Assembly: GCA_965226555.1 (NCBI GenBank)
Contig: CBDDDG010000002.1
Coordinates: 32,001-96,000, forward strand
Length of the DNA stretch: 64,000 nt
Origin: Salinispira sp.
GTDB lineage: Bacteria > Spirochaetota > Spirochaetia > DSM-27196 > Salinispiraceae
Reading direction: 5' to 3'
Shown: in pieces, positions 1-64,000 of the stretch
How the letters are laid out: every line of letters starts with the position of its first letter
Numbering within the stretch: the stretch's first letter is position 1
Position numbers and translations under genes: made by a program
Notes under the pieces: generated by a model
Told to the model about the DNA's origin: nothing
The model's input: only the letters and a program-made list of their open reading frames with translations
Databases searched by the model: none

Positions 1-753
1 GCCAATGGCAAAAAACAGACCGCTTGCCGGAATTATCTCTTCCTCACCGCTCACATTACTGCAAATCTTTACCTTTCCCAGCACAGGCTGTCCGTTAAGC
101 TCTTCGGGAATTGCTTCCAGGGCATTGGTATTCCAATGAATGTGTATTTTGGGATTGTGGAGAATGCGCTTCTGCATGGTCTTGCTCGCCCGCAGGACAT
201 TGCGCCGTACCAGCACATGAACGATACTTCCAAATTTCGTAAGGTAGGTGGATTCTTCACAGGCAGAATCGCCGCCGCCGATAACAACAAGCGGTTTGTC
301 CCGAAAAATGGGCAGGGCGCCATCGCAGACCGCGCAGGCAGATATGCCCTTCTGCCAGAGTTCCTCTCCGCCGATAATATCGAGCTTCTTTGCCGTTGCT
401 CCGGTGGCAATGATAATTGTTTCGGCACAATACTCTTCGTCATCGACAATTACCTTCTTCGGTTCAGCGGTAAGATCGACACTGGTCACTGTTTCGGTAA
501 GAATTCGGGCGCCGTAGCGGACACTCTGCGCGCGCATCGCATCCATAAGATTCGGGCCGGAAATGCTTTCGGGAAATCCGGGGAAATTTTCAACATCGGT
601 TGTCGTTGTGAGCTGTCCGCCGGCGGCAACTCCCCCCGCCAGAAAGCCCTCAAACATGAGCGGTTCAAGATTCGCGCGCGCCGCGTAGATCGCCGCAGTG
701 TGTCCTGCCGGACCGCTCCCGATAATTATGACCTTTTCATGTGTATCGCTCAT
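1..753 (-). CDS. trxB: Thioredoxin-disulfide reductase (3' end runs off window)
   Basis: Manual translation from ATG 753: MSDTHEKVIIIGSGPAGHTAAIYAARA...GGQLTTTTDVENFPGF...SACAVCDG...GGGDSACEE; absent from ORF track because no stop in window. Confidence 0.95.
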   Translation of the reverse strand, partial: MSDTHEKVIIIGSGPAGHTAAIYAARANLEPLMFEGFLAGGVAAGGQLTTTTDVENFPGFPESISGPNLMDAMRAQSVRYGARILTETVTSVDLTAEPKKVIVDDEEYCAETIIIATGATAKKLDIIGGEELWQKGISACAVCDGALPIFRDKPLVVIGGGDSACEESTYLTKFGSIVHVLVRRNVLRASKTMQKRILHNPKIHIHWNTNALEAIPEELNGQPVLGKVKICSNVSGEEEIIPASGLFFAIG

Positions 754-1367
754 GTTTCTCCCCCCACTTCAGCCTGATGAGCAATGATAAAATCAATAAG
801 CTCATTCAGCTCAACATTGATGCGCTCAGAAGAATCTTCAATATCCGCTCGATTCACCTGCGCGGCAAACCTCTTATCTTTGAGCTTTTTCCTGACCGAC
901 TGCGCCTTCATGCCACCGTATCCTTCAGGACGCACCAAACTTACCGCATGAATAAAGCCGCTGAGTTCATCGAAGGCGTAGAGCATTTTATCCATATCGT
1001 TCTGCGGCTCAACACCGAAGAAGGCCGGAGAATGAGATGCAATGGCATGGAGAATTTCAGCATCCACTTCCTCTTTCTCAAGATATTCGATAATCCGGCG
1101 GCAATGCTCATTCGGCCATTGATCCCAGTCGGCATCGTGAAGAAGTCCGGAAATCTTCCATTTGAGAACATCTGCGTCTCCAAGACCACGCTTTTCCTTC
1201 GCCCACGCAGCCATAAGACTCCCAACCTGTACACAGTGAAGCCGGAGGCGGGGGTTTTTGACCCACTCTGCAAGAAGGGCCCGCGCCCATTTTTCGGAGG
1301 GAACAGCGCCGTTTTCCGATCTAAAGGTTTGTCTACCAAGATTATGCGATAATTGTTGTTCGTTCAT
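750..1367 (-). CDS. HD-domain metal-dependent phosphohydrolase
   Basis: LRLHC...GLLHDADW...AIASH...YAFDELSG motifs; ATG 1367 preferred (TATACT 7 nt upstream); 4-bp overlap with trxB. Confidence 0.8.
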   Translation of the reverse strand: MNEQQLSHNLGRQTFRSENGAVPSEKWARALLAEWVKNPRLRLHCVQVGSLMAAWAKEKRGLGDADVLKWKISGLLHDADWDQWPNEHCRRIIEYLEKEEVDAEILHAIASHSPAFFGVEPQNDMDKMLYAFDELSGFIHAVSLVRPEGYGGMKAQSVRKKLKDKRFAAQVNRADIEDSSERINVELNELIDFIIAHQAEVGGET

Positions 1368-1425
1368 GTGATGTAGTATACCGGAAATGGAAGTGTTGTG
1401 CCAGCGCCAGCTCCATGCCACGCGC

Positions 1426-2151
1426 TCAGCTTTTCTGCTTCTGCATCTGCTTCTGCTTCTTCCTCGCATTCTTCACAATTTCCCGAACAATATGTCCATG
1501 GGTGTTCAGGGCTCTCCTGCCTTCCGGAGAAAGAGCGTAGCGCCCCCGCGCCGGATGAATAAACCAGCCGTAAACATTACGTGAAAGTATGGTGCCTGTG
1601 CGGGGAGGCAGGCCCTGTTCACGGAGATGAGCCGGAGAACTTTCCCCCAAGTCCGCAAGCATGTGGACAATATACAGGGACTGCTGCTTATACGCGGTAA
1701 TTCTTTCCGTTTTAATCACTTCTCCAGATTTGTTGAATTCAGCGTAGCGGCCGTCAATTTCACGGATAATTGACTGGCGCATGGACGGGCGCTGCCGGGC
1801 ATAGATATCGCCGGGATGCAGGGCAATTTCAACACGGGTTCTGGTCTTGAGAAAGCGCACAAATATCAACCCGAGCCCAAGCCTCCGGAGAAGACGCTTT
1901 ATTGCCGTAAAATCGGCAGGATAGCTCCGCGACTTTCGGAGCGCAACGGCCATGTACACTGCATTACAAACCTCCTGACGCCCCACCGATTGCAGCAAAA
2001 GCCGAAGGCTCAGGCGCAGTTTTGTTTCAACAATTATCATTTCAGCGCCCTTTCGGGCAACAAGATCACAGTTTCGAACCTCGCCGTGCACAGAATACCC
2101 CTGTCCTTCCAGCCATTTTTTTATGGGGTGAAAAAGTTCTGTTTCCTTCAT
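1426..2151 (-). CDS. DUF2161-like putative PD-(D/E)XK protein
   Basis: MKETELFHPIKKWLEGQGYSVHGEV..CDLVA...IVETK; TAYKQ and ILSRNVYGWF...RGRYAL motifs. Confidence 0.75.
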   Translation of the reverse strand: MKETELFHPIKKWLEGQGYSVHGEVRNCDLVARKGAEMIIVETKLRLSLRLLLQSVGRQEVCNAVYMAVALRKSRSYPADFTAIKRLLRRLGLGLIFVRFLKTRTRVEIALHPGDIYARQRPSMRQSIIREIDGRYAEFNKSGEVIKTERITAYKQQSLYIVHMLADLGESSPAHLREQGLPPRTGTILSRNVYGWFIHPARGRYALSPEGRRALNTHGHIVREIVKNARKKQKQMQKQKS

Positions 2152-2238
2152 GCTTCTTGTACTCCGACTCCTGTTTATTGTATCATATCGGATTCTGATC
2201 CCCCGGGGAACACGTATGGAGATATTTACATAATCAAC

Positions 2239-2838
2239 ATGGCAAAAAAAAGGAACAAAAAACTGGCAGACAAACAGCCGCCGACCCTCAAAAAAATTAT
2301 TATTCAGACCCTTCTCTTTTTTCTGGCAACATTTCTTGTATACATTCTGATCATCATTTTCTTTCCTGAAGAAATACAACGGCTTGGAAGCTGGGCCATA
2401 GACAATTTCGGGCTGGTCGGTGTCTTTTTATTTATATACACCGTTGATACCTTCATTGTACCCGCCTCCGGCGACCTCATTTTTCCCTTTACCATGGGCT
2501 GGGATCCCATACCGCTCCTACTGACCATCTGTTTGGCTTCAATAATAGGCGGAATAAGCGGTTTTTTCATCGCACGAAAACTCTCACATCTGAAATCCAT
2601 TCAGGGCAGCGTGAAATACTATCGGGAACAGGGAGAATTTCTTATCAAAAAATATGGTATATGGGCAGTTGTCATAGCGGGGCTCACTCCAATACCCTAT
2701 TCCACCGTGAGCTGGATTGCGGGAATAATGGATATGCCCATACAGCAGTATCTTCTTGCCTCTCTCAGCCGCATTCCCCGCTTTGTTGTCGTCTATCTGC
2801 TTATACAGGGAGGGTTTAGCCTCGCCCAAGGCAGTTAG
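2239..2838 (+). CDS. YqaA/VTT (DedA-like) membrane protein
   Basis: Hydrophobic helices; YGIWAVVIAGLTPIPYS..SWIAG; SRIPRF. Confidence 0.8.
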   Translation: MAKKRNKKLADKQPPTLKKIIIQTLLFFLATFLVYILIIIFFPEEIQRLGSWAIDNFGLVGVFLFIYTVDTFIVPASGDLIFPFTMGWDPIPLLLTICLASIIGGISGFFIARKLSHLKSIQGSVKYYREQGEFLIKKYGIWAVVIAGLTPIPYSTVSWIAGIMDMPIQQYLLASLSRIPRFVVVYLLIQGGFSLAQGS

Positions 2839-2850
2839 TACAGCGGGCAG

Positions 2851-3573
2851 TTAGAATAGCCGGTAAGGGGTTACGACATCTGTATCGATAACAATGTTCA
2901 CTGTGGTGTATATGAGCCCGCTTTCAGGATATGACCTCGGCATGGAAAGCAGGGCGAGCCTGCCGCGTATAGACCGCGGCTTGTTCAATATGATGGCGCG
3001 GAAATGGCTGCGGAGCGCTTCTTTTACTGCCATTTCAAGGCTCTCCAAGCGGCTACGCAGATTTGCCCGATCGGGGCTGGCTGCCCCTCCGCTGCTGTTC
3101 GGGAAACGCGTGCTTCGCCATCCTTTCAAACGCGCAATTTCATAATCTTTTGTCAGATAACGGAAGGACATCTCAATTCTCCCATCGTTTTCAATATGTC
3201 CGATATATTTCAGACCGCTGTCGCCCCAGGGAATCTGATGAATTGGCTCCAGACTGAATATCTCCTCAACCTGCCGGAGATTATCCGATGGCTGATAATA
3301 AAAATTGAACCCATAGATCATGCCGGAAAACATCCGCCGGCTCAGCTCCAGAAGAATGAGAACGGACTCCTCAGTAGTCATCTCATCCGGAATCTGCTCA
3401 ATGAAGGGGGCATCGTAGGAACTCAGACGGCTCCGCTCAACCCAGAATTCTCCCTGAACCTGCGAAAAATCGGGGTACAGAGCCTCCTGGGCAGCAATTT
3501 CAACACGAAAACCGAGGAGAAGCAACCATGGGAGAAGGCAACGGAAAAATCCATCACGCCATCTCATCAGCAC
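2851..3573 (-). CDS. Hypothetical exported protein
   Basis: 240-aa ORF with signal-like N-terminus, co-oriented downstream of rhomboid gene. Confidence 0.65.
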   Translation of the reverse strand: MLMRWRDGFFRCLLPWLLLLGFRVEIAAQEALYPDFSQVQGEFWVERSRLSSYDAPFIEQIPDEMTTEESVLILLELSRRMFSGMIYGFNFYYQPSDNLRQVEEIFSLEPIHQIPWGDSGLKYIGHIENDGRIEMSFRYLTKDYEIARLKGWRSTRFPNSSGGAASPDRANLRSRLESLEMAVKEALRSHFRAIILNKPRSIRGRLALLSMPRSYPESGLIYTTVNIVIDTDVVTPYRLF

Positions 3574-3589
3574 AATCCATCACGCCATC

Positions 3590-4219
3590 TCATCGGCGCC
3601 ATTTATGTAAGGGATTGATCCCAAGGCGGATGATGAAGTACAGAAATGCAAACAACAGGCCGGCAAGATGCGTCATGTGGGCTACCGAACCATTCAGCCC
3701 GGTAATTTGATTGAATATGGCAAATACGGTAAAGATGATCACAAGCGTTACCGAGCGTACGGGAATGAGACCGAGTATAAACACCCGGGCATTCGGGTAG
3801 TAGGTCGCAAAGGCAAGCATAACTCCGTACAAAGCACCGCTCGCGCCCACAAGAAGTATATAGTACTGGCCTGAAGCCACATACACAACATATGAAAATA
3901 CTCCGGCGAGTACACCGGTAATGAGATAAAAGAAAAGAAATTCCCAACTTCCCATTTCCTGCTCGATCTGGCTCCCAAAGATAAAAAGCCCAACCATATT
4001 GAACAAAATGTGACCAGCGCTCGCATGGACAAACATATAACTCAGAAATGTCCAGACAAACCCCTTGTTCACCAGCAGAGGCCGCATGGCAAGGTATGCG
4101 ATGGCATTTTGCGAAATGCTTGTTATGAGAAATACAACAAGGTTTATAATGATGAGAATAACCGTAAAATTATATTGAACATATGAAAACGGTCTCTGAA
4201 TTGTTTGTTTTATGTCCAT
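3590..4219 (-). CDS. Rhomboid intramembrane serine protease
   Basis: HILFNM, GASG and AHMTHLAG motifs. Confidence 0.92.
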   Translation of the reverse strand: MDIKQTIQRPFSYVQYNFTVILIIINLVVFLITSISQNAIAYLAMRPLLVNKGFVWTFLSYMFVHASAGHILFNMVGLFIFGSQIEQEMGSWEFLFFYLITGVLAGVFSYVVYVASGQYYILLVGASGALYGVMLAFATYYPNARVFILGLIPVRSVTLVIIFTVFAIFNQITGLNGSVAHMTHLAGLLFAFLYFIIRLGINPLHKWRR

Positions 4220-4254
4220 GTATTCACCACAGCTCCCTGAAAGAATTACCGACA

Positions 4255-4297
4255 GAAATTTTTGCATTGATAAAATTTTGCCCGTGGCAAAACTTTC
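4255..4297. repeat. Partial copy of AT-rich palindromic element
   Basis: aaattttgcc-cgt-ggcaaaactttc hairpin, same module as 35619-35645. Confidence 0.55.
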
Positions 4298-4441
4298 CGA
4301 CAGTAAGAGTAAAGGATAACGAGTTATGGAACATTGGTCAAGAGACGGTTTCAGATATCTGCGAATTCACCTTTTGGTATGGACATTTGTTTCTGAATGA
4401 TTACACTAAAAGAAACTTTCTTTTGCTACTGGAAATTGATG

Positions 4442-4480
4442 TTTACATTCTTCTGCAATGTCGATATTATGTGCTATACT
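4442..4480 (+). promoter_or_regulatory. Putative sigma70 promoter of surface lipoprotein gene (related copy at 32010-32050)
   Basis: TTTACA-N17-TATTAT plus TGcTATACT; TTGACA-N18-TATTAT in the second copy. Confidence 0.5.
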
Positions 4481-5995
4481 CTAAGAAAGACTTCAATTGG
4501 AGGTAATGTATGCAGATTGTAAGCATTAACCAAAAAACAAGAAACCTTTCTACGCCCTCTGTGCTGTGGGGTTTTCTTATCATACTGACAGTGCTCATAG
4601 CGGCCTGCCCAATGCCGGAACCGGAACCAATTACGGAACCGGAGCCCATGGACATGGATACATCGCCCTTAATAGGCGTGTGGACCGCGGATGGTTATAC
4701 CATAGAATTCACCGCCACAACGTACATAGACAAGTTTTCGGGTTTGACCTGTGATTACACGGATAACGGAAACTCAATTACGTTCAGTAATTGTATGGGA
4801 TTAGAAGGAGCGGAAAACCTTAATGGGGCAACGGTAGAGTATACCATTGATGGAGATACCTTAACATTTGATGGCACTGCCTATACCCGGCAGAATTCAG
4901 ATGTACCTGAACCAACCGTGCCGGGCACCATGGCTGCTCCAACCTTTGAAGTGGGGAATAAGCAACTAACGGTTAACTGGACTCCGCCGGAAGAAACCGG
5001 CGATAGTGAAATTACCGCGTACCATGTGCAGCACAAACAAAGCAACGGAGAATGGCCAGCGGACGACACCGCCGCTATTACTCCTCCTACCTCACGCTCC
5101 ACCATCATTACAGGGCTGACAAACGGCAACCCCTACGATGTGCGGCTGCGCGCGGTCAATGCGCAGGGTTCGGGGAACTGGTCGGAATCTTCCACAGAAA
5201 CCCCTATTACCGTTTCCTTGGCGCCGACTGCGTTCATGCTCACAGCGGGAAATACGACAATTACCGCAACATGGGCTGCACCGACCGATACTGGCGACAG
5301 CGCCATTATTCGCTATGAACTGCAACATCGCGAAGTTGGAACAAGCACGTGGGAAGCTACTGTTTCTATTGCTGTGTATGCCAACCACACCTACACCCAC
5401 CTCATCCCCAACCTGACAAACGGCACCGAGTACGAGGTGCGGGTCTACGCTGTCAATACAGAGGGCAATGGCAACCCAGCGACTGGCACCGCAACCCCCG
5501 AAATCCCCGCTACCGTTCCCAGCGCTCCGAATGCTCCTACGCTCACAGCCGGAAACACCGAACTTGAGGTAGCATGGACAGCGCCCGATGATGACGGTGG
5601 CAGCGCCATTACCGGGTACAAAGTGCAACACAGAGTAAACACCGCCAGCGAATGGTTAACGTCCGACACAGCGAACATCGACACTATTACTGATGGTACT
5701 GCTACAAGCTCCACCATTACCGGGCTGACAAACGGCAATAGTTACGATGTACGGGTGCGCGCCGTCAACGCTGTGGGTGATGGCGGCTGGTCGGTATCTG
5801 CCACTCTAACCCTTTCTACTGCTCCCGCCGCTCCAACCGGTCTGACGCTCGTACCAGTGCACCAATCTATTACAGCCGCATGGACAGCGCCGAATAACAA
5901 CGGCGGCAGTGCCATTACCGGGTATGACCTGCAGTTTCGCGTATCCGCAGCAGCTCTGGTAGAGGGCGACTGGCAGACCGAAACTACTACTAATA

Positions 5996-7335
5996 GAAAC
6001 CTTTGAATAACTCCATTATATCTGCCGGTAGTCTTTTTTCCACGCAGAAAAAATTATTCATCGTTTTTCACGTTATTCTCTTCAGCATCCTCCGTCTTTT
6101 TTCGGCGCGATACGCGCTATATTCGTTCTTTTTTTCATCTTTTTTCAGTATTTCCCTCATTTCCGGCAGCAGTACCGCCATAAGGGCACAGCTATCCTGT
6201 TGTTATGCCGCAACCGCAGAGTTTTCCGGCGCCATGTTCCCCATTCGCCGTTTCATGCCGATCATCTGTTTCAGATTATACATAATCGCCATACACATAA
6301 ACCGACTCTGATTCCTCTGAACTCCCATATACCGCGCCTTTCTTGCGCCGCAATGGAGTTTGCTCAGCCCAAAAAACCGCTCCACCGTATTCCTTACGCG
6401 CGACCGCCCGTAATTCGCCTGCTTCTGCTCATCGGTTAACGGTGTGTTCCGATACGCCCGCTCATGTATTTGATTCTCTATGCCCATCTCCTCAAGCATC
6501 GCAGCAATCGCTTTACTCCGGTACGCGGCATCCGCGTACACCACCGTCTCATTTCCCATAATCAATTCGCCAAATAGTTTGCTGTCATGAATATTGGCCG
6601 CAGTCACCAGCAGTTTCTTCGCCCGTCCCTTCTCATTTACCGTCACGTGTATCTTGAAACCGTAGGTTGTTCGTACCGTTCCATCGCCTCCCTTCTTACT
6701 CGCGTAGGCCGCTTCAGGATCCTGTGTCGATTCTCCTGCGTCATTTTTTTTCTTCCGATGCCGCGAAGCCTGTATGACACTCGCATCAATTATGCTGACT
6801 GTGCCCCGGTGCACTTCACAATCCTGCGTGTCCAACTGCGCATTCACCGTGTCCAAGAGCGCACTGAGAATATTCTTACGGGTCAGTTGTTCCCGAAACC
6901 GCCATATCGTGGAATGATCGGGAGTATCATCGAGAACATTGAGCCCCACAAAACGCTTGTATGCCAAGTCGCAGGCAAGCGCATTTTCCATGCCTTCATC
7001 GCTGAGATTCTGCCACGATTGCAGCAACAGCACTTTGAACATCATAACCGGATGATATCCTTTCGCGCCCATCGATTTGTTGTTGATAGCACAGAGCATC
7101 TCCCCAATTTCCTTCCAATTGATCAGTTCATACAGGCTATCGAAGCGTTTCAGCGCTTTACTTTCCTGAATACCCTGATTGATCAGCGATCCATGATGTT
7201 CTTTCCAATTATTTCCCATTGTGTTCTCCTGTTTCAGCGCCGGACAGCGCGCAATACAACCCGATTGCTCATTCCCAGCTCTCTGTGTGAATTTTCTTCA
7301 AAATACCATTATTCCCGATGATGTGCAAAGGTTTC
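5996..7335 (-). mobile_element. IS5-family (IS1106-like) insertion sequence
   Basis: Terminal IRs gaaacctttgaata / tgtgcaaaggtttc; encloses DDE transposase. Confidence 0.9.
6203..7219 (-). CDS. IS5-family DDE transposase
   Basis: PDHSTIWRFR, IIDASVI, YGFKIH, VYADAAY, RNTVERFFG. Confidence 0.95.
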   Translation of the reverse strand: MGNNWKEHHGSLINQGIQESKALKRFDSLYELINWKEIGEMLCAINNKSMGAKGYHPVMMFKVLLLQSWQNLSDEGMENALACDLAYKRFVGLNVLDDTPDHSTIWRFREQLTRKNILSALLDTVNAQLDTQDCEVHRGTVSIIDASVIQASRHRKKKNDAGESTQDPEAAYASKKGGDGTVRTTYGFKIHVTVNEKGRAKKLLVTAANIHDSKLFGELIMGNETVVYADAAYRSKAIAAMLEEMGIENQIHERAYRNTPLTDEQKQANYGRSRVRNTVERFFGLSKLHCGARKARYMGVQRNQSRFMCMAIMYNLKQMIGMKRRMGNMAPENSAVAA

Positions 7336-7829
7336 AAGTAATACAAGCTACCGCATTACGGCATTGAAAGACAGTACCGCGCTGGCAAACGGCACCGCGT
7401 ATAATGTGGAAGTATGGGTTCGCGCACAGAACGCGGCGGGCGATGGCGCGTGGCTGAAATCGACTCCTTCTGCCTCGGTAACTCCTGCTGATGTTGTTCC
7501 CAACAAGCCCGCACCTCCAACACTTACATTAGATAGTACGGGTGGATTTACTATTGCATGGACAGCGCCGACCGACAATGGCGGCAGTGCCATTACCGCG
7601 TATCAACTGCGATTGAGCGTAAATGATGCAGACTGGACTGAAAGTGCTATTTTGAACGTTATCTTGAGCACATATAATGCTTCAAGCAATACTAACTCAG
7701 GCGACACATACGTGATGCAAGTACGTGCCATTAACGCTACGGGTAATAGTGAGTGGTCGGAATCGTCTAATACGCTTACTATTCCATAACTGCACGCTGT
7801 AGACGCCGGCGCGGTACATGAGTGAGCGC

Positions 7830-7908
7830 GCCGGCTGGTCGGAGGCTCGCGCCTCCTGGGCTGGTCGCGCTTCCGCGCTGCTCGCCCGGGCATCCGGCTT
7901 GCCATGCG
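7830..7908. repeat. GC-rich REP-like repeat cluster
   Basis: ggctggtcggaggctcgcgcctcc and ctcgcccgggcatccgg motifs shared with 9505-9700 and other island junctions. Confidence 0.7.
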
Positions 7909-8069
7909 GCTGTTGCTGTGGTGCTGGCAAATTGAATTGAACACAGGAGTTGCAGCGCGAAAACCCGCGTTGCAGCTCCTGTATGTATGCGGGCAGCGCA
8001 AACTGCAAAAATTCTGCAAAATTTTCTCAGTACATCATTCACCATGCGCGCATACCCCGTTTATGTGGT

Positions 8070-8240
8070 ATGAGCGAAAAATATATAGGCATGGTGCACG
8101 ATCAAAGCTGGAAATATGCTTTTGAAAATCCTCAGATATTCCGGGATTTCATCCATTCATACTTCAACAAGGACCTCGCGCGGAGGATTTTCCCCGGGGG
8201 CGTGGAGCGTATCGACACAGAGCATACCAGCCCCCATTCC
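8070..8240 (+). pseudogene. Truncated N-terminus of a further Rpn-like gene, forming part of the cassette leader
   Basis: MSEKYIGMVHDQSWKYAFENPQIFRDFIHSYF resembles Rpn N-terminal HD..F...P..DF motif; recurs degraded before other Rpn copies. Confidence 0.55.
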
Positions 8241-8574
8241 CGACTCCCCGAAAAAAATCACAACATTCTTTCAAAAAACATAGTCAAAAATGACATTTTA
8301 CCCGTCACAGATGTAGGAGGAAAATGTATGAAAAAATCATCCCACAGCACAGGCCACATCCACGACATAGCCTTCAAGATCGCCTACAAAAACCCCCGGA
8401 TGATTCCCGACCTACTGCGGCTGTTCTGTGAGGATACAACGCTTACCAAGCTGGACATGGACAAAATCCGCATTGAAACCCCCAGCTACATTGCAGGAAA
8501 AAAGAACCTTCACTGCGATCTCGTTGTCAGCGCCCCCTTCCTGTCAGACCCCGACCGGAAAGCCCTTTTTATTA

Positions 8575-8701
8575 CTGAAAATTTTGCTCCGCAAAATTTT
8601 CCAATGAGGATTCTCTTATCTATACTCTTGATTCTCTCACGGTATAGAAAGTTTTGCCTTGGAAAATTGTGCAAGCACAATTTCCAGTAGCAAAACTTTC
8701 G
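8575..8701. mobile_element. 127-bp palindromic MITE-like element flanked by TA duplication
   Basis: TA at 8573-8574 and 8702-8703; ends ctgaaaattttgc / gcaaaactttcg; two internal hairpins. Confidence 0.8.
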
Positions 8702-9203
8702 TATTGAACACAAAAGCTACCAGCACAAACATGCGCTCACTCAGATTGATAATTATCAGCATGCCCTCAGAAACAGCAATGTGTATAATGAAAATGATGC
8801 TATCTATATACTTCTGTTCTACCACGGAAAAAAGGAATGGAACCTCCCACGCTCATTTTACAGTTCACATGGAAATCCAACCTCCGAATCCCTTACCGAA
8901 GGCACGGTGGATGTCAAGGTGAAAGTGTCGTACATTGTGCGCGATCTGAGGCGAATGGACAAGAAGCAGTTGGCATTGCGCTCCGATGAAAAACGATATA
9001 CATCGACTGCATTGTGGTATATTATGAGAGATAATGAGATGGACACTGAGGGGCTGAAAGAGATTGCGCAGCTCCTGAACGGTCTGTCATCACAAGACTT
9101 TACTGATCTGGCAGAAAGTGTGTTAGGCTATCTAAAAGATTTGGGACTGTATGAACAGTTTGAGAAAATTAACAGGGAACTGTACCCTGAAGGAGAAAAC
9201 AGT

Positions 9204-9482
9204 ATGCGGACATATAACATGACCAACGCCTTCGTCAGGGAAGGCATTGCGAAGGGCCGGATTGAGGGTCTTGAACAGGGAATGGAGAAAGGTATTCTGA
9301 AAGGCCTTGAGCAAGGACAAGCTGAGAACCAGCGTGAGATTGCATTCAAAATGCTCAGGAAGGGTATGTCGATGGATATTATTCATGAGTTAACCGAGCT
9401 CAGCGAAGATGAAATTCGAGCATTTCAGAAAAACGGCCAGAAAAATGGCAGGGGAAACGGTAGGAAAAACGATAAAGAGTAG
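9204..9482 (+). CDS. Putative internally initiated RpnS-like small protein (92 aa)
   Basis: AAGGAG-N8-ATG in frame within Rpn gene. Confidence 0.6.
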   Translation: MRTYNMTNAFVREGIAKGRIEGLEQGMEKGILKGLEQGQAENQREIAFKMLRKGMSMDIIHELTELSEDEIRAFQKNGQKNGRGNGRKNDKE

Positions 9483-9512
9483 CAACGCAGCCACGTCGGC
9501 GTTGCGCCTCCT

Positions 9513-9645
9513 GGGCTGGTCGGAGGCTTGCGCCTCCTGCTCGCCATGCGTCCGGGCTGGTCGGAGGCTTGCGCCTCCTGCTCGCCATGCGTCCGGGCTG
9601 GTCGGAGGCTTGCGCCTCCTGCTCGCCATGCGTCCGGGCTGGTCG
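9513..9645. repeat. Tandem 41-bp GC-rich repeat (3 identical units + partial)
   Basis: gggctggtcggaggcttgcgcctcctgctcgccatgcgtcc at 9513, 9554, 9595; internal hairpin GGAGGC-ttgc-GCCTCC. Confidence 0.9.
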
Positions 9646-9725
9646 CGCTCCGCGCTGCTCGCCCGGGCATCCGGTTCGCCATGCATCCGGGGCTGGTCGG
9701 GGTAGATTAAAAAGTAATATTCCAT

Positions 9726-10457
9726 TCAATGACCCAGAGCTGAATCGGCATTAATGACGGCGCCGTTTATTGCGGCCGACTTATCGGAAATGAGGAATTC
9801 AACAATATCGGCTATTGTTTCGGGATCCTGCAGCAGGCCTCGGTTCTGCAGAATGTTCAGCGTTGTTTCGCTGTAATACTCGGTTTTCACGTATCCCGGG
9901 CATATGAGGTTTACCGTTACGCCCTGTTTCCCGAATTCGATGCCTGCCGAGCGCACCAAGCTGTTCAGGGCATATTTTGCGGCGCTGTAGGCTGCAATGC
10001 GCCGATACGAACCGTGCCGATCGGTACCGGTGCCGCCAAAAATTACTATTCTCCCCCAATTCCGTTCGGCCATGCGGGGAGCCAGCGCGGTTACAAGAAT
10101 AGAGGGTAAAAGTACATTCATATCGAACAGGTATTCATACTGCGTATGACTCATATCAGCAAGACTCGCCTCCAAAAAGGGTCCGAAACCAATAACGGCA
10201 ATATCAATCTGATCTTCATACACACGGATCATATTGATAAGCTCATAAATATCGGAACGGTTCATAAGCTCCTTTGTTATTTTTATGGTGCCGCTGCCAA
10301 GATGCTTTACCAATGCGTTGAGCTTCGTTTCGCTTTTTCCGTGAACAAACAGCCGGTACCCTCGGGAAGATATCCGCATACTTACCTCACGTCCAATTCC
10401 GCCGCTCGCGCCGATAATAAGGCATCCTTTCCTATCCATGTAATTCCCCAATACCAA
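9726..10457 (-). CDS. SDR-family oxidoreductase
   Basis: GASGGIG, YSAAK, ICPGYVKT. Confidence 0.9.
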   Translation of the reverse strand: MVLGNYMDRKGCLIIGASGGIGREVSMRISSRGYRLFVHGKSETKLNALVKHLGSGTIKITKELMNRSDIYELINMIRVYEDQIDIAVIGFGPFLEASLADMSHTQYEYLFDMNVLLPSILVTALAPRMAERNWGRIVIFGGTGTDRHGSYRRIAAYSAAKYALNSLVRSAGIEFGKQGVTVNLICPGYVKTEYYSETTLNILQNRGLLQDPETIADIVEFLISDKSAAINGAVINADSALGH

Positions 10458-10500
10458 TGGCTTTCTTCTTGACCATTCACTGTACGGATTTTATCATGAG

Positions 10501-10974
10501 ATGAGCGGAGGCACAGCACATATGCGCGGTATTACACTCATTTTTCTGAATGCTCTCGGCATGAGCGGTTTGCTGAATTTCATAGCCGGAATTCTTATAG
10601 TTGGTTTTATTCTTCTTGCAGACAGCGTTTTGCTCCTTATTCTCTCCACCTACACCGGCGGCATTATTGCCCTCAGCATTAATGCCGGCAGTTCTCTGCT
10701 GGGAGCGCTATTCGCGGGCAGCAGCTTCAGAAAATATAGTATTTCAGCCATTGGAAAAATTCATGTTGGTATATATCCGGAAAAGGAGTTTATTCACCTT
10801 GGTTCCCTGTTCATAAGCCTTACCGCAGCAACACTTCCGGGGTTGTTTAGTTTATTAATTAGTATTGTACTGTACATTCCCTTCATTCGAAAAACCGCCG
10901 GATGGCTACTCCACCGGAAATTCAGTAAAGAATTTGGAGAAGTATATAATTACTGCCGAATGGCAGAAGAATGA
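10501..10974 (+). CDS. FxsA-like membrane protein
   Basis: Hydrophobic; LPGLFSLLISIVLYIPFIR resembles FxsA PG...P.R motif. Confidence 0.55.
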   Translation: MSGGTAHMRGITLIFLNALGMSGLLNFIAGILIVGFILLADSVLLLILSTYTGGIIALSINAGSSLLGALFAGSSFRKYSISAIGKIHVGIYPEKEFIHLGSLFISLTAATLPGLFSLLISIVLYIPFIRKTAGWLLHRKFSKEFGEVYNYCRMAEE

Positions 10975-12425
10975 CCGACAATATCTCTATTCTCAATAAT
11001 GGATTCAACCTGATTTTCCCGGATCAGGTTCACAGCTTCCTGAAGAAGTACGTCATATTCCAGATCAAAAACCGATATCGTACTGAGCCGTGTTTCGATC
11101 CTCATGGTGATGAGCCGTTTTAATGCGCGATCATTAACGGTAAATTCTTCCGCGCGAAGATCTGTTATAAAGGAATTTATCTGACCTGCAGTCGGATCAT
11201 TATTGACCCCGTCAAGAAATTCATCAATTTTTCCTTCTCCCTGAATGGCAAAAATAGATTTTTCTTCATCTTCACTGAGTTCATATTCTTTAACAACGAT
11301 ATCCGGTGAAATACCAACATCATCAATGAAAATTCTGTCGGGAGTATAGTATTTTGCCATGGTGAGCCTGAACCCCCCGTCTCCTATTCTTCTGATCTGC
11401 TGAACCGATCCCTTTCCGAAGCTGGTTTCACCAACAAGAGCGGCCTTATCTCTGTCTTTAAGAGCTCCCGCAAGAATTTCGGCAGCGCTGGCTGTTCCCG
11501 CATTGATCAGCACCACAAGCTGCGCATCATCTTCCACACTCGTGCCCTGTTTGGCATGGAAGGTCTGATTTTCATCTTCAATTCTGCCGGCGGTACCAAC
11601 AACCAGTCCATCATCAAAGAAAAGATCGGCAGTATCTATGGCCGCAGTGAGTAGTCCGCCCGGATTTGTTCGGAGATCAATGATCATGTTCCGATATCCC
11701 TGAGATCGCAAATCCTGAATTGCCGCGTCAACCTTTTCTGCCGTAAGCGGAGTAAATTGTATAATTCGCAGATACGCAATGTCATCCTGCACACCGCCGT
11801 AGCGGACTGTGGGAATTTCAATAATGGCCCGTTCTACATTGATCTCGAAAGTATTTTTCAGATTACGCAGAATAGTAATGTGCACCACCGTCCCGGGGAC
11901 TCCCCGCAGCCTGTTTACGACCTCATCAATGCTCAAATCTACCGTCGGCTCATCTTCTATCGCGATAATAAAATCGCGGGGACGGAGCCCCGCCCTGAAG
12001 GCCGGAGTTCCCTCAATAGGTGAAACAACCTCAACCCATTCCTGAATTTCCGGCCGATCATCTGTCGGTATCGCCTTATTAATATACAATCCAACACCGC
12101 CGAACTCACCGCTTGTTGTATCGGTCAGAGAGCGTAAATCTATCTCATCAAGATAGGCAGAATAGGGGTCTTCAAGACTCTTAAACATTCCTTTCAAAGC
12201 GCCTTCAATGAGTACTTCAGGCTCTATTTCATCAACGTAGTTATCCTGAATAAATTCAAAAACCTGACGAAATGAATCCAGAAGCTCATTACTTTCAACA
12301 TCAGCCGAACCCTTCGCATAAATAAGCGGCGAAAAAAAGAACAAAGCACTTAATACCAGAACTGCAATAATTGAACAGAGCACATAAAATTTATTATTCC
12401 AAGACGATTCCATACATACCACCAA
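10950..12425 (-). CDS. S41A carboxyl-terminal processing protease (PDZ)
   Basis: LEDPYS, GVGLYI, DLRTNPGGLL, TASAAEILAGAL, SFGKGSVQ. Confidence 0.95.
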   Translation of the reverse strand: MVVCMESSWNNKFYVLCSIIAVLVLSALFFFSPLIYAKGSADVESNELLDSFRQVFEFIQDNYVDEIEPEVLIEGALKGMFKSLEDPYSAYLDEIDLRSLTDTTSGEFGGVGLYINKAIPTDDRPEIQEWVEVVSPIEGTPAFRAGLRPRDFIIAIEDEPTVDLSIDEVVNRLRGVPGTVVHITILRNLKNTFEINVERAIIEIPTVRYGGVQDDIAYLRIIQFTPLTAEKVDAAIQDLRSQGYRNMIIDLRTNPGGLLTAAIDTADLFFDDGLVVGTAGRIEDENQTFHAKQGTSVEDDAQLVVLINAGTASAAEILAGALKDRDKAALVGETSFGKGSVQQIRRIGDGGFRLTMAKYYTPDRIFIDDVGISPDIVVKEYELSEDEEKSIFAIQGEGKIDEFLDGVNNDPTAGQINSFITDLRAEEFTVNDRALKRLITMRIETRLSTISVFDLEYDVLLQEAVNLIRENQVESIIENRDIVGHSSAIRQ

Positions 12426-12539
12426 TATGTTAATATACTAAAATATAGGAGAAAGTTTTGCAACAATTAAAACTTTCGAATGGAAGAATAGCACACATTG
12501 TGCCATACTACCAATAAACACACTCCAGAGGATGACACT

Positions 12540-13469
12540 ATGCCCCTTTATGTACATTACCCCACATGGATACAGCCGCAGATAATACCGGGTATTCCGG
12601 TGTACTGGTACGGATTCATGTACATTGCCGCGTTCATTACTACCTATCTTCTCTTTACGTATCAGGTAAAGCAGGGAGATTTGCAGGCTGATAAGGACGA
12701 TGTACTCATTATGTTTCTCTGGATTGTTATTCCCGCCCTTCTCATGGCGCGAATATTTGCAACAACCATTTATGATCCGACAGGGAAATTCCTCCGTATG
12801 CCATGGCTTATTTTCTGGCCCTTCGACAATGAAATGAATTTTACCGGATTCCAAGGAATGAGTTTCTTTGGGGGGCTTACCGGAGGAATTATCGGTGCCC
12901 TTCTCTGGCAACGGAAGTATAAGAAAGATGTGCTCACATGGAGCGATGCCTTTGTTCAGGGTTTGCCGCTCGGCTATACCTTCGGACGGCTGGGAAATTT
13001 CATTAACGCGGAATTATATGGAAGAATTACCAGTTCTCCCATCGGCATGCTCTTTCCAAACGCTCATCAGGTTCCAGTCGATGATCCCACTGCTCAGCAG
13101 ATCATTCAGGAACTGAACATTCCACTGGCCATAGGACAGTTTACGGTCAATTTGCCGCGTCATCCAAGCCAGCTTTATGAAGCATTCGCAGAGGGAATTC
13201 TTCTCTGGATAATTCTCTGGTTTATTGTACGGCCGAGAAAGCCCTTTAAGGGTTTCAGCACTGCCTGTTATATTATTGGGTATAGTGTTGCGCGCTTTGT
13301 GGTAGAATTTTTCAGAGAGCTTGATGAAGGTTTCGGGTTTTACACAGCCTTTAATTTGAGTCTTGGGCAGATATTTTGTCTTCTGGGCATTCTTGCCGGT
13401 ATTGTTCTCATGATTATCGCCGGCAACATTCACAAAAAGCGGCCGAAGGTAAAAACCTTCAGTAGCTGA
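12540..13469 (+). CDS. lgt: Prolipoprotein diacylglyceryl transferase
   Basis: WYGFMY, GMSFFGG, GRLGNFINAELYGR, RHPSQLYE. Confidence 0.95.
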   Translation: MPLYVHYPTWIQPQIIPGIPVYWYGFMYIAAFITTYLLFTYQVKQGDLQADKDDVLIMFLWIVIPALLMARIFATTIYDPTGKFLRMPWLIFWPFDNEMNFTGFQGMSFFGGLTGGIIGALLWQRKYKKDVLTWSDAFVQGLPLGYTFGRLGNFINAELYGRITSSPIGMLFPNAHQVPVDDPTAQQIIQELNIPLAIGQFTVNLPRHPSQLYEAFAEGILLWIILWFIVRPRKPFKGFSTACYIIGYSVARFVVEFFRELDEGFGFYTAFNLSLGQIFCLLGILAGIVLMIIAGNIHKKRPKVKTFSS

Positions 13470-15763
13470 TATATCCCCATGAAAAGAAACAGAGAAAGTG
13501 CGAGAAAAACAATATAATAATCGCCAAAGCGTGTGTACAGGGTAGTACCCGCATTCCGATTCACGGGAATGTCTGCCGCAACAGCAGCCGGAACATATGC
13601 GGGGAGTTCAACAATAACCCGGCCCATGGGGTCTACGACTGCCGTCATACCGCTGGCCGTACTCCTGAGTACATAGCGGCGGTTCTCCACCGACCTGAAC
13701 AAGGCCGCCGCAAAATGCTGCTTTGCTGCGACTTCAGTAAGGCTCCAGTAATCGTTACTCATGTTCAAAATGACTTCTGTACCGGCGAGAACAAACCTGC
13801 GCACTTCATCGGGAAAACTGTCTTCAAAACATATGGGAGTTGAAAAGCTCAATTTAGGGTGCTCAAAAACGACCCTCTCAATACCCGGCTCCCAGAAATG
13901 AACATCAAATTCTTTGAGCAGATTATATACACTAGGCAGTATCTCCCGATAGGGAAAATACTCAGTAAACGGCACAAGCTTTATTTTGTGGTACGTTTCG
14001 GTTCGCTCTCCCTCCGGGGAAAAGAGAATGGCCGCGTTGTAGCTCCGTCTTTCTTCACGGCCATCTTCATTGATATGTATGCGGTAATCATCGTTGCCGG
14101 TGAGAAGCCAGTTATTCATATTCTTTTGATAGTCGAGCATTCGCTGAACCACCCCTACCAATCGATGATTCGGATCCTGACCTTCTGCCCCCCAGCGGGC
14201 AATGTTCGGCACAAATGCCGTTTCACTCCATGCCACAAGATCAACATCGGGCACGGTCGATATAATTCCATCGCTCAGGGCAATGAGATTATCCAGAGTT
14301 TGTTCATAATCGTGCTTGTGGGGATCAGAATTCTGCTGTACAAGGGCAACGCGGACAGTATTTTCAGGAACAGCAGCGCTGGGCATGGCGCTGGGCGCGG
14401 CGCTGGGAGCGACATTGGGCGCGGCGCTGGGCGCGGCGCTGGGCGGATAGTGGGTAATAATGCCGGCATCGGGTTTCAGCTCAATGACGGCCTGCTGCTC
14501 TGCTTCGCGGGGGTTATTCAGCAGGAATATCAATCCCATAATATGTATGAGAGCCGTTATTCCGAAAATGAAAACTGCGGGAATTTTCCAGACCCTTCTG
14601 AAAGGAGATGGAAAACAGAAAAATGCGCTCACTATTCCATTAACCAGATATAAGAGATGGCTCATACCCCACATGCCGGTAATAGAACCTATTTGTATAA
14701 ATGCAAGATTGCGCCACTGACTATGCGCCATCAGCGTCCATGGGTAGGCGGCAAAGCCCTGAGTTTTTACCCAGTCGAAGATGGTCCATACCGCGCCGTA
14801 CACGAGTACAAAAAACACTATGTGGAGTGCCGGTTTGTCGGGATATTTCAGCTCGAAACGTCGGAGCCCCCATTCAAAAAACCAGAGAATAAGAAAAAAC
14901 AGCAGTCCGTACACTGCCATAAAAATTATCAGTACCTGAAGACTCACAAGACTGAAGGTTCCCAGCCAATAATTCCGGATAAGCAGTGAAAGAAACATCC
15001 AGAGCAGACCGTAAAAAAGGAATCGCTTAAAGCTGCTCTTTCTCAGAACAAAAAACAATGGCACCAGACTGATCCACGCAAGCGCCCCGAAACCATTCGC
15101 GCTCAGTACCGAGGGAAAGCTGAAGGCATGCATAAGAGCTGAACCAACAACAAGACCCATATGCCTGAGTATCCGCCCGCAGGCCCTTCGCTTCCGGCCC
15201 CTGTCTACAACAGTGAGCAGGGAAAGCGCCGCGGGAAATACCAGCAGGTACAGACCATACTGCAGTAAAACCTCAATCCGCTCCGTTCGTGTATCTATAG
15301 CAAGGTTGAGGTTTCCACTGCTGGCGATAAAGCGCTGAACATAGTCCATATTTGCCGCCAGTGCAAAAATATAGAAAAACAGGAAAACAATGAGCGAAAA
15401 TGCAAATAGCAGCTCACATATGAAAAAGGGCTGCCCCTGCGCATCATCGGAAAACTGCTCTGCTTCTCTGCTTGTTTTTCTGCTTTTTTCTCTGGTTATT
15501 CTTCTGATTTTTTTGCTGATTTTTCTTTTCCAACGTTTGCGAATGTTCTCTGCCATGCGCGCAGCGTTTGTAACGGCATACGTATTTCCGTTTATCTGCT
15601 TTCTGGATGTGAACAGAAAAAACATACCGGCTGCACTATGCAGCGCAGCAAGGAGAAAAACCATAATGTCGCCTGAGGCAAGGTTCACCGGCATTCCCTG
15701 CACAAGAAGGAAGAGTGAAAGAGAAAAAAGAGCTGTGCCTATGTAAAGAAATGACAGTATCAT
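13430..15763 (-). CDS. lnt: Apolipoprotein N-acyltransferase with long N-terminal membrane extension
   Basis: WSETAF, YHKIKLVPFTEY, PICFEDSF, NMSNDYW, RSVENRR. Confidence 0.9.
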   Translation of the reverse strand: MILSFLYIGTALFSLSLFLLVQGMPVNLASGDIMVFLLAALHSAAGMFFLFTSRKQINGNTYAVTNAARMAENIRKRWKRKISKKIRRITREKSRKTSREAEQFSDDAQGQPFFICELLFAFSLIVFLFFYIFALAANMDYVQRFIASSGNLNLAIDTRTERIEVLLQYGLYLLVFPAALSLLTVVDRGRKRRACGRILRHMGLVVGSALMHAFSFPSVLSANGFGALAWISLVPLFFVLRKSSFKRFLFYGLLWMFLSLLIRNYWLGTFSLVSLQVLIIFMAVYGLLFFLILWFFEWGLRRFELKYPDKPALHIVFFVLVYGAVWTIFDWVKTQGFAAYPWTLMAHSQWRNLAFIQIGSITGMWGMSHLLYLVNGIVSAFFCFPSPFRRVWKIPAVFIFGITALIHIMGLIFLLNNPREAEQQAVIELKPDAGIITHYPPSAAPSAAPNVAPSAAPSAMPSAAVPENTVRVALVQQNSDPHKHDYEQTLDNLIALSDGIISTVPDVDLVAWSETAFVPNIARWGAEGQDPNHRLVGVVQRMLDYQKNMNNWLLTGNDDYRIHINEDGREERRSYNAAILFSPEGERTETYHKIKLVPFTEYFPYREILPSVYNLLKEFDVHFWEPGIERVVFEHPKLSFSTPICFEDSFPDEVRRFVLAGTEVILNMSNDYWSLTEVAAKQHFAAALFRSVENRRYVLRSTASGMTAVVDPMGRVIVELPAYVPAAVAADIPVNRNAGTTLYTRFGDYYIVFLALSLFLFMGIYQLLKVFTFGRFL
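14376..14444 (-). repeat. 12-bp coding repeat (PSAA)x~5 inside lnt
   Basis: gcgctgggcgcg units; PPSAAPSAAPNVAPSAAPSAMPSAA. Confidence 0.8.
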
Positions 15764-15766
15764 GTA

Positions 15767-17623
15767 CTAGAGAATTTTACGCAACTCTTCAAGTCCCTCA
15801 TCGTTCATAACACTGTCAATGATCTTTCGTCCCAGCGGATCAAGTTCAGGCCTGAGGTACTGCTCCAGTTCCTTTTTAAAGAAGGCTGTGAGAATTTTTG
15901 CGCCTGCATCGTATCCTGCCTTTCCAACTTCTATCTGATCCTGCACCTGAAGAAGTGTATGGGGCAAAAATTGACCGTTTACTCTCAATGAGGGAAGAGT
16001 ATAGCCGAGAAGAGGACAGCGGCTTTCAATTACCTGCTGCTTTCGAAAATTCAATGAACCGCGGCGGGCAACGTATTCCCGGACAATCCATTCGGGTTTA
16101 AAACCAACATAATACGCGCCGATGTATTGGTTGGGTATGAGAATATGCTTAGTATTAGGGGTATTCTTTATAATTTCAAGCAGTATGTTTGCATGATTTA
16201 CCCGCTTTCCTGTTGCAAATGGCCAGTATGAACCAACACCCTCACTCATCAGCCCCTTACTTCCAACAATACTTGGATTCGCATGACCACGGGGTGCGAC
16301 AAGCCGCCAAAGCCAGCTGAGGGCAGACGGAAGAATGTGTATCATTCCGATAATGCCGTAGTTCGGCTGATCTTCGGTAGTTGGCGGTGTTCTCACACCG
16401 AAGCTTCGGACATCCACCCGAACCTTGCCGTTGACCGTGTTTGGAACATACTCCCGGGGCATGATAACACGGGGATTCGGACAGGGCTTACCGGGTCCAT
16501 CCATCGTATGTTCCCAGATCAGAGCGGTTGCTCCGGGATTCCCATCAATGTTAAGAAAAATGAGAGGATGCGGGGGACTTATGCAGAGTTTTTCCAGCTG
16601 CGGTTCCTTACCGTATTCATTCAAATGGTCGACCCGAAGAAACCAGGCATTTTCCGCATCTGAAATGACAAGCTTACCGTTCTTCGGCGGGTGGGCTATG
16701 GCCATATCATCTGCGATGGGATGCAGCTCGCAGGTATCGCTGAGTTCAATATAAAAGTCATCTCTGGTAATGATATTACGGGCAACAAGAATTCTCACAT
16801 CGGTCTCTCTGTGGAGTTCCTGAATCATCTCACTTTTTCCGCCTCCGCTTGCTCCTTCATGAAGAATAACAAATTCATTATCATAGGGAGTAATTAAACG
16901 GACTGCCGAGCTGTGAAGAGTTGTCCATCCCTCTGCCTCGCCGACGGTGAGCAATACCCCATACACACCCTTTTTTGCGCTCGGCCCGGGATACAGGTTA
17001 TAGCAAAACAGTTCATGGCAGGTATCCAAACGATTATGTACGACAACCTGTTTTCCATCAAAATGAGTATGTCTGAACGGCGGAGCAACAAATAATATGG
17101 CGCGGGGAGTAAAATTTTCAGTGACCTCCGATGCCGGAATAAAGCCCTGAAGATCGGCAAGAGCGGTTACAAAAAACCCCGCGTTGGATGGCGCAATAAG
17201 TAATGAGGGATAACTTGAATCTGCCGTACCGCTGTTAAAGGGCAAAAGAATAAGTTCGTCGAAATTCCTGAGCCAGTCCAGCGTTTCCTGCCGGGTCTCG
17301 GTAAATTCCTTGTGAAAACGTTCTCTGAAGCGGACCTTATCTGTCGGCTTATCGTCGGCAATGACCATTGCGTCAGGATCACGCCTGCGCATATATTTCT
17401 CGGTATAATTGACAGAAGCTCCGTTCTTGCAGCGGGTTACCGTTGCTTCTGGAACCCTCCCCATATTGGGGATATCGTATGCAACTTCAAAGACATCTGA
17501 ACGCCCCTGAAAGGTTAATTCAAGAAGCTGCTGCCGTGTTTCAGGAACAATAACGTTATTTTCAGTAAGAATTCTCCGAATGTCATCTGAGAGGTTTAAT
17601 TTCGATATACAATTATGATTCAT
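15767..17623 (-). CDS. DUF4914-family protein (P-loop)
   Basis: HEGASGGGKSE, LWRLVAPRGHANPSI, EGVGSYWPFATG. Confidence 0.8.
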   Translation of the reverse strand: MNHNCISKLNLSDDIRRILTENNVIVPETRQQLLELTFQGRSDVFEVAYDIPNMGRVPEATVTRCKNGASVNYTEKYMRRRDPDAMVIADDKPTDKVRFRERFHKEFTETRQETLDWLRNFDELILLPFNSGTADSSYPSLLIAPSNAGFFVTALADLQGFIPASEVTENFTPRAILFVAPPFRHTHFDGKQVVVHNRLDTCHELFCYNLYPGPSAKKGVYGVLLTVGEAEGWTTLHSSAVRLITPYDNEFVILHEGASGGGKSEMIQELHRETDVRILVARNIITRDDFYIELSDTCELHPIADDMAIAHPPKNGKLVISDAENAWFLRVDHLNEYGKEPQLEKLCISPPHPLIFLNIDGNPGATALIWEHTMDGPGKPCPNPRVIMPREYVPNTVNGKVRVDVRSFGVRTPPTTEDQPNYGIIGMIHILPSALSWLWRLVAPRGHANPSIVGSKGLMSEGVGSYWPFATGKRVNHANILLEIIKNTPNTKHILIPNQYIGAYYVGFKPEWIVREYVARRGSLNFRKQQVIESRCPLLGYTLPSLRVNGQFLPHTLLQVQDQIEVGKAGYDAGAKILTAFFKKELEQYLRPELDPLGRKIIDSVMNDEGLEELRKIL

Positions 17624-17996
17624 AGTGATTCCTCCCGTATTATATCAGACTAAAGGTTCTTTGTGTACCATGGGGTGGCTTAGTCGGCGCTGCGCGCAGG
17701 CCGAGCGGCGATAATTAATGCGATCCGTTCCGCACTGTCCGCATTTCCTCATCGCTCAGCCCGGTAATCCTCTGAACAGCCTCAGTTGACAAGCCTTCCG
17801 AAAACATACTGCGGGCCGTTTCTCGAATGCCTCTCGCCATTCCCAGCTCAAGACCTTCAACCTTGCCTCTCTCCATTCCTTCCGCAAGACCTTCAACCTT
17901 GCCTCTCTCCATTCCTTCCGCAAGACCTTCAACCCGTCCTTGGTTGACAAACCAATCACTCATCTGAACTTTTTTCATCATAACCCTTTCTCCTCC

Positions 17997-18126
17997 AGAA
18001 ACTTTTGCATTGGAAAATTGTGCAGAGCACAATTTCCAGTAGCAAAAGTTTCACATTTGGATAACTCTATGTGCTTAGCATTCTCGCATTTTGTAGAAAG
18101 TTTTGCCTGTGGCAAAACTTTGTTTC
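17997..18126. mobile_element. 130-bp palindromic element upstream of RpnS start
   Basis: Close to 35616-35745 in sequence and position. Confidence 0.8.
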
Positions 18127-18550
18127 GGGATTAATTTCCCTGTTGATTTTTTCAAAGCGTGTATCCAGTTTCAAGTCTTCATCGCCTGTCTTACTGACTT
18201 TCCGCATAATATAGCACAGGGCTCCCCCTGTCAACACAACCCCATCTGACCCACGGGTAAACTCCTCCTCACTCATCCTATTCACATCGACCATAACAGG
18301 CCTATTGAGAACCTTTGGCCTCGCAAGGTATTTTTTCATCATTGTGTACAATTTTTCCGGTATGTGTGTATGCACATCCCCTGAACTGTAGAAACTGAGA
18401 TCTCCTTCCCATAGTGCTTCGCCATGATACCATAGAACCAGAACAAGAAGGTCGGTCTGCGCCTGAAATGTCCTGCTGTTTATGAGGGCTTTCTGGTATT
18501 TATCGAACTGTTCGCTGACCTTCGGATCAAACATGCTTTTGTGCTCAATA

Positions 18551-18605
18551 CGAAAGTTTTGCTACTGGAAATTGTGCTTGCACAATTTTCCAAGGCAAAA
18601 CTTTG
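18551..18605. mobile_element. 55-bp hairpin module of palindromic element
   Basis: cgaaagttttgc...gcaaaactttg; adjacent TA 18549-18550. Confidence 0.8.
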
Positions 18606-18996
18606 TCTTAAACGCAATATCATGGATATTGTATCCGGCATTACTCATACATACCTCCTGTTATATCTATAACGGGTAAACTGTCATTTTTAACTATGTT
18701 TTTTGAGAAAATTTGAAAGAATTTTGCAAAATGTGTGAATTTTTTTCAGGGAGACAGGAATGGGGGGCTGATGTGCTCTGAGTCGATGCGCTCTATGCTC
18801 CCGTGGACAATGTTCAGCGCGAGGTCTTTGTTGAAGTATGAATGGATGAAGTCCCGGAATATCTGAGGATTTTCGAAGGCATATTTCCAGCGTGTACCAT
18901 ATCGATATATTTTTCGCTCATACCATATAGACGGGTTACATATGAACGGTGAATATGAGAAATTTTTGTAATTATTTTTATTATTTTGAGATATTA

Positions 18997-19093
18997 CAAA
19001 GTTTTGCATTGAAAATTGTGCTTGCACAATTTCCAGGAGCAAAACTTTCTATGAAATAGGAGAATGCTAAGCACAAAGACAGCATTCCAAATG
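18997..19093. mobile_element. Palindromic element copy within Rpn leader
   Basis: Hairpin + spacer module; absent from equivalent leader at 34520-34560. Confidence 0.75.
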
Positions 19094-19210
19094 GGATATT
19101 AGCCTGATCCTGCCGCATGGCGAGCCGGGCGACATGAGGGCAAGAGCGAGCAGCCCCGCGCCTGCCTGAGTTGACTTGCCATTTTTCAATAACTACTGCG
19201 GGTTATGAAA

Positions 19211-20929
19211 CTACTCTACAAACCATGACGGAATCAGATCACCTGTTACGCCGGAACCTGCGAACATATTTGTTTTGATTCCGGTATATGTGCCATTGTT
19301 CCAGTTAGCATTGTTCCAGTAAACCGCAGGATCAACCGAGTTATTCCATGCCCACTTCTCAAGATCTTGATTGAATGCGCTTGCGTTCTGGAACATCGTT
19401 CTCATACTCGTTACATTACTGACATCCCAGCCGGAGATATCGCCATTGAATGAGCTTGCGTTCTGGAACACAAATCGCATATCCGTTACCGAACTGACAT
19501 CCCAACCCGAAATATCGCCATTGAATGCGCTTGAAAAAGCGAACATAGTGCTCATAGTCATTACCTTACTGACATCCCAACCGGAAATGTTGCCATTGAA
19601 TGCGGATGCAAATACGAACATCCCCGCCATATCCTCTACCGAACTGACATCCCAGCGTGAAATATCGCCATTGAATGCGCTTGCAGCATCGAACATCCGA
19701 TGCATAATCGTTACCGCGCCAGTATCCCAGAGTGAGATATCGCCATTGAATGCGGTTGCGTCCTTGAACACATTGGACATAATCGTTACTGCCGAGGTAA
19801 TAATGTAGTTGAGATCGGCAGTATTGCCCCAAGCTGTTATTCCCGCAGTTACCGCGGCGTCCAGTGCAGCGTTATCAGCAGGACTCACGGTAACGTAAAA
19901 ATACTCGGCAAACAGTATGTCTGTGCCTCCAGATTCAGTGCCATATACCAGATATGTTCCGGCTGTTGTACCCGCAGCAACCGTAACAACTCCGGTACTC
20001 GCACTAACTGCCGGAATGGTAACCCCATCGGGTGCAGTTGCGGAGGTTACCGTAATGACTCCTGATCCACTAACAGCGAGAGTGTCCGGTTGCACCGTGG
20101 TCAATGAAACGGTTGGGATCTGAGCAGCAATAATGGTCATAGCGGCAGCCGAAAGGTTTACCGTCGCTGCCGTACCCGCGGGAGTCTGTTTCGATGAAAT
20201 TATCACCAGCGTTGCCGTTGCTGGTGTAGACCAGCCGCCATTGCCCACAGCGTTAACAGCGCGCACCCGTACTTGGTAGGATGTACCGTTTGTCAGCCCG
20301 GTAATGGTGTAGCTCGTGGTACCGTCATTAATAGTGGCGATGTTATCTGTATCAGCCGTTGACCATGTGCCGGAGGCGCTTGTTCTGTGCCACACATGGT
20401 ACCCGGTAATTGCGCTGCCGCCGTTATCGGTTGGCGCAGTCCATGTGGCAATGAGCAACCCATTCCCCACTTCAAGGGTTGGAGCAGCCATGGTACCCGG
20501 CGCGGCAGGGGGCGCAGTTGACGGTGCAATAGGTGTTGCCGTGGAAGATGCCGACCAGCCGCCAGTGCCGATAGCGTTGACAGCGCGTACCTGCACGGCA
20601 TAGCTGACGCCGTTTGTCAGCTCGGTAATGGTATGGCTTGTGCCGATAATACCGGAGTTAATCCCGTCCCAGATCTCGCTGTCGACTTGTCGATAGCGCA
20701 GGTCATACGAGGTAATATCGTTGTCCGTGTTGTTCTCCTTCCACCCCCAATTCCATGTCGTAGGATCAACCCATGATGCGGTAAGTTGTCCGTTCCCTGC
20801 TTCGAGAGTTGGAACAAATATGGCAGGCGGCACTGTTATCATTGAACATCCCGAAATCAATGCAATAAAAATTGAGCAGAAAATGAAAAGGGCTACCCCC
20901 CCCCCCCAACTGTATGACGTAATTTTCAT
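19211..20929 (-). CDS. FN3 (x2) + DUF285/BspA-like repeat (x6) surface lipoprotein; G12 tract in frame
   Basis: Lipobox LISGC; 25-aa [15 protein letters not shown] repeats. Confidence 0.9.
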
Positions 20930-21087
20930 TATTTTGCCTCCTTCAGCTAAAATAAGTAGTAGCTGAAAGCAGTATACATGATCATACTCTTTTTTGCACG
21001 CAAAATGAGCAAAATCTCCCCAAAATATGCTGTCAAAATCCCGTCAAAAAAAATTTCTGGGAAGTTCTGTTTGCAAAAATCTCATAG

Positions 21088-21116
21088 TTGACAAATGTCC
21101 GTCATTCCTTTAGAAT
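21088..21116 (+). promoter_or_regulatory. sigma70 promoter for carD
   Basis: TTGACA-N17-TAGAAT. Confidence 0.7.
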
Positions 21117-21199
21117 GATGTAATTGGGAATTTTTACGTGTGCCTTCGTGTATGCAAAAATTTCATACAGGTATATCTGTGAGAGGGAGAATGTGAACA

Positions 21200-21790
21200 A
21201 TGCCGATAACCTTTAAGGTGTCTCAAAAGGTTGTGTACCCAACCCATGGTGTTGGCACAGTAACTGAAATTCAAAAACGGGATTTTAATGGCAATGCCGT
21301 TCCCTACTATACCATTCATATTGAAACAAACGATATGACCATTATGATTCCCGTAGACAGGGCGGAAGATCGAGGTATTCGGGCAATTGTTTCCCAGAAA
21401 GAAGCCATGTCGGCTCTTGATCTGATGGAGGGAGAAGCTGAGGCAATTCCGTCCGACTGGAAAATGCGGTATGAGCAAAATCGTCAGCATCTCCTGAAAG
21501 GCGATGTGAAAGATGTCGCCCGGGTTATTCAGACCCTCTACAATCGATCCAAAATAAAGGAACTTCCTATTCTGGAACGGAAACTCTACGATTCTGCCAT
21601 TAAACTTTTGGTTGATGAGTTGAGTATTTCTCTGAAAAAGACCCCGATCGAGGTGGAAGAGCTTATTTTTGAACGCCTTGAATCTGAAAAGCATGTCGTT
21701 CCGCCGGAGACTGAAAAGGCGGTTCCTGTAGTAGATGATTTTGATGCCGGAGTTGATGAAGATGATTTGGAGATTAACAAGGAAGCCTGA
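21200..21790 (+). CDS. carD: CarD-family transcriptional regulator
   Basis: VVYPTHGVG, WKMRY, ERKLYDSA. Confidence 0.9.
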   Translation: MPITFKVSQKVVYPTHGVGTVTEIQKRDFNGNAVPYYTIHIETNDMTIMIPVDRAEDRGIRAIVSQKEAMSALDLMEGEAEAIPSDWKMRYEQNRQHLLKGDVKDVARVIQTLYNRSKIKELPILERKLYDSAIKLLVDELSISLKKTPIEVEELIFERLESEKHVVPPETEKAVPVVDDFDAGVDEDDLEINKEA

Positions 21791-21828
21791 ATTCTTTCAG
21801 GGGTTTTCTTTGGGGCTCTCGCTGGAGA

Positions 21829-22812
21829 ATGATTTTGCCTGATCCTGTACGCTGGGGAATTGTTGCTCCGGGGCATATAGCGGAGCAGTTTGCTTCGGCA
21901 ATGACGGTTGTTAAAGACTCAGAACTTCTGGCGCTGGCATCGCGCAGTAAAAAACGAGCCCGGGAATTTTCCCGCAAATTTTCAATTCCGCGCATTCATG
22001 AAACATATGAGGATCTGGCTGAGGATCCCGACATAGATGCCGTATATGTTGCATCTCCGCATCCATTCCATGCCGAACAAACTATTCTTTGTCTGAGAAA
22101 TAACACGGCTGTTCTTTGTGAGAAACCGCTCGCGGTTAATGCCGGGCAGGTACGCATGATAATAGATTCTGCTCGAAAACATAATACCTTTTTTATGGAG
22201 GCCATGTGGACCCGCTTTTTACCGATTATGAAGGCTGTTAGATCGCATGGAGATGAAATTGGAAAAATTCAGCGCGTGCATGCCGATTTTTCTTATTCAG
22301 TCGATTTTTCTGATGAACATCGGTGTATGAACCCCGAACTTGCGGGAGGATCGCTCCTAGATGTTGGGGTATATGTGTTGAATTTTGCGCGTATGTTCAC
22401 AAAGGACTGGCCTGAAGAATCGTTCAGTGCCGTCCGAATGAGCCGAACAGGGGTTGACCTTCAGGCTGTGATGATTCAGCGTTATCGCAGCGGTGCGCTT
22501 GCTCAGTTAAGCTGCGGTATACAGGTTCCGGGGCCCTGTACGGCTTCAATTTATGGGAGCAGGGGGACTATTGAGTTTCCCCGCGGTTTTCACGCAGCTC
22601 AAAGTGCTGTTATCAGGAATGATATGGGTGAGAGAGTGATAAAAAAGCCCTTTCTCAAAAATGGTTTTGAATATGAAATAGAGGAAGTAAACGCCTGTAT
22701 CCGAAAGGGTCAGCTTGAAAGTGCCGGTATGCCTTGGAGCGAATCGCTTGCCATTGTTGAGCACATGGATGCCCTTCGGGCTCAATGGGGGCTGCAATAT
22801 CCCTTTGAATAA
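21829..22812 (+). CDS. Gfo/Idh/MocA oxidoreductase
   Basis: VLCEKP, FFMEAMWTRF, GGSLLDVGVY. Confidence 0.92.
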   Translation: MILPDPVRWGIVAPGHIAEQFASAMTVVKDSELLALASRSKKRAREFSRKFSIPRIHETYEDLAEDPDIDAVYVASPHPFHAEQTILCLRNNTAVLCEKPLAVNAGQVRMIIDSARKHNTFFMEAMWTRFLPIMKAVRSHGDEIGKIQRVHADFSYSVDFSDEHRCMNPELAGGSLLDVGVYVLNFARMFTKDWPEESFSAVRMSRTGVDLQAVMIQRYRSGALAQLSCGIQVPGPCTASIYGSRGTIEFPRGFHAAQSAVIRNDMGERVIKKPFLKNGFEYEIEEVNACIRKGQLESAGMPWSESLAIVEHMDALRAQWGLQYPFE

Positions 22813-22845
22813 TACAAAATGCGAGAATGATGGCAGGAGGCAACA

Positions 22846-23322
22846 ATGAAAAAAATACCATCTTTTGTAATTGATCATAATAAGCTGCTCCGTGGAATTT
22901 ATGTTTCGAGAATAGATACTGTTGGGGATGATTGTGTTACGACCTTCGATATCCGCATGAAGGAACCAAACCGTGAACCGGTCATTGACATTCCCGCGCT
23001 TCACACAATTGAGCATTTGGGCGCGACATATCTGCGTAATGACGGGCAGTGGAAGGATGATGTTGTGTATTTCGGCCCCATGGGTTGCCGGACAGGCTGT
23101 TATCTGCTGTTGAAAGGCCGCCTCGAAAGCGGTGAAATTGTGGAGCTCGTCAAAGGTCTTTACCGTTTCATGAGTATGTATGAAGGTGATGTGCCGGGGG
23201 CGGCTGCGGTTGAGTGCGGAAATTATCTGAATCATGACCTTGTTATGGCACGGTGGGAGTCGGAAAAATTTTATCGGGAAGTGCTTGAACACATTGCTGA
23301 AAAAAATTTGGTGTATCCCTGA
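22846..23322 (+). CDS. luxS: S-ribosylhomocysteine lyase
   Basis: HTIEH, GPMGCRTG, CGNY. Confidence 0.96.
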   Translation: MKKIPSFVIDHNKLLRGIYVSRIDTVGDDCVTTFDIRMKEPNREPVIDIPALHTIEHLGATYLRNDGQWKDDVVYFGPMGCRTGCYLLLKGRLESGEIVELVKGLYRFMSMYEGDVPGAAAVECGNYLNHDLVMARWESEKFYREVLEHIAEKNLVYP

Positions 23323-23405
23323 GCCGATGGCGGCGCTGTGCGGGCGCAGTGCGATAACGCAGAGGGCAGTGCGGCGGCGGCGCGGCGGCGGCGCGGATAA
23401 AGAGA

Positions 23406-24089
23406 ATGAAAAAATATGTGTATGCCATAATTCCGTTTCTTTGTTTTGCCGGACCCTTCGCAATGAGTTTTGACAGGCGGGTGTACTTCATTCAGTACAT
23501 TCCGGCAATTCTTGTTGCCGTTTTCAGTGTGGGCGCGCTGTACATTTTCTGGGATGTCATTGTTACCCGCAGGGGGCACTGGAGTTTTAACGATGAGTTT
23601 GTCGGTTCCTTCCGTGTGCTTCATCTCCCCGTGGGAGAGTGGCTGTTTTTTCTTCTCATTCCCTATTGCTGCCTCTTTTTATTCGAGGTGGTCGCTGCCT
23701 ATTGGGGAATTGGTACCATGCTGCCGCAGCTCAGCTGGCTCCAATATGCGCTGGGGGGGCTATGCGCTATACTTGCCGTTTGGCGGCGCAGGCAGGGGTA
23801 TACCTTCATGGCTCTGTTATCGGTGGGTCTTTTTTTTACTGCCGGTGCCCTGCTGACGCCGGGAAGTATTTTTGCCCCCGGCTATATATTCACCTTTTTT
23901 CTCATTTTTCTTGTATTTTTACTTATCGATGGTATATACACCCGCCTTCCAACAATTCACTACAATGAAAATGAGATATGGAGCATTCGCCTTGGGACCA
24001 TTCCATTGGAAGATTTTCTTTATAACCTGAGCTATATCGGCATGGTGCTTACCGTGTATCTGTTCGCAAAGCAGCGTATGGGTTTCTAA
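23406..24089 (+). CDS. Membrane lycopene-cyclase-domain protein (two domains)
   Basis: WD......GHWSFN, LPVGEWLFF, IPLEDFLY. Confidence 0.8.
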   Translation: MKKYVYAIIPFLCFAGPFAMSFDRRVYFIQYIPAILVAVFSVGALYIFWDVIVTRRGHWSFNDEFVGSFRVLHLPVGEWLFFLLIPYCCLFLFEVVAAYWGIGTMLPQLSWLQYALGGLCAILAVWRRRQGYTFMALLSVGLFFTAGALLTPGSIFAPGYIFTFFLIFLVFLLIDGIYTRLPTIHYNENEIWSIRLGTIPLEDFLYNLSYIGMVLTVYLFAKQRMGF

Positions 24090-24250
24090 GGCAGATGTAT
24101 TGAGGAAATTGCGCGTTAATTTTGCGCATTCAATGCCGTGGGATGGTTGCAAGCCATTCCTGAGATGTATATAATACCCGCATATCAACGAAATATGATT
24201 TAATTCTGAGTACTATCAAAATATCAGATACATTCTAATTCTAAAAGAAC

Positions 24251-24286
24251 GTTTTGCTCCTGAAAATTTTGCTCTGCAAAAGTTTC
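24251..24286. repeat. Partial palindromic element upstream of ABC transporter
   Basis: gttttgctcctgaaaattttgctctgcaaaagtttc. Confidence 0.6.
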
Positions 24287-24322
24287 TAAATTGTATTTCC
24301 TGAAAAAATATCAGGAGGAATT

Positions 24323-25126
24323 ATGAAAAATTTCTTTATTATTACATTATCACTTGTTGTTCTTTTACCGCTTGCGGCGGGAGGAAACAGTGAATCGGAT
24401 ACCCTTGTTGTTGCCATGGAGCTGCAATATCCGCCGTTTGAAACGACAGATACCGCAGGCAATCCAACAGGTATTTCTGTCGACATGGCGCAGGCGCTGG
24501 GAGAATATGTGGGCAAAGATGTCGAAATTCGCAACACTGCTTGGGTTGGGCTCATTCCGTCACTTCAAAGCGGTGAGGCCGATATCGTCATTTCATCTAT
24601 GACCATTACCGAGGAACGCTCCCAAACTGTCGATTTTTCAATTCCCTACGCTCAGTCGGGTCTTACCCTTCTCATAGCGGAGGATAGTCCGGCGCAGAGT
24701 TTCAGTGATCTGAACAGCGATGGAATTGTGATTGCAGTTAAATCGGGCACAACGGGGGCAATTGTTGCTCAGAATGACCTTCCCAATGCTGAAATTCGTC
24801 AGCTTGAAGAAGTGGCAGCCTGTATACTCGAAGTTGCGCAGGGCAAGGCTGATGCCTTTATCTACGATGCTCTCACGGTCTACGAGAGTCATCTGAATCA
24901 TAAGGATACAACCCGAATCAACATTGCAAACATTCCCAACACTGCGGGCTCTTGGGGCGCCGCCGTCAAGAAAGATAATGCCGAATTGCTTAATCAGGTA
25001 AATGCCTTTATCCGTGAGTATCGGGCCAACGGAGGGTTTTCCGCTCTTGGTGAAAAATATCTTTCAGGTATTAAATCTGTTTTCGATAGTGAGGGAATTC
25101 CGTTTTTCTTCGATATTGATAGCTAA
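24323..25126 (+). CDS. Polar amino-acid ABC transporter substrate-binding protein
   Basis: YPPFE, LIPSLQSG, SSMTITEER. Confidence 0.92.
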   Translation: MKNFFIITLSLVVLLPLAAGGNSESDTLVVAMELQYPPFETTDTAGNPTGISVDMAQALGEYVGKDVEIRNTAWVGLIPSLQSGEADIVISSMTITEERSQTVDFSIPYAQSGLTLLIAEDSPAQSFSDLNSDGIVIAVKSGTTGAIVAQNDLPNAEIRQLEEVAACILEVAQGKADAFIYDALTVYESHLNHKDTTRINIANIPNTAGSWGAAVKKDNAELLNQVNAFIREYRANGGFSALGEKYLSGIKSVFDSEGIPFFFDIDS

Positions 25127-25137
25127 ATAGGACCTGC

Positions 25138-25941
25138 TTGGAGTTGAAAACAGTGGAGCCGCTCTCGTTATTTTTTACATCTGAAACATCTCAGAAGGTA
25201 ACACGATTGCAGCAGGGAATAAGCTTCCTGCTGCTTTTTGTTATTTTTTCCCTGTTTGTTGTATTCTTTTATCAGAGCCTGAATTATGAACTGCGCTGGG
25301 ATCAGGTGTGGAAGTACCGGAATCTTTTTCTGCAGGGGTTTTTCACGACAGTGTTGATATCGGCTGTGAGTATGGTGCTGAGCCTGATAATTGGTATTTT
25401 CATGGGATTAGGGCAGCGAAGCCATTTTATTCCGCTGCGGATGTTTGCCAAGTTTTACATTGAGCTGATCCGCGGAACTCCGTTGTTAGTTCAGATTCTC
25501 GTGTTTTTCTATGTTGTTGCCAATGCCTTCGGAATTACCGAACGGTATGCGGTGGGAATAATTATTATGTCGATGTTCTCGGGGGCATATACTGCTGAAA
25601 TTATCCGTTCGGGAGTAGAGGGTGTTGCCTCCAGTCAGCTGGAGTCGGCCCGTTCTGTCGGCCTGTCGCGCAGCCAGACCTACCGTTACATTATTGTTCC
25701 GCAGGTTATTACCCGAATTACTCCCCCGCTGACCGGGCAGTTTGCCAATCTTATTAAGGATTCAAGCCTCCTGTCGGTCATTGCCATTCGGGAATTTACC
25801 ATGGTTGCCCGCGAGGTAAATGCCAACACCTTTTCCACGCTGGAAAGTTACATTCCCCTTGCTATTGGGTACCTAGTGCTCACCCTTCCTATCAGCCTCG
25901 TTTCGCGCTATCTGGAACGAAATTTCAGCTATGATGTGTAG
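25138..25941 (+). CDS. Amino-acid ABC transporter permease
   Basis: IRGTPLLVQ, AYTAEIIRSG, IKDSSLLS. Confidence 0.92.
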   Translation: MELKTVEPLSLFFTSETSQKVTRLQQGISFLLLFVIFSLFVVFFYQSLNYELRWDQVWKYRNLFLQGFFTTVLISAVSMVLSLIIGIFMGLGQRSHFIPLRMFAKFYIELIRGTPLLVQILVFFYVVANAFGITERYAVGIIIMSMFSGAYTAEIIRSGVEGVASSQLESARSVGLSRSQTYRYIIVPQVITRITPPLTGQFANLIKDSSLLSVIAIREFTMVAREVNANTFSTLESYIPLAIGYLVLTLPISLVSRYLERNFSYDV

Positions 25942-25959
25942 CGGCCGCAGAAGGGTTTA

Positions 25960-26110
25960 TTAGATCGCGCGACACCTCGAACTCCCTGACGGCCGCCTTG
26001 ATCGAATGCTCCTGGGCATACCGAACTATCCGCAACCGCCAATCATACATCGCAGCCTGATACTTCCGAGACTTGCGATGATACTGAGAATATGTGATAC
26101 TGCTGTTCAC
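25960..26110 (-). pseudogene. N-terminal HTH remnant of IS481-like transposase
   Basis: YDWRLRIVRYAQEHSIKAAVREFEVSR with AAGGAGG RBS; truncated. Confidence 0.55.
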
Positions 26111-26211
26111 TGTTTCCCTCCTTTTATGGTTTTCATTAACCCCCAGTGTATACGAATAACCTTCGTTTTACACTGGGGAGGAGGGGTCTGTCCAAAGGTT
26201 TATTTCCCAAT

Positions 26212-26280
26212 TCGCCCGCGCCCTGCGCGTTGATGGCGCGCACCTGTAGTTGGTAGTTGGCGCCGTCTGTTGTAATGCTG
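26212..26280 (-). pseudogene. FN3 domain fragment
   Basis: SITTDGANYQLQVRAINAQGAGE matches FN3 end of the lipoprotein family. Confidence 0.65.
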
Positions 26281-26372
26281 TGAATTGTGTAGGGAGAGTA
26301 CGATGAGAAGGAAAAATGACAGACTTCTGCCTGCCGCATACTCACTTTGAAAGTTTCTGATATACTACGGGG

Positions 26373-27092
26373 ATGATTGTTATACTCGGTGCAATGGACA
26401 TCGAAATTACTGCCTTCCTCGAAAACATAGCAGAACCAAAAAAACACCACATCCTCCGTGACCTAACCATCCACGAAGGAAAGCTTGGAGACGCGCAGGT
26501 TGCCATTGCCAAAACCGGAGTCGGAAAAACCATGACCGCAATAAGCTGTCAGTGCATCATCGATTTTCTGAAACACAGCGGACACGCGCCCGAGTACATA
26601 CTGTTCACCGGCATTGCCGGCGCCATTAATCCGCATATGCGAATTGGCGACACCCTTGTTGCGGCCGACTGCATTCAGCACGATTTAGACACAACTGCGC
26701 TCGGCATTCCCCGAGGAACGGTTCCCGACACTGAATATCGATTTCTGAAAGCCGACGCAGCCCTTTTCGAAATTGCCATGAGCTATGAGCCGGAGGAAGG
26801 ACATGTTCACAGCGGACGCATTCTTACCGGCGATCAGTTTATTGACAATTACCATTCCGACCAATACTCCTACATGATTAATGAACTGACAGGCGATGGG
26901 GTAGAAATGGAGGGTGCTTCTGCCGCGCTCTGCGCAGCAGTGAACGGCATACCGTTTTTAATTATCCGAACAATTTCAGATAACGCTAATCAGAAAGCAC
27001 CTATGAATTTTCGTGAATTCGTACCGAAGGCAAGCTACAATAACTTCAAAGCTGTACAGCATATCATACAGCGGCTGAACATTCTTCCGTAA
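26373..27092 (+). CDS. mtnN: 5'-methylthioadenosine/S-adenosylhomocysteine nucleosidase
   Basis: ILGAMDIE, GVGK, TGIAG, TGDQF, VEMEGAS, RTISDNA. Confidence 0.93.
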   Translation: MIVILGAMDIEITAFLENIAEPKKHHILRDLTIHEGKLGDAQVAIAKTGVGKTMTAISCQCIIDFLKHSGHAPEYILFTGIAGAINPHMRIGDTLVAADCIQHDLDTTALGIPRGTVPDTEYRFLKADAALFEIAMSYEPEEGHVHSGRILTGDQFIDNYHSDQYSYMINELTGDGVEMEGASAALCAAVNGIPFLIIRTISDNANQKAPMNFREFVPKASYNNFKAVQHIIQRLNILP

Positions 27093-27139
27093 TGAACATT
27101 ATGTACAGTTACCATATAAGCATCGACTTGATTATATAA

Positions 27140-28399
27140 TTAACCTTTGAATTTTTTCAACACAATAGTTGAATTATGCCCGCCAAATCCAAAGCTGTTG
27201 GAAAGCGCTATATCAACGTCTTTTTCACGCGCCGATGTATTGATTGTCTCCTGTTTCAATGCAACCTCGGGATCGAAGTCATCAATGTTGATGTTCGGCG
27301 GAATAATTCCGTTGTTAATAACGTTTACACAGATAATTGCCTCAAGCGCGGCAGTAGCCCCCAGTAAATGTCCGTGCATACCCTTGGTTGAACCAACCGT
27401 TACGTTCTCTTCATTACCGCCCAGAAGATTGTAGACAGCTTTGCTCTCGGCAATATCGCCAAGCGGAGTCGATGTTCCGTGCGTGTTAATATACTGAATA
27501 TCCCCGGTATGTATTTCAGCCTGCTTCACTGCCATTTCCATGGAGCGCAGGGCGCCGATCCCCTCGGGATGCGGAACAACAATATCGTATGCATCTCCGC
27601 TCATACCGACCGATAACAATTCAGCAAAAATATGCGCGCCGCGCGCCTTGGCATGTTCCAGTTCTTCCAGAACGAGTACTCCGGCACCTTCGGATATGAC
27701 AAACCCGTCTCGTCCGCGATCATAGGGCCGGCTTGCCCGCTGCGGTTCATCATTATATGCGGTGGAGAGTGCCTGCATACGGGAAAATCCGGCTACGCCA
27801 ATTTCCACAATTGAGTTCTCGGTACCGCCTGCGAGAGCGCTGTGGCAGTAGCCCTGCCTGATCATCATAAATGCGACAGCGAAGGCATGGTTCGCAGTCG
27901 CGCAGGCAGTTTGCGTAGCCATGTTCGGCCCCTGTATGCCCAATTCCATACTCACCACACCTGCGGCAATGTTTCCGATGGTGGCGGGAATGTACAGCGG
28001 ACTTACTCCCCTCATACCCCGCGCCGCAAGACTTGCTCCGTTTTTTTGCTGAGTCGGCAGGCCGCCAATACCCGAACCAATAACAACAGCAGTTCCGAAA
28101 GGATCTGCGCCGATGTTCAAGCCCGATTGCCCCAGCGCCTCTCTGCCCGCTGCCATAGCAAAATGCGTAAACTCATCGAGCCGCTTTGCCTGTCGGCGGA
28201 AATTGTCACTGTAAAATGAGGCTCCATCAAAATCCCGAACTTCACCGGCAATTTGAGAGTTAAGATCGCTTGGATCAAAGCGGGAAATACGTTGTATACC
28301 GCTTTCCCCATTTCGTATTTTCTCCCATGTATCGGAAACATTATGTCCGAGGGAATTTATCGTTCCCATACCGGTAATAACCACACGTTTTTTCATCAT
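27140..28399 (-). CDS. fabF: Beta-ketoacyl-ACP synthase II
   Basis: TACAT, HGTSTPLGD, GHLLGA, NSFGFGG. Confidence 0.95.
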   Translation of the reverse strand: MMKKRVVITGMGTINSLGHNVSDTWEKIRNGESGIQRISRFDPSDLNSQIAGEVRDFDGASFYSDNFRRQAKRLDEFTHFAMAAGREALGQSGLNIGADPFGTAVVIGSGIGGLPTQQKNGASLAARGMRGVSPLYIPATIGNIAAGVVSMELGIQGPNMATQTACATANHAFAVAFMMIRQGYCHSALAGGTENSIVEIGVAGFSRMQALSTAYNDEPQRASRPYDRGRDGFVISEGAGVLVLEELEHAKARGAHIFAELLSVGMSGDAYDIVVPHPEGIGALRSMEMAVKQAEIHTGDIQYINTHGTSTPLGDIAESKAVYNLLGGNEENVTVGSTKGMHGHLLGATAALEAIICVNVINNGIIPPNINIDDFDPEVALKQETINTSAREKDVDIALSNSFGFGGHNSTIVLKKFKG

Positions 28400-28531
28400 A
28401 TCGTCAATACTCCGTAGATCCGTAGAAATTAACCATTACATAAAATAATAGATTCTTGAAGATATTTCAAGATAGTTTTTAGAAATGTATTGCATGTTGA
28501 TATTTTATATTCCTTCAGATAGTATGGTGAT

Positions 28532-29545
28532 ATGAAAGTAGCAGTTTTTAGTACAAAGGCCTGGGTCAAAGAAGCATTTGACCGGGCAAATATGAGTAAA
28601 CATTTCAATTTACACTATCTTGAGGCAAAACTTGATAGTACTACCCTCTCCCTTGCGCGGGAACATGAGGCTGTGTGTGTATTTGTGAATGATATCCTCG
28701 ACACTCCAGTTATCAATGGGCTGGCAGAAGCCGGAATCCGTACAATTGCGCTGCGCTGCGCAGGGTTTAACAATGTCGATTTAAAACAGGCATATACGCG
28801 CGGCATACATGTTGTTCGGGTTCCCGCCTACAGCCCCTATGCGGTGGCGGAGCACGCGCTCGGTCTTATCCTTGCCCTCAATCGCCGGTATCATCGCGCC
28901 TATAACCGCGTTCGGGAAGGAAATTTCAGCATTGACGGACTCCTCGGTTACGACATTCACGGCAAAACAATTGGAGTTATCGGTACCGGAAAAATTGGGC
29001 AGGTTTTCTGCAGAATTATGAAGGGTTTCGGCGTCCGCATTCTCGCCTACGATGTTTTTCCCAACGAAGAACTGAAAAACGAAGGTGTTGAGTATGTTAC
29101 CCTGAAGAAACTCTATGCCAATGCAGATATCATCAGTCTTCACTGTCCTTTTAATCGCGAAACCTTTCATATGATCAACGATCATGCAATACAGGAAATG
29201 AAACCGGGCATGACCATTATCAATACCAGCAGGGGGCCGCTCATCGATTCTCTCGCTGTTATTAAGGGCTTAAAAAGCGGAAAAATCGGCTATTTGGGGC
29301 TCGATGTGTACGAAGAGGAGGCCGATCTTTTCTTTGAGGATCTTTCTGACCGGGTTATTCAGGACGATACCTTTGTGCGTCTCCAGACCTTCCCCAATGT
29401 GATCATTACTTCTCATCAGGCATTTTTTACCCGGGAAGCTGTGGATAACATTGCGAATACTACTCTCAAGAATCTACAGGATATTGCCCAAACAGGCACG
29501 AGCGAGAACGCTGTTCTTCCCGAGGGAGCCTATGCCGGCACATAA
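28532..29545 (+). CDS. ldhA: D-lactate / 2-hydroxyacid dehydrogenase
   Basis: RVPAYSPYAVAEH, GTGKIG, INTSRG, LDVYEEE, SHQAF. Confidence 0.88.
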   Translation: MKVAVFSTKAWVKEAFDRANMSKHFNLHYLEAKLDSTTLSLAREHEAVCVFVNDILDTPVINGLAEAGIRTIALRCAGFNNVDLKQAYTRGIHVVRVPAYSPYAVAEHALGLILALNRRYHRAYNRVREGNFSIDGLLGYDIHGKTIGVIGTGKIGQVFCRIMKGFGVRILAYDVFPNEELKNEGVEYVTLKKLYANADIISLHCPFNRETFHMINDHAIQEMKPGMTIINTSRGPLIDSLAVIKGLKSGKIGYLGLDVYEEEADLFFEDLSDRVIQDDTFVRLQTFPNVIITSHQAFFTREAVDNIANTTLKNLQDIAQTGTSENAVLPEGAYAGT

Positions 29546-29558
29546 CAGAGAGGCGCCT

Positions 29559-30170
29559 ATGAACAGCCCAAAGAACGATTCAAAGAACAGCCGCAAGAAT
29601 AGTCCGAAAAACAGCAATTTTTCCAAAATAAATTCCAACATAAGTATGTATCCCTATAATGATTGTTTTCCTGAAATTGCCGACACGGTATTCCTTGCGG
29701 ACGGTGTGCGAATTATCGGCGATGTTAAAATCGAAACGGACTGCGGAATCTGGTACAATACCGTTATCCGCGGCGATGTTCATTACATACGAATTGCCGA
29801 GCGGACGAACATTCAGGATAACTGCCTCCTTCACGTTACCCACGATACTGCGCCTCTTCTCGTTGGGAGGGGGGTTACGGTTGGTCATCAGGCAATTTTG
29901 CATAGCTGCACGGTTGGCGATTACAGCCTCATCGGCATGGGGGCTATTGTGCTCGATAAGGCCGTTATTGAGGAATACTCATTTGTTGCCGCTGGAGCTG
30001 TTGTCAAACCCGGCTTTGTCGTCCCATCCGGCACACTGGCTGCCGGCATTCCTGCCCGTATTGTGCGTGATCTCCGCCCTGAAGAGATGGAAGACCTCCC
30101 CGCAAGCGCCGATCGTTATTTTGACTATGCCGCTCTTTCACGACGTGGTATGGGCGGGCAGACCACATAA
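29559..30170 (+). CDS. Gamma carbonic anhydrase-family hexapeptide protein
   Basis: IRGD, TNIQDN, VGHQAILHSC. Confidence 0.9.
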   Translation: MNSPKNDSKNSRKNSPKNSNFSKINSNISMYPYNDCFPEIADTVFLADGVRIIGDVKIETDCGIWYNTVIRGDVHYIRIAERTNIQDNCLLHVTHDTAPLLVGRGVTVGHQAILHSCTVGDYSLIGMGAIVLDKAVIEEYSFVAAGAVVKPGFVVPSGTLAAGIPARIVRDLRPEEMEDLPASADRYFDYAALSRRGMGGQTT

Positions 30171-30220
30171 TTTTTGCTGCGCCTGTGGGATTATCGCCGG
30201 AAAATTCCAGATAATGACGA

Positions 30221-30973
30221 TTAAAAATCCGTTGAAAAAACAGTTTTATTGCCTGCAGAGTTAAATTCTACTAATTTATTCCAATTTATGGTGCCATTAG
30301 TCAGGCAAAAATGGTTTGTGAATTCCTTGGTAAACAAATTAATCATTGCTGCATATAATTTTTGAAAATCATCATTTCTTTCCTTTGCCTTATAACCTAA
30401 GGGCTGAATAATTTTTGTATATAAATTCTCATCTCCTGAAATAAATTCCCAAAATTGTTGTCCGCAGAATTTGTAGTAGTCTCCTTTGTCAGGACGGTTA
30501 TCTTTTCCGTAGCAACATCCATTTACGGGCTTTATATACAATTTTGAGTTACCTGTACGCAAGGTTCTTATTGCAGTCGTAAAATCGGACTTCATTTTAG
30601 CGATCTGACTGCTGTTTCCCCAGTTAGGACCAGATTTAATAGCCACAATGTAGCGAATTTTATCTTTCTCAAATTCAAGATCAATGCCTGTTATTCCCGA
30701 TTTCCATCCTTCATAAACCTTCTTATTAATAAAGATAGCGAGTCCTTCAAGCCAGTCGCCAAATATTGTTTCTTCATTTGAAGAAAGGAAAGCGTCTGAA
30801 ATGCTTCTGATAATTTGCTCAGCAGTAAGCAAATATTTAGCCCTGAAAAGATACGGATTTTTTTTGCTTAATACAGTTTGAAGACGTAAGGATTGAAGTC
30901 GGGCCACTCGTTTGTCGTGAAACCTCCCTATGTTTTCTTCAACGTACTGCAACACATCATCAATTTTTAACAC
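30221..30973 (-). CDS. Type II restriction endonuclease (EcoO109I/PmeII-like)
   Basis: KKNPYLF, EETIFG, GIDLEF...IKSGPNWGN; overlaps MTase gene; AT-rich. Confidence 0.8.
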   Translation of the reverse strand: MLKIDDVLQYVEENIGRFHDKRVARLQSLRLQTVLSKKNPYLFRAKYLLTAEQIIRSISDAFLSSNEETIFGDWLEGLAIFINKKVYEGWKSGITGIDLEFEKDKIRYIVAIKSGPNWGNSSQIAKMKSDFTTAIRTLRTGNSKLYIKPVNGCCYGKDNRPDKGDYYKFCGQQFWEFISGDENLYTKIIQPLGYKAKERNDDFQKLYAAMINLFTKEFTNHFCLTNGTINWNKLVEFNSAGNKTVFSTDF

Positions 30974-31874
30974 TATTGAAAATCTCCGCTGGCTTTTCGA
31001 AAAGATATAATTCCACAGACTCCGTCTTATTTCTCACCATTTTATAATATTCCGGCACAATGTCAATTCCAACTGAATGCCTGAGCATTTTGCCGGCAGC
31101 AATATTTGTTGTACCGCTGCCCATAAAGGGGTCAAGCACCGTATCGTATTCCTTTGTAAAAAGTTTAATAAACCACCGCGGCAGTTCTTCTGGAAAGGCT
31201 GCGCTGTGGTTTTTGTTGGCGCACTCTGTTGCAAGGTGAAGTACGTTTGCGGGATATGCCATGTCTCTTGTGAGCCAGTTGGAAATGTTTTTTCCAAACC
31301 CGCTTCCGACATGGGATTCATCCCGAATTTTGTCGGTGGCACTCAGATTTTTCAGCCGGTTTTTTGCCCAGGCGCCCATTGGAACCATGACTGCTTCCTG
31401 ATACATGTTGAATTTTTTTGATTTATTAAACTGCAGAAGCCGTTCCCATGCATCCCGAAATCGATTGGGCCACTTTCCGGGATAACAGTTTTTCTTGTGC
31501 CATATAAATTCCTCAGTCCAGAGCCACCCCTGTTTTTTCATTTCGAGAATCAGTTCTATGACATAGGTACTGCGCTCTCCGTTTGTAACTTTTTCTTTAA
31601 TATTTAATACAAACGTTCCCGTTGGTTTCAAAACCCGTAAAAATTGCTCTGTTTTCGGCAGGAACCACTCAACATATTTTGCCGGATGAATACCGCCATA
31701 TGTCTTTTTTCTCTGGTCGGCATAAGGAGGCGATGTAAAAATAAGGTCAATACTGTTTGCGGGAATACTCTTTAATATTTCACCGCAATCGCCAAGAAAA
31801 CAGTCTGTTCTGATTTCAGGGCTTGTTTGTCCCTGAAAATTCTGATTGGGCGCTTGAATACCATCGGCTTTCAT
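30960..31874 (-). CDS. Beta-class amino DNA methyltransferase (SPPY; probably m4C)
   Basis: TSPPY precedes HSAAFP and LDPFMGSGTT. Confidence 0.9.
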   Translation of the reverse strand: MKADGIQAPNQNFQGQTSPEIRTDCFLGDCGEILKSIPANSIDLIFTSPPYADQRKKTYGGIHPAKYVEWFLPKTEQFLRVLKPTGTFVLNIKEKVTNGERSTYVIELILEMKKQGWLWTEEFIWHKKNCYPGKWPNRFRDAWERLLQFNKSKKFNMYQEAVMVPMGAWAKNRLKNLSATDKIRDESHVGSGFGKNISNWLTRDMAYPANVLHLATECANKNHSAAFPEELPRWFIKLFTKEYDTVLDPFMGSGTTNIAAGKMLRHSVGIDIVPEYYKMVRNKTESVELYLFEKPAEIFNSVKN

Positions 31875-32077
31875 AAAGATAATGTAGCATCTGTTCGTAC
31901 CGATGGCAATAAAACACCGTCCTTATTGCGCGGCCTTACTGACAACAGAAAAAAGCGCCTCTCATTGAATTCGCCCGTTGGGGAAGTTCTGGAAATTTTC
32001 TATGTAATGTTGACATTCGCCCCCCAATGTCGATATTATGTGCTATACTCTAAATAAGAAACCTTTCTACGCCCTCT

Positions 32078-34417
32078 GTGCTGTGGGGTTTTCTCATCAT
32101 ACTGACATTGCTCGTCGCGGCCTGCCCAATGTCGAAACCAACACCAGTGCCCATGGACATGGATACATCGCCCCTAATAGGCGTGTGGACCGCGGATAAT
32201 GGGTTTCATACCATAGAATTCACCGCCACAATGTACATAGACAAGTTTTCGGGTTTGATTTGTGATTACACGGATAACGGGAACTCAATTACGCTCAGTA
32301 ATTGTATGGGAGTCGAAGGAGCGGAAAACCTTAATGGGGCAACGGTAGAGTATACCATTGATGGAGATACCTTAACATTTGATGGCACTACCTATACCCG
32401 GCAGAATTCAGATGTACCTGAACCAACCGTGCCGGGCACCATGGCTGCCCCAAGCCTTGAAGCGGGGAATGAGCAACTAAGGGTTAACTGGACTGCGCCG
32501 GAAGAAACCGGCGATAGTGAAATTACCGCGTATGAACTTCGCCATAGCGATGACGGCGGGAGCAGCTGGTCGGAGGACATTACTACAGCCGACGCGCCAG
32601 CCACAGAGACCATCATCACGGGACTGACAAACGGCACCCCCTACGTCGCGCAGGTGCGCGCACGGAACAGCGCGGGCGCAGGCGAATGGTCGGAATCGAG
32701 CGCAGAAGCAACACCTATTGGCGTTTCCCTCGCGCCGAATGGGTTCATGCTTGCAGTGAGTATGCAAACAATTACCGCAACATGGACTGCGCCGACCGAT
32801 ACTGGCGACAGCCCCATTATTCGCTATGAACTGCAACATCGCGTAGCCGGAGTAAGCGCGTGGGAACCTGTCATTGCCACCGCCGATGCCGACACCCTGA
32901 CTCTCCCCATCCCCAACCTGACAAAAGGTGCCGAGTACGAGGTGCAGGTCTACGCTGTCAATGGTCAGGGCAATGGTAACCCAACGGAAATTAAGAAAAT
33001 AACAATTCCGGCTACCAAACCCAGCGCGATGAATGCTCCCACGCTCACAACCGGAGACAACAATCTCACAGCGACATGGACAGCACCCGATGATGACGGA
33101 GGCAGCGCAATTACCGCGTACCATGTGCAGTATAGTTCAGACGGCGAAAGCGCTTGGACGGCGGTCACCGACATTATAAGTGCTACTGCCGCAAGCCACA
33201 CCATTACGGGACTGGTAAGCGGTACCTCCTACAATGTGCAGGTGCGCGCCGTCAATGCGGTGGACAATGGCGACTGGTCTGCATCCGCAACGGAAACGGC
33301 GCGGATTATTGGAACACAGGCTCCCTTTGGTACGGCAGCATCCGTCATTCTTTCGGCTGCTATTAATACCCAAATTGCCGATGAGATCCTCACCGTTACT
33401 TTGGCTACGGCTACTACCCCGGTCGCAGGGGTTACCGTTGCCCTGCCGACAGTTAATGCAAGTACCGGAATTATTACGGTTACCGCAACAACAACGGCAG
33501 GAACATATGTGGTATCCGGCGCAACCGGAGGAGAAAACAAGTTTACCGAAAAGTTTTATGTTACCGTGAGTCCTACTACTAACGCCGAACTGGACACACA
33601 GGTAGCTGCGGGGATATCAACTTGGGGCAATACTGCCGATCTCAACTACATTGTTACCACGGCAGTAACGGATATGTTAGGGGTATTCCTCGGTGCATAC
33701 TTATTCAATCAAGATATCTCCGGTTGGGATGTCAGTTCGGTAACGAATATGAGAAGTATGTTAAGGGGCGCAAATTCATTCAATGGCGATATCTCCGGTT
33801 GGGATGTCAGTAAGGTAACGGATATGTCCAATATATTCTATGAAGCAGCCAAATTCAATAGCGATATCTCTAGCTGGAATGTCAGTAAGGTAACGAATAT
33901 GTTCAGTATGTTTAGGAATGCAGGCGAATTCAATATCGATATCTCCAGTTGGGATGTCAGTAAGGTAACGAATATGTCCAATATGTTCTATGAAGCAACC
34001 AAATTCAATAGCAATATCTCCCAATGGACGACTAACGCTGTAGAGGATATGGCCAGTATGTTCGCCGCAGCACAGGCATTCAATGCCGATATTTCCGAAT
34101 GGGATGTCAGTAAGGTAACGAATATGTCCCTTATGTTCTTTGGGGCGCAAGCATTCAATGCCAATATTTCCAGCTGGAATGTCGATAAGGTAACGAATAT
34201 GAGACGGATGTTCAGTGGCGCAACCGCATTCAGTCAAGATCTTAACAACTGGGCGAAGGATGCGAATGGTAACAACTTGACCACTGGCAGCTGGAACAAT
34301 GGCACATATACCGGAAACAAAACAAGTATGTTTGTGGATTCCGGCTTGGATTCGGGTGATACAACGGATCCGGAGACTGCTGTGACCCAACCGAATTATC
34401 CATCATGGTATTGGTAG
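32078..34417 (+). CDS. FN3 (x3) + DUF285/BspA-like repeat (x8) surface lipoprotein; native RBS/ATG deleted
   Basis: Lipobox LVAAC; N-terminus near-identical to 4510 gene but lacks the 4489-4538 equivalent. Confidence 0.8.
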   Translation: MLWGFLIILTLLVAACPMSKPTPVPMDMDTSPLIGVWTADNGFHTIEFTATMYIDKFSGLICDYTDNGNSITLSNCMGVEGAENLNGATVEYTIDGDTLTFDGTTYTRQNSDVPEPTVPGTMAAPSLEAGNEQLRVNWTAPEETGDSEITAYELRHSDDGGSSWSEDITTADAPATETIITGLTNGTPYVAQVRARNSAGAGEWSESSAEATPIGVSLAPNGFMLAVSMQTITATWTAPTDTGDSPIIRYELQHRVAGVSAWEPVIATADADTLTLPIPNLTKGAEYEVQVYAVNGQGNGNPTEIKKITIPATKPSAMNAPTLTTGDNNLTATWTAPDDDGGSAITAYHVQYSSDGESAWTAVTDIISATAASHTITGLVSGTSYNVQVRAVNAVDNGDWSASATETARIIGTQAPFGTAASVILSAAINTQIADEILTVTLATATTPVAGVTVALPTVNASTGIITVTATTTAGTYVVSGATGGENKFTEKFYVTVSPTTNAELDTQVAAGISTWGNTADLNYIVTTAVTDMLGVFLGAYLFNQDISGWDVSSVTNMRSMLRGANSFNGDISGWDVSKVTDMSNIFYEAAKFNSDISSWNVSKVTNMFSMFRNAGEFNIDISSWDVSKVTNMSNMFYEATKFNSNISQWTTNAVEDMASMFAAAQAFNADISEWDVSKVTNMSLMFFGAQAFNANISSWNVDKVTNMRRMFSGATAFSQDLNNWAKDANGNNLTTGSWNNGTYTGNKTSMFVDSGLDSGDTTDPETAVTQPNYPSWYW

Positions 34418-34460
34418 TTTCATAGCCCGCAGGAGCTATTGAAACGCTGCAATTCAACTC

Positions 34461-34497
34461 AGGCAGGCGCGGATTTCCCCCCGTGCCTGCCTTTTTT
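34461..34497 (+). terminator. Intrinsic terminator
   Basis: aggcaggcgcgg / ccgtgcctgcct stem followed by T-run. Confidence 0.75.
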
Positions 34498-34751
34498 CGA
34501 TAGCTTGCCTATGCGACGGGATCAGGCTAATATCCCAAAATAATAGAAACTTTTTACAAAAATTTCTCATTTTGTCATTCACCATTCATATGTAACCCGT
34601 CTATATGGTATGAGCAAAAAATATATCAACACAGAGCATACCAGCCCCCATTCCCGACTCCCTGAAAAAAATTCACACATTTTGCAAAATTCTTTCAAAA
34701 TACATAGTTAAAAATGACTTTTCTCCCGTTATAGATATAGGAGGAATGTTT

Positions 34752-36084
34752 ATGAAAAAATCATCCCAGAGCACAGGCCATATCCACGACATAGCCTTCA
34801 AGATCGCCTACTACAGAACCCCCCGTATGATTCTCGACCTGCTGCGGCTGTTCTGTGAGGATACAACGCTTTCCAAGATGGACATGGACAAAATCCGCAT
34901 TGAAACCCCCAGCTACATTGCAGGAAAAAAGAACCTTCTCTGCGATCTCGTTGTCAGCGCCCCCTTCCTGTCAGACCCCGAGCGGAAAGCTCTGTTTATT
35001 ACTGAAAATTTTGCTCCGCAAAATTTTCAAATGAGGATTCTCTCATCTATACTCTTGATTCTCTCACGGTATAGAAAGTTTTGCCTTGGAAAATTGTGCA
35101 AGCACAATTTCCAGTAGCAAAACTTTTGTATTGAACATAAAAGCTACCAGCACAAACATGCGCTTACTCAAATCGATAACTATCAATATGCCCTCAGAAA
35201 CAGCAATGTGTACAATGAAAATGATGCTATCTATATACTGCTGCTCTACCATGGAAAAAATGAATGGAACCTCCCACTCACATTTTACAGTTCACATGGA
35301 AATGCTGCTTCCGAATCCATGATCGAAGGCACGGTAGATGTCAAGGTGAAAGTGTCGTACATTGTGCGCGATCTGAGGCGAATGACAAAGAAGCAGTTGG
35401 CATGGCGTTCCGATGAAAAACGATATACATCGACTGCATTGTGGTATATAATGCGAGATAATAAAATGGATGCTGAGGGGCTGAAAGAAATTGCGCAGCT
35501 CCTGAACGGTCTGTCTTCACAAGACTTTACTGATCTGGCAGAGAGTGTGCTGGGCTATCTAAAAGATCTGGGACTGTATGAACAGTTTGAGAAAATTAAC
35601 AGGAAACTATATCCTAGACAAAGTTTTGCCACAGGCAAAACTTTCTACAAAATGAGAGAATGCCAAGCGCAACGAGGTCTGCCAAATGTGAAACTTTTGC
35701 TACTGGAAATTGTGCTCTGCACAATTTTCCAATGCAAAAGTTTCAGGAGGAGAAAACAGTATGCGGACATATAATATTACCAACGCCTTCGTCAGGGAAG
35801 GCATTGCGAAGGGCCGGATTGAGGGTCTTGAACAGGGTATGGAGAAAGGTATTCTGAAAGGCCGGGTTGAAGGTCTTGAGCAGGGAATGGAGAAAGGCAT
35901 TCTGAAAGGAATGGAGAGAGGTATTCTGAAAGGCCAACAGGAAGGACTGCGAACAGGTCGTGAAGAAGGCATTCGAGAAACGGCTCGCAGTATGTTTTCC
36001 AAAGGATTTTCAGCCCATGACATTCAGGATGTTACCGGGCTGAGCGATGAGGAAATTCGGACAGTGCGGAACGGATCGCATTAA
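34752..36084 (+). pseudogene. Rpn type A copy 2; inserts at 35002-35128 (in-frame TAG) and 35616-35745 (frameshift); RpnS-like ORF 35761-36084
   Basis: Alignment by eye with 8328-9482. Confidence 0.85.
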
Positions 36085-36200
36085 TTATCGCCGATCGGCC
36101 TGCTCGCCATGCGTCTGTTGCTGAGACGGGGGCTGGTCGGAGGCTTGCGCATCCTGGGCTGATCGGCGTTGCACGCCTGCTCGCCCAAGCGGCGGGGTTA
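36085..36200. repeat. GC-rich REP-like junction repeat
   Basis: Same motifs at 37715-37845, 39392-39570, 42031-42160. Confidence 0.7.
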
Positions 36201-36613
36201 GGTCAATATCTCAAAATAATAGAAACTTTTTGAAAAACTTTCTCATGTTATCATTCACCGTTCATATGTAACCCGTCTATATGGTATGAGCAAAAAATAT
36301 ATCGGCATGGTACACGCTGGAAATATGTTTTCGGGAATATTCAGATATTCCGGGATTTCATATATTCATACTTCAACAAAGACCTCGCACGGAGCATGGA
36401 GAGCATCAACACAGAGCATACCAGCCCCCATTCCCGACTCCCTGAAAAAAATTCACACATTTTGCAAAATTCTTTCCACATACATAGTCAAGAATGACTT
36501 TTTACCCGTTATAGATGTAGGAGGGGAGAATTCACCATGGCATCACATCGCCATGGGAGCTCCTCCCCTATTCAGAAAAAAACGTTCAGAAAAAAACCTT
36601 CAGGAGAAATTAT

Positions 36614-37714
36614 ATGATCGATTTCAAAGAAAAACCCGCCCCCGTTCCCTACGACCAAGGCTACCGCTCCCTGCTGTTCCAACCCGCAATAATGCTCCAA
36701 TTTCTTCAACGCTTTGTCGGAGGCGCATGGACGAAAAAACTCCGCCGTGAGGATATAACCATCGAAAACGGTACCTTTTTCATCGACCATGCGAAAACAC
36801 GAATGGCCGACATTGTCTGCAAAATCAGGACTCGGGATCACACGGGAGATGTTGCTATCTATGTGCTCCTTGAGCATCAGTCCGGCGTGGACAAAGACAT
36901 GCCCCTCCGCATGTCGGAGTACACAAACCTTCTCTATCGGCACATTCACCGCTCTGGCGCAATTCCCGATGACTGCGAGTTGATATTTCTGCCCATTGTG
37001 TTTTATAATGGTACGAGAAAATGGAAGGTGCCCGGGAATGTCAGAAAGCAACGGAAGCGGAAATTCCCGCAGTATCTTGCTCCTTTTCCCTACGATCTTA
37101 TTAGCGAGAGCGATTATTCTGCGGAGCAGCTGCAGCAGCGGGGAAGAATGTTTGCGGCTGTTATGTACCTTGATCTGTACTCGAAAAATCTGCTGAATAC
37201 GGATTGGGACATTCAGATAGTAGAGAAAGCGATAGCAGAAATGCTGAATGAGGAATCGCTGGAGCTGATAGAGGAATTTATCGGCGTGATAGATTCGATG
37301 TTCGGAATTGTTATAGACTTCGATACGTTAATGAATCAATTAGAAAGAACAAAAGAACCGAGAGGTAAGGAGGTAGCGAAAATGTTCAGAATGAATGCGG
37401 AAACATTCAAAGCGCGCATTGCGGAGATGGGTCGGCAGGAAGGACTACAGACAGGATTGCAAACAGGTCGACAGGAAGGTCGTGAAGAAGGATTGCAGGA
37501 AGGACTTCAGACAGGACTTCAGACAGGTCGGCAGGAAGGACTGCGGACAGGTCGGCAGGAAGGACTACAGACAGGTCGCGCGGAGGGGCATATTGAGGAG
37601 CGGAGAAAAAACGCCCGCAGTATGTTTTTGGAAGGGTTGTCGACCGAGGCTGTTCAGAGAATTACCGGGCTGAGCGATGAGGAAATTCTGACAGTGCGGA
37701 ACGGATCGCATTAA
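36614..37714 (+). CDS. Rpn-family nuclease type B (intact, 366 aa); internal RpnS start 37382
   Basis: YDQGYRSL, ADIV, YVLLEHQS, MPLRM, PIVFYNG..KW; AAGGAGGT 37367-37374. Confidence 0.9.
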   Translation: MIDFKEKPAPVPYDQGYRSLLFQPAIMLQFLQRFVGGAWTKKLRREDITIENGTFFIDHAKTRMADIVCKIRTRDHTGDVAIYVLLEHQSGVDKDMPLRMSEYTNLLYRHIHRSGAIPDDCELIFLPIVFYNGTRKWKVPGNVRKQRKRKFPQYLAPFPYDLISESDYSAEQLQQRGRMFAAVMYLDLYSKNLLNTDWDIQIVEKAIAEMLNEESLELIEEFIGVIDSMFGIVIDFDTLMNQLERTKEPRGKEVAKMFRMNAETFKARIAEMGRQEGLQTGLQTGRQEGREEGLQEGLQTGLQTGRQEGLRTGRQEGLQTGRAEGHIEERRKNARSMFLEGLSTEAVQRITGLSDEEILTVRNGSH

Positions 37715-37943
37715 TTATCACCGCTCGGCCTGCTCGCCATGCGTCTGTTGCTGAGACGGGGGCTGGTCGGAGGCTTGCGCATCCTGGGCTGGTCGCGCTT
37801 CAGCGCTACTCGCCCGGGCATCCGGCTCGCCATGCGTCTGGATCAGGTCAATATCCCAAAATAATAGAAACTTTCTGCAAAACTTTCCCATTTTGTCATT
37901 CATATCTCGTTTTTCTCTCGTCACAGATATAGGAGGAATATTT

Positions 37944-39391
37944 ATGAAAAAATCATCCCAGAGCACAGGCCATATCCACGACATAGCCTTCAAGATCGCC
38001 TACTACAGAACCCCCCGTATGATTCCCGACCTGCTACGGCTGTTCTGTGAGGATACAACGCTTTCCAAGATGGACATGGACAAAATCCGCATTGAAACCC
38101 CCAGCTACATTGCAGGAAAAAAGAACCTTCTCTGCGATCTCGTTGTCAGCGCCCCCTTCCTGTCAGACCCCGAGCGGAAAGCTCTGTTTATTACTGAAAA
38201 TTTTGCTCCGCAAAATTTTCAAATGAGGATTCTCTCATCTATACTCTTGATTCTCTTACGGTATAGAAAGTTTTGCCTTGGAAAATTGTGCAAGCACAAT
38301 TTCCAGTAGCAAAACTTTTGTATTGAGCACAAAAGCTACCAGCATAAACATGCTCTCACTCAAATCGATGACTATCAGCATGCCCTCAGAAACAGCAATG
38401 TGTACAATGAAAATGATGCTATCTATATACTTCTGTTCTACCACGGAAAAAAGGAATGGAACCTCCCACTCACATTTTACAGTTCTCATGGAAATGCTGC
38501 TTCCGAATCTATGACTGAAGGCACGGTAGATGTCAGGGCGAGAGTGTCGTACATTGTGCGCGATCTGAGGCGAATGACAAAGGATCAGTTGGCATGGCGC
38601 TCCGATCAGCGCTTCAATGGAAAACGATATACATCAACTGCGTTGTGGTATATTATGAGAGATAATAACAAAGTTTTTCCTAAAGGAAAAACTTTCTATA
38701 CCGTGAGAGAATCAAGAGTATAGATGAGAGAATCCTCATTTGAAAATTGTGCAGAGCACAATTTTCAGTGAAATGAACGCTGAGGGGCTGAAAGAGATTG
38801 CGCGGCTCCTGAACGGTTTGTCATCACAAGACTTTACTGATCTGGCAGAGAGTGTGCTAGGTTACCTGAAGGACTTGGGACTGTATGAACAGTTTGAGAA
38901 AATTGACAGGGAACTGTACCCTAGACAAAGTTTTGCCACAGGCAAAACTTTCTACAAAATGAGAGAATGCCAAGCGCAACGAGGTCTGCCAAATGTGAAA
39001 CTTTTGCTACTGGAAATTGTGCTCTGCACAATTTTCCAATGCAAAAGTTTCAGGAGGAGAAAACAGTATGCGGACATATAACATAACCAACGCCTTCGTC
39101 AGGGAAGGCATTGCGAAGGGCCGGATTGAGGGTCTTGAACAGGGTATGGAGAAAGGTATTCTGAAAGGCCGGGTTGAAGGTCTTGAGCAGGGAATGGAGA
39201 AAGGCATTCTGAAAGGAATGGAGAGAGGTATTCTGAAAGGCCAACAGGAAGGACTGCGAACAGGTCGTGAAGAAGGCATTCGAGAAACGGCTCGCAGTAT
39301 GTTTTCCAAAGGATTTTCAGCCCATGACATTCAGGATGTTACCGGGCTGAGCGATGAGGAAATTCGGACAGTGCGGAACGGATCGCATTAA
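37944..39391 (+). pseudogene. Rpn type A copy 3 with three inserts (38194-38320, 38667-38769, 38923-39052); RpnS-like ORF 39068-39391
   Basis: Comparison with empty sites in 8328 copy. Confidence 0.85.
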
Positions 39392-40536
39392 TTATCGCCG
39401 ATCGGCCTGCTCGCCATGCGTCTGTTGCTGAGACGGGGGCTGGTCGGAGGCTTGCGCATCCTGGGCTGGTCGCGCTTCCGCGCTGCTCGCCATGCAGCCG
39501 GGCTGGTCGGAGGCTTGCACCTCCTGGGCTGATCGGCGTTGCACGCCTGCTCGCCCAAGCGGCGGGGTTAGGTCAATATCTCAAAATAATAGAAACTTTC
39601 TGCAAAACTTTCCCATTTTGTCATTCACCGTTCATATGTAACCCGTCTATATGGTATGAGCAAAAAATATATCGACACAGAGCATACCAGCCCCCCATTC
39701 CCGACTCCCTGAAAAAAATTCACACATTTTGCAAAATTCTTTCCACATACATAGTCAAGAATGACTTTTTACCCGTTATAGATGTAGGAGGGGAGAATTC
39801 ACCATGGCATCACATCGCCATGGGAGCTCACCTATTCAATAAGAAACGTTCAGAAAAAACATTCAGGAGGATTGTATGATCGATTTCAAAGAAAAACCCG
39901 CCCCCGTTCCCTACGACCAAGGATACCGCTCCCTGCTGTTCCAACCCGCAATAATGCTCCAATTTCTTCAACGCTTTGTCGGAGGCGCATGGACGAAAAA
40001 CCTGCGAACCGAGGATATAACCATCGAAAACGGTACCTTTTTCATTGACCATGCGAAAACACGAATGGCCGACATCGTCTGCAAAATCAGAAGTCGGGAT
40101 CATACGGGAGATGTTGCTATCTATGTGCTCCTTGAGCATCAGTCTGGAGTGGACAAAGACATGCCTCTCCGCATGTCGGAGTACACGAATCTGCTCTATC
40201 GGAACATTCACCGCTCCGGCGAAATTCCCGATGACTGCGAGTTGGTATTTCTGCCCATTGTGTTCTATAATGGAACTCGAAAATGGAAGGTGCCAGGGAA
40301 TGTCAGGGAGCAACGGAAGCGGGAATTCCCGCAGTATCTTGCTCCTTTTCCTTATGATCTTATTAACGAGAGCGATTATTCTGCGGAGCAGTTGCAGCAG
40401 CGGGGAAGAATGTTTGCGGCTGTTATGTACCTTGATCTGTACTCGAAAAATCTGCTGAATACGGATTGGGACATTCGGAAGGTAGAGAAAGCGATAGCAG
40501 AAATGCTGAATGAGGAATCGCTGGAGCTGATAAAGG

Positions 40537-41647
40537 GCTGGATTCAACATTTGAAGTGCACCACTTCGGGCCCACTGTGAGATAGTTTAAGCATTCTATC
40601 AAAAGCTTCCTGCGGTGTCAAATAGTTCAGAATTTTTCGCGGTCGATTGTTGAGCGACCGCTGAAACTCCAGTATTTTCCCTGCGTCAATCATATTGAAA
40701 TCGCAGGACTTGGGAAATTGTCGGCGTATGAGACCGTTGGTGTTCTCTACCGTTCCCTTTTCCCAACTGTGATACGGCTGGCAAAAATATACCTGCATAC
40801 CAGTCAGCCGCTCAATGTTCTTATGACGAGCGTTCTCGCTTCCGTTGTCGAGAGTGAGTGTCCTCCGCAGGGCGGGGGGCAATGACCCGAGCAGCGAAAT
40901 GGCATGATGAGCAAAGGTAAATGATGTTCTATCCGCAAGCGGAGCAATGAAGGTCATCCGGGTTGCCCGTTCAACAAATACCGCCACAGCGCTGCGCTGA
41001 CCCTTTCCAATTATACAATCGCCTTCCCAATGTCCTTCCTCGACACGGGCGTCAACCTCTTTTGGGCGCTCGCTAATTCCTTTCTTGCCAACGACATCGG
41101 GGTTCTTCTTACAATAAGCTCTCCGGTCGCAGCGTCTCTTCCGTTTCTTTCTCCGGGTCGGCAGCAGAACGCACCACTGACGATTTTTCGGTCGGTAACA
41201 ATACTGGTAAATGGCTTCATGGCTTATCGATTGACCGGTAATATCAATACCAATGCGCCCTGAGATTTGCTCGGGAGACCAGCTGCATTCCAGCTTTTCA
41301 TGAACATAGTTCAGGACAATATCATTTTTCAGATGCGTATACTGACCTTTGTTTTTCCGACGCTCCCGCGCCTTCCGCTGAGCCTGAATCGCCACATACC
41401 GCCCGTGATCATTCCGGTTACGGTTCAATTCGCGGTAAATGGTCGTATGGCAACACCCAATGGCCCGGGCTATCTCCCTGACGGGATATCCTTTTCGCAG
41501 ATAATAGGCAATATCCTCATCACTTATCCGTATCCAACTGATTATACTGTCTGTGCACCACCTTTTTGTCCTCCTCGTAGTGGTTTTTTCTTATACTCAC
41601 TATATCTCAGAGGGCGGGGAGGTGGTGCACTTATGGTTGAATTCACC
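40537..41647 (-). mobile_element. IS30-family element, 1111 bp, AGG target duplication
   Basis: IRs gctggattcaacatttgaagtgcaccac / gtggtgcacttatggttgaattcacc; AGG at 40534-40536 and 41648-41650. Confidence 0.93.
40544..41561 (-). pseudogene. IS30 transposase, apparent frameshift near 41520
   Basis: WSPEQI, GHWEGD, TLDNGSE, WEKGTVENTNGLIR, NNRPRK; GTG 41561 with GGAGG RBS stops after 13 codons while HTH continues in another frame. Confidence 0.75.
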
Positions 41648-42263
41648 AGGAATTTGTCGGCGTGGTAGATTCGATGTTCGGAATTGTTATAGACTTTGAC
41701 ACGCTAATGAACCAATTACAAAGAACAAAAGAACCGAGAGGTAAGGAGGTAGCGAAAATGTTCAGAATGAATGCGGAAACATTCAGAGCGCGCATTGCGG
41801 AAATGGGTCGGCAGGAAGGATTGCAGACAGGTCGGCAGGAAGGACTGCAGACAGGACTGCGAACAGGTCGGCAGGAAGGACTACAGGCAGGTCGCGCGGA
41901 GGGGCATATTGAGGAGCGGAGAAAAAACGCCCGCAGTATGTTTTTGGAAGGGTTGTCGACCGAGGCTGTTCAGAGAATTACCGGGCTGAGCGATGAGGAA
42001 ATTCTGACAGTGCGGAACGGATCGCATTAATTATCACCGCTCGGCCTGCTCGCCATGCGTCTGTTGCTGAGACGGGGGCTGGTCGGAGGCGTGCGCCTCC
42101 TGGGCTGGTCGCGCTTCAGCGCTACTCGCCCGGGCATCCGGCTCGCCATGCGGCGGGCTGATCAAACAGTAATATCCCAAAATAATAGAAACTTTTTCAA
42201 AAACTTTCTCATTTTATCATTTATATCTCGTTTTTCTCTCGTCACAGATGTAGGAGGAAGAAT

Positions 42264-43563
42264 ATGAAAAAATCATCCCACAGCACAGGCCACATCCACG
42301 ACATAGCCTTCAAGATCGCCTACTACAGAACCCCCCGTATGATTCCCGATCTGCTGCGGCTGTTCTGTGAGGATACAACACTTGCCAAGCTGGACCTGGG
42401 CAAAATCCGCATTGAAACCCCCAGCTACATTGCAGGAAAAAAGAACCTTCACTGCGATCTCGTTGTCAGCGCCCCCTTCCTGTCAGATCCCGAGCGGAAA
42501 GCTCTATTTATTACTGAAAATTTTGCTCCGCAAAATTTTCAAATGAGGATTCTCTCATCTATACTCTTGATTCTCTCACGGTATAGAAAGTTTTGCCTTG
42601 GAAAATTGTGCAAGCACAATTTCCAGTAGCAAAACTTTTGTATTGAACACAAAAGCTACCTGAATAAACATGCTCTCACACAGATTGATGACTATCAGCA
42701 TGCCCTCAGAAACAGCAATGTGTACAATGAAAATGATGCTATCTATATACTGCTGCTCTACCATGGAAAAAATGAATGGAACCTCCCACTCACATTTTAC
42801 AGTTCACATGGAAATGCTGCTTCCGAATCCCTTACCGAAGGCACAGTGGATGTCAGGGTAAAAGTGTCGTACATTGTGCGCGATCTGGGGCGAATGACAA
42901 AGAATCAATTGGCATGGCGTTTCGATGGAAAACGATATACATCGACTGCGTTGTGGTATATAATGCGAGATAATAAAATGGATGCTGAGGGGCTGAAAGA
43001 AATTGCGCAGCTCCTGAACGGTCTGTCTTCACAAGACTTTACTGATCTGGCAGAGAGTGTGCTGGGCTATCTAAAAGATCTGGGACTGTATGAACAGTTT
43101 GAGAAAATTAACAGGAAACTATATCCTAGACAAAGTTTTGCCACAGGCAAAACTTTCTACAAAATGGGAGAATGCCAAGCGCAACGATGCATGCCAAATT
43201 TGAAACTTTTGCTACTGGAAATTGTGCTCTGCACAATTTTCCAATGCAAAAGTTTCAGGAGGAGAAAACAGTATGCGGACATATAATATTACCAACGCCT
43301 TCGTCAGGGAAGGCATTGCGAAGGGCCGGATTGAGGGTCTTGAACAGGGTATGGAGAAAGGTATTCTGAAAGGAATGGAAAAGGGCATTCTGAAAGGCCG
43401 GGTTGAAGGTCTTGAGCAAGGACAAGCTGAGAACCAGCGTGAGATTGCACTCAGAATGCTCAGGAAGGGTCTGTCGATAGACCTTATTCATGAGTACACC
43501 GAGCTCAGCGGGGATGAAATTCGAGCATTTCAGAAAAACGCCCAAGAAAACGGTAAAAAATAG
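42264..43563 (+). pseudogene. Rpn type A copy 4; inserts 42514-42640 and 43128-43257; RpnS-like ORF 43273-43563
   Basis: As other type A copies. Confidence 0.85.
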
Positions 43564-43723
43564 CAGCACAGCCCGAACCTGCCTTGGATCAAACATTAAT
43601 ATCCGCACATTGCACTATCCCACATTCAATACCCGCATTACTGGACAATTACTGAAGCCTTTAGTATATTATATGCTTGTACATCACGTTACGTTCATGG
43701 AAAGTTTCTCATGTACTAATTAC

Positions 43724-43796
43724 GGCGCCGTACCCAAGTGGCTAAGGGAGAGGTCTGCAAAACCTTTATTCGCCGGTTCGATTCCGGCCGGCGCCT
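43724..43796 (+). tRNA. tRNA-Cys(GCA), CCA not encoded
   Basis: Acceptor ggcgccg/cggcgcc, anticodon loop ctGCAaa, T-loop GGTTCGATTCC. Confidence 0.95.
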
Positions 43797-43846
43797 GTTC
43801 ACCTCCACGCCATTCGTCCACGCCCGATCGTGCGCGACAGCGTTGC

Positions 43847-44332
43847 TTAGGGTGCCAGCCCGCCCTGTTCCCGAAAACGATCTGCTGATCTTCTGAATTC
43901 AGGAAAGGGAATTGGAACAGCTCCGTCCAGAATAGTAGTGGTGATCTTTGCCCTGCAGACAATATCATCATTCCGGATAATTTCCTGATAAAATACATTT
44001 CTCAACCTGCCTTCCCATGCAAGCCGCAGTCCCACAAAAAAAATATCCCCGGACCTGAGGGCTTGAACATAGTCTATTTCGGCGCGGGTAACCACCGGAC
44101 GGATTCCCTTCTTGGTCAATTCCGCAAAATCGAACCCTATGGCCTTAAGGTACCCATGCCGACAATGCTCCAGATAATTCTGATATACCGCATTATTTAC
44201 AATACCCTGCATATCAAGCTCATAATCGCGAACCTCACAATTGAGCCTATAATCATATCCGTCTATTCTATCTGCCGCCACGCTGCCATCCGCCGCCATG
44301 CTGCCATTCGCCGCCGTTCCTCCCTCCGCCAT
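43847..44332 (-). CDS. Acyl-CoA thioesterase (YbgC/4HBT-like)
   Basis: VRDYELDMQGIVNNAVYQNYLEH. Confidence 0.9.
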   Translation of the reverse strand: MAEGGTAANGSMAADGSVAADRIDGYDYRLNCEVRDYELDMQGIVNNAVYQNYLEHCRHGYLKAIGFDFAELTKKGIRPVVTRAEIDYVQALRSGDIFFVGLRLAWEGRLRNVFYQEIIRNDDIVCRAKITTTILDGAVPIPFPEFRRSADRFREQGGLAP

Positions 44333-44930
44333 GCCTCTTCATCCACATGTCGAAGAAATACCAACTAATGCCCATAATGCCGTTTACCATAAATTCAGGA
44401 ACCTGCCCCTGAGCGATGAGCGGGATCGGCACAAGCTCAACATCAATGACCTCATTGGCATCGAGGTTGCGCACATTGTCGAAGCGTAGTTCCCGGGCAA
44501 GAAAGACATGAAGCTTATTTCCCATGAACGCAGCGTTGGGGCTCGCTGCCCCAATGTGCTCTATTGTGCCTGCCCGGAACCCCGTTTCCTCATGGAGTTC
44601 CCGCCGGGCAGCAGCCATATGCTCCTCGCCCGCATCAAGATAGCCGCCGGGAACTTCCAGCGAAATCTCATCGCAGCCATGGCGAAACTGCCGTACCAGA
44701 ACCAGACAATCCTCCCCCCTGCTATTCTCATGCACCGCGCATACATTTGCCCAATCGGCACAATCGAGCCGGAGAAAATTACCCTCTCTGCCATCATCTC
44801 TCGCATACCGAGCCGAAGATATATGAAAAAAGCTATTACGAAAAACCTCTTCCTGCTGCTTCCTCTCCCACGACAGGTGCTCCGTATCTCTCGGCACCCC
44901 ATAATCGTGCACATTAAACCCGCTATTCAC
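44268..44930 (-). CDS. NUDIX hydrolase (ADP-ribose pyrophosphatase-like)
   Basis: GGYLDAGEEHMAAARRELHEETG; GTG 44930 after AAGGAG. Confidence 0.9.
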   Translation of the reverse strand: MNSGFNVHDYGVPRDTEHLSWERKQQEEVFRNSFFHISSARYARDDGREGNFLRLDCADWANVCAVHENSRGEDCLVLVRQFRHGCDEISLEVPGGYLDAGEEHMAAARRELHEETGFRAGTIEHIGAASPNAAFMGNKLHVFLARELRFDNVRNLDANEVIDVELVPIPLIAQGQVPEFMVNGIMGISWYFFDMWMKRHGGGRNGGEWQHGGGWQRGGR

Positions 44931-44948
44931 GACTTTCTCCTTCGCTGA

Positions 44949-45002
44949 GAAACTTTTGCTACTGAAATTTTGCAGAGCGCAATTTCCATGAGCAAAACTT
45001 TC
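44949..45002. mobile_element. Hairpin module of palindromic element in divergent promoter region
   Basis: gaaacttttgct...agcaaaactttc. Confidence 0.75.
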
Positions 45003-45022
45003 TGTTATGGTATATTGGAACC

Positions 45023-46600
45023 GTGTCATTATACCAACGAATCGATGTAATAGTAAGAACACTTCGCGCCGACCTCCATGAACGGGATGAGTCCCTACGC
45101 CTCACCATGCTCGCAGCCCTGTCGGCGCAGAGTATCTTCTTTCTCGGACCTCCGGGGGTAGCAAAATCCATGGTCGGCAGGCGAATTGCCGCTGCTTTCA
45201 GAGATGCGCGCTTTTTCGAATATCTCATGGGACGTTTCTCCACACCCGATGAATTGTTCGGACCGGTTTCCATTTCACGGCTCAGAAAAGATGACAGCTA
45301 CACACGGAATACCGAAGGTTTTCTCCCCACAGCCGATATTGTGTTCCTCGATGAAATATGGAAGGCCAGCCCGCCTATTCAGAATAGCCTGCTTTCCATT
45401 CTGAACGAGCGGATATTCAGAAACGGCGATGAGCTGCTGTCGGTTCCCCTGAAATGTTTTATTGGCGCCAGTAATGCGCTGACCCCCCACGATGATACAC
45501 GGGCATTCTGGGATCGTTTTCTCATTCGGGTGCATATGCGTCCCATTGAAAGCGCTGAACAATTTCAGGCCCTTCTTATTTCAGATGAGAAAGATATTCG
45601 CGTTTCCCATCCCATTGCTCATGATGAATGGTCGAACTGGAGAGAAAAAAGCAGCGCAATTGGTCTGAATAGGACGCTGCTGGAAATAATTGTTGACATT
45701 CGGGATGCCCTGAAAGAGCTTGACCATGAACAGTACTATGTTTCAGACCGCCGCTGGAAACAGATTGCTGAGTTGCTGCGCTGCTCGGCATTTTTTCATT
45801 CCCGGCGGGAAGCGGATATTGCAGACAGTTTCATTATTCCGTACTGCATCTGGAACGATCCAGATCATGATGTCCGTACTATTTTTCATGAAAAACTCAG
45901 AATGCGGGTATTTTCGAAATATATCGACCTCGGCGATCTGGAACTCGACATTGCCGCATTCACAAAGGACCTCACCCGAGCAACCCACATTGACGAAGAC
46001 GTATCTCTCCTTGAACCCCGAAAATACGATGGCGAATATCTGCGCTTCCTCCCCAAGCCCGATCCCGCTGTTGCCCCCGCAGCCGATCCCGCCGCTGCCT
46101 CCGATGGGCAGCCCGAACTCGACACAACGGAATACCGGGTCTGGGCAGAGGACCTTGAAAACCTCGATGCGCGATCCGAACTTGAGGTGTTTATGTACCG
46201 GAACGGCACCTTTGTTGAAATGACACTCTGCGCCATGAACTGGTCGAATAGGGAGAAGTGGGAACTTACTGGTTCTCTGGGAACGGGCCGCATTGAATGC
46301 GGGGAAACTGTTGCCAGAAAATCTGTTCCGGTACGCCTTAAAGAGAAGGAACGAAAACACTATGAGGAGACATTCCGCAGCCTTCTACGCAGAATTGAAC
46401 AGCACATTGTCAACTTCGACAGCCATGTTCAGGAATTGTATACGGCCATCAGAACTCATCTTTTTGTTCCTCAGGAGAACAATTCCGTACTTGAGCAGGC
46501 AGCAAAGCATACACGGGGAATTCTTGAGGAAAAACTTGCCGTTCTTCTTCTTGAAGGTAAAAAGCAGGGACTAAAAGCGCGGACTGAGAGCGGGGCCTGA
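45023..46600 (+). CDS. RavA-like MoxR AAA+ ATPase
   Basis: GPPGVAKS, YLMGRFSTPDELFGP, FLDEIWKA, SDRRW. Confidence 0.9.
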   Translation: MSLYQRIDVIVRTLRADLHERDESLRLTMLAALSAQSIFFLGPPGVAKSMVGRRIAAAFRDARFFEYLMGRFSTPDELFGPVSISRLRKDDSYTRNTEGFLPTADIVFLDEIWKASPPIQNSLLSILNERIFRNGDELLSVPLKCFIGASNALTPHDDTRAFWDRFLIRVHMRPIESAEQFQALLISDEKDIRVSHPIAHDEWSNWREKSSAIGLNRTLLEIIVDIRDALKELDHEQYYVSDRRWKQIAELLRCSAFFHSRREADIADSFIIPYCIWNDPDHDVRTIFHEKLRMRVFSKYIDLGDLELDIAAFTKDLTRATHIDEDVSLLEPRKYDGEYLRFLPKPDPAVAPAADPAAASDGQPELDTTEYRVWAEDLENLDARSELEVFMYRNGTFVEMTLCAMNWSNREKWELTGSLGTGRIECGETVARKSVPVRLKEKERKHYEETFRSLLRRIEQHIVNFDSHVQELYTAIRTHLFVPQENNSVLEQAAKHTRGILEEKLAVLLLEGKKQGLKARTESGA

Positions 46601-46603
46601 GCG

Positions 46604-48283
46604 ATGCATCATAATTGCCCCTTTTTTCACGATGAATCTCTTATGCCCGAAGACCTCAGAACGGCACTGGAGGAAGAACTGGAGCTTTTTTTTCTGGGAA
46701 AACGGGGAAGCGCTGGAGAATTGCAACACAACAGGCTGCCGGAAACATATCGCGGAAACAACGAACCGTATTGCGGCAGCAGCGCAGAACAGACGCCATC
46801 GCTTCCATTATCCCGAAACCGCGCCCTGAAAATGATGATCAGCAACATCAGTACACTGGCAGGCTCCGTGCGCCGCTGCACGGAAGGAAACATGGATGTG
46901 AGCAGGCGCATCGCTCACGATCTGGTTCAGCGTGTCGGTAATCTCTTCAACGATTCCAACGAGATACATGCTCTGCAGGCCTTGGAAGGTCTCCGTAAAA
47001 AAATGAGCAGCCGATCTCCTGTGCAATGCTATCATCTGACAAAGAGCATGGGTATAAGCGATTCCGATGGAGACATTATTTTCAGCATGCTTGAGGATGC
47101 CGCCGCTTCCGTTGATATCGCCGACACCGAGGATGCTGCCGCCCCCGACATCTCCCCAATATCAGCAAGACCTCCAACATCAGCAACATCAGCGCACATC
47201 CAACGGCAGTCCCTAGAGCATGCCATGGAACAAAACATCAGCCGCAATCTCAGCGCCTACGAGGCTGGGCTGTATCGATCCATAATACGGAGCAATCTCC
47301 CGCCAATTATCATTGAACTTCTGGAAAATGCCGCTCTGTTGAGTAAGGTTTCGGAAAACATGGAACATTACTTCGGCATAAACTCAGCAGGGTGGGATTA
47401 CACGCGAGGCGAGTGGCAGGAAATTCCCTGGGAAATTTTCAATGCCGGCAGGCAACTACTGGAAAATGATCCATCCATCATGCGTCTTGCTGAAATCCTC
47501 GGAAGGGGGAGCGGCGCAGGGCGGGCAGATACTGTCGAAATGCCCGATCAGAAAGAAACCGAACACATACATGAACAGGAATATCTCGGTAAGCGGGAAA
47601 TACTGGGAATTAATTTCGGGAACGATATTAACATTACCCTCCCGTCGCAATTCATGTTTTTTTTCGACTCAGATACCGAATACCGTTTCTACAAGGAACT
47701 CTTGGAAGGTCAACTTCTCGTTCTTCATTATCGGAATATGGAAACCCGGGAAAAGATCATATATAGGCCGAAAAAACAGAAAAAAACTCTCGGCCCCGTG
47801 ATCATTTGTCTCGATACAAGCGGCAGCATGAGCGGTTGGCCGGAAAGTGTCGCAAAGGCTCTCTGCCTTGCTCTCGTACATATCTGCAGGCGCATGCGGC
47901 GGGGGCTTTATCTTATTTTGTTTTCCACCGAGGTTCGGGAAATGGATTTGAGTAATATGGAAGAGAGTATTGGTGAATTTTCCCAATTCTTTCGCATGGA
48001 ATTTCGGGGCGGCACCGATCTCAGGCCGGCACTCAGGGCATCGTTACGGGTAATGCGGGAAAAAGATTTTGTTGATAGCGATCTTCTTATTATTTCCGAT
48101 TTTCGTGTTCCCAAGATCATGCTGGGAGATGATATTGTGTTTTCTGGAATTCGGGAACACAACCGCATCCACGCCCTTACCATAGGAAAACAGCCGATGG
48201 AAGATATTTTCAATATTTTTGACAGCTGCTGGCATTATCTCGTCTCGGCACAGGGACAGGCCATCGGCATGGGCGGAATTTAA
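46604..48283 (+). CDS. ViaA-like VWA-domain protein
   Basis: GPVIICLDTSGSMSG, GGTD, ISDF; follows RavA-like gene. Confidence 0.88.
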   Translation: MHHNCPFFHDESLMPEDLRTALEEELELFFLGKRGSAGELQHNRLPETYRGNNEPYCGSSAEQTPSLPLSRNRALKMMISNISTLAGSVRRCTEGNMDVSRRIAHDLVQRVGNLFNDSNEIHALQALEGLRKKMSSRSPVQCYHLTKSMGISDSDGDIIFSMLEDAAASVDIADTEDAAAPDISPISARPPTSATSAHIQRQSLEHAMEQNISRNLSAYEAGLYRSIIRSNLPPIIIELLENAALLSKVSENMEHYFGINSAGWDYTRGEWQEIPWEIFNAGRQLLENDPSIMRLAEILGRGSGAGRADTVEMPDQKETEHIHEQEYLGKREILGINFGNDINITLPSQFMFFFDSDTEYRFYKELLEGQLLVLHYRNMETREKIIYRPKKQKKTLGPVIICLDTSGSMSGWPESVAKALCLALVHICRRMRRGLYLILFSTEVREMDLSNMEESIGEFSQFFRMEFRGGTDLRPALRASLRVMREKDFVDSDLLIISDFRVPKIMLGDDIVFSGIREHNRIHALTIGKQPMEDIFNIFDSCWHYLVSAQGQAIGMGGI

Positions 48284-48317
48284 CGTTCCGATATGCGCGC
48301 AGGCCGAGCAGCGCCAA

Positions 48318-49406
48318 TTAGTGCGATCCGTTCCGCACTGTCCGCATTTCCTCATCGCTCAGCCCGGTAACATCCTGAATGTCATGGGCTGAAAATCCTT
48401 TGGAAAACATACTGCGGGCGTTTTTTCTCCGCTCCTCAATATGCCCCTCAGCGCGACCTGCCTGTAGCCCCTTCTGTAGCCCCTTCTGAAGTCCTTCTTC
48501 ACGACCTGTCTGCAATCCTGTCTGAAGTCCTTCTTCACGACCTGTCTGCAATCCTTCCTGCCGACCTGTCTGAAGTCCTTCCTGCCGACCCATTTCCGCA
48601 ATGCGCGCTTTGAATGTTTCCGCATTCATTCTGAACATTTTTGCTACCTCCTTACCTCTCGGTTCTTTTGTTCTTTCTAACTGGTTCATTAGCGTGTCAA
48701 AGTCTATAACAATTCCGAACATCGAATCTATCACGCCGATAAATTCCTCTATCAGCTCCAGCGATTCCTCATTCAGCATTTCTGCTATCGCTTTCTCCAC
48801 CTTCCGAATGTCCCAATCCGTATTCAGCAGATTTTTCGAGTACAGATCAAGGTACATAACAGCCGCAAACATTCTTCCCCGCTGCTGCAGCTGCTCCGCA
48901 GAATAATCGCTCTCGTTAATAAGATCGTAAGGAAAGGGAGCAAGATACTGCGGGAATTCCCGCGTGTTCCGCTCTCTGACATTCCCGGGCACCTTCCATT
49001 TTCTCGTACCATTATAGAACACAATGGGCAGAAATACCAATTCACAGTCATCGGGAATTGCTCCAGAGCGGTGAATGTTCCGATAGAGCAGATTCGTATA
49101 TTCCGACATGCGGAGGGGCATGTCTTTGTCCACTCCAGACTGATGCTCAAGGAGCACATAGATAGCAACATCTCCCGTGTGATCCTTCTGCGTTATTTTG
49201 CAGACAATGTCGGCCATCCGTGTTTTCGCATGGTCAATGAAAAAGGTACCGTTTTCGATGGTTATATCCTCGATTCGGAGTTTTTTCGTCCATGCGCCTC
49301 CGACAAAGCGTTGAAGAAATTGGAGCATTATTGCGGGTTGGAACAGCAGGGAGCGGTATCCTTGGTCGTAGGGAACGGGGGCGGGTTTTTCTTTGAAATC
49401 GATCAT
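48318..49406 (-). CDS. Rpn type B (intact, 362 aa); internal RpnS start 48638
   Basis: Near-identical N-terminal 256 aa to 36614 copy. Confidence 0.9.
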   Translation of the reverse strand: MIDFKEKPAPVPYDQGYRSLLFQPAIMLQFLQRFVGGAWTKKLRIEDITIENGTFFIDHAKTRMADIVCKITQKDHTGDVAIYVLLEHQSGVDKDMPLRMSEYTNLLYRNIHRSGAIPDDCELVFLPIVFYNGTRKWKVPGNVRERNTREFPQYLAPFPYDLINESDYSAEQLQQRGRMFAAVMYLDLYSKNLLNTDWDIRKVEKAIAEMLNEESLELIEEFIGVIDSMFGIVIDFDTLMNQLERTKEPRGKEVAKMFRMNAETFKARIAEMGRQEGLQTGRQEGLQTGREEGLQTGLQTGREEGLQKGLQKGLQAGRAEGHIEERRKNARSMFSKGFSAHDIQDVTGLSDEEMRTVRNGSH

Positions 49407-49420
49407 ACAATCCTCCTGAA

Positions 49421-49475
49421 CGAAAGTTTTGCTACTGGAAATTGTGCTTGCACAATTTTCCAATGCAAAAGTTTC
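49421..49475. mobile_element. 55-bp hairpin element just upstream of Rpn RBS
   Basis: Absent from 36614, 39876 and 59757 leaders; same site at 58118-58172. Confidence 0.8.
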
Positions 49476-50044
49476 TGAACGTTTTTTTCTGAATAGGGGA
49501 GTTCCCATGGCGACATGGTCCCATGGTGAATTCTCCCTTATATATCTATAACGGGAGAAAAGTCATTTTTAACTATGTTTTTGAAAAGAATTTGAAAAAA
49601 GTTTGCAAAATGTGTGAATTTTTTTCAGGGAGTCGGGAATGGGGGCTGGTATGCTCTGTGTTGATGCTCTCCATGCTCCGCGCGAGGTCTTTGTTGAAGT
49701 ATGAATATATGAAGTTCCAGAATATCTGAGCATTCCTGAAAGCATATTTCCAACTTTTGTCATGTACCATATCGATATAATCTTTCCCCATACTATATAG
49801 ATGGGGTAAATATGAACGGTGAATGATACAATGAGAAATTTTTTCAAAAAGTTTCTATTATTTTGGGATATTGACCTGAGCCCATCGTCTCAGTAACAGG
49901 CGCATAGGCGAGCTATCGAAAAAAGGCAGGCACGGGGCTGCTCGGCGCTCCGCGCCTGCTCGCCCAAGCATCCGGGGAAAAATCCGCGCCTGCCTGAGTT
50001 GAATTGCCGCTTTTCATTAGCCACTGGGGGCTATGAAACTACTC

Positions 50045-52329
50045 CTAATACCATGATGGATAATTTGGTTGATCCCCACTATCGTCATTACTAGCCGGAT
50101 TCGCATCCAAACCGGAATCCAAAAACGTATCTGCTTTGCTTCCGGTGTATTGGCCAGCGGCATTGAGCGTCCCGGCAGCAGTCGACCAATGATCCTTCCA
50201 CTCCTCAAGATTTTGACTGAATGCACTTGCAGAATAGAACATAGAGCCCATATTCGTTACCTTACTGACATTCCATCCGGAAATATCGCCATTGAATGCG
50301 ATTGCTCCATTGAACATCCCCAACGTACTAATTACCGAACTGACAACCCAGCCGGAAATATCGCCATTGAATGCGATTGCTCCATTGAACAGGAAGTCCA
50401 TATTCGTTACCTTACTAACATCCCATCTGGAGAGATCCTGATTGAATACAGTTACTCTATCGAACATATTGCTCATATTCGTTACCGAACTGACAACCCA
50501 TCCGGAAATATCGCCATTGAATACATATGCTTGAGAGAACATCCCCGACATAATCGTTACCGAACTGACATCCCATATCGAGATGTCGCCATTGAAATAG
50601 TATTTTAGCGCGAACACCTCGTCCATATCCGTTACTGCCGTGGTAATAATGTAGTTGAGATCGGCAGTATTGCCCCAGGTTGATATCCCCGTATTTACCT
50701 TCAATTTCAGATCGGCAAGAATTTCTGCGGCATCACTACCAGCATCATCGGCATACTTATTATCTTCATCTTGAGGCCTCACGGTAACATAAAACTTTTT
50801 GGTAACCCGTGTATTCTCATCGGTTCCGTCTATGACAGATACATTGTATGTTCCTGCCGTTGTCGTTGCGGTAACCGTAATAACTCCGGTACTTGAGTCA
50901 ACTGTCGGAGGGGTAACCGATGTCCCTGAAGTAACCCCAGCCACAGTAACGCTTGGATTCTCCGCATTGGCAGCGGCGTCATCAATATCAGCCGAAAGAA
51001 TGACGGATGTTGTTGATGTACCAAAGGGAACCCGTGCCGCAAGCGGCAGCAATGTTCTCGTTGCGGATAATGACCAGTCGCCATCGCCCACCGCGTTGAC
51101 GGCGCGCACCTGCACATCGTAGGTGGTACCGTTTGTCAAGCTCGGGATGGTGTAGCTCGTACCACTGATAGGGTTGCCCGGGGCCGCCGTCCAAGTACTT
51201 CCGCTGTCTGAACTATACTGCACATCATACCCGGTAATGGGGCTGCCGCCGTTGTTGGGCGCTGTCCATGACGCGGTGATCTGGGCGTTTCCGGCTGTGA
51301 GCGTGGGAGCATTCGGCGCGCTGGGAACGGTAGCGGGGGTTGCGGTGCTAGTCGCTGGGTTGCCATTGCCCTCTGTATTGACAGCGTAGACCCGCACCTC
51401 GTACTCGGTGCCGTTTGTCAGGTTGGGGATGGGGTGGGTGTAGGTGTGGTTGGGGTCGGCATTCACAGCAATAGAAACAGGATTTCCCCACTCGCCTGCT
51501 CCAACTTCGTGATGTTGCAGTTCATAGCGAATAATAGCGCTGTTGCCAGTATCGGTCGGCGCTGTCCATGTTGCTGTAATTGTCGTATCGTCCGCTACGA
51601 GCGTAAACGCAGTCGGCGCCAAGGAAACGGTAATAGGGGTTGCTTCTGCGCTCGATTCCGACCATTCGCCTGCGCCCGCGCTGTTCCGTGCGCGCGCCTG
51701 TACGGTGTACGCGGTGCCGTTTGTCAGGCCAGTGATGATGGTCTCTGTGGCTGGCGCGTCGGCTGTAGTAATGTCCTCCGACCAGCTGCTCCCGCCGTCA
51801 TCGCTATGGCGAAGTTCATACGCGGTAATGTCGCTGCCGCCGCTTTTTTCCGGCGGAGTCCAGTTAACCGTTAGTTGAGCATTCCCCGCTTCAAGGCTTG
51901 GGGCGTCCATGGTGCCCGGCACGGTTGGTTCAGGTACATCTGAATTCTGCCGGGTATAGGCAGTGCCATCCAATGTTAAGGTATCTCCATCAATGGTATA
52001 CCCTACCGTTGCCCCATTACGGTTTTCCGCTCCTTCGACTCCCATACAATTACTGAGCGTAATTGAGTTTCCGTTATCCGTGTAATCACAGGTCAAACCC
52101 GAAACACGGTCTATGAACGTTGTCGCGGTGAATTCTATGGTATGAAACTCATTATCCGCGGTCCACACGCCTATTAGGGGAGATGTATCCATGTCCATGG
52201 GCACTGGTTCCGGTTTCGGCATTGGTTCCGGTTCCGGCATTGGACATCCGACAAGCAGCGCAATGAACATTGCACATAGGAGGAAGAGGGTTACCCCCCC
52301 CCCCCACTTTTCAATAACGTAGTTCGCAT
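50045..52329 (-). pseudogene. FN3 (x3) + DUF285 (x6) surface lipoprotein, out of frame at G12 tract (candidate phase-OFF)
   Basis: GAGGT-ATG 52329: MRTTLLKS-GGGG-TAA; G13 or G10 joins to ORF 52270-50045 with lipobox LVGC. Confidence 0.8.
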
Positions 52330-52358
52330 AATTTTACCTCATGCTAAAATAAGTATTA

Positions 52359-52578
52359 AAAACCTTTGAATAACTCCATTATATCTGCCGGCAGTCTTTT
52401 TTCCACGCAGAAAAAATTATTCATCAATTCCTAGTATTCAGCATACATCATTTTTCCACCCTTTGCATACTCAAAACCCTAAAATTCATTCTTTTTTTCA
52501 TCTTTTTTCAGTATTCCCCTCATTTCCGGCAGCAGTACCGCGGGCACAGCTATCCTGTTGTTATGCCGCAACCGCAGA
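52359..52578 (-). mobile_element. Truncated end of the IS5-family element
   Basis: Matches 5997-6220 including IR and last transposase codons. Confidence 0.85.
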
Positions 52579-52602
52579 CAAAACTCTGTCATATTATGAA
52601 AT

Positions 52603-52710
52603 AACTTTGCATTGGAAAATTGCGCTTGCGCAATTTCCAGTAGCAAAACTTTAGTGTATATTCTTATTAGAAACTTTTGCTGCTGAAAATTGTGCTTTGC
52701 ACAATTTTCC
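52603..52710. mobile_element. Two hairpin modules of palindromic element upstream of lpoB
   Basis: ggaaaattgcgc-tt-gcgcaatttcc and gaaaattgtgc-ttt-gcacaattttc. Confidence 0.75.
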
Positions 52711-52736
52711 ATCAGCATTATACATATGGAGGCTAT

Positions 52737-53342
52737 ATGAAAAAAGTGCTTATGTATTGTTTTGGTATGTTCATTCTCGTTTCTGTTTTTGCTTCATGCA
52801 GCTCGGTGAGAGTAGTTCGTACCGACACAGACACGGTTACCGATCTTTCCGGTCGGTGGAACGATACCGATTCACGGCTGGTTGCGGAGGAAATGATTGC
52901 CGACAGCCTTTCGCGCCCTTGGCTGGAGCAGTTTTACGCAAACGAAGACCGCCCGCCGGTAATAATTGTGGGAACCATCCGCAACCGCTCCAGTGAGCAC
53001 ATCGGCACCCAGGTTTTTACAAAAGATATTGAGCGCGAGTTCGTCAACTCTGGACAAGTCGCGCTTGTTGCCAGCACGGAAGAGCGTGGAGAGATTCGCG
53101 AAGAACGGGCGGATCAGCAAAGCGAATCGAGTTTTGAAACTTTGAAACGTATTGGGCAGGAAACCGGCGCGGACTATATGATGATCGGCACAATATCTTC
53201 CATTATCGATCAGGTAGATAATGTGCAGGCAATATTGTATCAGGTTGATATGGAACTCATACATATTGAAAGCAATGTGAAGGCATGGATTGGAAGTAAG
53301 GAAATCACGAAGGTTATTGAGTGGGGTAATGTGAAATTCTGA
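52737..53342 (+). CDS. lpoB: LpoB-like lipoprotein (PBP activator family)
   Basis: Lipobox FASC; DLSGRWNDTDSRLVAEEMI, NRSSEHI, GADY. Confidence 0.75.
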   Translation: MKKVLMYCFGMFILVSVFASCSSVRVVRTDTDTVTDLSGRWNDTDSRLVAEEMIADSLSRPWLEQFYANEDRPPVIIVGTIRNRSSEHIGTQVFTKDIEREFVNSGQVALVASTEERGEIREERADQQSESSFETLKRIGQETGADYMMIGTISSIIDQVDNVQAILYQVDMELIHIESNVKAWIGSKEITKVIEWGNVKF

Positions 53343-53394
53343 GCGGACATTTTCGGAATTGTGCGAGCATTGCGGGCTGAACGATTGCGCGGAA

Positions 53395-54666
53395 TTATGC
53401 GCTTTCTTTAGTGTCGACATATTGATCAGAAATAATCTGAAGCTGATCATATATTTCAAAGAAAATATCTATAAGATCCGGATCAAACTTTATGCCCGAA
53501 AGTTTTCGAAGTTCTGCAAGTACATCGTCTTCTGACCATGCCTTCTTATACACCCGCTGCGATCGCAGGGCATCGTATACATCGGCAATTGCAACAATTC
53601 TTCCAAACAGCGGTATTTCCTCGCCCTTTTTTCCGAGCGCTTTTCCGTGGCTATCTTTCTTCAGCGCTATGCCGGTTGCCGGATCAATGTGCCCGGGATA
53701 CCCGGTACCATCCCAATTTTCATGATGCGTCAATGCCACATCGCGGGCCGCTAAATCGAAGGCAGATCCCGATTTATCAAAAAGATTTGAACCAATTTGG
53801 GTGTGCGTTTTCATAATATCGTATTCATCTTCACTGAATTTACCGGGTTTTTTGAGAATGAGATCTGAAATTCCCACCTTCCCAACATCATGCAGCATGG
53901 AAGACATACGAAAAATATCCCGCTCCTCATTACGCTTATCTTCGGGAATACCCATTTTAAAGGCCCAGCGGTCATAAATTTCCAGCGAATACCCGGCAAC
54001 ACGGTTTACGTGGGGTCCCGTTTCCTTGGGGTCGCGAAGTTCGGCCATTTGTACCATCCGCTGAATAATTGCTCTGGTCAAATATGCCCGTTCAAGCGCA
54101 ATAGTTGCGCTGTTGGCAAAATGCCCAATAAGCTGCTCATCTTCTTGGTCGAAGGCAACTATTGTTCCATCGGGCTTCTTTTTGTTGATGATCTGGAGTA
54201 TTCCCATACATATGTCTGCGGAACTAATAAGAGGAATTGTGAACATGGACTTTGTATAGTAGTTGGAATCCTTATCGTATTGGGTATTATGAGAATAGGG
54301 CGCATTACTGGGAATTTCGTACGCATTGGGAATGTTCAGCGGTTTTTCTACTACTGCCACATAGCCTGCAATTGTCGACTTATCAATGGGAAGTGTAAAG
54401 AATTTGTAGATCAGCTTCTGACCGGGTACAAGTTCTTTTTCTTTTGTATCGTTCTGCGCGTATTTTATCTTGAGAGAATCGTTATTTTTAATGTAAATTG
54501 ATCCCGCATCGGCGCCTGTTATCTGGCGGGCATAGGAAAGTATCCGCTCAAGAAGAATATCCTGGTCCTGAATCTTGTGTAATTCAGAATCCAAACTCAT
54601 AACTTGCCGCATTCTATCGTTATTATCTTTAGAAAAAATCATATACTCTAGTGTATACCAATCCAC
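53395..54666 (-). CDS. GAF + HD-GYP cyclic-dinucleotide phosphodiesterase
   Basis: RDPKETGPHVNRV, LHDVGK, HHENWDGTGYP, ADVYDAL. Confidence 0.92.
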   Translation of the reverse strand: MDWYTLEYMIFSKDNNDRMRQVMSLDSELHKIQDQDILLERILSYARQITGADAGSIYIKNNDSLKIKYAQNDTKEKELVPGQKLIYKFFTLPIDKSTIAGYVAVVEKPLNIPNAYEIPSNAPYSHNTQYDKDSNYYTKSMFTIPLISSADICMGILQIINKKKPDGTIVAFDQEDEQLIGHFANSATIALERAYLTRAIIQRMVQMAELRDPKETGPHVNRVAGYSLEIYDRWAFKMGIPEDKRNEERDIFRMSSMLHDVGKVGISDLILKKPGKFSEDEYDIMKTHTQIGSNLFDKSGSAFDLAARDVALTHHENWDGTGYPGHIDPATGIALKKDSHGKALGKKGEEIPLFGRIVAIADVYDALRSQRVYKKAWSEDDVLAELRKLSGIKFDPDLIDIFFEIYDQLQIISDQYVDTKESA

Positions 54667-54822
54667 AGGAAAATATCAAGAAACTTTTGCATAAAGCAAT
54701 GGGAAGGGTAATTTTCCAATTTTTAATCTTACTGAGAATTATACCTGAGCATAGTCTCTTTTGCAAGCAGTAATGAGCATACCCTGCGAAAATCCACTTA
54801 TGCGCTGTACAATTCTCATTAT

Positions 54823-54909
54823 ATGGGAGGGGACTATGTGAAAGGTCGGCAGGAAGGACTGCGGACAGGCCGTGAAGAAGGCATTCAAGGAGCTGCCCGC
54901 AGTAATTGA
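54823..54909 (+). pseudogene. Orphan RpnS-like fragment (28 aa)
   Basis: MGGDYVKGRQEGLRTGREEGIQGAARSN matches Rpn C-terminal repeats. Confidence 0.65.
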
Positions 54910-55023
54910 CGAAAACCTCCATTACCCACTTTACACTACTGAATATATAGTAATAACATTGCTCACTTGTTGTAGGAGAAAACATTACAAAATGCAAACC
55001 TTTCTCCACAAGGGAGATTTTTT

Positions 55024-56427
55024 ATGTCTGTAAAAGATATTTTGAATATGATAAAATCGGAAAACATTGAATATCTGGATCTTCAGTTTGGCGATATGTT
55101 CGGCATGCTCCAGCATACGACCTTCGTTGCAAAAAATACGAGCGAAGGCCTGCTCACCGAGGGAATTCCCTTCGACGGATCCAGTATTCGCGCGTGGAAG
55201 ACCATCGACAAGTCCGATATGCTGTTTATGCCCGATGTACATTCAGCCTTCATTGATCCGTTCCGAGAACGGAAAACTCTGGTGCTTTTTGGCGATATTT
55301 ACGAACCCCGCACGGGAGAACGCTATGAACGGGCGCCGCGGAACATTGCCAACCGCGCCGCCGAATACATGAAAAGCCTCGGCATCGGCGATGAAATATT
55401 CTTTGGGCCGGAACCGGAATTCTTTATCTTCGATTCTGTGCGGATAGAAAACTCGGCGAACCTGAGTTTTTTTGAAGTCGAAACAGAAGAGGGGCCATGG
55501 ACCTCGGGCGCTGAAGGACTGAACCTCGGGCACAAGATTCGGCATAAAATGGGATACTTTCCGGCAACTCCGCAGGACACTCTCATGGATCTGCGAAACG
55601 ATATTGTCGCCAATATGGAAAAAATGGGCATAACTGTTTACCTGCATCACCATGAGGTTGCCACCGCGCAGGGCGAAATTGGAATAAAATTTGGCGATAT
55701 TATAACTGCCGGCGATATCGTTCATAAATACAAATATGCGGTTAAAAATACTGCCTACCGATACGGAAAAACTGCCACCTTCATGCCCAAGCCCATGTTT
55801 GGCGATAACGGCTCCGGAATGCATGTGCACACATCCATCTGGAAAGATGGAAAAAATACCTTTGCCGGCGACAACTACGCCAACCTTTCCGAGAACGCGC
55901 TCTACGCCATCGGCGGACTCCTCAAACATGGACGGGAAATTCAGGCCTTTACCAACCCAACCGGCAACAGCTATCGGCGGCTGGTTCCGGGCTACGAAGC
56001 GCCCGTTAAACTGGCCTACTCGGCAACTAACCGCTCGGCTGCTGTCCGTGTTCCGTATGTAACCGATGAAAAATCGCGCCGCTTTGAGTTTCGCTGCGGC
56101 GATGCGGCCGGCTCTCCATATTTGAATTTCGCAGCCATGACCATGGCAATGATTGACGGAATAAAAAACAAAATTGATCCGGGTTCTGCGCTCGACAAGA
56201 ACATTTACGATCTCCCGCCTCAGGAAGCCAAGGCAATTCCCTCAACCTGCGCAACTCAGGAAGAAGCAATTCACGAGATGATGTCCAACAAAACATGGCT
56301 TACCGCAGGCGATGTTTTCGATGAGAATTTCATTCAGGCCTATACGGATTACCGCCTTACGGAAGAAGTCGAAATTCAGAAGCTCCAACCCACCCCCGTG
56401 GAATTTGAGCTCTACTACGACGTCTGA
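55024..56427 (+). CDS. glnA: Type I glutamine synthetase
   Basis: FDGSSI, GPEPEFF, HHEVA, FMPKPMFGDNGSGMH, RLVPGYEAP, KNIYDL. Confidence 0.97.
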   Translation: MSVKDILNMIKSENIEYLDLQFGDMFGMLQHTTFVAKNTSEGLLTEGIPFDGSSIRAWKTIDKSDMLFMPDVHSAFIDPFRERKTLVLFGDIYEPRTGERYERAPRNIANRAAEYMKSLGIGDEIFFGPEPEFFIFDSVRIENSANLSFFEVETEEGPWTSGAEGLNLGHKIRHKMGYFPATPQDTLMDLRNDIVANMEKMGITVYLHHHEVATAQGEIGIKFGDIITAGDIVHKYKYAVKNTAYRYGKTATFMPKPMFGDNGSGMHVHTSIWKDGKNTFAGDNYANLSENALYAIGGLLKHGREIQAFTNPTGNSYRRLVPGYEAPVKLAYSATNRSAAVRVPYVTDEKSRRFEFRCGDAAGSPYLNFAAMTMAMIDGIKNKIDPGSALDKNIYDLPPQEAKAIPSTCATQEEAIHEMMSNKTWLTAGDVFDENFIQAYTDYRLTEEVEIQKLQPTPVEFELYYDV

Positions 56428-56666
56428 ATGTAAAGCAGTGCTATCATTATGAAATGAGATATTGATGAAAGTGACTTACAAAGACATACAAGCCGAATAA
56501 AGTGATGTTGGATTTGGGCGCAATTAAACCGAAAAAGCTTTAAGCAAACGAGTAGAAAACACCGGAAATCGGGGGCGCAGAACAAAAACGTATGCAAAAA
56601 TGGGCAGATGGATTGACATACACGAATTTTTGGATGATACTGGATCACAGTGGATCTTAAAAAATG

Positions 56667-56810
56667 CTATTTCCGCGATGCAGTGGGAAATAGCCGTGTT
56701 TCCAGAGCTTCCCTATTCACATCGGTATTCCGCTGCCTCAAAAGATCCAGCGGAGTCCCTTTGCGGTAGGTGTTGAACCTCCGGTAATTGAAAACTATCT
56801 GATACTCCTC
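56667..56810 (-). pseudogene. C-terminal remnant of integrase-type (IS481-like) transposase
   Basis: EEYQIVFNYRRFNTYRKGTPLDLL (N..R......TP motif); cut off by palindromic element at 56811-56868. Confidence 0.45.
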
Positions 56811-56905
56811 TTTCCAAGGCAAAACTTTCTATAAAATAGGAGAATGCTAAGCACAAAAAAAGCATTCCTGACGGACGCATGGGCGCGCAGGCCGAGCAGC
56901 GTCAA

Positions 56906-58102
56906 TTAATGCGATCCGTTCCGCAATGTCCGCATTTCCTCATCGCTCAGCCCGGTAATTCTCTGAACAGCCTCGGTCGACAAGCCTTCCAAAAACATAC
57001 TGCGGGCGTTTTTTCTCCGTTCCTCAATATGCCCCTCCGCGCGGCCTTCCTGTCGACCTGTTCGCAGTCCTGTCTGAAGTCCTTCTTCACGACCTGTTCG
57101 CAGTCCTTCCTGCCGACCTGTCTGCAATCCTTCTTCACGACCTGTTTGCAGTCCTTCCTGTCGACCTGTCTGCAATCCTGTCTGAAGTCCTTCTTCACGA
57201 CCTGTCTGTAATCCTGTCTGAAGTCCTTCCTGCCGACCTGCCTGTAGCCCCTTCTGAAGTCCTTCTTCACGTCCTTCCTGCCGACCCATTTCCGCAATGC
57301 GCGCTTTGAATGTTTCCGCATTCATTCTGAACATTTTTGCTACCTCCTTACCTCTCGGTTCTTTTGTTCTTTCTAACTGGTTCATTAGCGTGTCAAAGTC
57401 TATAACAATTCCGAACATCGAATCTATCACGCCGATAAATTCCTCTATCAGCTCCAGCGATTCCTCATTCAGCATTTCTGCTATCGCTTTCTCTACTATC
57501 TGAATGTCCCAATCCGTATTCAGCAGATTTTTCGAGTACAGATCAAGGTACATAACAGCCGCAAACATTCTTCCCCGCTGCTGCAACTGCTCCGCAGAAT
57601 AATCGTTCTCACTTATCAGATCGTAGGGAAAGGGGGCAAGATACTGCGGGAATTCCCGCGTGTTCCGCTCTCTGACATTCCCCGGCACCTTCCATTTTCG
57701 CGTACCATTATAGAACACAATGGGCAGAAATACCAATTCGCAGTCATCGGGAATTGCACCGGAGCGGTGAATGTTCCGATAGAGAAGGTTTGTGTACTCT
57801 GACATGCGGAGGGGCATGTCTTTGTCCACTCCAGACTGATGCTCAAGGAGCACATAGATAGCAACATCTCCCGTATGATCCCGACTTCTGATTTTGCAGA
57901 CGATGTCGGCCATTCGTGTTTTCGCATGGTCAATGAAAAAGGTACCGTTTTCGATGGTTATATCCTCGATTCGCAATTTTTTCGTCCATGCGCCTCCGAC
58001 AAAGCGTTGAAGAAATTGGAGCATTATTGCGGGTTGGAACAGCAGGGAGCGGTAGCCTTGGTCGTAGGGAACGGGGGCGGGTTTTTCTTTGAAATCGATC
58101 AT
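56906..58102 (-). CDS. Rpn type B (intact, 398 aa); internal RpnS start 57334
   Basis: As other type B copies; longest repeat tract. Confidence 0.9.
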   Translation of the reverse strand: MIDFKEKPAPVPYDQGYRSLLFQPAIMLQFLQRFVGGAWTKKLRIEDITIENGTFFIDHAKTRMADIVCKIRSRDHTGDVAIYVLLEHQSGVDKDMPLRMSEYTNLLYRNIHRSGAIPDDCELVFLPIVFYNGTRKWKVPGNVRERNTREFPQYLAPFPYDLISENDYSAEQLQQRGRMFAAVMYLDLYSKNLLNTDWDIQIVEKAIAEMLNEESLELIEEFIGVIDSMFGIVIDFDTLMNQLERTKEPRGKEVAKMFRMNAETFKARIAEMGRQEGREEGLQKGLQAGRQEGLQTGLQTGREEGLQTGLQTGRQEGLQTGREEGLQTGRQEGLRTGREEGLQTGLRTGRQEGRAEGHIEERRKNARSMFLEGLSTEAVQRITGLSDEEMRTLRNGSH

Positions 58103-58584
58103 ATAATTCCTCCTGAACGAAAGTTTTGCTACTGGAAATTGTGCTTGCACAATTTTCCAATGCAAAAATTTCTGAACGTTTCTTTCTGAATAGGGGAGCT
58201 CCCATGGCGACATGGTCCCATGGTGAATTCTCCCCTCTATATATGTGACGGGTAAACTGTCATTTTTGACTATGTATGTGGAAAGAATTTTGCAAAATGT
58301 GTGATTTTTTTTGGGGCTACGGGAGGGGAGGGCGCTGAAATGCGGGTTAGTGGACGGGAAGGGGTGCGCGTCTATGGCGATATCCGACTGACTGGCGTAA
58401 GCGATAGCCCGAAAATTGAGCTGCGTGGGTCAGCGTGGTGCCATACCGATATAATCTTTTTCCATACCATATAGACGGGTAAAATATGACCGGTGAATAT
58501 GAGAAATTTTTTGCAGAAAATTTCTATTATTTTGGGATATTGACCTGAACCCGCCGCATGGGCGCGCAGGCCGAGCAACGTCAA

Positions 58585-59757
58585 TTAATGCGATCCGTTC
58601 CGCAATGCCCGCATTTCCTCATCGCTCAGCCCGGTAATTCTCTGAACAGCCTCGGTCGACAACCCTTCCAAAAACATACTGCGGGCCGTTTCTCGAATGC
58701 CTTCCTGCCGACCTGTCTGCAGTCCTTCCTGCCGACCTGTTCGCAGTCCTTCCTGCCGACCTGTCTGTAGTCCTTCCTGCCGACCTGTTCGCAGTCCTGT
58801 CTGAAGTCCTTCCTGCCGACCTGTCCGCAGTCCTTCCTGCCGACCTGTCTGAAGTCCTGTCTGAAGTCCTTCCTGCAATCCTTCTTCACGACCTTCCTGT
58901 CGACCTGTTTGCAATCCTGTCTGAAGTCCTTCCTGCCGACCCATCTCCGCAATGTGAGCTCTGAATGTTTCCGCATTCATTCTGAACATTTTCGCTACCT
59001 CCTTACCTCTCGGTTCTTTTGTTCTTTGTAATTGGTTCATTAGCGTGTCAAAGTCTATAACAATTCCGAACATCGAATCTACCACGCCGATAAATTCCTT
59101 TATCAGCTCCAGCGATTCCTCATTCAGCATTTCTGCTATCGCTTTCTCTACTATCCGAATGTCCCAATCCGTATTCAGCAGATTTTTCGAGTACAGATCA
59201 AGGTACATAACAGCCGCAAACATTCTTCCCCGCTGCTGCAACTGCTCCGCAGAATAATCGCTCTCGTTAATAAGATCGTAAGGAAAGGGAGCAAGATACT
59301 GCGGGAATTCCCGCTTCCGTTGCTCTCTGACGTTCCCGGGCACCTTCCATTTTCGCGTTCCATTATAGAACACAATGGGCAGAAATATCAATTCGCAGTC
59401 ATCGGGAATTGCGCCGGAGCGGTGAATGTTCCGATAGAGCAGATTCGTATATTCTGACATGCGGAGGGGCATGTCTTTGTCCACTCCAGACTGATGCTCA
59501 AGGAGCACATAGATAGCAACATCTCCCGTATGATCCCGACTTCTGATTTTGCAGACGATGTCGGCCATTCGTGTTTTCGCATGGTCAATGAAAAAGGTAC
59601 CGTTTTTGATGGTTATATCCTCGATTCGCAATTTTTTCGTCCATGCGCCTCCGACAAAGCGTTGCAGAAATTGGAGCATTATTGCGGGTTGGAACAGCAG
59701 AGAGCGGTAGCCTTGGTCGTAGGGAACGGGGGCGGGTTTTTCTTTGAAATCGATCAT
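58585..59757 (-). CDS. Rpn type B (intact, 390 aa); internal RpnS start 58989
   Basis: As other type B copies. Confidence 0.9.
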   Translation of the reverse strand: MIDFKEKPAPVPYDQGYRSLLFQPAIMLQFLQRFVGGAWTKKLRIEDITIKNGTFFIDHAKTRMADIVCKIRSRDHTGDVAIYVLLEHQSGVDKDMPLRMSEYTNLLYRNIHRSGAIPDDCELIFLPIVFYNGTRKWKVPGNVREQRKREFPQYLAPFPYDLINESDYSAEQLQQRGRMFAAVMYLDLYSKNLLNTDWDIRIVEKAIAEMLNEESLELIKEFIGVVDSMFGIVIDFDTLMNQLQRTKEPRGKEVAKMFRMNAETFRAHIAEMGRQEGLQTGLQTGRQEGREEGLQEGLQTGLQTGRQEGLRTGRQEGLQTGLRTGRQEGLQTGRQEGLRTGRQEGLQTGRQEGIRETARSMFLEGLSTEAVQRITGLSDEEMRALRNGSH

Positions 59758-60009
59758 ACAATCCTCCTGAAGGTTTTTTTGAACGTTTCTTTCTGAATAG
59801 GGGAGCTCCCATGGCGACATGGTCCCATGGTGAATTCTCTCCTCTATAATCTGTGACGGGTAAACGGTCATTTTTGACTATGTTTTTTGAGAAAATTTGA
59901 AAAAAGTTTGCATTTTGTAAAACTTTGTGGTATTATTCAGTAACCGCAGAAATAATGGCGGACGCCGTCAGATTTTTTCTGAGGAAAAATTACCTTGGAG
60001 GTAACATAT

Positions 60010-61566
60010 ATGAAAATTATGTCATACAGAGGAATAACTCTTTTCACTTTCTGTGCAATGGTTATTGTGTTGATGGCGGGGTGTCCGATGCTAACCGCGC
60101 CGCCTGCCATGTATTCTCCAACTCTCACAGCGGGAAGCGAACAGCTTACCGCATTGTGGGTTGATCCGACTACATGGAATTGGGGGGAAAACAACGCAGG
60201 AAACGCCATTACCGCGTACAACCTGCGCTATGGTGAAGTCGGTAGCGAGGGCTGGACGGAGATTATCTCCGGTATTACCGGCGCAAGCCACACCATTACC
60301 GACCTGACAAACGGCGTCAATTATGCTGTGCAGGTACGCGCCGTCAACGCGCAGGGCACCGGCGGCTGGTCGGCATCTGCCACGGCAACACCTATTGCGC
60401 CAACTGCGCCCCCTGCCCCGCCGGGTACCATGGCTGCCCCAACCCTTTATGCGGGAACTGGGCGGCTCGTTGCGACATGGACTGCGCCAATCGATAACGG
60501 CAGCAGCCCCATTACCGGGTATGAATTGCAATATCGCACAGGCGGCGGAGCATGGACACAAATTACCGAAGGCATCACCGGTACAGACCACAGCATTACG
60601 GGACTGACAAACGGCTCCCCCTACCAAGTACAGGTGAGCGCCGTCAATGCGGTTGGCGATGGCCCATGGTCTCCATTTACAATAGGAAGGCCGCAAAGGA
60701 CACAGACTCCTGTGGGTACGGCAAGGGTTGTAAGCCTTTCAGATGCCGTTAATGTTATTATTGCCAGTGAGAACCTCAGCATTTATTTGACCACGGTAGA
60801 GTCTGGCACGTACGCGGTCGATGAATCGGGAAACATTACGGTAACCCCCGCAACGACGCCCGATGGGGTCACCATTCCGACAGTTAATGCGAATACTGGA
60901 ATTGTTACGGTTACCGCAGGTACAACGGCAGGAACATATCTGGTATATGGTGAAACAGAAAGCGGCGACAAACTCTTTGCCGAATATTTCTATGTTACCG
61001 TGCGTCCTCACGATGGCGATGGTACTGGTGTTACTGATAATGATGGTGATGGCGGTAACGATGAACTGGACGCCGCGGTAGCTACGGGGATAACCACTTG
61101 GGGACAAACTGCCGACCTCAACTACATTGTTACCGCGGCAGTAACGGATATGTCCTTGATGTTCAATAACAACAGCGTATTCAATGGCGATATCTCCGGT
61201 TGGGATGTCAGCTCGGTAACGAATATCTCCGCAATCTTCAGTTTCACAGACGCATTCAATGGCGATATCTCTGCTTGGGATGTCAGTTCGGTAATGAATA
61301 TGTCCCAGGCTTTCCAGCAAGCAAGAGCATTTAATCGTGATATCTCAGCTTGGGAGCCTGCCGCGGTAACGAATATGAACAGGATGTTCAAGGACACAGG
61401 CACATTCAATCAAGATCTTGAGGAATGGAAGGATCATTTGACACTTGATGCCAATGGCAAATTTACCGGAAACAAAACAAATATGTTTAGGGATTCCGGT
61501 TTAGATTCGAATCCGAATACTAATGATGATAGTGGGCCTCAACCGAATTATCCGTCATGGTATTAG
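60010..61566 (+). CDS. FN3 (x2) + DUF285 (x4) surface lipoprotein, no poly-G tract
   Basis: GGAGGT RBS; lipobox MAGC; N-terminus similar to 20929 gene. Confidence 0.9.
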   Translation: MKIMSYRGITLFTFCAMVIVLMAGCPMLTAPPAMYSPTLTAGSEQLTALWVDPTTWNWGENNAGNAITAYNLRYGEVGSEGWTEIISGITGASHTITDLTNGVNYAVQVRAVNAQGTGGWSASATATPIAPTAPPAPPGTMAAPTLYAGTGRLVATWTAPIDNGSSPITGYELQYRTGGGAWTQITEGITGTDHSITGLTNGSPYQVQVSAVNAVGDGPWSPFTIGRPQRTQTPVGTARVVSLSDAVNVIIASENLSIYLTTVESGTYAVDESGNITVTPATTPDGVTIPTVNANTGIVTVTAGTTAGTYLVYGETESGDKLFAEYFYVTVRPHDGDGTGVTDNDGDGGNDELDAAVATGITTWGQTADLNYIVTAAVTDMSLMFNNNSVFNGDISGWDVSSVTNISAIFSFTDAFNGDISAWDVSSVMNMSQAFQQARAFNRDISAWEPAAVTNMNRMFKDTGTFNQDLEEWKDHLTLDANGKFTGNKTNMFRDSGLDSNPNTNDDSGPQPNYPSWY

Positions 61567-61593
61567 TTTCATTCCCGCAGCGTCAGGACGATC

Positions 61594-64000
61594 TCAGGTA
61601 TCGGTAGCAAAAAGTCCCCGGTACATGCCGTTAACTTCTTTGAGGACACTTCGCAGATAGCGGATAAACTTTCCGGCGCTCCACTGGGGCTGAACACATC
61701 GGATAAGCTTGAGAAATGCCTGCTCGGTTTCGGGCAGGCAGTGGAGTTGTCTGTTATCGGCAAGCTGAAGATAATGCTCAATTCTGCGTAAAAAGCGGTA
61801 GTATTCGGAGAGTTTTTCCGATGTTTCATACGATATTATGCTCTTCGAAGCGAGAAGATAGAGTCCGCGCAGCGTGTTGCCAACGAAAATATCGGGAAAG
61901 CCGATGCTATGTATCATCTGCTGTGCCTGAAGGAAGAACTCAATATCCCGAATTCCGCCATGATCATTCTTAATGTCGAAATTATTGAGCCCCGTAATAT
62001 CCAATGCACCGCGCGCCCCGGCGCTCGGCTTCAGTCCCGGAGCTGACCCCATCGGCGCGCCCGCCGGAGCCGACCCCGCTCCAGTAACATGATGATCAAT
62101 GCTTCTTTGGCGCATGTCGGCAATTTCCTTCAGGGGATCATGGCGCGTCCATGTCTGTTCGAAAAGCCCCCGCAATTCTCCAAGAAATTCCTCGCCCAGT
62201 ATGAGATTCCCTGCAACCGGCTTTAGTTTAATAAGCGCCTGAAATTCCCAGGGAGAAGCAGTATTCCTGTAGTAATCGATAATTGACGGCAGCGATGAAA
62301 CCAATTCACCCGATGATCCATAGGGACGCAGGCGCATGTCCACTCTATATGCCTGTCCCTCCTTGGTAAATTCACTTAAATCCTGCACAAGATTCCGGAA
62401 CATTCTGGTGTAGGAGCGAAGTTCATTATCTTTACCGAGGCTCGGATCAGGACGGTAAATGCAGAGTAAATCGATATCGGAGCTGTAATTCAGCTCCCAT
62501 CCCCCCAGCTTCCCGAAGGCCAGCACGGAAACATTCTCCCTGCCGCCTCCCGCAGCCCCATCATCTTCCTGAGAAATAACCCAGCGGAGAGCAACCTCAA
62601 TACAGCTTCGGGCAAGGAAGGAAATTTCTCCCATAATTTCTTCAATTTTGACACCGAGCGCAATATCGCGCAGCCCAATGCGGAGCATCTCCTTTTTGCG
62701 GATACGGCGCAGCCGGTTGCGCCAATCTTCCCGACTGGCAGCGACACCCGCGGCAGTGAGGGCTTCTTCCATATCAATTTGTGTGCGGGGGCGCCGCACA
62801 ACAACGGGATCGGTTGCCCAGAGAAAAAAGCCGGGGTTTTGAATAAGAATGTCGGCAAGGAATTGTGAGCGGGCAAAAAGCTTAAACAGAATATCCATTC
62901 GTGCCGGCTTGCTCAGCAGCTGCCTAAAATGTTCGGCAGGATCATCGAGAGCAGTAACAAACTGTTCCCAATTATTCAGCGCCATGTCGGGATCGGCGCT
63001 CTGCGTTACCCGTTCCCAGGCAAGAATGAGGAGCGGGGTGAATTGTTCACGGGCATATTCGGTAATTTGCCGTATATTCGTATATGCCCGCCGAGGATTA
63101 TGAAATCCACAGGCGGTAAAAAATCCCATAACAGCCTCGGATTCCCGCGCAGCATCACCATCGCTGACACCGGCGCCATCACCATCACCATCGCTGACAC
63201 CGGCGCCATCACCATCACCATCGCTGACACCGGCGCCATCACCATCACCATCGCCGACACCGGCGCCATCACCATCACCCTGAACATCAACAAAATCTGC
63301 AAGAATAATATCTGCTATGCTGACATTCCGCGTGCCCGGAATGGCGCTGTGCCCCAAATGCCGTTCCACAAAGCGACGCACTCGGGCGCTGTGGGTTTCA
63401 AAATCGATACGGAGCTGCTCGCCCTCATTGAGGTTGCCCTGCTTTTTGTATCCCACACGGCGAGCCAGATGAAGGAATTCCCGGGTATTCCTGTCGGGGA
63501 GGAAGAGGTCCTCGGCATTCCCGCGCAGCATGCGCAGGCCATTGATAATGTTCCGATAAAAACGGTAGACATTGATCATTGCGGTGGTTTCTTCCCCGTC
63601 TATGGTGCCAAGTTCACTGAGCCCCCGCAGAGCATCATGAATGCCCGGTCCCCGGAGGCTTTTATGATTCCGGCCGTGAATGACCTGAAGAATCTGAACG
63701 TTGTACTCAAGGTCAACGAGTCCGCCCGGGCTGAATTTCACATTGATGGCCTGGTCTCGGTTTTTTTCCTGAATTTGCACATGCCGCATTTTTCTCAGCT
63801 CTGCAATGTCGATGCTGTCGCTCTCGTAGACAATATGATCCCTGAGCGCGACACACTGCGCGCCGAGTTCGGTGTTTCCCGCAATGTGCCGCATGCGTAC
63901 TAAGGCGAGCCGTTCCGCGCTGTGCGCCGCGCCGCCTGCCCGAAAATAGTTATTGAAGGCGCTTAATTTAACCGCCAGCGGTCCGTCGTTTCCATGAGGA
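61594..64000 (-). CDS. glnE: Glutamine synthetase adenylyltransferase (5' end beyond window)
   Basis: GKLGGWELNYSSDIDL, VDMRLRPYG, K...GGIRDIEF, PGGLVDLEY; frame open to 64000. Confidence 0.9.
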   Translation of the reverse strand, partial: PHGNDGPLAVKLSAFNNYFRAGGAAHSAERLALVRMRHIAGNTELGAQCVALRDHIVYESDSIDIAELRKMRHVQIQEKNRDQAINVKFSPGGLVDLEYNVQILQVIHGRNHKSLRGPGIHDALRGLSELGTIDGEETTAMINVYRFYRNIINGLRMLRGNAEDLFLPDRNTREFLHLARRVGYKKQGNLNEGEQLRIDFETHSARVRRFVERHLGHSAIPGTRNVSIADIILADFVDVQGDGDGAGVGDGDGDGAGVSDGDGDGAGVSDGDGDGAGVSDGDAARESEAVMGFFTACGFHNPRRAYTNIRQITEYAREQFTPLLILAWERVTQSADPDMALNNWEQFVTALDDPAEHFRQLLSKPARMDILFKLFARSQFLADILIQNPGFFLWATDPVVVRRPRTQIDMEEALTAAGVAASREDWRNRLRRIRKKEMLRIGLRDIALGVKIEEIMGEISFLARSCIEVALRWVISQEDDGAAGGGRENVSVLAFGKLGGWELNYSSDIDLLCIYRPDPSLGKDNELRSYTRMFRNLVQDLSEFTKEGQAYRVDMRLRPYGSSGELVSSLPSIIDYYRNTASPWEFQALIKLKPVAGNLILGEEFLGELRGLFEQTWTRHDPLKEIADMRQRSIDHHVTGAGSAPAGAPMGSAPGLKPSAGARGALDITGLNNFDIKNDHGGIRDIEFFLQAQQMIHSIGFPDIFVGNTLRGLYLLASKSIISYETSEKLSEYYRFLRRIEHYLQLADNRQLHCLPETEQAFLKLIRCVQPQWSAGKFIRYLRSVLKEVNGMYRGLFATDT
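63154..63280 (-). repeat. 30-bp coding tandem repeat x4 (GDGDGAGVSD) in glnE linker
   Basis: atcaccatcgctgacaccggcgccatcacc units. Confidence 0.9.

Follow-up and report, generated by a model that had tools for sequence, protein, structure and literature searches.

Variable surface lipoprotein genes are coupled to Rpn genes through a common DNA linker in a Salinispira genome

Results

About half of the more than 100 variable surface-lipoprotein genes in this genome lead directly into a downstream Rpn gene through one common DNA linker. We hold, with moderate confidence, that the two families adjoin because of this single inherited linker, and that host recombination likely swaps, adds or drops Rpn genes there and at the repeats that follow Rpn. 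The work covers one genome with heuristic gene calls (93.5% complete, contamination estimated at 6.67%); the window is the 64,000-nucleotide stretch whose first lines stand above. Across the whole genome we counted 195 Rpn units and 136 FN3/PARCEL (DUF285) lipoprotein units. Together the two families make up 14.6% of the genome, so the process that couples them shapes the cell surface of this lineage. In first-look counts over 401 spirochaete genomes, its 236 Rpn and 218 DUF285 matches were the largest sets, the next among the matches listed being 71 and 81.

Genome-wide, 69 gaps hold both families, against permutation means of 9 to 44 and a maximum of 59 (10,000 permutations), which bears out, well above chance, the association first proposed from the window. 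The coupling is oriented as well as non-random: 70 of 88 adjacent pairs run lipoprotein then Rpn on the same strand, where two within-island shuffles gave 23 (maximum 38) and 40 (maximum 55). Flanking DNA is held in common, and long gaps do not account for the coupling. An Rpn gene is near 61 of 108 PARCEL lipoproteins, 2 of 17 members of the ankyrin family and 186 of 1774 background genes. The claim that neither family occurs without the other failed, since Rpn is missing from 44 of 113 lipoprotein gaps and a lipoprotein from 49 of 118 Rpn gaps (single-family gaps are ~40% of those occupied), and no Rpn lies downstream of 51 of 108 PARCEL lipoproteins. It failed inside the window too, where two eroded islands have left a lone FN3-lipoprotein fragment adjoining an IS481-like end (26210..26335, minus strand) and an isolated RpnS-repeat piece joined to the 5' region of an IS (54839..54904, plus strand). 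The coupling was not seen in two other spirochaetes having both families; the genome G209, which is Rpn-rich, shows none.

The linker is built of a 3' motif, a terminator, GC repeats, an RpnE 5' stub and a C-rich tract, all homologous across loci. The order given in the original prediction stands, the motifs running from stop codon through terminator, GC repeat and AT-rich leader to Rpn, but the identity of the "leader" does not: most of it comes from another Rpn subfamily, RpnE, and consists of the promoter region plus the opening ~52 codons. There are 52 such stubs (residues ~1-52), and RpnE is probably an older Rpn. The five linker motifs follow 44, 52, 34, 52 and 39 of 57 Rpn-bearing lipoproteins, 25, 17, 6, 8 and 2 of 51 solo lipoproteins, and 17, 2, 0, 15 and 6 of 1649 background genes; solo lipoproteins retain nested pieces of the linker, truncated at the 3' side. 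Many Rpn genes have GC repeats on both sides, forming short, mosaic direct repeats (for 144 near-complete Rpn: both sides 40, upstream only 33, downstream only 23, neither 48), and the next gene after 212 intergenic GC-repeat clusters is a same-strand Rpn in 84 cases and an opposite-strand Rpn in 8. RpnA (43/48), RpnB (50/69) and RpnD (9/12) end in the same ~50 bp of coding DNA; RpnC and RpnE lack this common 3' end.

All five predicted islands lie in the window where and as oriented in the original prediction, with FN3/DUF285 and PF04754 matches; contrary to the proposal of housekeeping flanks, island 3 has a restriction-modification pair on one side. The island 1 lipoprotein (4510..7789, plus strand) is FN3-only, with Pfam fn3 matches on 4510-6006 and 7364-7789 and PARCEL absent, and is split by an IS5-family element (5994..7335, minus strand; ORF 6203-7219, NF033581 above cut-off) that has 99% identical copies elsewhere. 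Its linker (7832..8327, plus) carries GC repeats, an RpnE 5' stub from ~8070 (81% identity to RpnE residues 1-52), the C-rich tract and the Rpn ribosome site. A hairpin insert of 129 bp (8576-8704) breaks the RpnB that follows (8328..9482, plus) directly ahead of its catalytic E-H-K-S motif, and past the Rpn stop lies a tandem array of a 41-bp GC repeat (9513..9645, plus; TRF, 3.2 copies, 100%). Island 2, on the minus strand, consists of an FN3 + PARCEL lipoprotein (19211..20929) with an in-frame G12 tract (20896-20907), a linker (18649..19210) with hairpin insert, GC repeat and RpnE stub, and an RpnD remnant (17715..18648) which has an internal deletion and two hairpin inserts and retains its C-terminal (RpnS-type) frame.

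Island 3, on the plus strand, opens with an FN3 + PARCEL lipoprotein (32078..34417) that appears, from its sequence, to have lost the usual ribosome site and ATG at an IS5-end scar. Its linker (34418..34751) holds the conserved 3' motif, a terminator hairpin with T run (z -3.1), the GC motif and the leader. There follow a broken RpnB (34752..36084; hairpin inserts 35002-35130 and 35617-35747), GC repeats and leader (RpnE stub) separating tandem Rpn genes (36085..36613), an intact RpnA (36614..37714; PF04754, internal ribosome site/ATG, 12-bp repeats) that keeps E. coli RpnA residues D11, D63, E82, Q84 and R94, an RpnB broken by three hairpin inserts (37944..39391), an IS30-split RpnA (39876..42030; IS30 at ~40537-41649, ORF 40544-41428 on the minus strand) and, last, an RpnB broken by two hairpin inserts (42264..43563); a tRNA (43724-43796) lies 3' of the island. 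Island 4, on the minus strand, has an FN3 + PARCEL lipoprotein (50045..52329) whose ATG at 52329 is out of frame (G12 tract 52294-52305), a complete linker (49407..50044) of 3' motif, terminator, GC repeat, RpnE stub and C-rich tract with a 55-bp hairpin insert (49422-49476), and an intact RpnA (48318..49406). In island 5 the FN3 + PARCEL lipoprotein (60010..61566, plus) retains just ~15 bp from the start of the 3' linker before glnE; divergent from it lies an intact RpnA with a shortened leader (58585..59757, minus; TIGR01784 52.2 bits, cut-off 52.1) and, downstream, a second intact RpnA (56906..58102, minus).

Ten Rpn copies lie in the window, 4 intact and 6 broken (four RpnB and one RpnD by hairpin MITE inserts, one RpnA by IS30); genome-wide 77 of ~195 units are intact. 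RpnA exceeds the PF04754 cut-off, as do intact B, C, D and E representatives (35-61 bits, cut-off 21). D11, D63, E82 and Y98 (E. coli RpnA numbering) are invariant across representatives of all five subfamilies, Q84/R94 are kept in A, C and E and are K/Q in B and D, and an E-x-Q/K-S motif is found in 76/77 intact copies. An internal ribosome site and ATG for a C-terminal protein of 70-142 aa, with lengths mostly in 4-residue steps, are present in the sequence of 75/77, and the genes are predicted to be RpnL/RpnS toxin-antitoxin pairs. They resemble the nucleases described in the sections of PMC5350276 and bioRxiv 10.1101/2023.05.02.539157 on which we draw in domain, catalytic residues, internal start, 4-residue repeats, tandem arrays, variable ends, and absence of inverted repeats and target duplications. 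Unlike published sets, they amount to ~195 units, 77 of them intact, where the high example of that preprint has 26, their arrays are often mixed (neighbours differ in subfamily in 23/51 tandem pairs), and their position is fixed behind a surface-lipoprotein family; "lipoprotein" and "adhesin" have 0 occurrences in the preprint's main text.

The PARCEL lipoproteins carry tandem DUF285/TIGR02167 repeats and a lipoprotein signal (lipobox-like Cys), and are predicted surface proteins, many of them putatively phase-variable via poly-G slippage. They share with the PARCEL proteins of PMC2996958 25-residue repeats, variable lipoproteins, patchy distribution, intragenomic shuffling and association with mobile DNA, and differ in FN3-array fusions, poly-G phase tracts, more than 100 dispersed copies and the tie to Rpn ("nuclease" and "fibronectin" have 0 occurrences in the main text of PMC2996958). 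Exact 30-mer sharing with paralogues is 0.68 for lipoproteins with a downstream Rpn and 0.48 for solo ones (p 5e-5), which fits younger copies but also a role for Rpn.

The proposal of a dispersing or diversifying unit holds for occasional whole-pair copying and heavy recombination among copies, and does not hold for discrete ends or co-inheritance of lipoprotein and Rpn. Two near-duplicate lipoprotein-linker-Rpn pairs occupy separate loci. Co-phylogeny of the two families is nil (Mantel r 0.00, n=16, and 0.08, n=23), and close lipoprotein pairs have the same Rpn subfamily in 3/11 cases (31% expected). The Rpn copies are fine-scale recombinant mosaics: r-squared falls with distance from 0.32 to 0.026 in RpnA and from 0.18 to 0.023 in RpnB, where clonal simulations (30 for each) stay flat near 0.08, and four fixed hairpin-insert sites in RpnB show all four combinations for 6/6 site pairs. 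Polymorphic sites have a synonymous excess (RpnA 80/126, RpnB 86/174). Assembly polishing could contribute to SNP-level mosaicism. No fixed ends or common boundary motif were found; at each of the four edge types homology stopped at scattered distances.

Discussion

On our preferred reading, exchange at the linker, the ancestor would have been a lipoprotein-RpnE pair, copies of which, with variable ends, dispersed to other loci. Younger RpnA/B/C/D cassettes may then have replaced RpnE, either through gene conversion between common flanks or through GC-repeat pop-out/pop-in, which would also give tandem arrays of mixed subfamily. The islands would later be eroded by the hairpin MITE and by deletions, of which some lie at IS ends. 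The genome has recA and mutS. Against linker exchange, an empty-versus-filled site pair or a circle was not seen, with no close relative in the collections searched; GC repeats are missing from both sides of 48/144 near-complete Rpn, and RpnC/RpnE have no common 3' end; the short, variable GC repeats would be poor substrates for RecA alone; and the initial spread to over 100 loci lies outside the model's reach. Go-back joints in contigs are explained equally by tandem arrays at other loci, and no joint across an island was listed in the read run.

Known systems offer partial parallels. In the S. aureus lpl cluster (PMC2568036), a conserved 3' gene end, intergenic DNA and next 5' end likewise form a junction spanning two genes as the unit of evolution in lipoprotein genes, the rest being shuffled by homologous recombination. 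The lpl partners are paralogues in tandem at a single locus, and their 3'/5' phylogenies are congruent, whereas here two unrelated families meet at ~70 dispersed loci. Congruence of the lpl type was not found: lipoprotein 3' end versus Rpn gave r 0.15 and 0.09 (not significant), and linker versus Rpn r 0.24 (p 0.045, RpnB) and 0.17 (RpnA), little congruence across the linker. The unconventional circularisable structures outlined in parts of PMC7843796 are cassettes between direct repeats, without a recombinase of their own, that could pop out and in, as may also hold for the Rpn cassettes; those structures have long repeats and PCR-shown circles, in contrast to the short mosaic repeats here, on both sides in 40/144, and no circle shown. 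Neither a Y1 HUH transposase (PF01797, no match in the incomplete assembly) nor an integron integrase was found in the 93.5% complete genome, whose three tyrosine recombinase matches, all far below the TIGR02249 cut-off, are XerC-like, XerD-like and a 125-aa fragment; at gathering scores tRNA was the sole Rfam match.

How rpn genes spread without a transposase role is an open question in the Rpn literature (in the sections drawn on of bioRxiv 10.1101/2023.05.02.539157 and PMC5350276), and docking at the linker is a possible handle on it. The genome offers the largest Rpn set in the 401 genomes sampled, a defined docking linker, inherited indel markers and ~70 independent junctions, and homologous exchange versus Rpn-primed template switching is therefore directly testable.

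It is possible, if doubtful, that a selfish Rpn colonised the lipoprotein 3' linker and that its nicking drives ectopic recombination; this would spread the lipoprotein-Rpn pair, shuffle the lipoproteins anew and alter the RpnL/RpnS specificity repeats. Rpn would then drive both its own dispersal and antigenic variation without being a transposase. A related and rather unlikely version has low-level RpnL nicking prime template switching, selfishly and in trans, so that ragged lipoprotein-linker-Rpn segments are copied and both families converted. The 3'-OH ends and RecA-independent recombination reported for E. coli RpnA (sections of PMC5350276) suit this version, as do the conserved catalytic residues of the 77 intact copies, the top Rpn and DUF285 first-look counts, the ragged ends and very short linkage, the greater exact sharing among Rpn-linked lipoproteins and the synonymous excess. 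A cis test nevertheless gave no signal (sharing 0.685 beside intact versus 0.715 beside broken Rpn, p 0.56), broken copies were propagated as well as intact ones, G209 is Rpn-rich and uncoupled, and the sequence specificity of RpnA is slight (same sections of PMC5350276).

Dispersal by IS30-/IS481-like elements that inserted near promoters, moved or trimmed adjacent DNA and left single IS ends is improbable. Orphan IS ends do mark 5' island edges (Rpn 12/22, lipoprotein 19/69, background gaps 33/387), an inward-facing IS30 left end precedes 26 Rpn units, and inverted IS30 ends bracket two Rpn units. However, ~14 of those 26 have the same flank and therefore represent one event, 3' edges are not enriched (9/72, 3/20), the two IS30-flanked units show no target duplication, IS genes are near Rpn in just 18/78 cases, and the fixed lipoprotein-to-Rpn order is left unexplained. 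Addiction, in which a toxic RpnL/unstable RpnS pair guards the neighbouring lipoprotein gene against loss, had also been proposed; the internal starts and 4-residue steps fit the RpnL/RpnS design (bioRxiv 10.1101/2023.05.02.539157), yet intact Rpn are not enriched beside lipoproteins (30/69 directly after a lipoprotein, 25/62 in lipoprotein-free gaps), and addiction is therefore unsupported. The many PARCEL lipoproteins with no downstream Rpn and the equal-length RpnS variants available in trans also argue against it, and we regard it as quite improbable.

That lipoprotein and Rpn form a rigid mobile element whose transposase is Rpn is very improbable. The two near-duplicate pairs favour it, and the presence of a downstream Rpn is clustered to some degree on the lipoprotein tree (15 changes versus 23.3 shuffled), but supported branches of that tree force at least 10 label changes, and inverted repeats, target duplications and autonomous transposition of rpn genes were not found in bioRxiv 10.1101/2023.05.02.539157. 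Ragged ends, single-family gaps, differing Rpn on close lipoprotein paralogues and the Rpn mosaics show that no rigid mobile element is at work; the first of these, together with the swapping of partners, largely refutes this reading. That both families merely accumulate in the same permissive gaps is barely tenable: they are lineage-specific expansions in an IS-rich genome and would overlap as observed were just ~190 gaps usable, but the within-island shuffles refute this, with the order and strand bias inside shared gaps, the homologous linker and the ankyrin and background controls all pointing the same way.

Coupling of Rpn and lipoprotein genes

All five islands of the original prediction, each with an FN3 or FN3 + PARCEL surface lipoprotein gene (DUF285 is the PARCEL repeat, TIGR02167), GC repeats, a leader and Rpn, were found in the window at the places described. 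The whole analysis of their coupling draws on one genome, the Salinispira sp. assembly (G000; 2.98 Mb in 26 contigs, 93.5% complete, 6.67% contamination), the sole member of its genus among the 31 relatives searched. Using a self-trained gene caller (2470 genes) and family units defined by tblastn, we obtained 195 Rpn units (80 RpnB, 50 RpnA, 18 RpnE, 17 RpnC, 13 RpnD, one each of RpnF and RpnG, and 15 with the C-terminus only) and 136 lipoprotein units, 108 of them with PARCEL repeats; both families together make up 14.6% of the genome. Of 1800 gaps bounded by 1774 background genes, 113 held a lipoprotein, 118 an Rpn and 69 both. Random reassignment of the Rpn-bearing gaps gave mean overlaps of 9, 17, 24, 31 and 44 as the pool was narrowed from 1441 to 303 long or occupied gaps, and never more than 59 in 10,000 draws; the adjacency thus exceeds the permutation null. 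The 88 neighbor pairs within shared gaps comprised 70 with the lipoprotein followed by Rpn on the same strand, 10 divergent, 7 reversed and 1 convergent, and the first arrangement was expected 23 times (maximum 38) when order and strand were shuffled and 40 times (maximum 55) when order alone was. Rpn lay within 1.2 kb of 61/108 PARCEL lipoproteins and 14/44 members of a further lipoprotein family (GYD, our own label), as compared with 18/78 IS genes, 2/17 ankyrin genes and 186/1774 background genes. The permutations, shuffles and controls therefore argue against independence of the two families and against simple accumulation in long gaps. The stronger claim that neither gene occurs without the other fails genome-wide, as 44 of the gaps with a lipoprotein lack Rpn and 49 of those with Rpn lack a lipoprotein.

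Four of the ten Rpn copies in the window are intact, all RpnA; four RpnB and one RpnD are broken by hairpin inserts and one RpnA by IS30. The lipoprotein of island 1 is FN3-only and interrupted by IS5, and the island 4 lipoprotein loses its reading frame at a G12 run. Island 3 is bordered directly on its left by a type II restriction-modification pair (EcoO109I-like endonuclease and N4/N6 methylase, 30221-31874) and directly on its right by a tRNA (43724-43796), while a MoxR-type AAA ATPase and vWA gene pair (45023-48283) flanks island 4.

An inherited linker carries the coupling

The coupling is real and oriented, and its carrier is an inherited linker. Behind the lipoprotein stop, this linker opens with a conserved motif and a hairpin of terminator type that has a T run (folding z -3.1). 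Next come a variable GC-repeat mosaic and an AT-rich region, then ~52 codons from the start of RpnE, and finally a C-rich tract that precedes the ribosome site of the Rpn gene. Where Rpn follows the lipoprotein, the first motif, second motif, terminator, GC repeat and leader were present in 44, 52, 34, 52 and 39 of 57 cases; solo lipoproteins retain nested pieces (25, 17, 6, 8 and 2 of 51), and background genes (n = 1649) carry them at about 1% or less. Divergent junctions were partly shared by descent in 9 of the 10 examined. RpnA, RpnB and RpnD end in the same ~50 bp of coding DNA, which RpnC and RpnE do not share; RpnC occurs five times behind GYD genes, through a short junction of its own. 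The GYD family, a second expanded one, comprises C16:11386-12774 and 43 paralogues with 'GYD'-rich repeats and an SMP-30/LRE-like C-terminal domain.

RpnE is present intact at C1:27824-28759. It looks like the older partner, because the genome contains 52 stubs of it and 16 longer copies that have diverged by 46-76%. GC repeats are also found 3' of Rpn stops in unchanged orientation: among 144 near-complete Rpn they stand on both sides of 40, on one side of 56 and on neither side of 48. Of 212 intergenic GC-repeat clusters, 136 lie behind a lipoprotein or Rpn on their own strand; 84 are followed by an Rpn on that strand and 8 by one on the opposite strand. The C-rich tract precedes 89/192 Rpn as against 74/1758 background genes. 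At 49625-49646 in the window, and at matching leader positions, it marks where the RpnE stub is cut. Its opposite strand is G-quadruplex-like in 32 leaders, and several shortened cassettes start from it. Since it derives partly from IS30/IS481-like ends and is common by descent, a G-quadruplex trigger is retained as a lead.

Predicted function of the parts

Every Rpn subfamily passes PF04754 and retains the residues equivalent to D11, D63 and E82 in E. coli RpnA. Of 77 intact Rpn, 75 contain an internal ribosome site and an ATG, and C-terminal lengths step by four residues; in sequence this resembles the RpnL/RpnS (full-length toxin/internal antitoxin) design of bioRxiv 10.1101/2023.05.02.539157, with its internal start and four-residue steps. 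A stabilizing (addiction) role had been proposed for Rpn, and intact copies proved no commoner after lipoproteins (30/69) than in lipoprotein-free gaps (25/62).

The lipoproteins are predicted to be phase-variable through poly-G tracts in the DNA coding for their signal peptides (20896-20907 and 52294-52305 in the window), and homopolymer assembly error could also give such tract frames. In the 69 of 108 lipoproteins that could be classified, a G7+ run was present in the signal region of 27, 20 of which are out of frame, compared with 4 of the 42 lacking one. Of the 79 G/C runs of eight or more in the genome, 40 lie in or beside lipoprotein genes.

Exchange of partners, probably by recombination

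The proposal of a discrete unit with definable ends was not borne out. Edges are ragged: for each of the four edge types, homology breaks off at varying distances, and the break points have no motif in common. In the 39 of 70 lipoprotein-then-Rpn pairs long enough for comparison, lipoprotein and Rpn similarity showed no correlation (r 0.00, n 16; r 0.08, n 23), and the nearest neighbor of the linker predicted the Rpn subfamily in 32/39. Among 67 junctions there were 11 close lipoprotein pairs, and the Rpn subfamily agreed in 3, with 31% expected. On a tree of 69 of the 101 lipoproteins, the presence of Rpn downstream changed 15 times (23.3 when shuffled; at least 10 changes are forced). Rpn partners are exchanged. 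Two pairs are near-duplicates over lipoprotein, linker and Rpn, so copying of the whole pair does occur. Tandem Rpn neighbors differ in subfamily in 23/51 cases (59 minus 8 with the C-terminus only), and tandem RpnB copies are closer (0.943) than dispersed ones (0.918), so local duplication is also at work.

Median identity is 94% for RpnA (40 copies) and 92% for RpnB (61 copies), with a synonymous excess in both. Between 10 and 100+ bp, r-squared for common variants fell from 0.32 to 0.026 in RpnA and from 0.18 to 0.023 in RpnB, whereas clonal simulations (30 for each), which yield one third as many common variants, stayed flat at 0.08-0.12 and never fell below 0.037 at long range. Assembly polishing could contribute some of the SNP mosaics; short-read unitigs support unique flanks and two lipoprotein stretches, and no whole Rpn copy. 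The lipoprotein, GYD and leader sets are too saturated for this comparison.

An AT-rich hairpin MITE (8576-8704, 35002-35130, 35617-35747, 49422-49476 and 52610-52650 in the window) is represented by ~560 core palindromes in the genome (folding z -4.5 to -9.1) and is carried by 63/101 broken Rpn units versus 3/77 intact ones. It occupies five fixed sites in RpnB (14, 6, 17, 5 and 14 of 66 copies) and two in RpnA (4 and 9 of 49), with site-specific sequence; the positions include that just before the catalytic motif and the RpnS ribosome site. At the four scorable RpnB sites, all four combinations occur in 6/6 site pairs, which requires recombination or precise excision. No Y1 transposase was found in the 93.5% complete genome.

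Given these observations, we lean towards host recombination at shared flanks as the most economical mechanism; recA is present. A version in which Rpn, in a putative role, would itself prime exchange in trans (PMC5350276) we consider unlikely. Sharing of exact 30-mers with paralogues was higher for lipoproteins followed by Rpn (0.68, n 54) than for solo lipoproteins (0.48, n 38; p 5e-5), and it was the same for intact and for broken Rpn neighbors (p 0.56); this pattern suits younger copies, or homology of greater length, better than a nuclease effect in cis. Integron and REP/RAYT readings were rejected because neither an integron integrase nor a matching REP/RAYT enzyme was found in the 93.5% complete genome, as was loss of mismatch repair, judged by mutS, which is present.

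The ends of the islands decay, partly at IS ends. Eroded remnants in the window are a piece of FN3 next to an IS481-like end (26210-26335), an RpnS fragment joined to the 5' region of an IS (54839-54904) and an IS5 copy with an internal deletion upstream of lipoprotein 4 (52361-52590). Single IS ends (~100 IS30-like, ~47 IS481-like) far outnumber intact elements in the genome, and many adjoin promoter -35 boxes.

No published account of an Rpn-PARCEL/BspA linkage was found in the open-access literature searched. The closest concepts are PARCEL shuffling (PMC2996958), the lpl junction unit (PMC2568036) and direct-repeat circularizable cassettes (PMC7843796).

Distribution in other genomes and reads

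The expansions of both families are lineage-specific. DUF285 was found in none of four family relatives, with two matches in G006 in the scan of spirochaete genomes, and PF04754 matched 0-4 times in each of the same four. In first-look counts, which are candidate matches and no copy numbers, the Salinispira genome had the most DUF285 of 401 spirochaete genomes (218; next 81) and the most TIGR01784 among those listed (236; next 71). In the spirochaete G209, with 6 PARCEL clusters and 33 Rpn matches, the closest pair is ~7.5 kb apart, and G014, also a spirochaete, has both families with no Rpn near PARCEL. In five relatives, glnA and glnE are 4.5-8 kb apart or differently ordered, with no Rpn or lipoprotein match between them; these genomes are too distant for the comparison to define island ends. 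Linker DNA matched one of seven family genomes over a short stretch, and RpnA had one match (33%) in genome_contigs. The LpoB lipoprotein had no match above 58% identity in the metagenome scan, and one lipoprotein compared with viral sequences had a single, PARCEL-only match.

Summed depth of read contigs was 8-11 on unique bins and ~800-870 on RpnA, which is compatible with many real copies and is no measure of copy number. There is a hint that island 4 differs in study P2, in which contigs cease matching at two points, immediately past the vWA stop (X5, with 228 loose letters) and shortly ahead of 52643 (X4, with 560); no joint across the island was found among the 15 of 233 listed. The listed read matches included no RNA data set. 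In an ENA assembly, a lipoprotein (P0076) and an RpnA (P0135, 82% identical) each lie on a contig of 10,436 bases, a length that no contig of our genome has, hinting at the same pairing in a second assembly.

Follow-up and report, generated by a model that had tools for sequence, protein, structure and literature searches.

The window analysed here, the whole 64,000-nucleotide stretch (C2:32001-96000) of a 2.98-Mb genome whose assembly is 93.5% complete, contains four Rpn genes of one subfamily, type A, each of which gains 129 bp in frame between the residues LFI and IEHKS. The sole in-frame stop of this insert is a TAG codon (positions 8688, 35115, 38307 and 42627 in copies 1 to 4 respectively) that lies within a 54-nt hairpin. 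The features referred to below, including those of a gene of a second subfamily, type C, and an IS5-family element, are as follows:

5996..7335, minus strand: IS5-family element, ISAba23-like, with its transposase at 6203-7219; its ends and 5-bp duplication match those of the MITE, and it is the likely mobiliser
8328..9482, plus strand: type A Rpn gene, copy 1, in which the MITE is the only lesion
8572..8576, plus strand: left copy of the degenerate 5-bp target duplication, TTACT (empty site TTATT)
8577..8700, plus strand: 124-bp MITE of copy 1, consisting of a 25-nt hairpin, a core and a 54-nt nested hairpin, with the TAG at 8688-8690
8701..8705, plus strand: right copy of the degenerate 5-bp target duplication, GTATT
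9204..9482, plus strand: predicted internal antitoxin ORF (RpnS) of copy 1, intact and with a ribosome-binding site of its own; role assigned by analogy with PMC10400941
17998..18122, minus strand: another MITE of the type C gene, situated upstream of the start of RpnS
18552..18605, minus strand: 54-nt hairpin in the type C gene (17715-18648, minus), where 197 coding bases are lost
35004..35127, plus strand: catalytic-site MITE in type A copy 2 (gene 34752-36084)
35619..35744, plus strand: second MITE of copy 2, adding 130 bp and a frameshift, just upstream of the RpnS ribosome-binding site
38196..38319, plus strand: catalytic-site MITE in type A copy 3 (gene 37944-39391)
38669..38766, minus strand: second MITE of copy 3, adding 103 bp and a frameshift
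38926..39051, plus strand: third MITE of copy 3, adding 130 bp
42516..42639, plus strand: catalytic-site MITE in type A copy 4 (gene 42264-43563)
43131..43256, plus strand: second MITE of copy 4, adding 130 bp and a frameshift

A sequence-only reading of the window had described this in-frame insert with its single hairpin TAG, and its positions are correct for all four genes. We also reproduce its comparison of copies 1 and 2, which differ at 3 positions within the element and in 6 of the first 19 codons after it, all synonymously. However, that reading took the insert to be 127 bp plus a TA duplication, and it is in fact 124 bp flanked by a degenerate 5-bp duplication (TTACT and GTATT, from TTATT). 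The insert region folds far more stably than shuffled sequences (z = -6.2), and the 124 bp contain neither a transposase gene nor other coding capacity, with stops in four of the six translated frames. Past the TAG only copy 1 stays open, copies 2–4 being frameshifted further downstream by other MITEs.

The interrupted genes belong to the Rpn family, as shown by a PF04754 domain with the residues D, D and E-x-K/Q, which in carriers is split by the insert. There are approximately 191 Rpn loci in the genome (7% of its length), 77 of them of type A, as against 0–6 Rpn matches in each of 30 relatives. The insert had been thought common to five Rpn genes; this is true of the four type A genes in the window, but it is carried by just 14 of the 75 type A loci that we aligned, and 52 have a readable clean empty site. 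The fifth gene, of type C, does have the hairpin at the same junction, although 197 coding bases are replaced there and the gene is not otherwise whole. The catalytic site is one of five MITE sites in the type A gene, which are filled in 14, 6, 18, 6 and 14–15 copies (catalytic site first), and it is the only one at which the insertion is always in frame; insertions at the other four add mostly 130–131, 103, 102–203 and 130–232 bp and mostly shift the frame. These frameshifting MITEs are as frequent and as conserved as the in-frame insert, and diversity inside the elements is similar across sites (0.027, 0.016 and 0.026). Of 61 near-complete type A copies, 33 are free of all five MITEs. Among the 14 carriers, eight (including window copies 2–4) have a second, frameshifting MITE, one further carrier has a deletion, and in four full-length carriers, window copy 1 among them, the insert is the sole lesion; nonsense point mutations are absent from the carriers.

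Other features of the window may be recorded here. A GC-rich repeat family with tandem units of approximately 41 bp flanks the Rpn cassette (7820-7900 and 9500-9700), and one low-depth contig from run X1 skips 7885-9617 between these repeats. An expanded family of fibronectin type III and DUF285 repeat proteins is represented at 19211-20929, 32078-34417, 50045-52270 and 59995-61566, with long inverted homologies between its copies, and a type II restriction-modification pair (30221-31874, minus strand) comprises an EcoO109I-like endonuclease and an N4/N6 methylase.

The insert is one of a large number of related elements. Exact 11-bp hairpin arms occur 1646 times in the genome compared with 17 times in one shuffle, and they group into 499 clusters spanning 43 kb, of which 17 are in the window and 286 are distant from all Rpn genes; for 134 there is a paralogous site that is empty. 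Commonly, two hairpins enclose a core of about 45 bp (97–127 bp in all) or there is a single hairpin of 27 or 54 bp, these single hairpins being likely collapse products between direct arms. The elements are MITEs in that they are short, lack a transposase gene, have terminal inverted repeats (the 11-bp arms at both ends) and a target-site duplication and are dispersed in many copies, and the genome contains an IS5 element with the same ends and the same duplication length as a potential autonomous partner. Rpn genes contain 133 MITEs against 38 expected, a comparison from which no enrichment is drawn because the gene copies are not independent. A count of sites by clustering of their flanks was dropped, as it chained many sites together. 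The element was not found by DNA search among 30 relatives and the hairpin pattern is absent from all seven family genomes searched; in the species collection the nested-hairpin pattern has one match (L024:301-337), on a short and possibly mis-binned contig of an Anderseniella MAG.

Copies of IS5, IS30 and IS1182 elements are inserted adjacent to or within MITE hairpins at C10:183311, C10:305320 and C23:12941. Several MITE sites are situated immediately 5' of a ribosome-binding site (window positions 35619-35744, 17998-18122, 49422-49475 and 58119-58172), and MITEs directly upstream of the ribosome-binding site of the RpnS start in types A and C, or of the gene start in type B, could change expression.

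Analysis of the flanking bases provides further insight into how the element moves. Among the duplication lengths compared in 182 distinct MITE flank pairs, only the 5-mer exceeds the control, with a mean identity of 0.52 against 0.35 in shuffled pairs, and 2-mers are at control level (0.34 versus 0.33). At 24 independent MITE sites with empty paralogues there is a net gain of 5 bp, and the target consensus is approximately C-TAWTA-G. The proposal that this is an IS630/Tc1-type MITE with a TA duplication is therefore rejected, and the partner that does match is the IS5 element. Nine copies of this element are present in the genome, mostly 98–100% identical and one of them in the window, and its transposase scores above the cut-off for NF033581. 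Its ends, GAAACCTTTGC and GAAAC(C/T)TTTGA, are one to two bases from the commonest MITE arm, GAAACTTTTGC, and in seven of the nine copies the 5-bp duplication is perfect and, like that of the MITE, T-rich with a final A. ISAba23 shares with the resident element its first 13 terminal bases and a 5-bp duplication, with a transposase 46% identical; compared with these ISAba23-like IS5 elements the MITE lacks a transposase. Among the other IS families in the genome the ends that could be resolved did not match the MITE arm.

As the ends and the duplication length match, it is likely that the MITE is mobilised by the resident IS5 transposase. A point against this is that most of the MITE duplications are imperfect, only 40 of the 182 flank pairs having a perfectly duplicated 5-mer. 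At the 24 independent sites, the two duplicated bases adjoining the MITE mismatch the empty site in 35–41% of cases compared with 6–11% for the next three bases, a pattern that none of the mechanisms tested explains; carriage of donor flank bases along with the element is a candidate that would account for mismatches beside the ends. We also considered HUH/RAYT mobilisation. REP/REPIN and PATE elements, which are moved by HUH Y1 enzymes, are paired hairpins around a short spacer in hundreds of copies, and IS200/IS605 elements insert without a fixed-length duplication. The MITE resembles REP/REPIN and PATE elements in its paired hairpins and hundreds of copies, but we find no PF01797 (Y1 transposase) match in the 93.5% complete assembly and there is a fixed 5-bp duplication, and this route was rejected.

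Published Rpn genes encode a toxic nuclease together with an internal small antitoxin (PMC10400941). In the present genome a ribosome-binding site together with an open RpnS ORF is found in 129 of 139 C-termini, and all of the MITE sites that we mapped in five subfamilies are upstream of the RpnS ORF; none of the 129 RpnS ORFs contains a MITE arm, and 43 have a MITE upstream. Because of this arrangement, and by analogy with the described genes, we predict that carriers are antitoxin-only loci. The apparent sparing of RpnS is not significant, because target-like sequence is three times rarer there (7.7 versus 24.2 per kb) and RpnS holds only 7–15% of the target weight.

The type A genes are shuffled on a very fine scale. 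Across 61 copies and 86 common SNPs, r2 is 0.41 at 1–2 bp, 0.09 at 6–10 bp and 0.03 at distances over 20 bp, the full set of four gametes being present in 98–99% of distant SNP pairs, and in a second subfamily (41 copies) the decay is similar but slower. At 37 common polymorphisms no two of the 61 copies have the same protein haplotype. Eight proteins from other assemblies, whose longest contigs match none in this one, combine residues of this pool into new mosaics and differ by 5–9% from the nearest copy here. Given these mosaics, which are themselves assembled data, an assembly artefact is an unlikely cause of the shuffling, and loss of mismatch repair was rejected because MutS and MutL are intact. 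The insert assorts freely with the flanking SNPs and with the other four type A MITE sites: its presence is at background linkage with the flanks (mean r2 0.01 over the 5 SNPs within 10 bp), as is that of three frameshifting MITEs, and filled copies are no more similar to one another beside the insert than empty ones (0.148 versus 0.147).

This shuffling bears on the synonymous divergence behind the TAG, which the sequence-only reading had noted. In the downstream part, the 11 carriers analysed have a dN/dS of 0.17, which compares with 0.21 for 29 intact copies and 0.23 for 18 copies broken in other ways. As the broken copies are equally low, the control fails, and the low ratio cannot show translation. 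Private changes are 6 synonymous to 4 non-synonymous in carriers and 13 to 27 in otherwise broken copies, a difference that is not significant (p = 0.15). The synonymous differences in the flanks are a product of the very fine shuffling between paralogues, through which dead copies acquire an equally low dN/dS.

The distribution of element subtypes points to how the insert reached its present positions. The 14 type A inserts are 96.7–100% identical and represent one element subtype confined to the catalytic codon, and other full-length MITE copies are at most 87% identical to it, with the exception of a type C copy at the same codon (92.7%). Of 419 hairpin ends, 14 have the variant T-GT-ATTGA, and every one of these is at the catalytic junction, ten in type A and four in a further subfamily, T4. 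The catalytic codon has thus been hit in three of the five Rpn subfamilies, and the chance of this by target preference alone is 0.003 for type C and 0.04 for T4. DNA identity to type A at the conserved I-E codons is 15 bp in type C and about 6 bp in T4. The simplest reading of these sequences is that the junction was copied between subfamilies via short identity at the conserved I-E codons. T4 is not fully explained, as it has the same rare junction joined to a different element subtype and recombination via about 6 bp would be needed. Conversion of the element into this site, which had been raised as one alternative, is supported by these data, since a single subtype is found only at this codon, is in linkage equilibrium with its flanks and has passed its rare junction by copying to two diverged subfamilies.

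The type C genes show further rearrangement at this position. The distance from HD to IEHKS is 78 nt in the window type C gene as against 219 nt in four empty type C copies, and the 197 coding bases replaced by the hairpin include those for the second catalytic Asp; this loss is likely to be a deletion between two known MITE sites. Another type C copy, on C26, has a 128-bp frameshifting insert at the same codon plus two more MITEs. Two further type C genes (C21:54138 and C10:307993) have deletions or rearrangements that end exactly at the I-E codons beside a MITE arm.

We also looked for evidence that the insert can be lost. ACT, which is otherwise the base of the left junction in filled copies, is present at three of the 52 empty type A sites, and two of these three sites belong to intact genes; a joint of this empty type also occurs in run X4, which comes from a different study. 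These sites are as expected from precise loss, and the insert probably can be lost; a short conversion tract also fits, and 2 of the 14 carriers have the empty-site base at the ACT position. The empty joint is found in assembled contigs of all four sequencing runs, where empty paralogues produce the same joint, so that it is not assignable to a locus. Of the earlier suggestion of precise excision, what is left is possible loss on an evolutionary time scale, in view of the three footprint-like empty alleles, with no support for a switch.

We consider it probable that a genome-wide MITE, likely mobilised by IS5, landed once at the catalytic codon and was spread by conversion, creating null toxin alleles in which the TAG is incidental. 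In this model, the resident IS5 transposase would have mobilised the MITE, which would have inserted a single time, immediately ahead of the catalytic Glu in an Rpn gene; gene conversion would then have spread it among paralogues, with the short stretch of identical DNA at the conserved I-E codons giving access to diverged subfamilies. The products would be predicted null toxin alleles, in which nuclease activity is lost and the internal antitoxin ORF is still readable.

The model was weighed against three others. That the TAG is a programmed switch, bypassed by amber read-through, removal of the RNA hairpin or inversion of the hairpin interior, is the least probable and we give it hardly any weight. 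The insert does consist of 43 codons with one stop, and inverting the hairpin interior in silico opens the frame, but this inverted form, found eight times elsewhere in the genome, is seen in none of the 14 carriers in the assembled sequence. None of the 40 tRNAs in the 93.5% complete assembly has a CUA anticodon, the best PylS match scores 35.5 bits against a cut-off of 178, and no Rfam family reaches its gathering score in 8000-9600, while eight of the 14 carriers are frameshifted downstream in any case; the earlier suggestion of read-through or RNA removal as a reversible switch finds no support here. Nor is a self-splicing intron or IStron supported, as the insert has no group I/II structure match in 8000-9600 and is 124 bp long, or a homing intron or intein, as it has no endonuclease coding capacity and a stop in frame. 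TAG terminates 513 of 2449 ORFs, and the arm with the TAG belongs to the usual make-up of the MITE, 171 of its 216 copies lying outside Rpn nuclease regions; moreover, the same codon carries the 128-bp frameshifting insert in the type C gene on C26 and an in-frame TGA in T4 copies. E. coli RpnA needs E82/Q84, though Q84A stayed toxic (PMC5350276), and in our models the insert splits the strand predicted to hold the counterpart, E85-H-K87. These models were built from 20–21 sequences, a shallow alignment that makes them weak: in the intact paralogue residues 79–87 form one confident strand with E85-H-K87, whereas on read-through the insert takes over this strand, with a Glu from its first codons in step with the catalytic Glu, and IEHKS ends up in a segment of pLDDT below 50. 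It is likely that the in-frame TAG is incidental rather than a switch.

Homing of the element, that is repeated insertion at the catalytic codon by site-specific transposition or nuclease-initiated homing, we regard as very improbable. It would be consistent with the lack of linkage between the insert and even the nearest SNPs and with the three subfamilies hit at one codon, and if flank bases travel with the element then repeated insertions would share the degenerate junction. However, the 124-bp element encodes no endonuclease, other MITE sites are equally unlinked, the target preference of the transposase is loose and yet this subtype occurs nowhere else, and only about one fifth of type A loci are filled, fewer than at one of the frameshifting sites. 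The third model holds that the MITE alleles form a selected on/off pool, in which conversion and precise loss would switch Rpn loci between toxin-plus-antitoxin and antitoxin-only states as a combinatorial defence library. In its favour are the ACT-bearing empty sites and the matching joint in run X4, the absence of MITE arms from RpnS ORFs, the distinctness of all 61 haplotypes with new mosaics of the same pool in other assemblies, and the contrast with the few Rpn matches in relatives. Against it, the scarcity of targets in RpnS renders the sparing non-significant, ACT is movable by a short conversion tract, and the same picture is predicted by neutral drift in a converting family; we think it unlikely, notwithstanding these points in its favour. 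The landing of an IS5-mobilised MITE followed by conversion is the model that we retain.

Rickettsia palindromic elements are about 100–150 bp long, keep the reading frame open and are translated. These elements, which are named in PMC3184786, are likewise in-frame palindromic repeats inside genes, but the present insert bears a stop and most of its sibling insertions shift the frame. Bacterial MITEs mobilised in trans by a cognate insertion sequence are likewise short and non-coding, with terminal inverted repeats, a target duplication, high copy number and stable stem-loops, and some make in-frame fusions with host ORFs (PMC3184786). Compared with these, each end of the present element is a two-arm hairpin, often nested, collapsed forms of 27 and 54 bp occur commonly, replacement of the two duplicated bases beside the ends is frequent, and the partner is an IS5 element with a 5-bp duplication. 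The host genes have in common with the Rpn/YhgA toxin-antitoxin genes, as these are described in PMC10400941 and PMC5350276, PF04754, the D-D-E-x-K/Q residues, an internal ribosome-binding site and start, and a small C-terminal protein with variable four-residue repeats. They differ in that there are about 190 loci here compared with 26 in the example given in PMC10400941, in the shuffling of the nuclease domains at a scale of about 10 bp, and in the many copies broken by MITEs. A search of the literature, outside which lay subscription papers and supplements, yielded no paper dealing with MITEs in Rpn genes or with shuffling among Rpn paralogues. We consider the MITE family to be new, although its kind is known: it is likely to have an IS5 element as its partner, and it segregates as null alleles among Rpn genes that undergo conversion.

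The finding is ordinary in kind, being a MITE knock-out, and adds a MITE family for which a likely IS5 partner is identified and in which, unusually, the two duplicated bases adjoining each end are often replaced. It also carries a warning, namely that where the genes of a family convert one another, low dN/dS behind a stop codon is uninformative. Of more interest than the insert is the lead offered by the pool of about 190 shuffled Rpn genes. A speculative and rather doubtful possibility is that these genes constitute a combinatorial library, whose domains would be reshuffled by very short conversion tracts, perhaps started by the nucleases, and in which MITEs would serve as portable off alleles, copied into and lost from the catalytic codon across subfamilies that are only about 30–40% identical, with toxins silenced and antitoxins kept. 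Rpn genes are known to act as toxin-antitoxin units against phages, their mobility being unclear, and their shuffling here, despite intact MutS and MutL, offers a natural test system in which to ask whether Rpn nucleases drive their own recombination, and how toxin dosage is kept in check.
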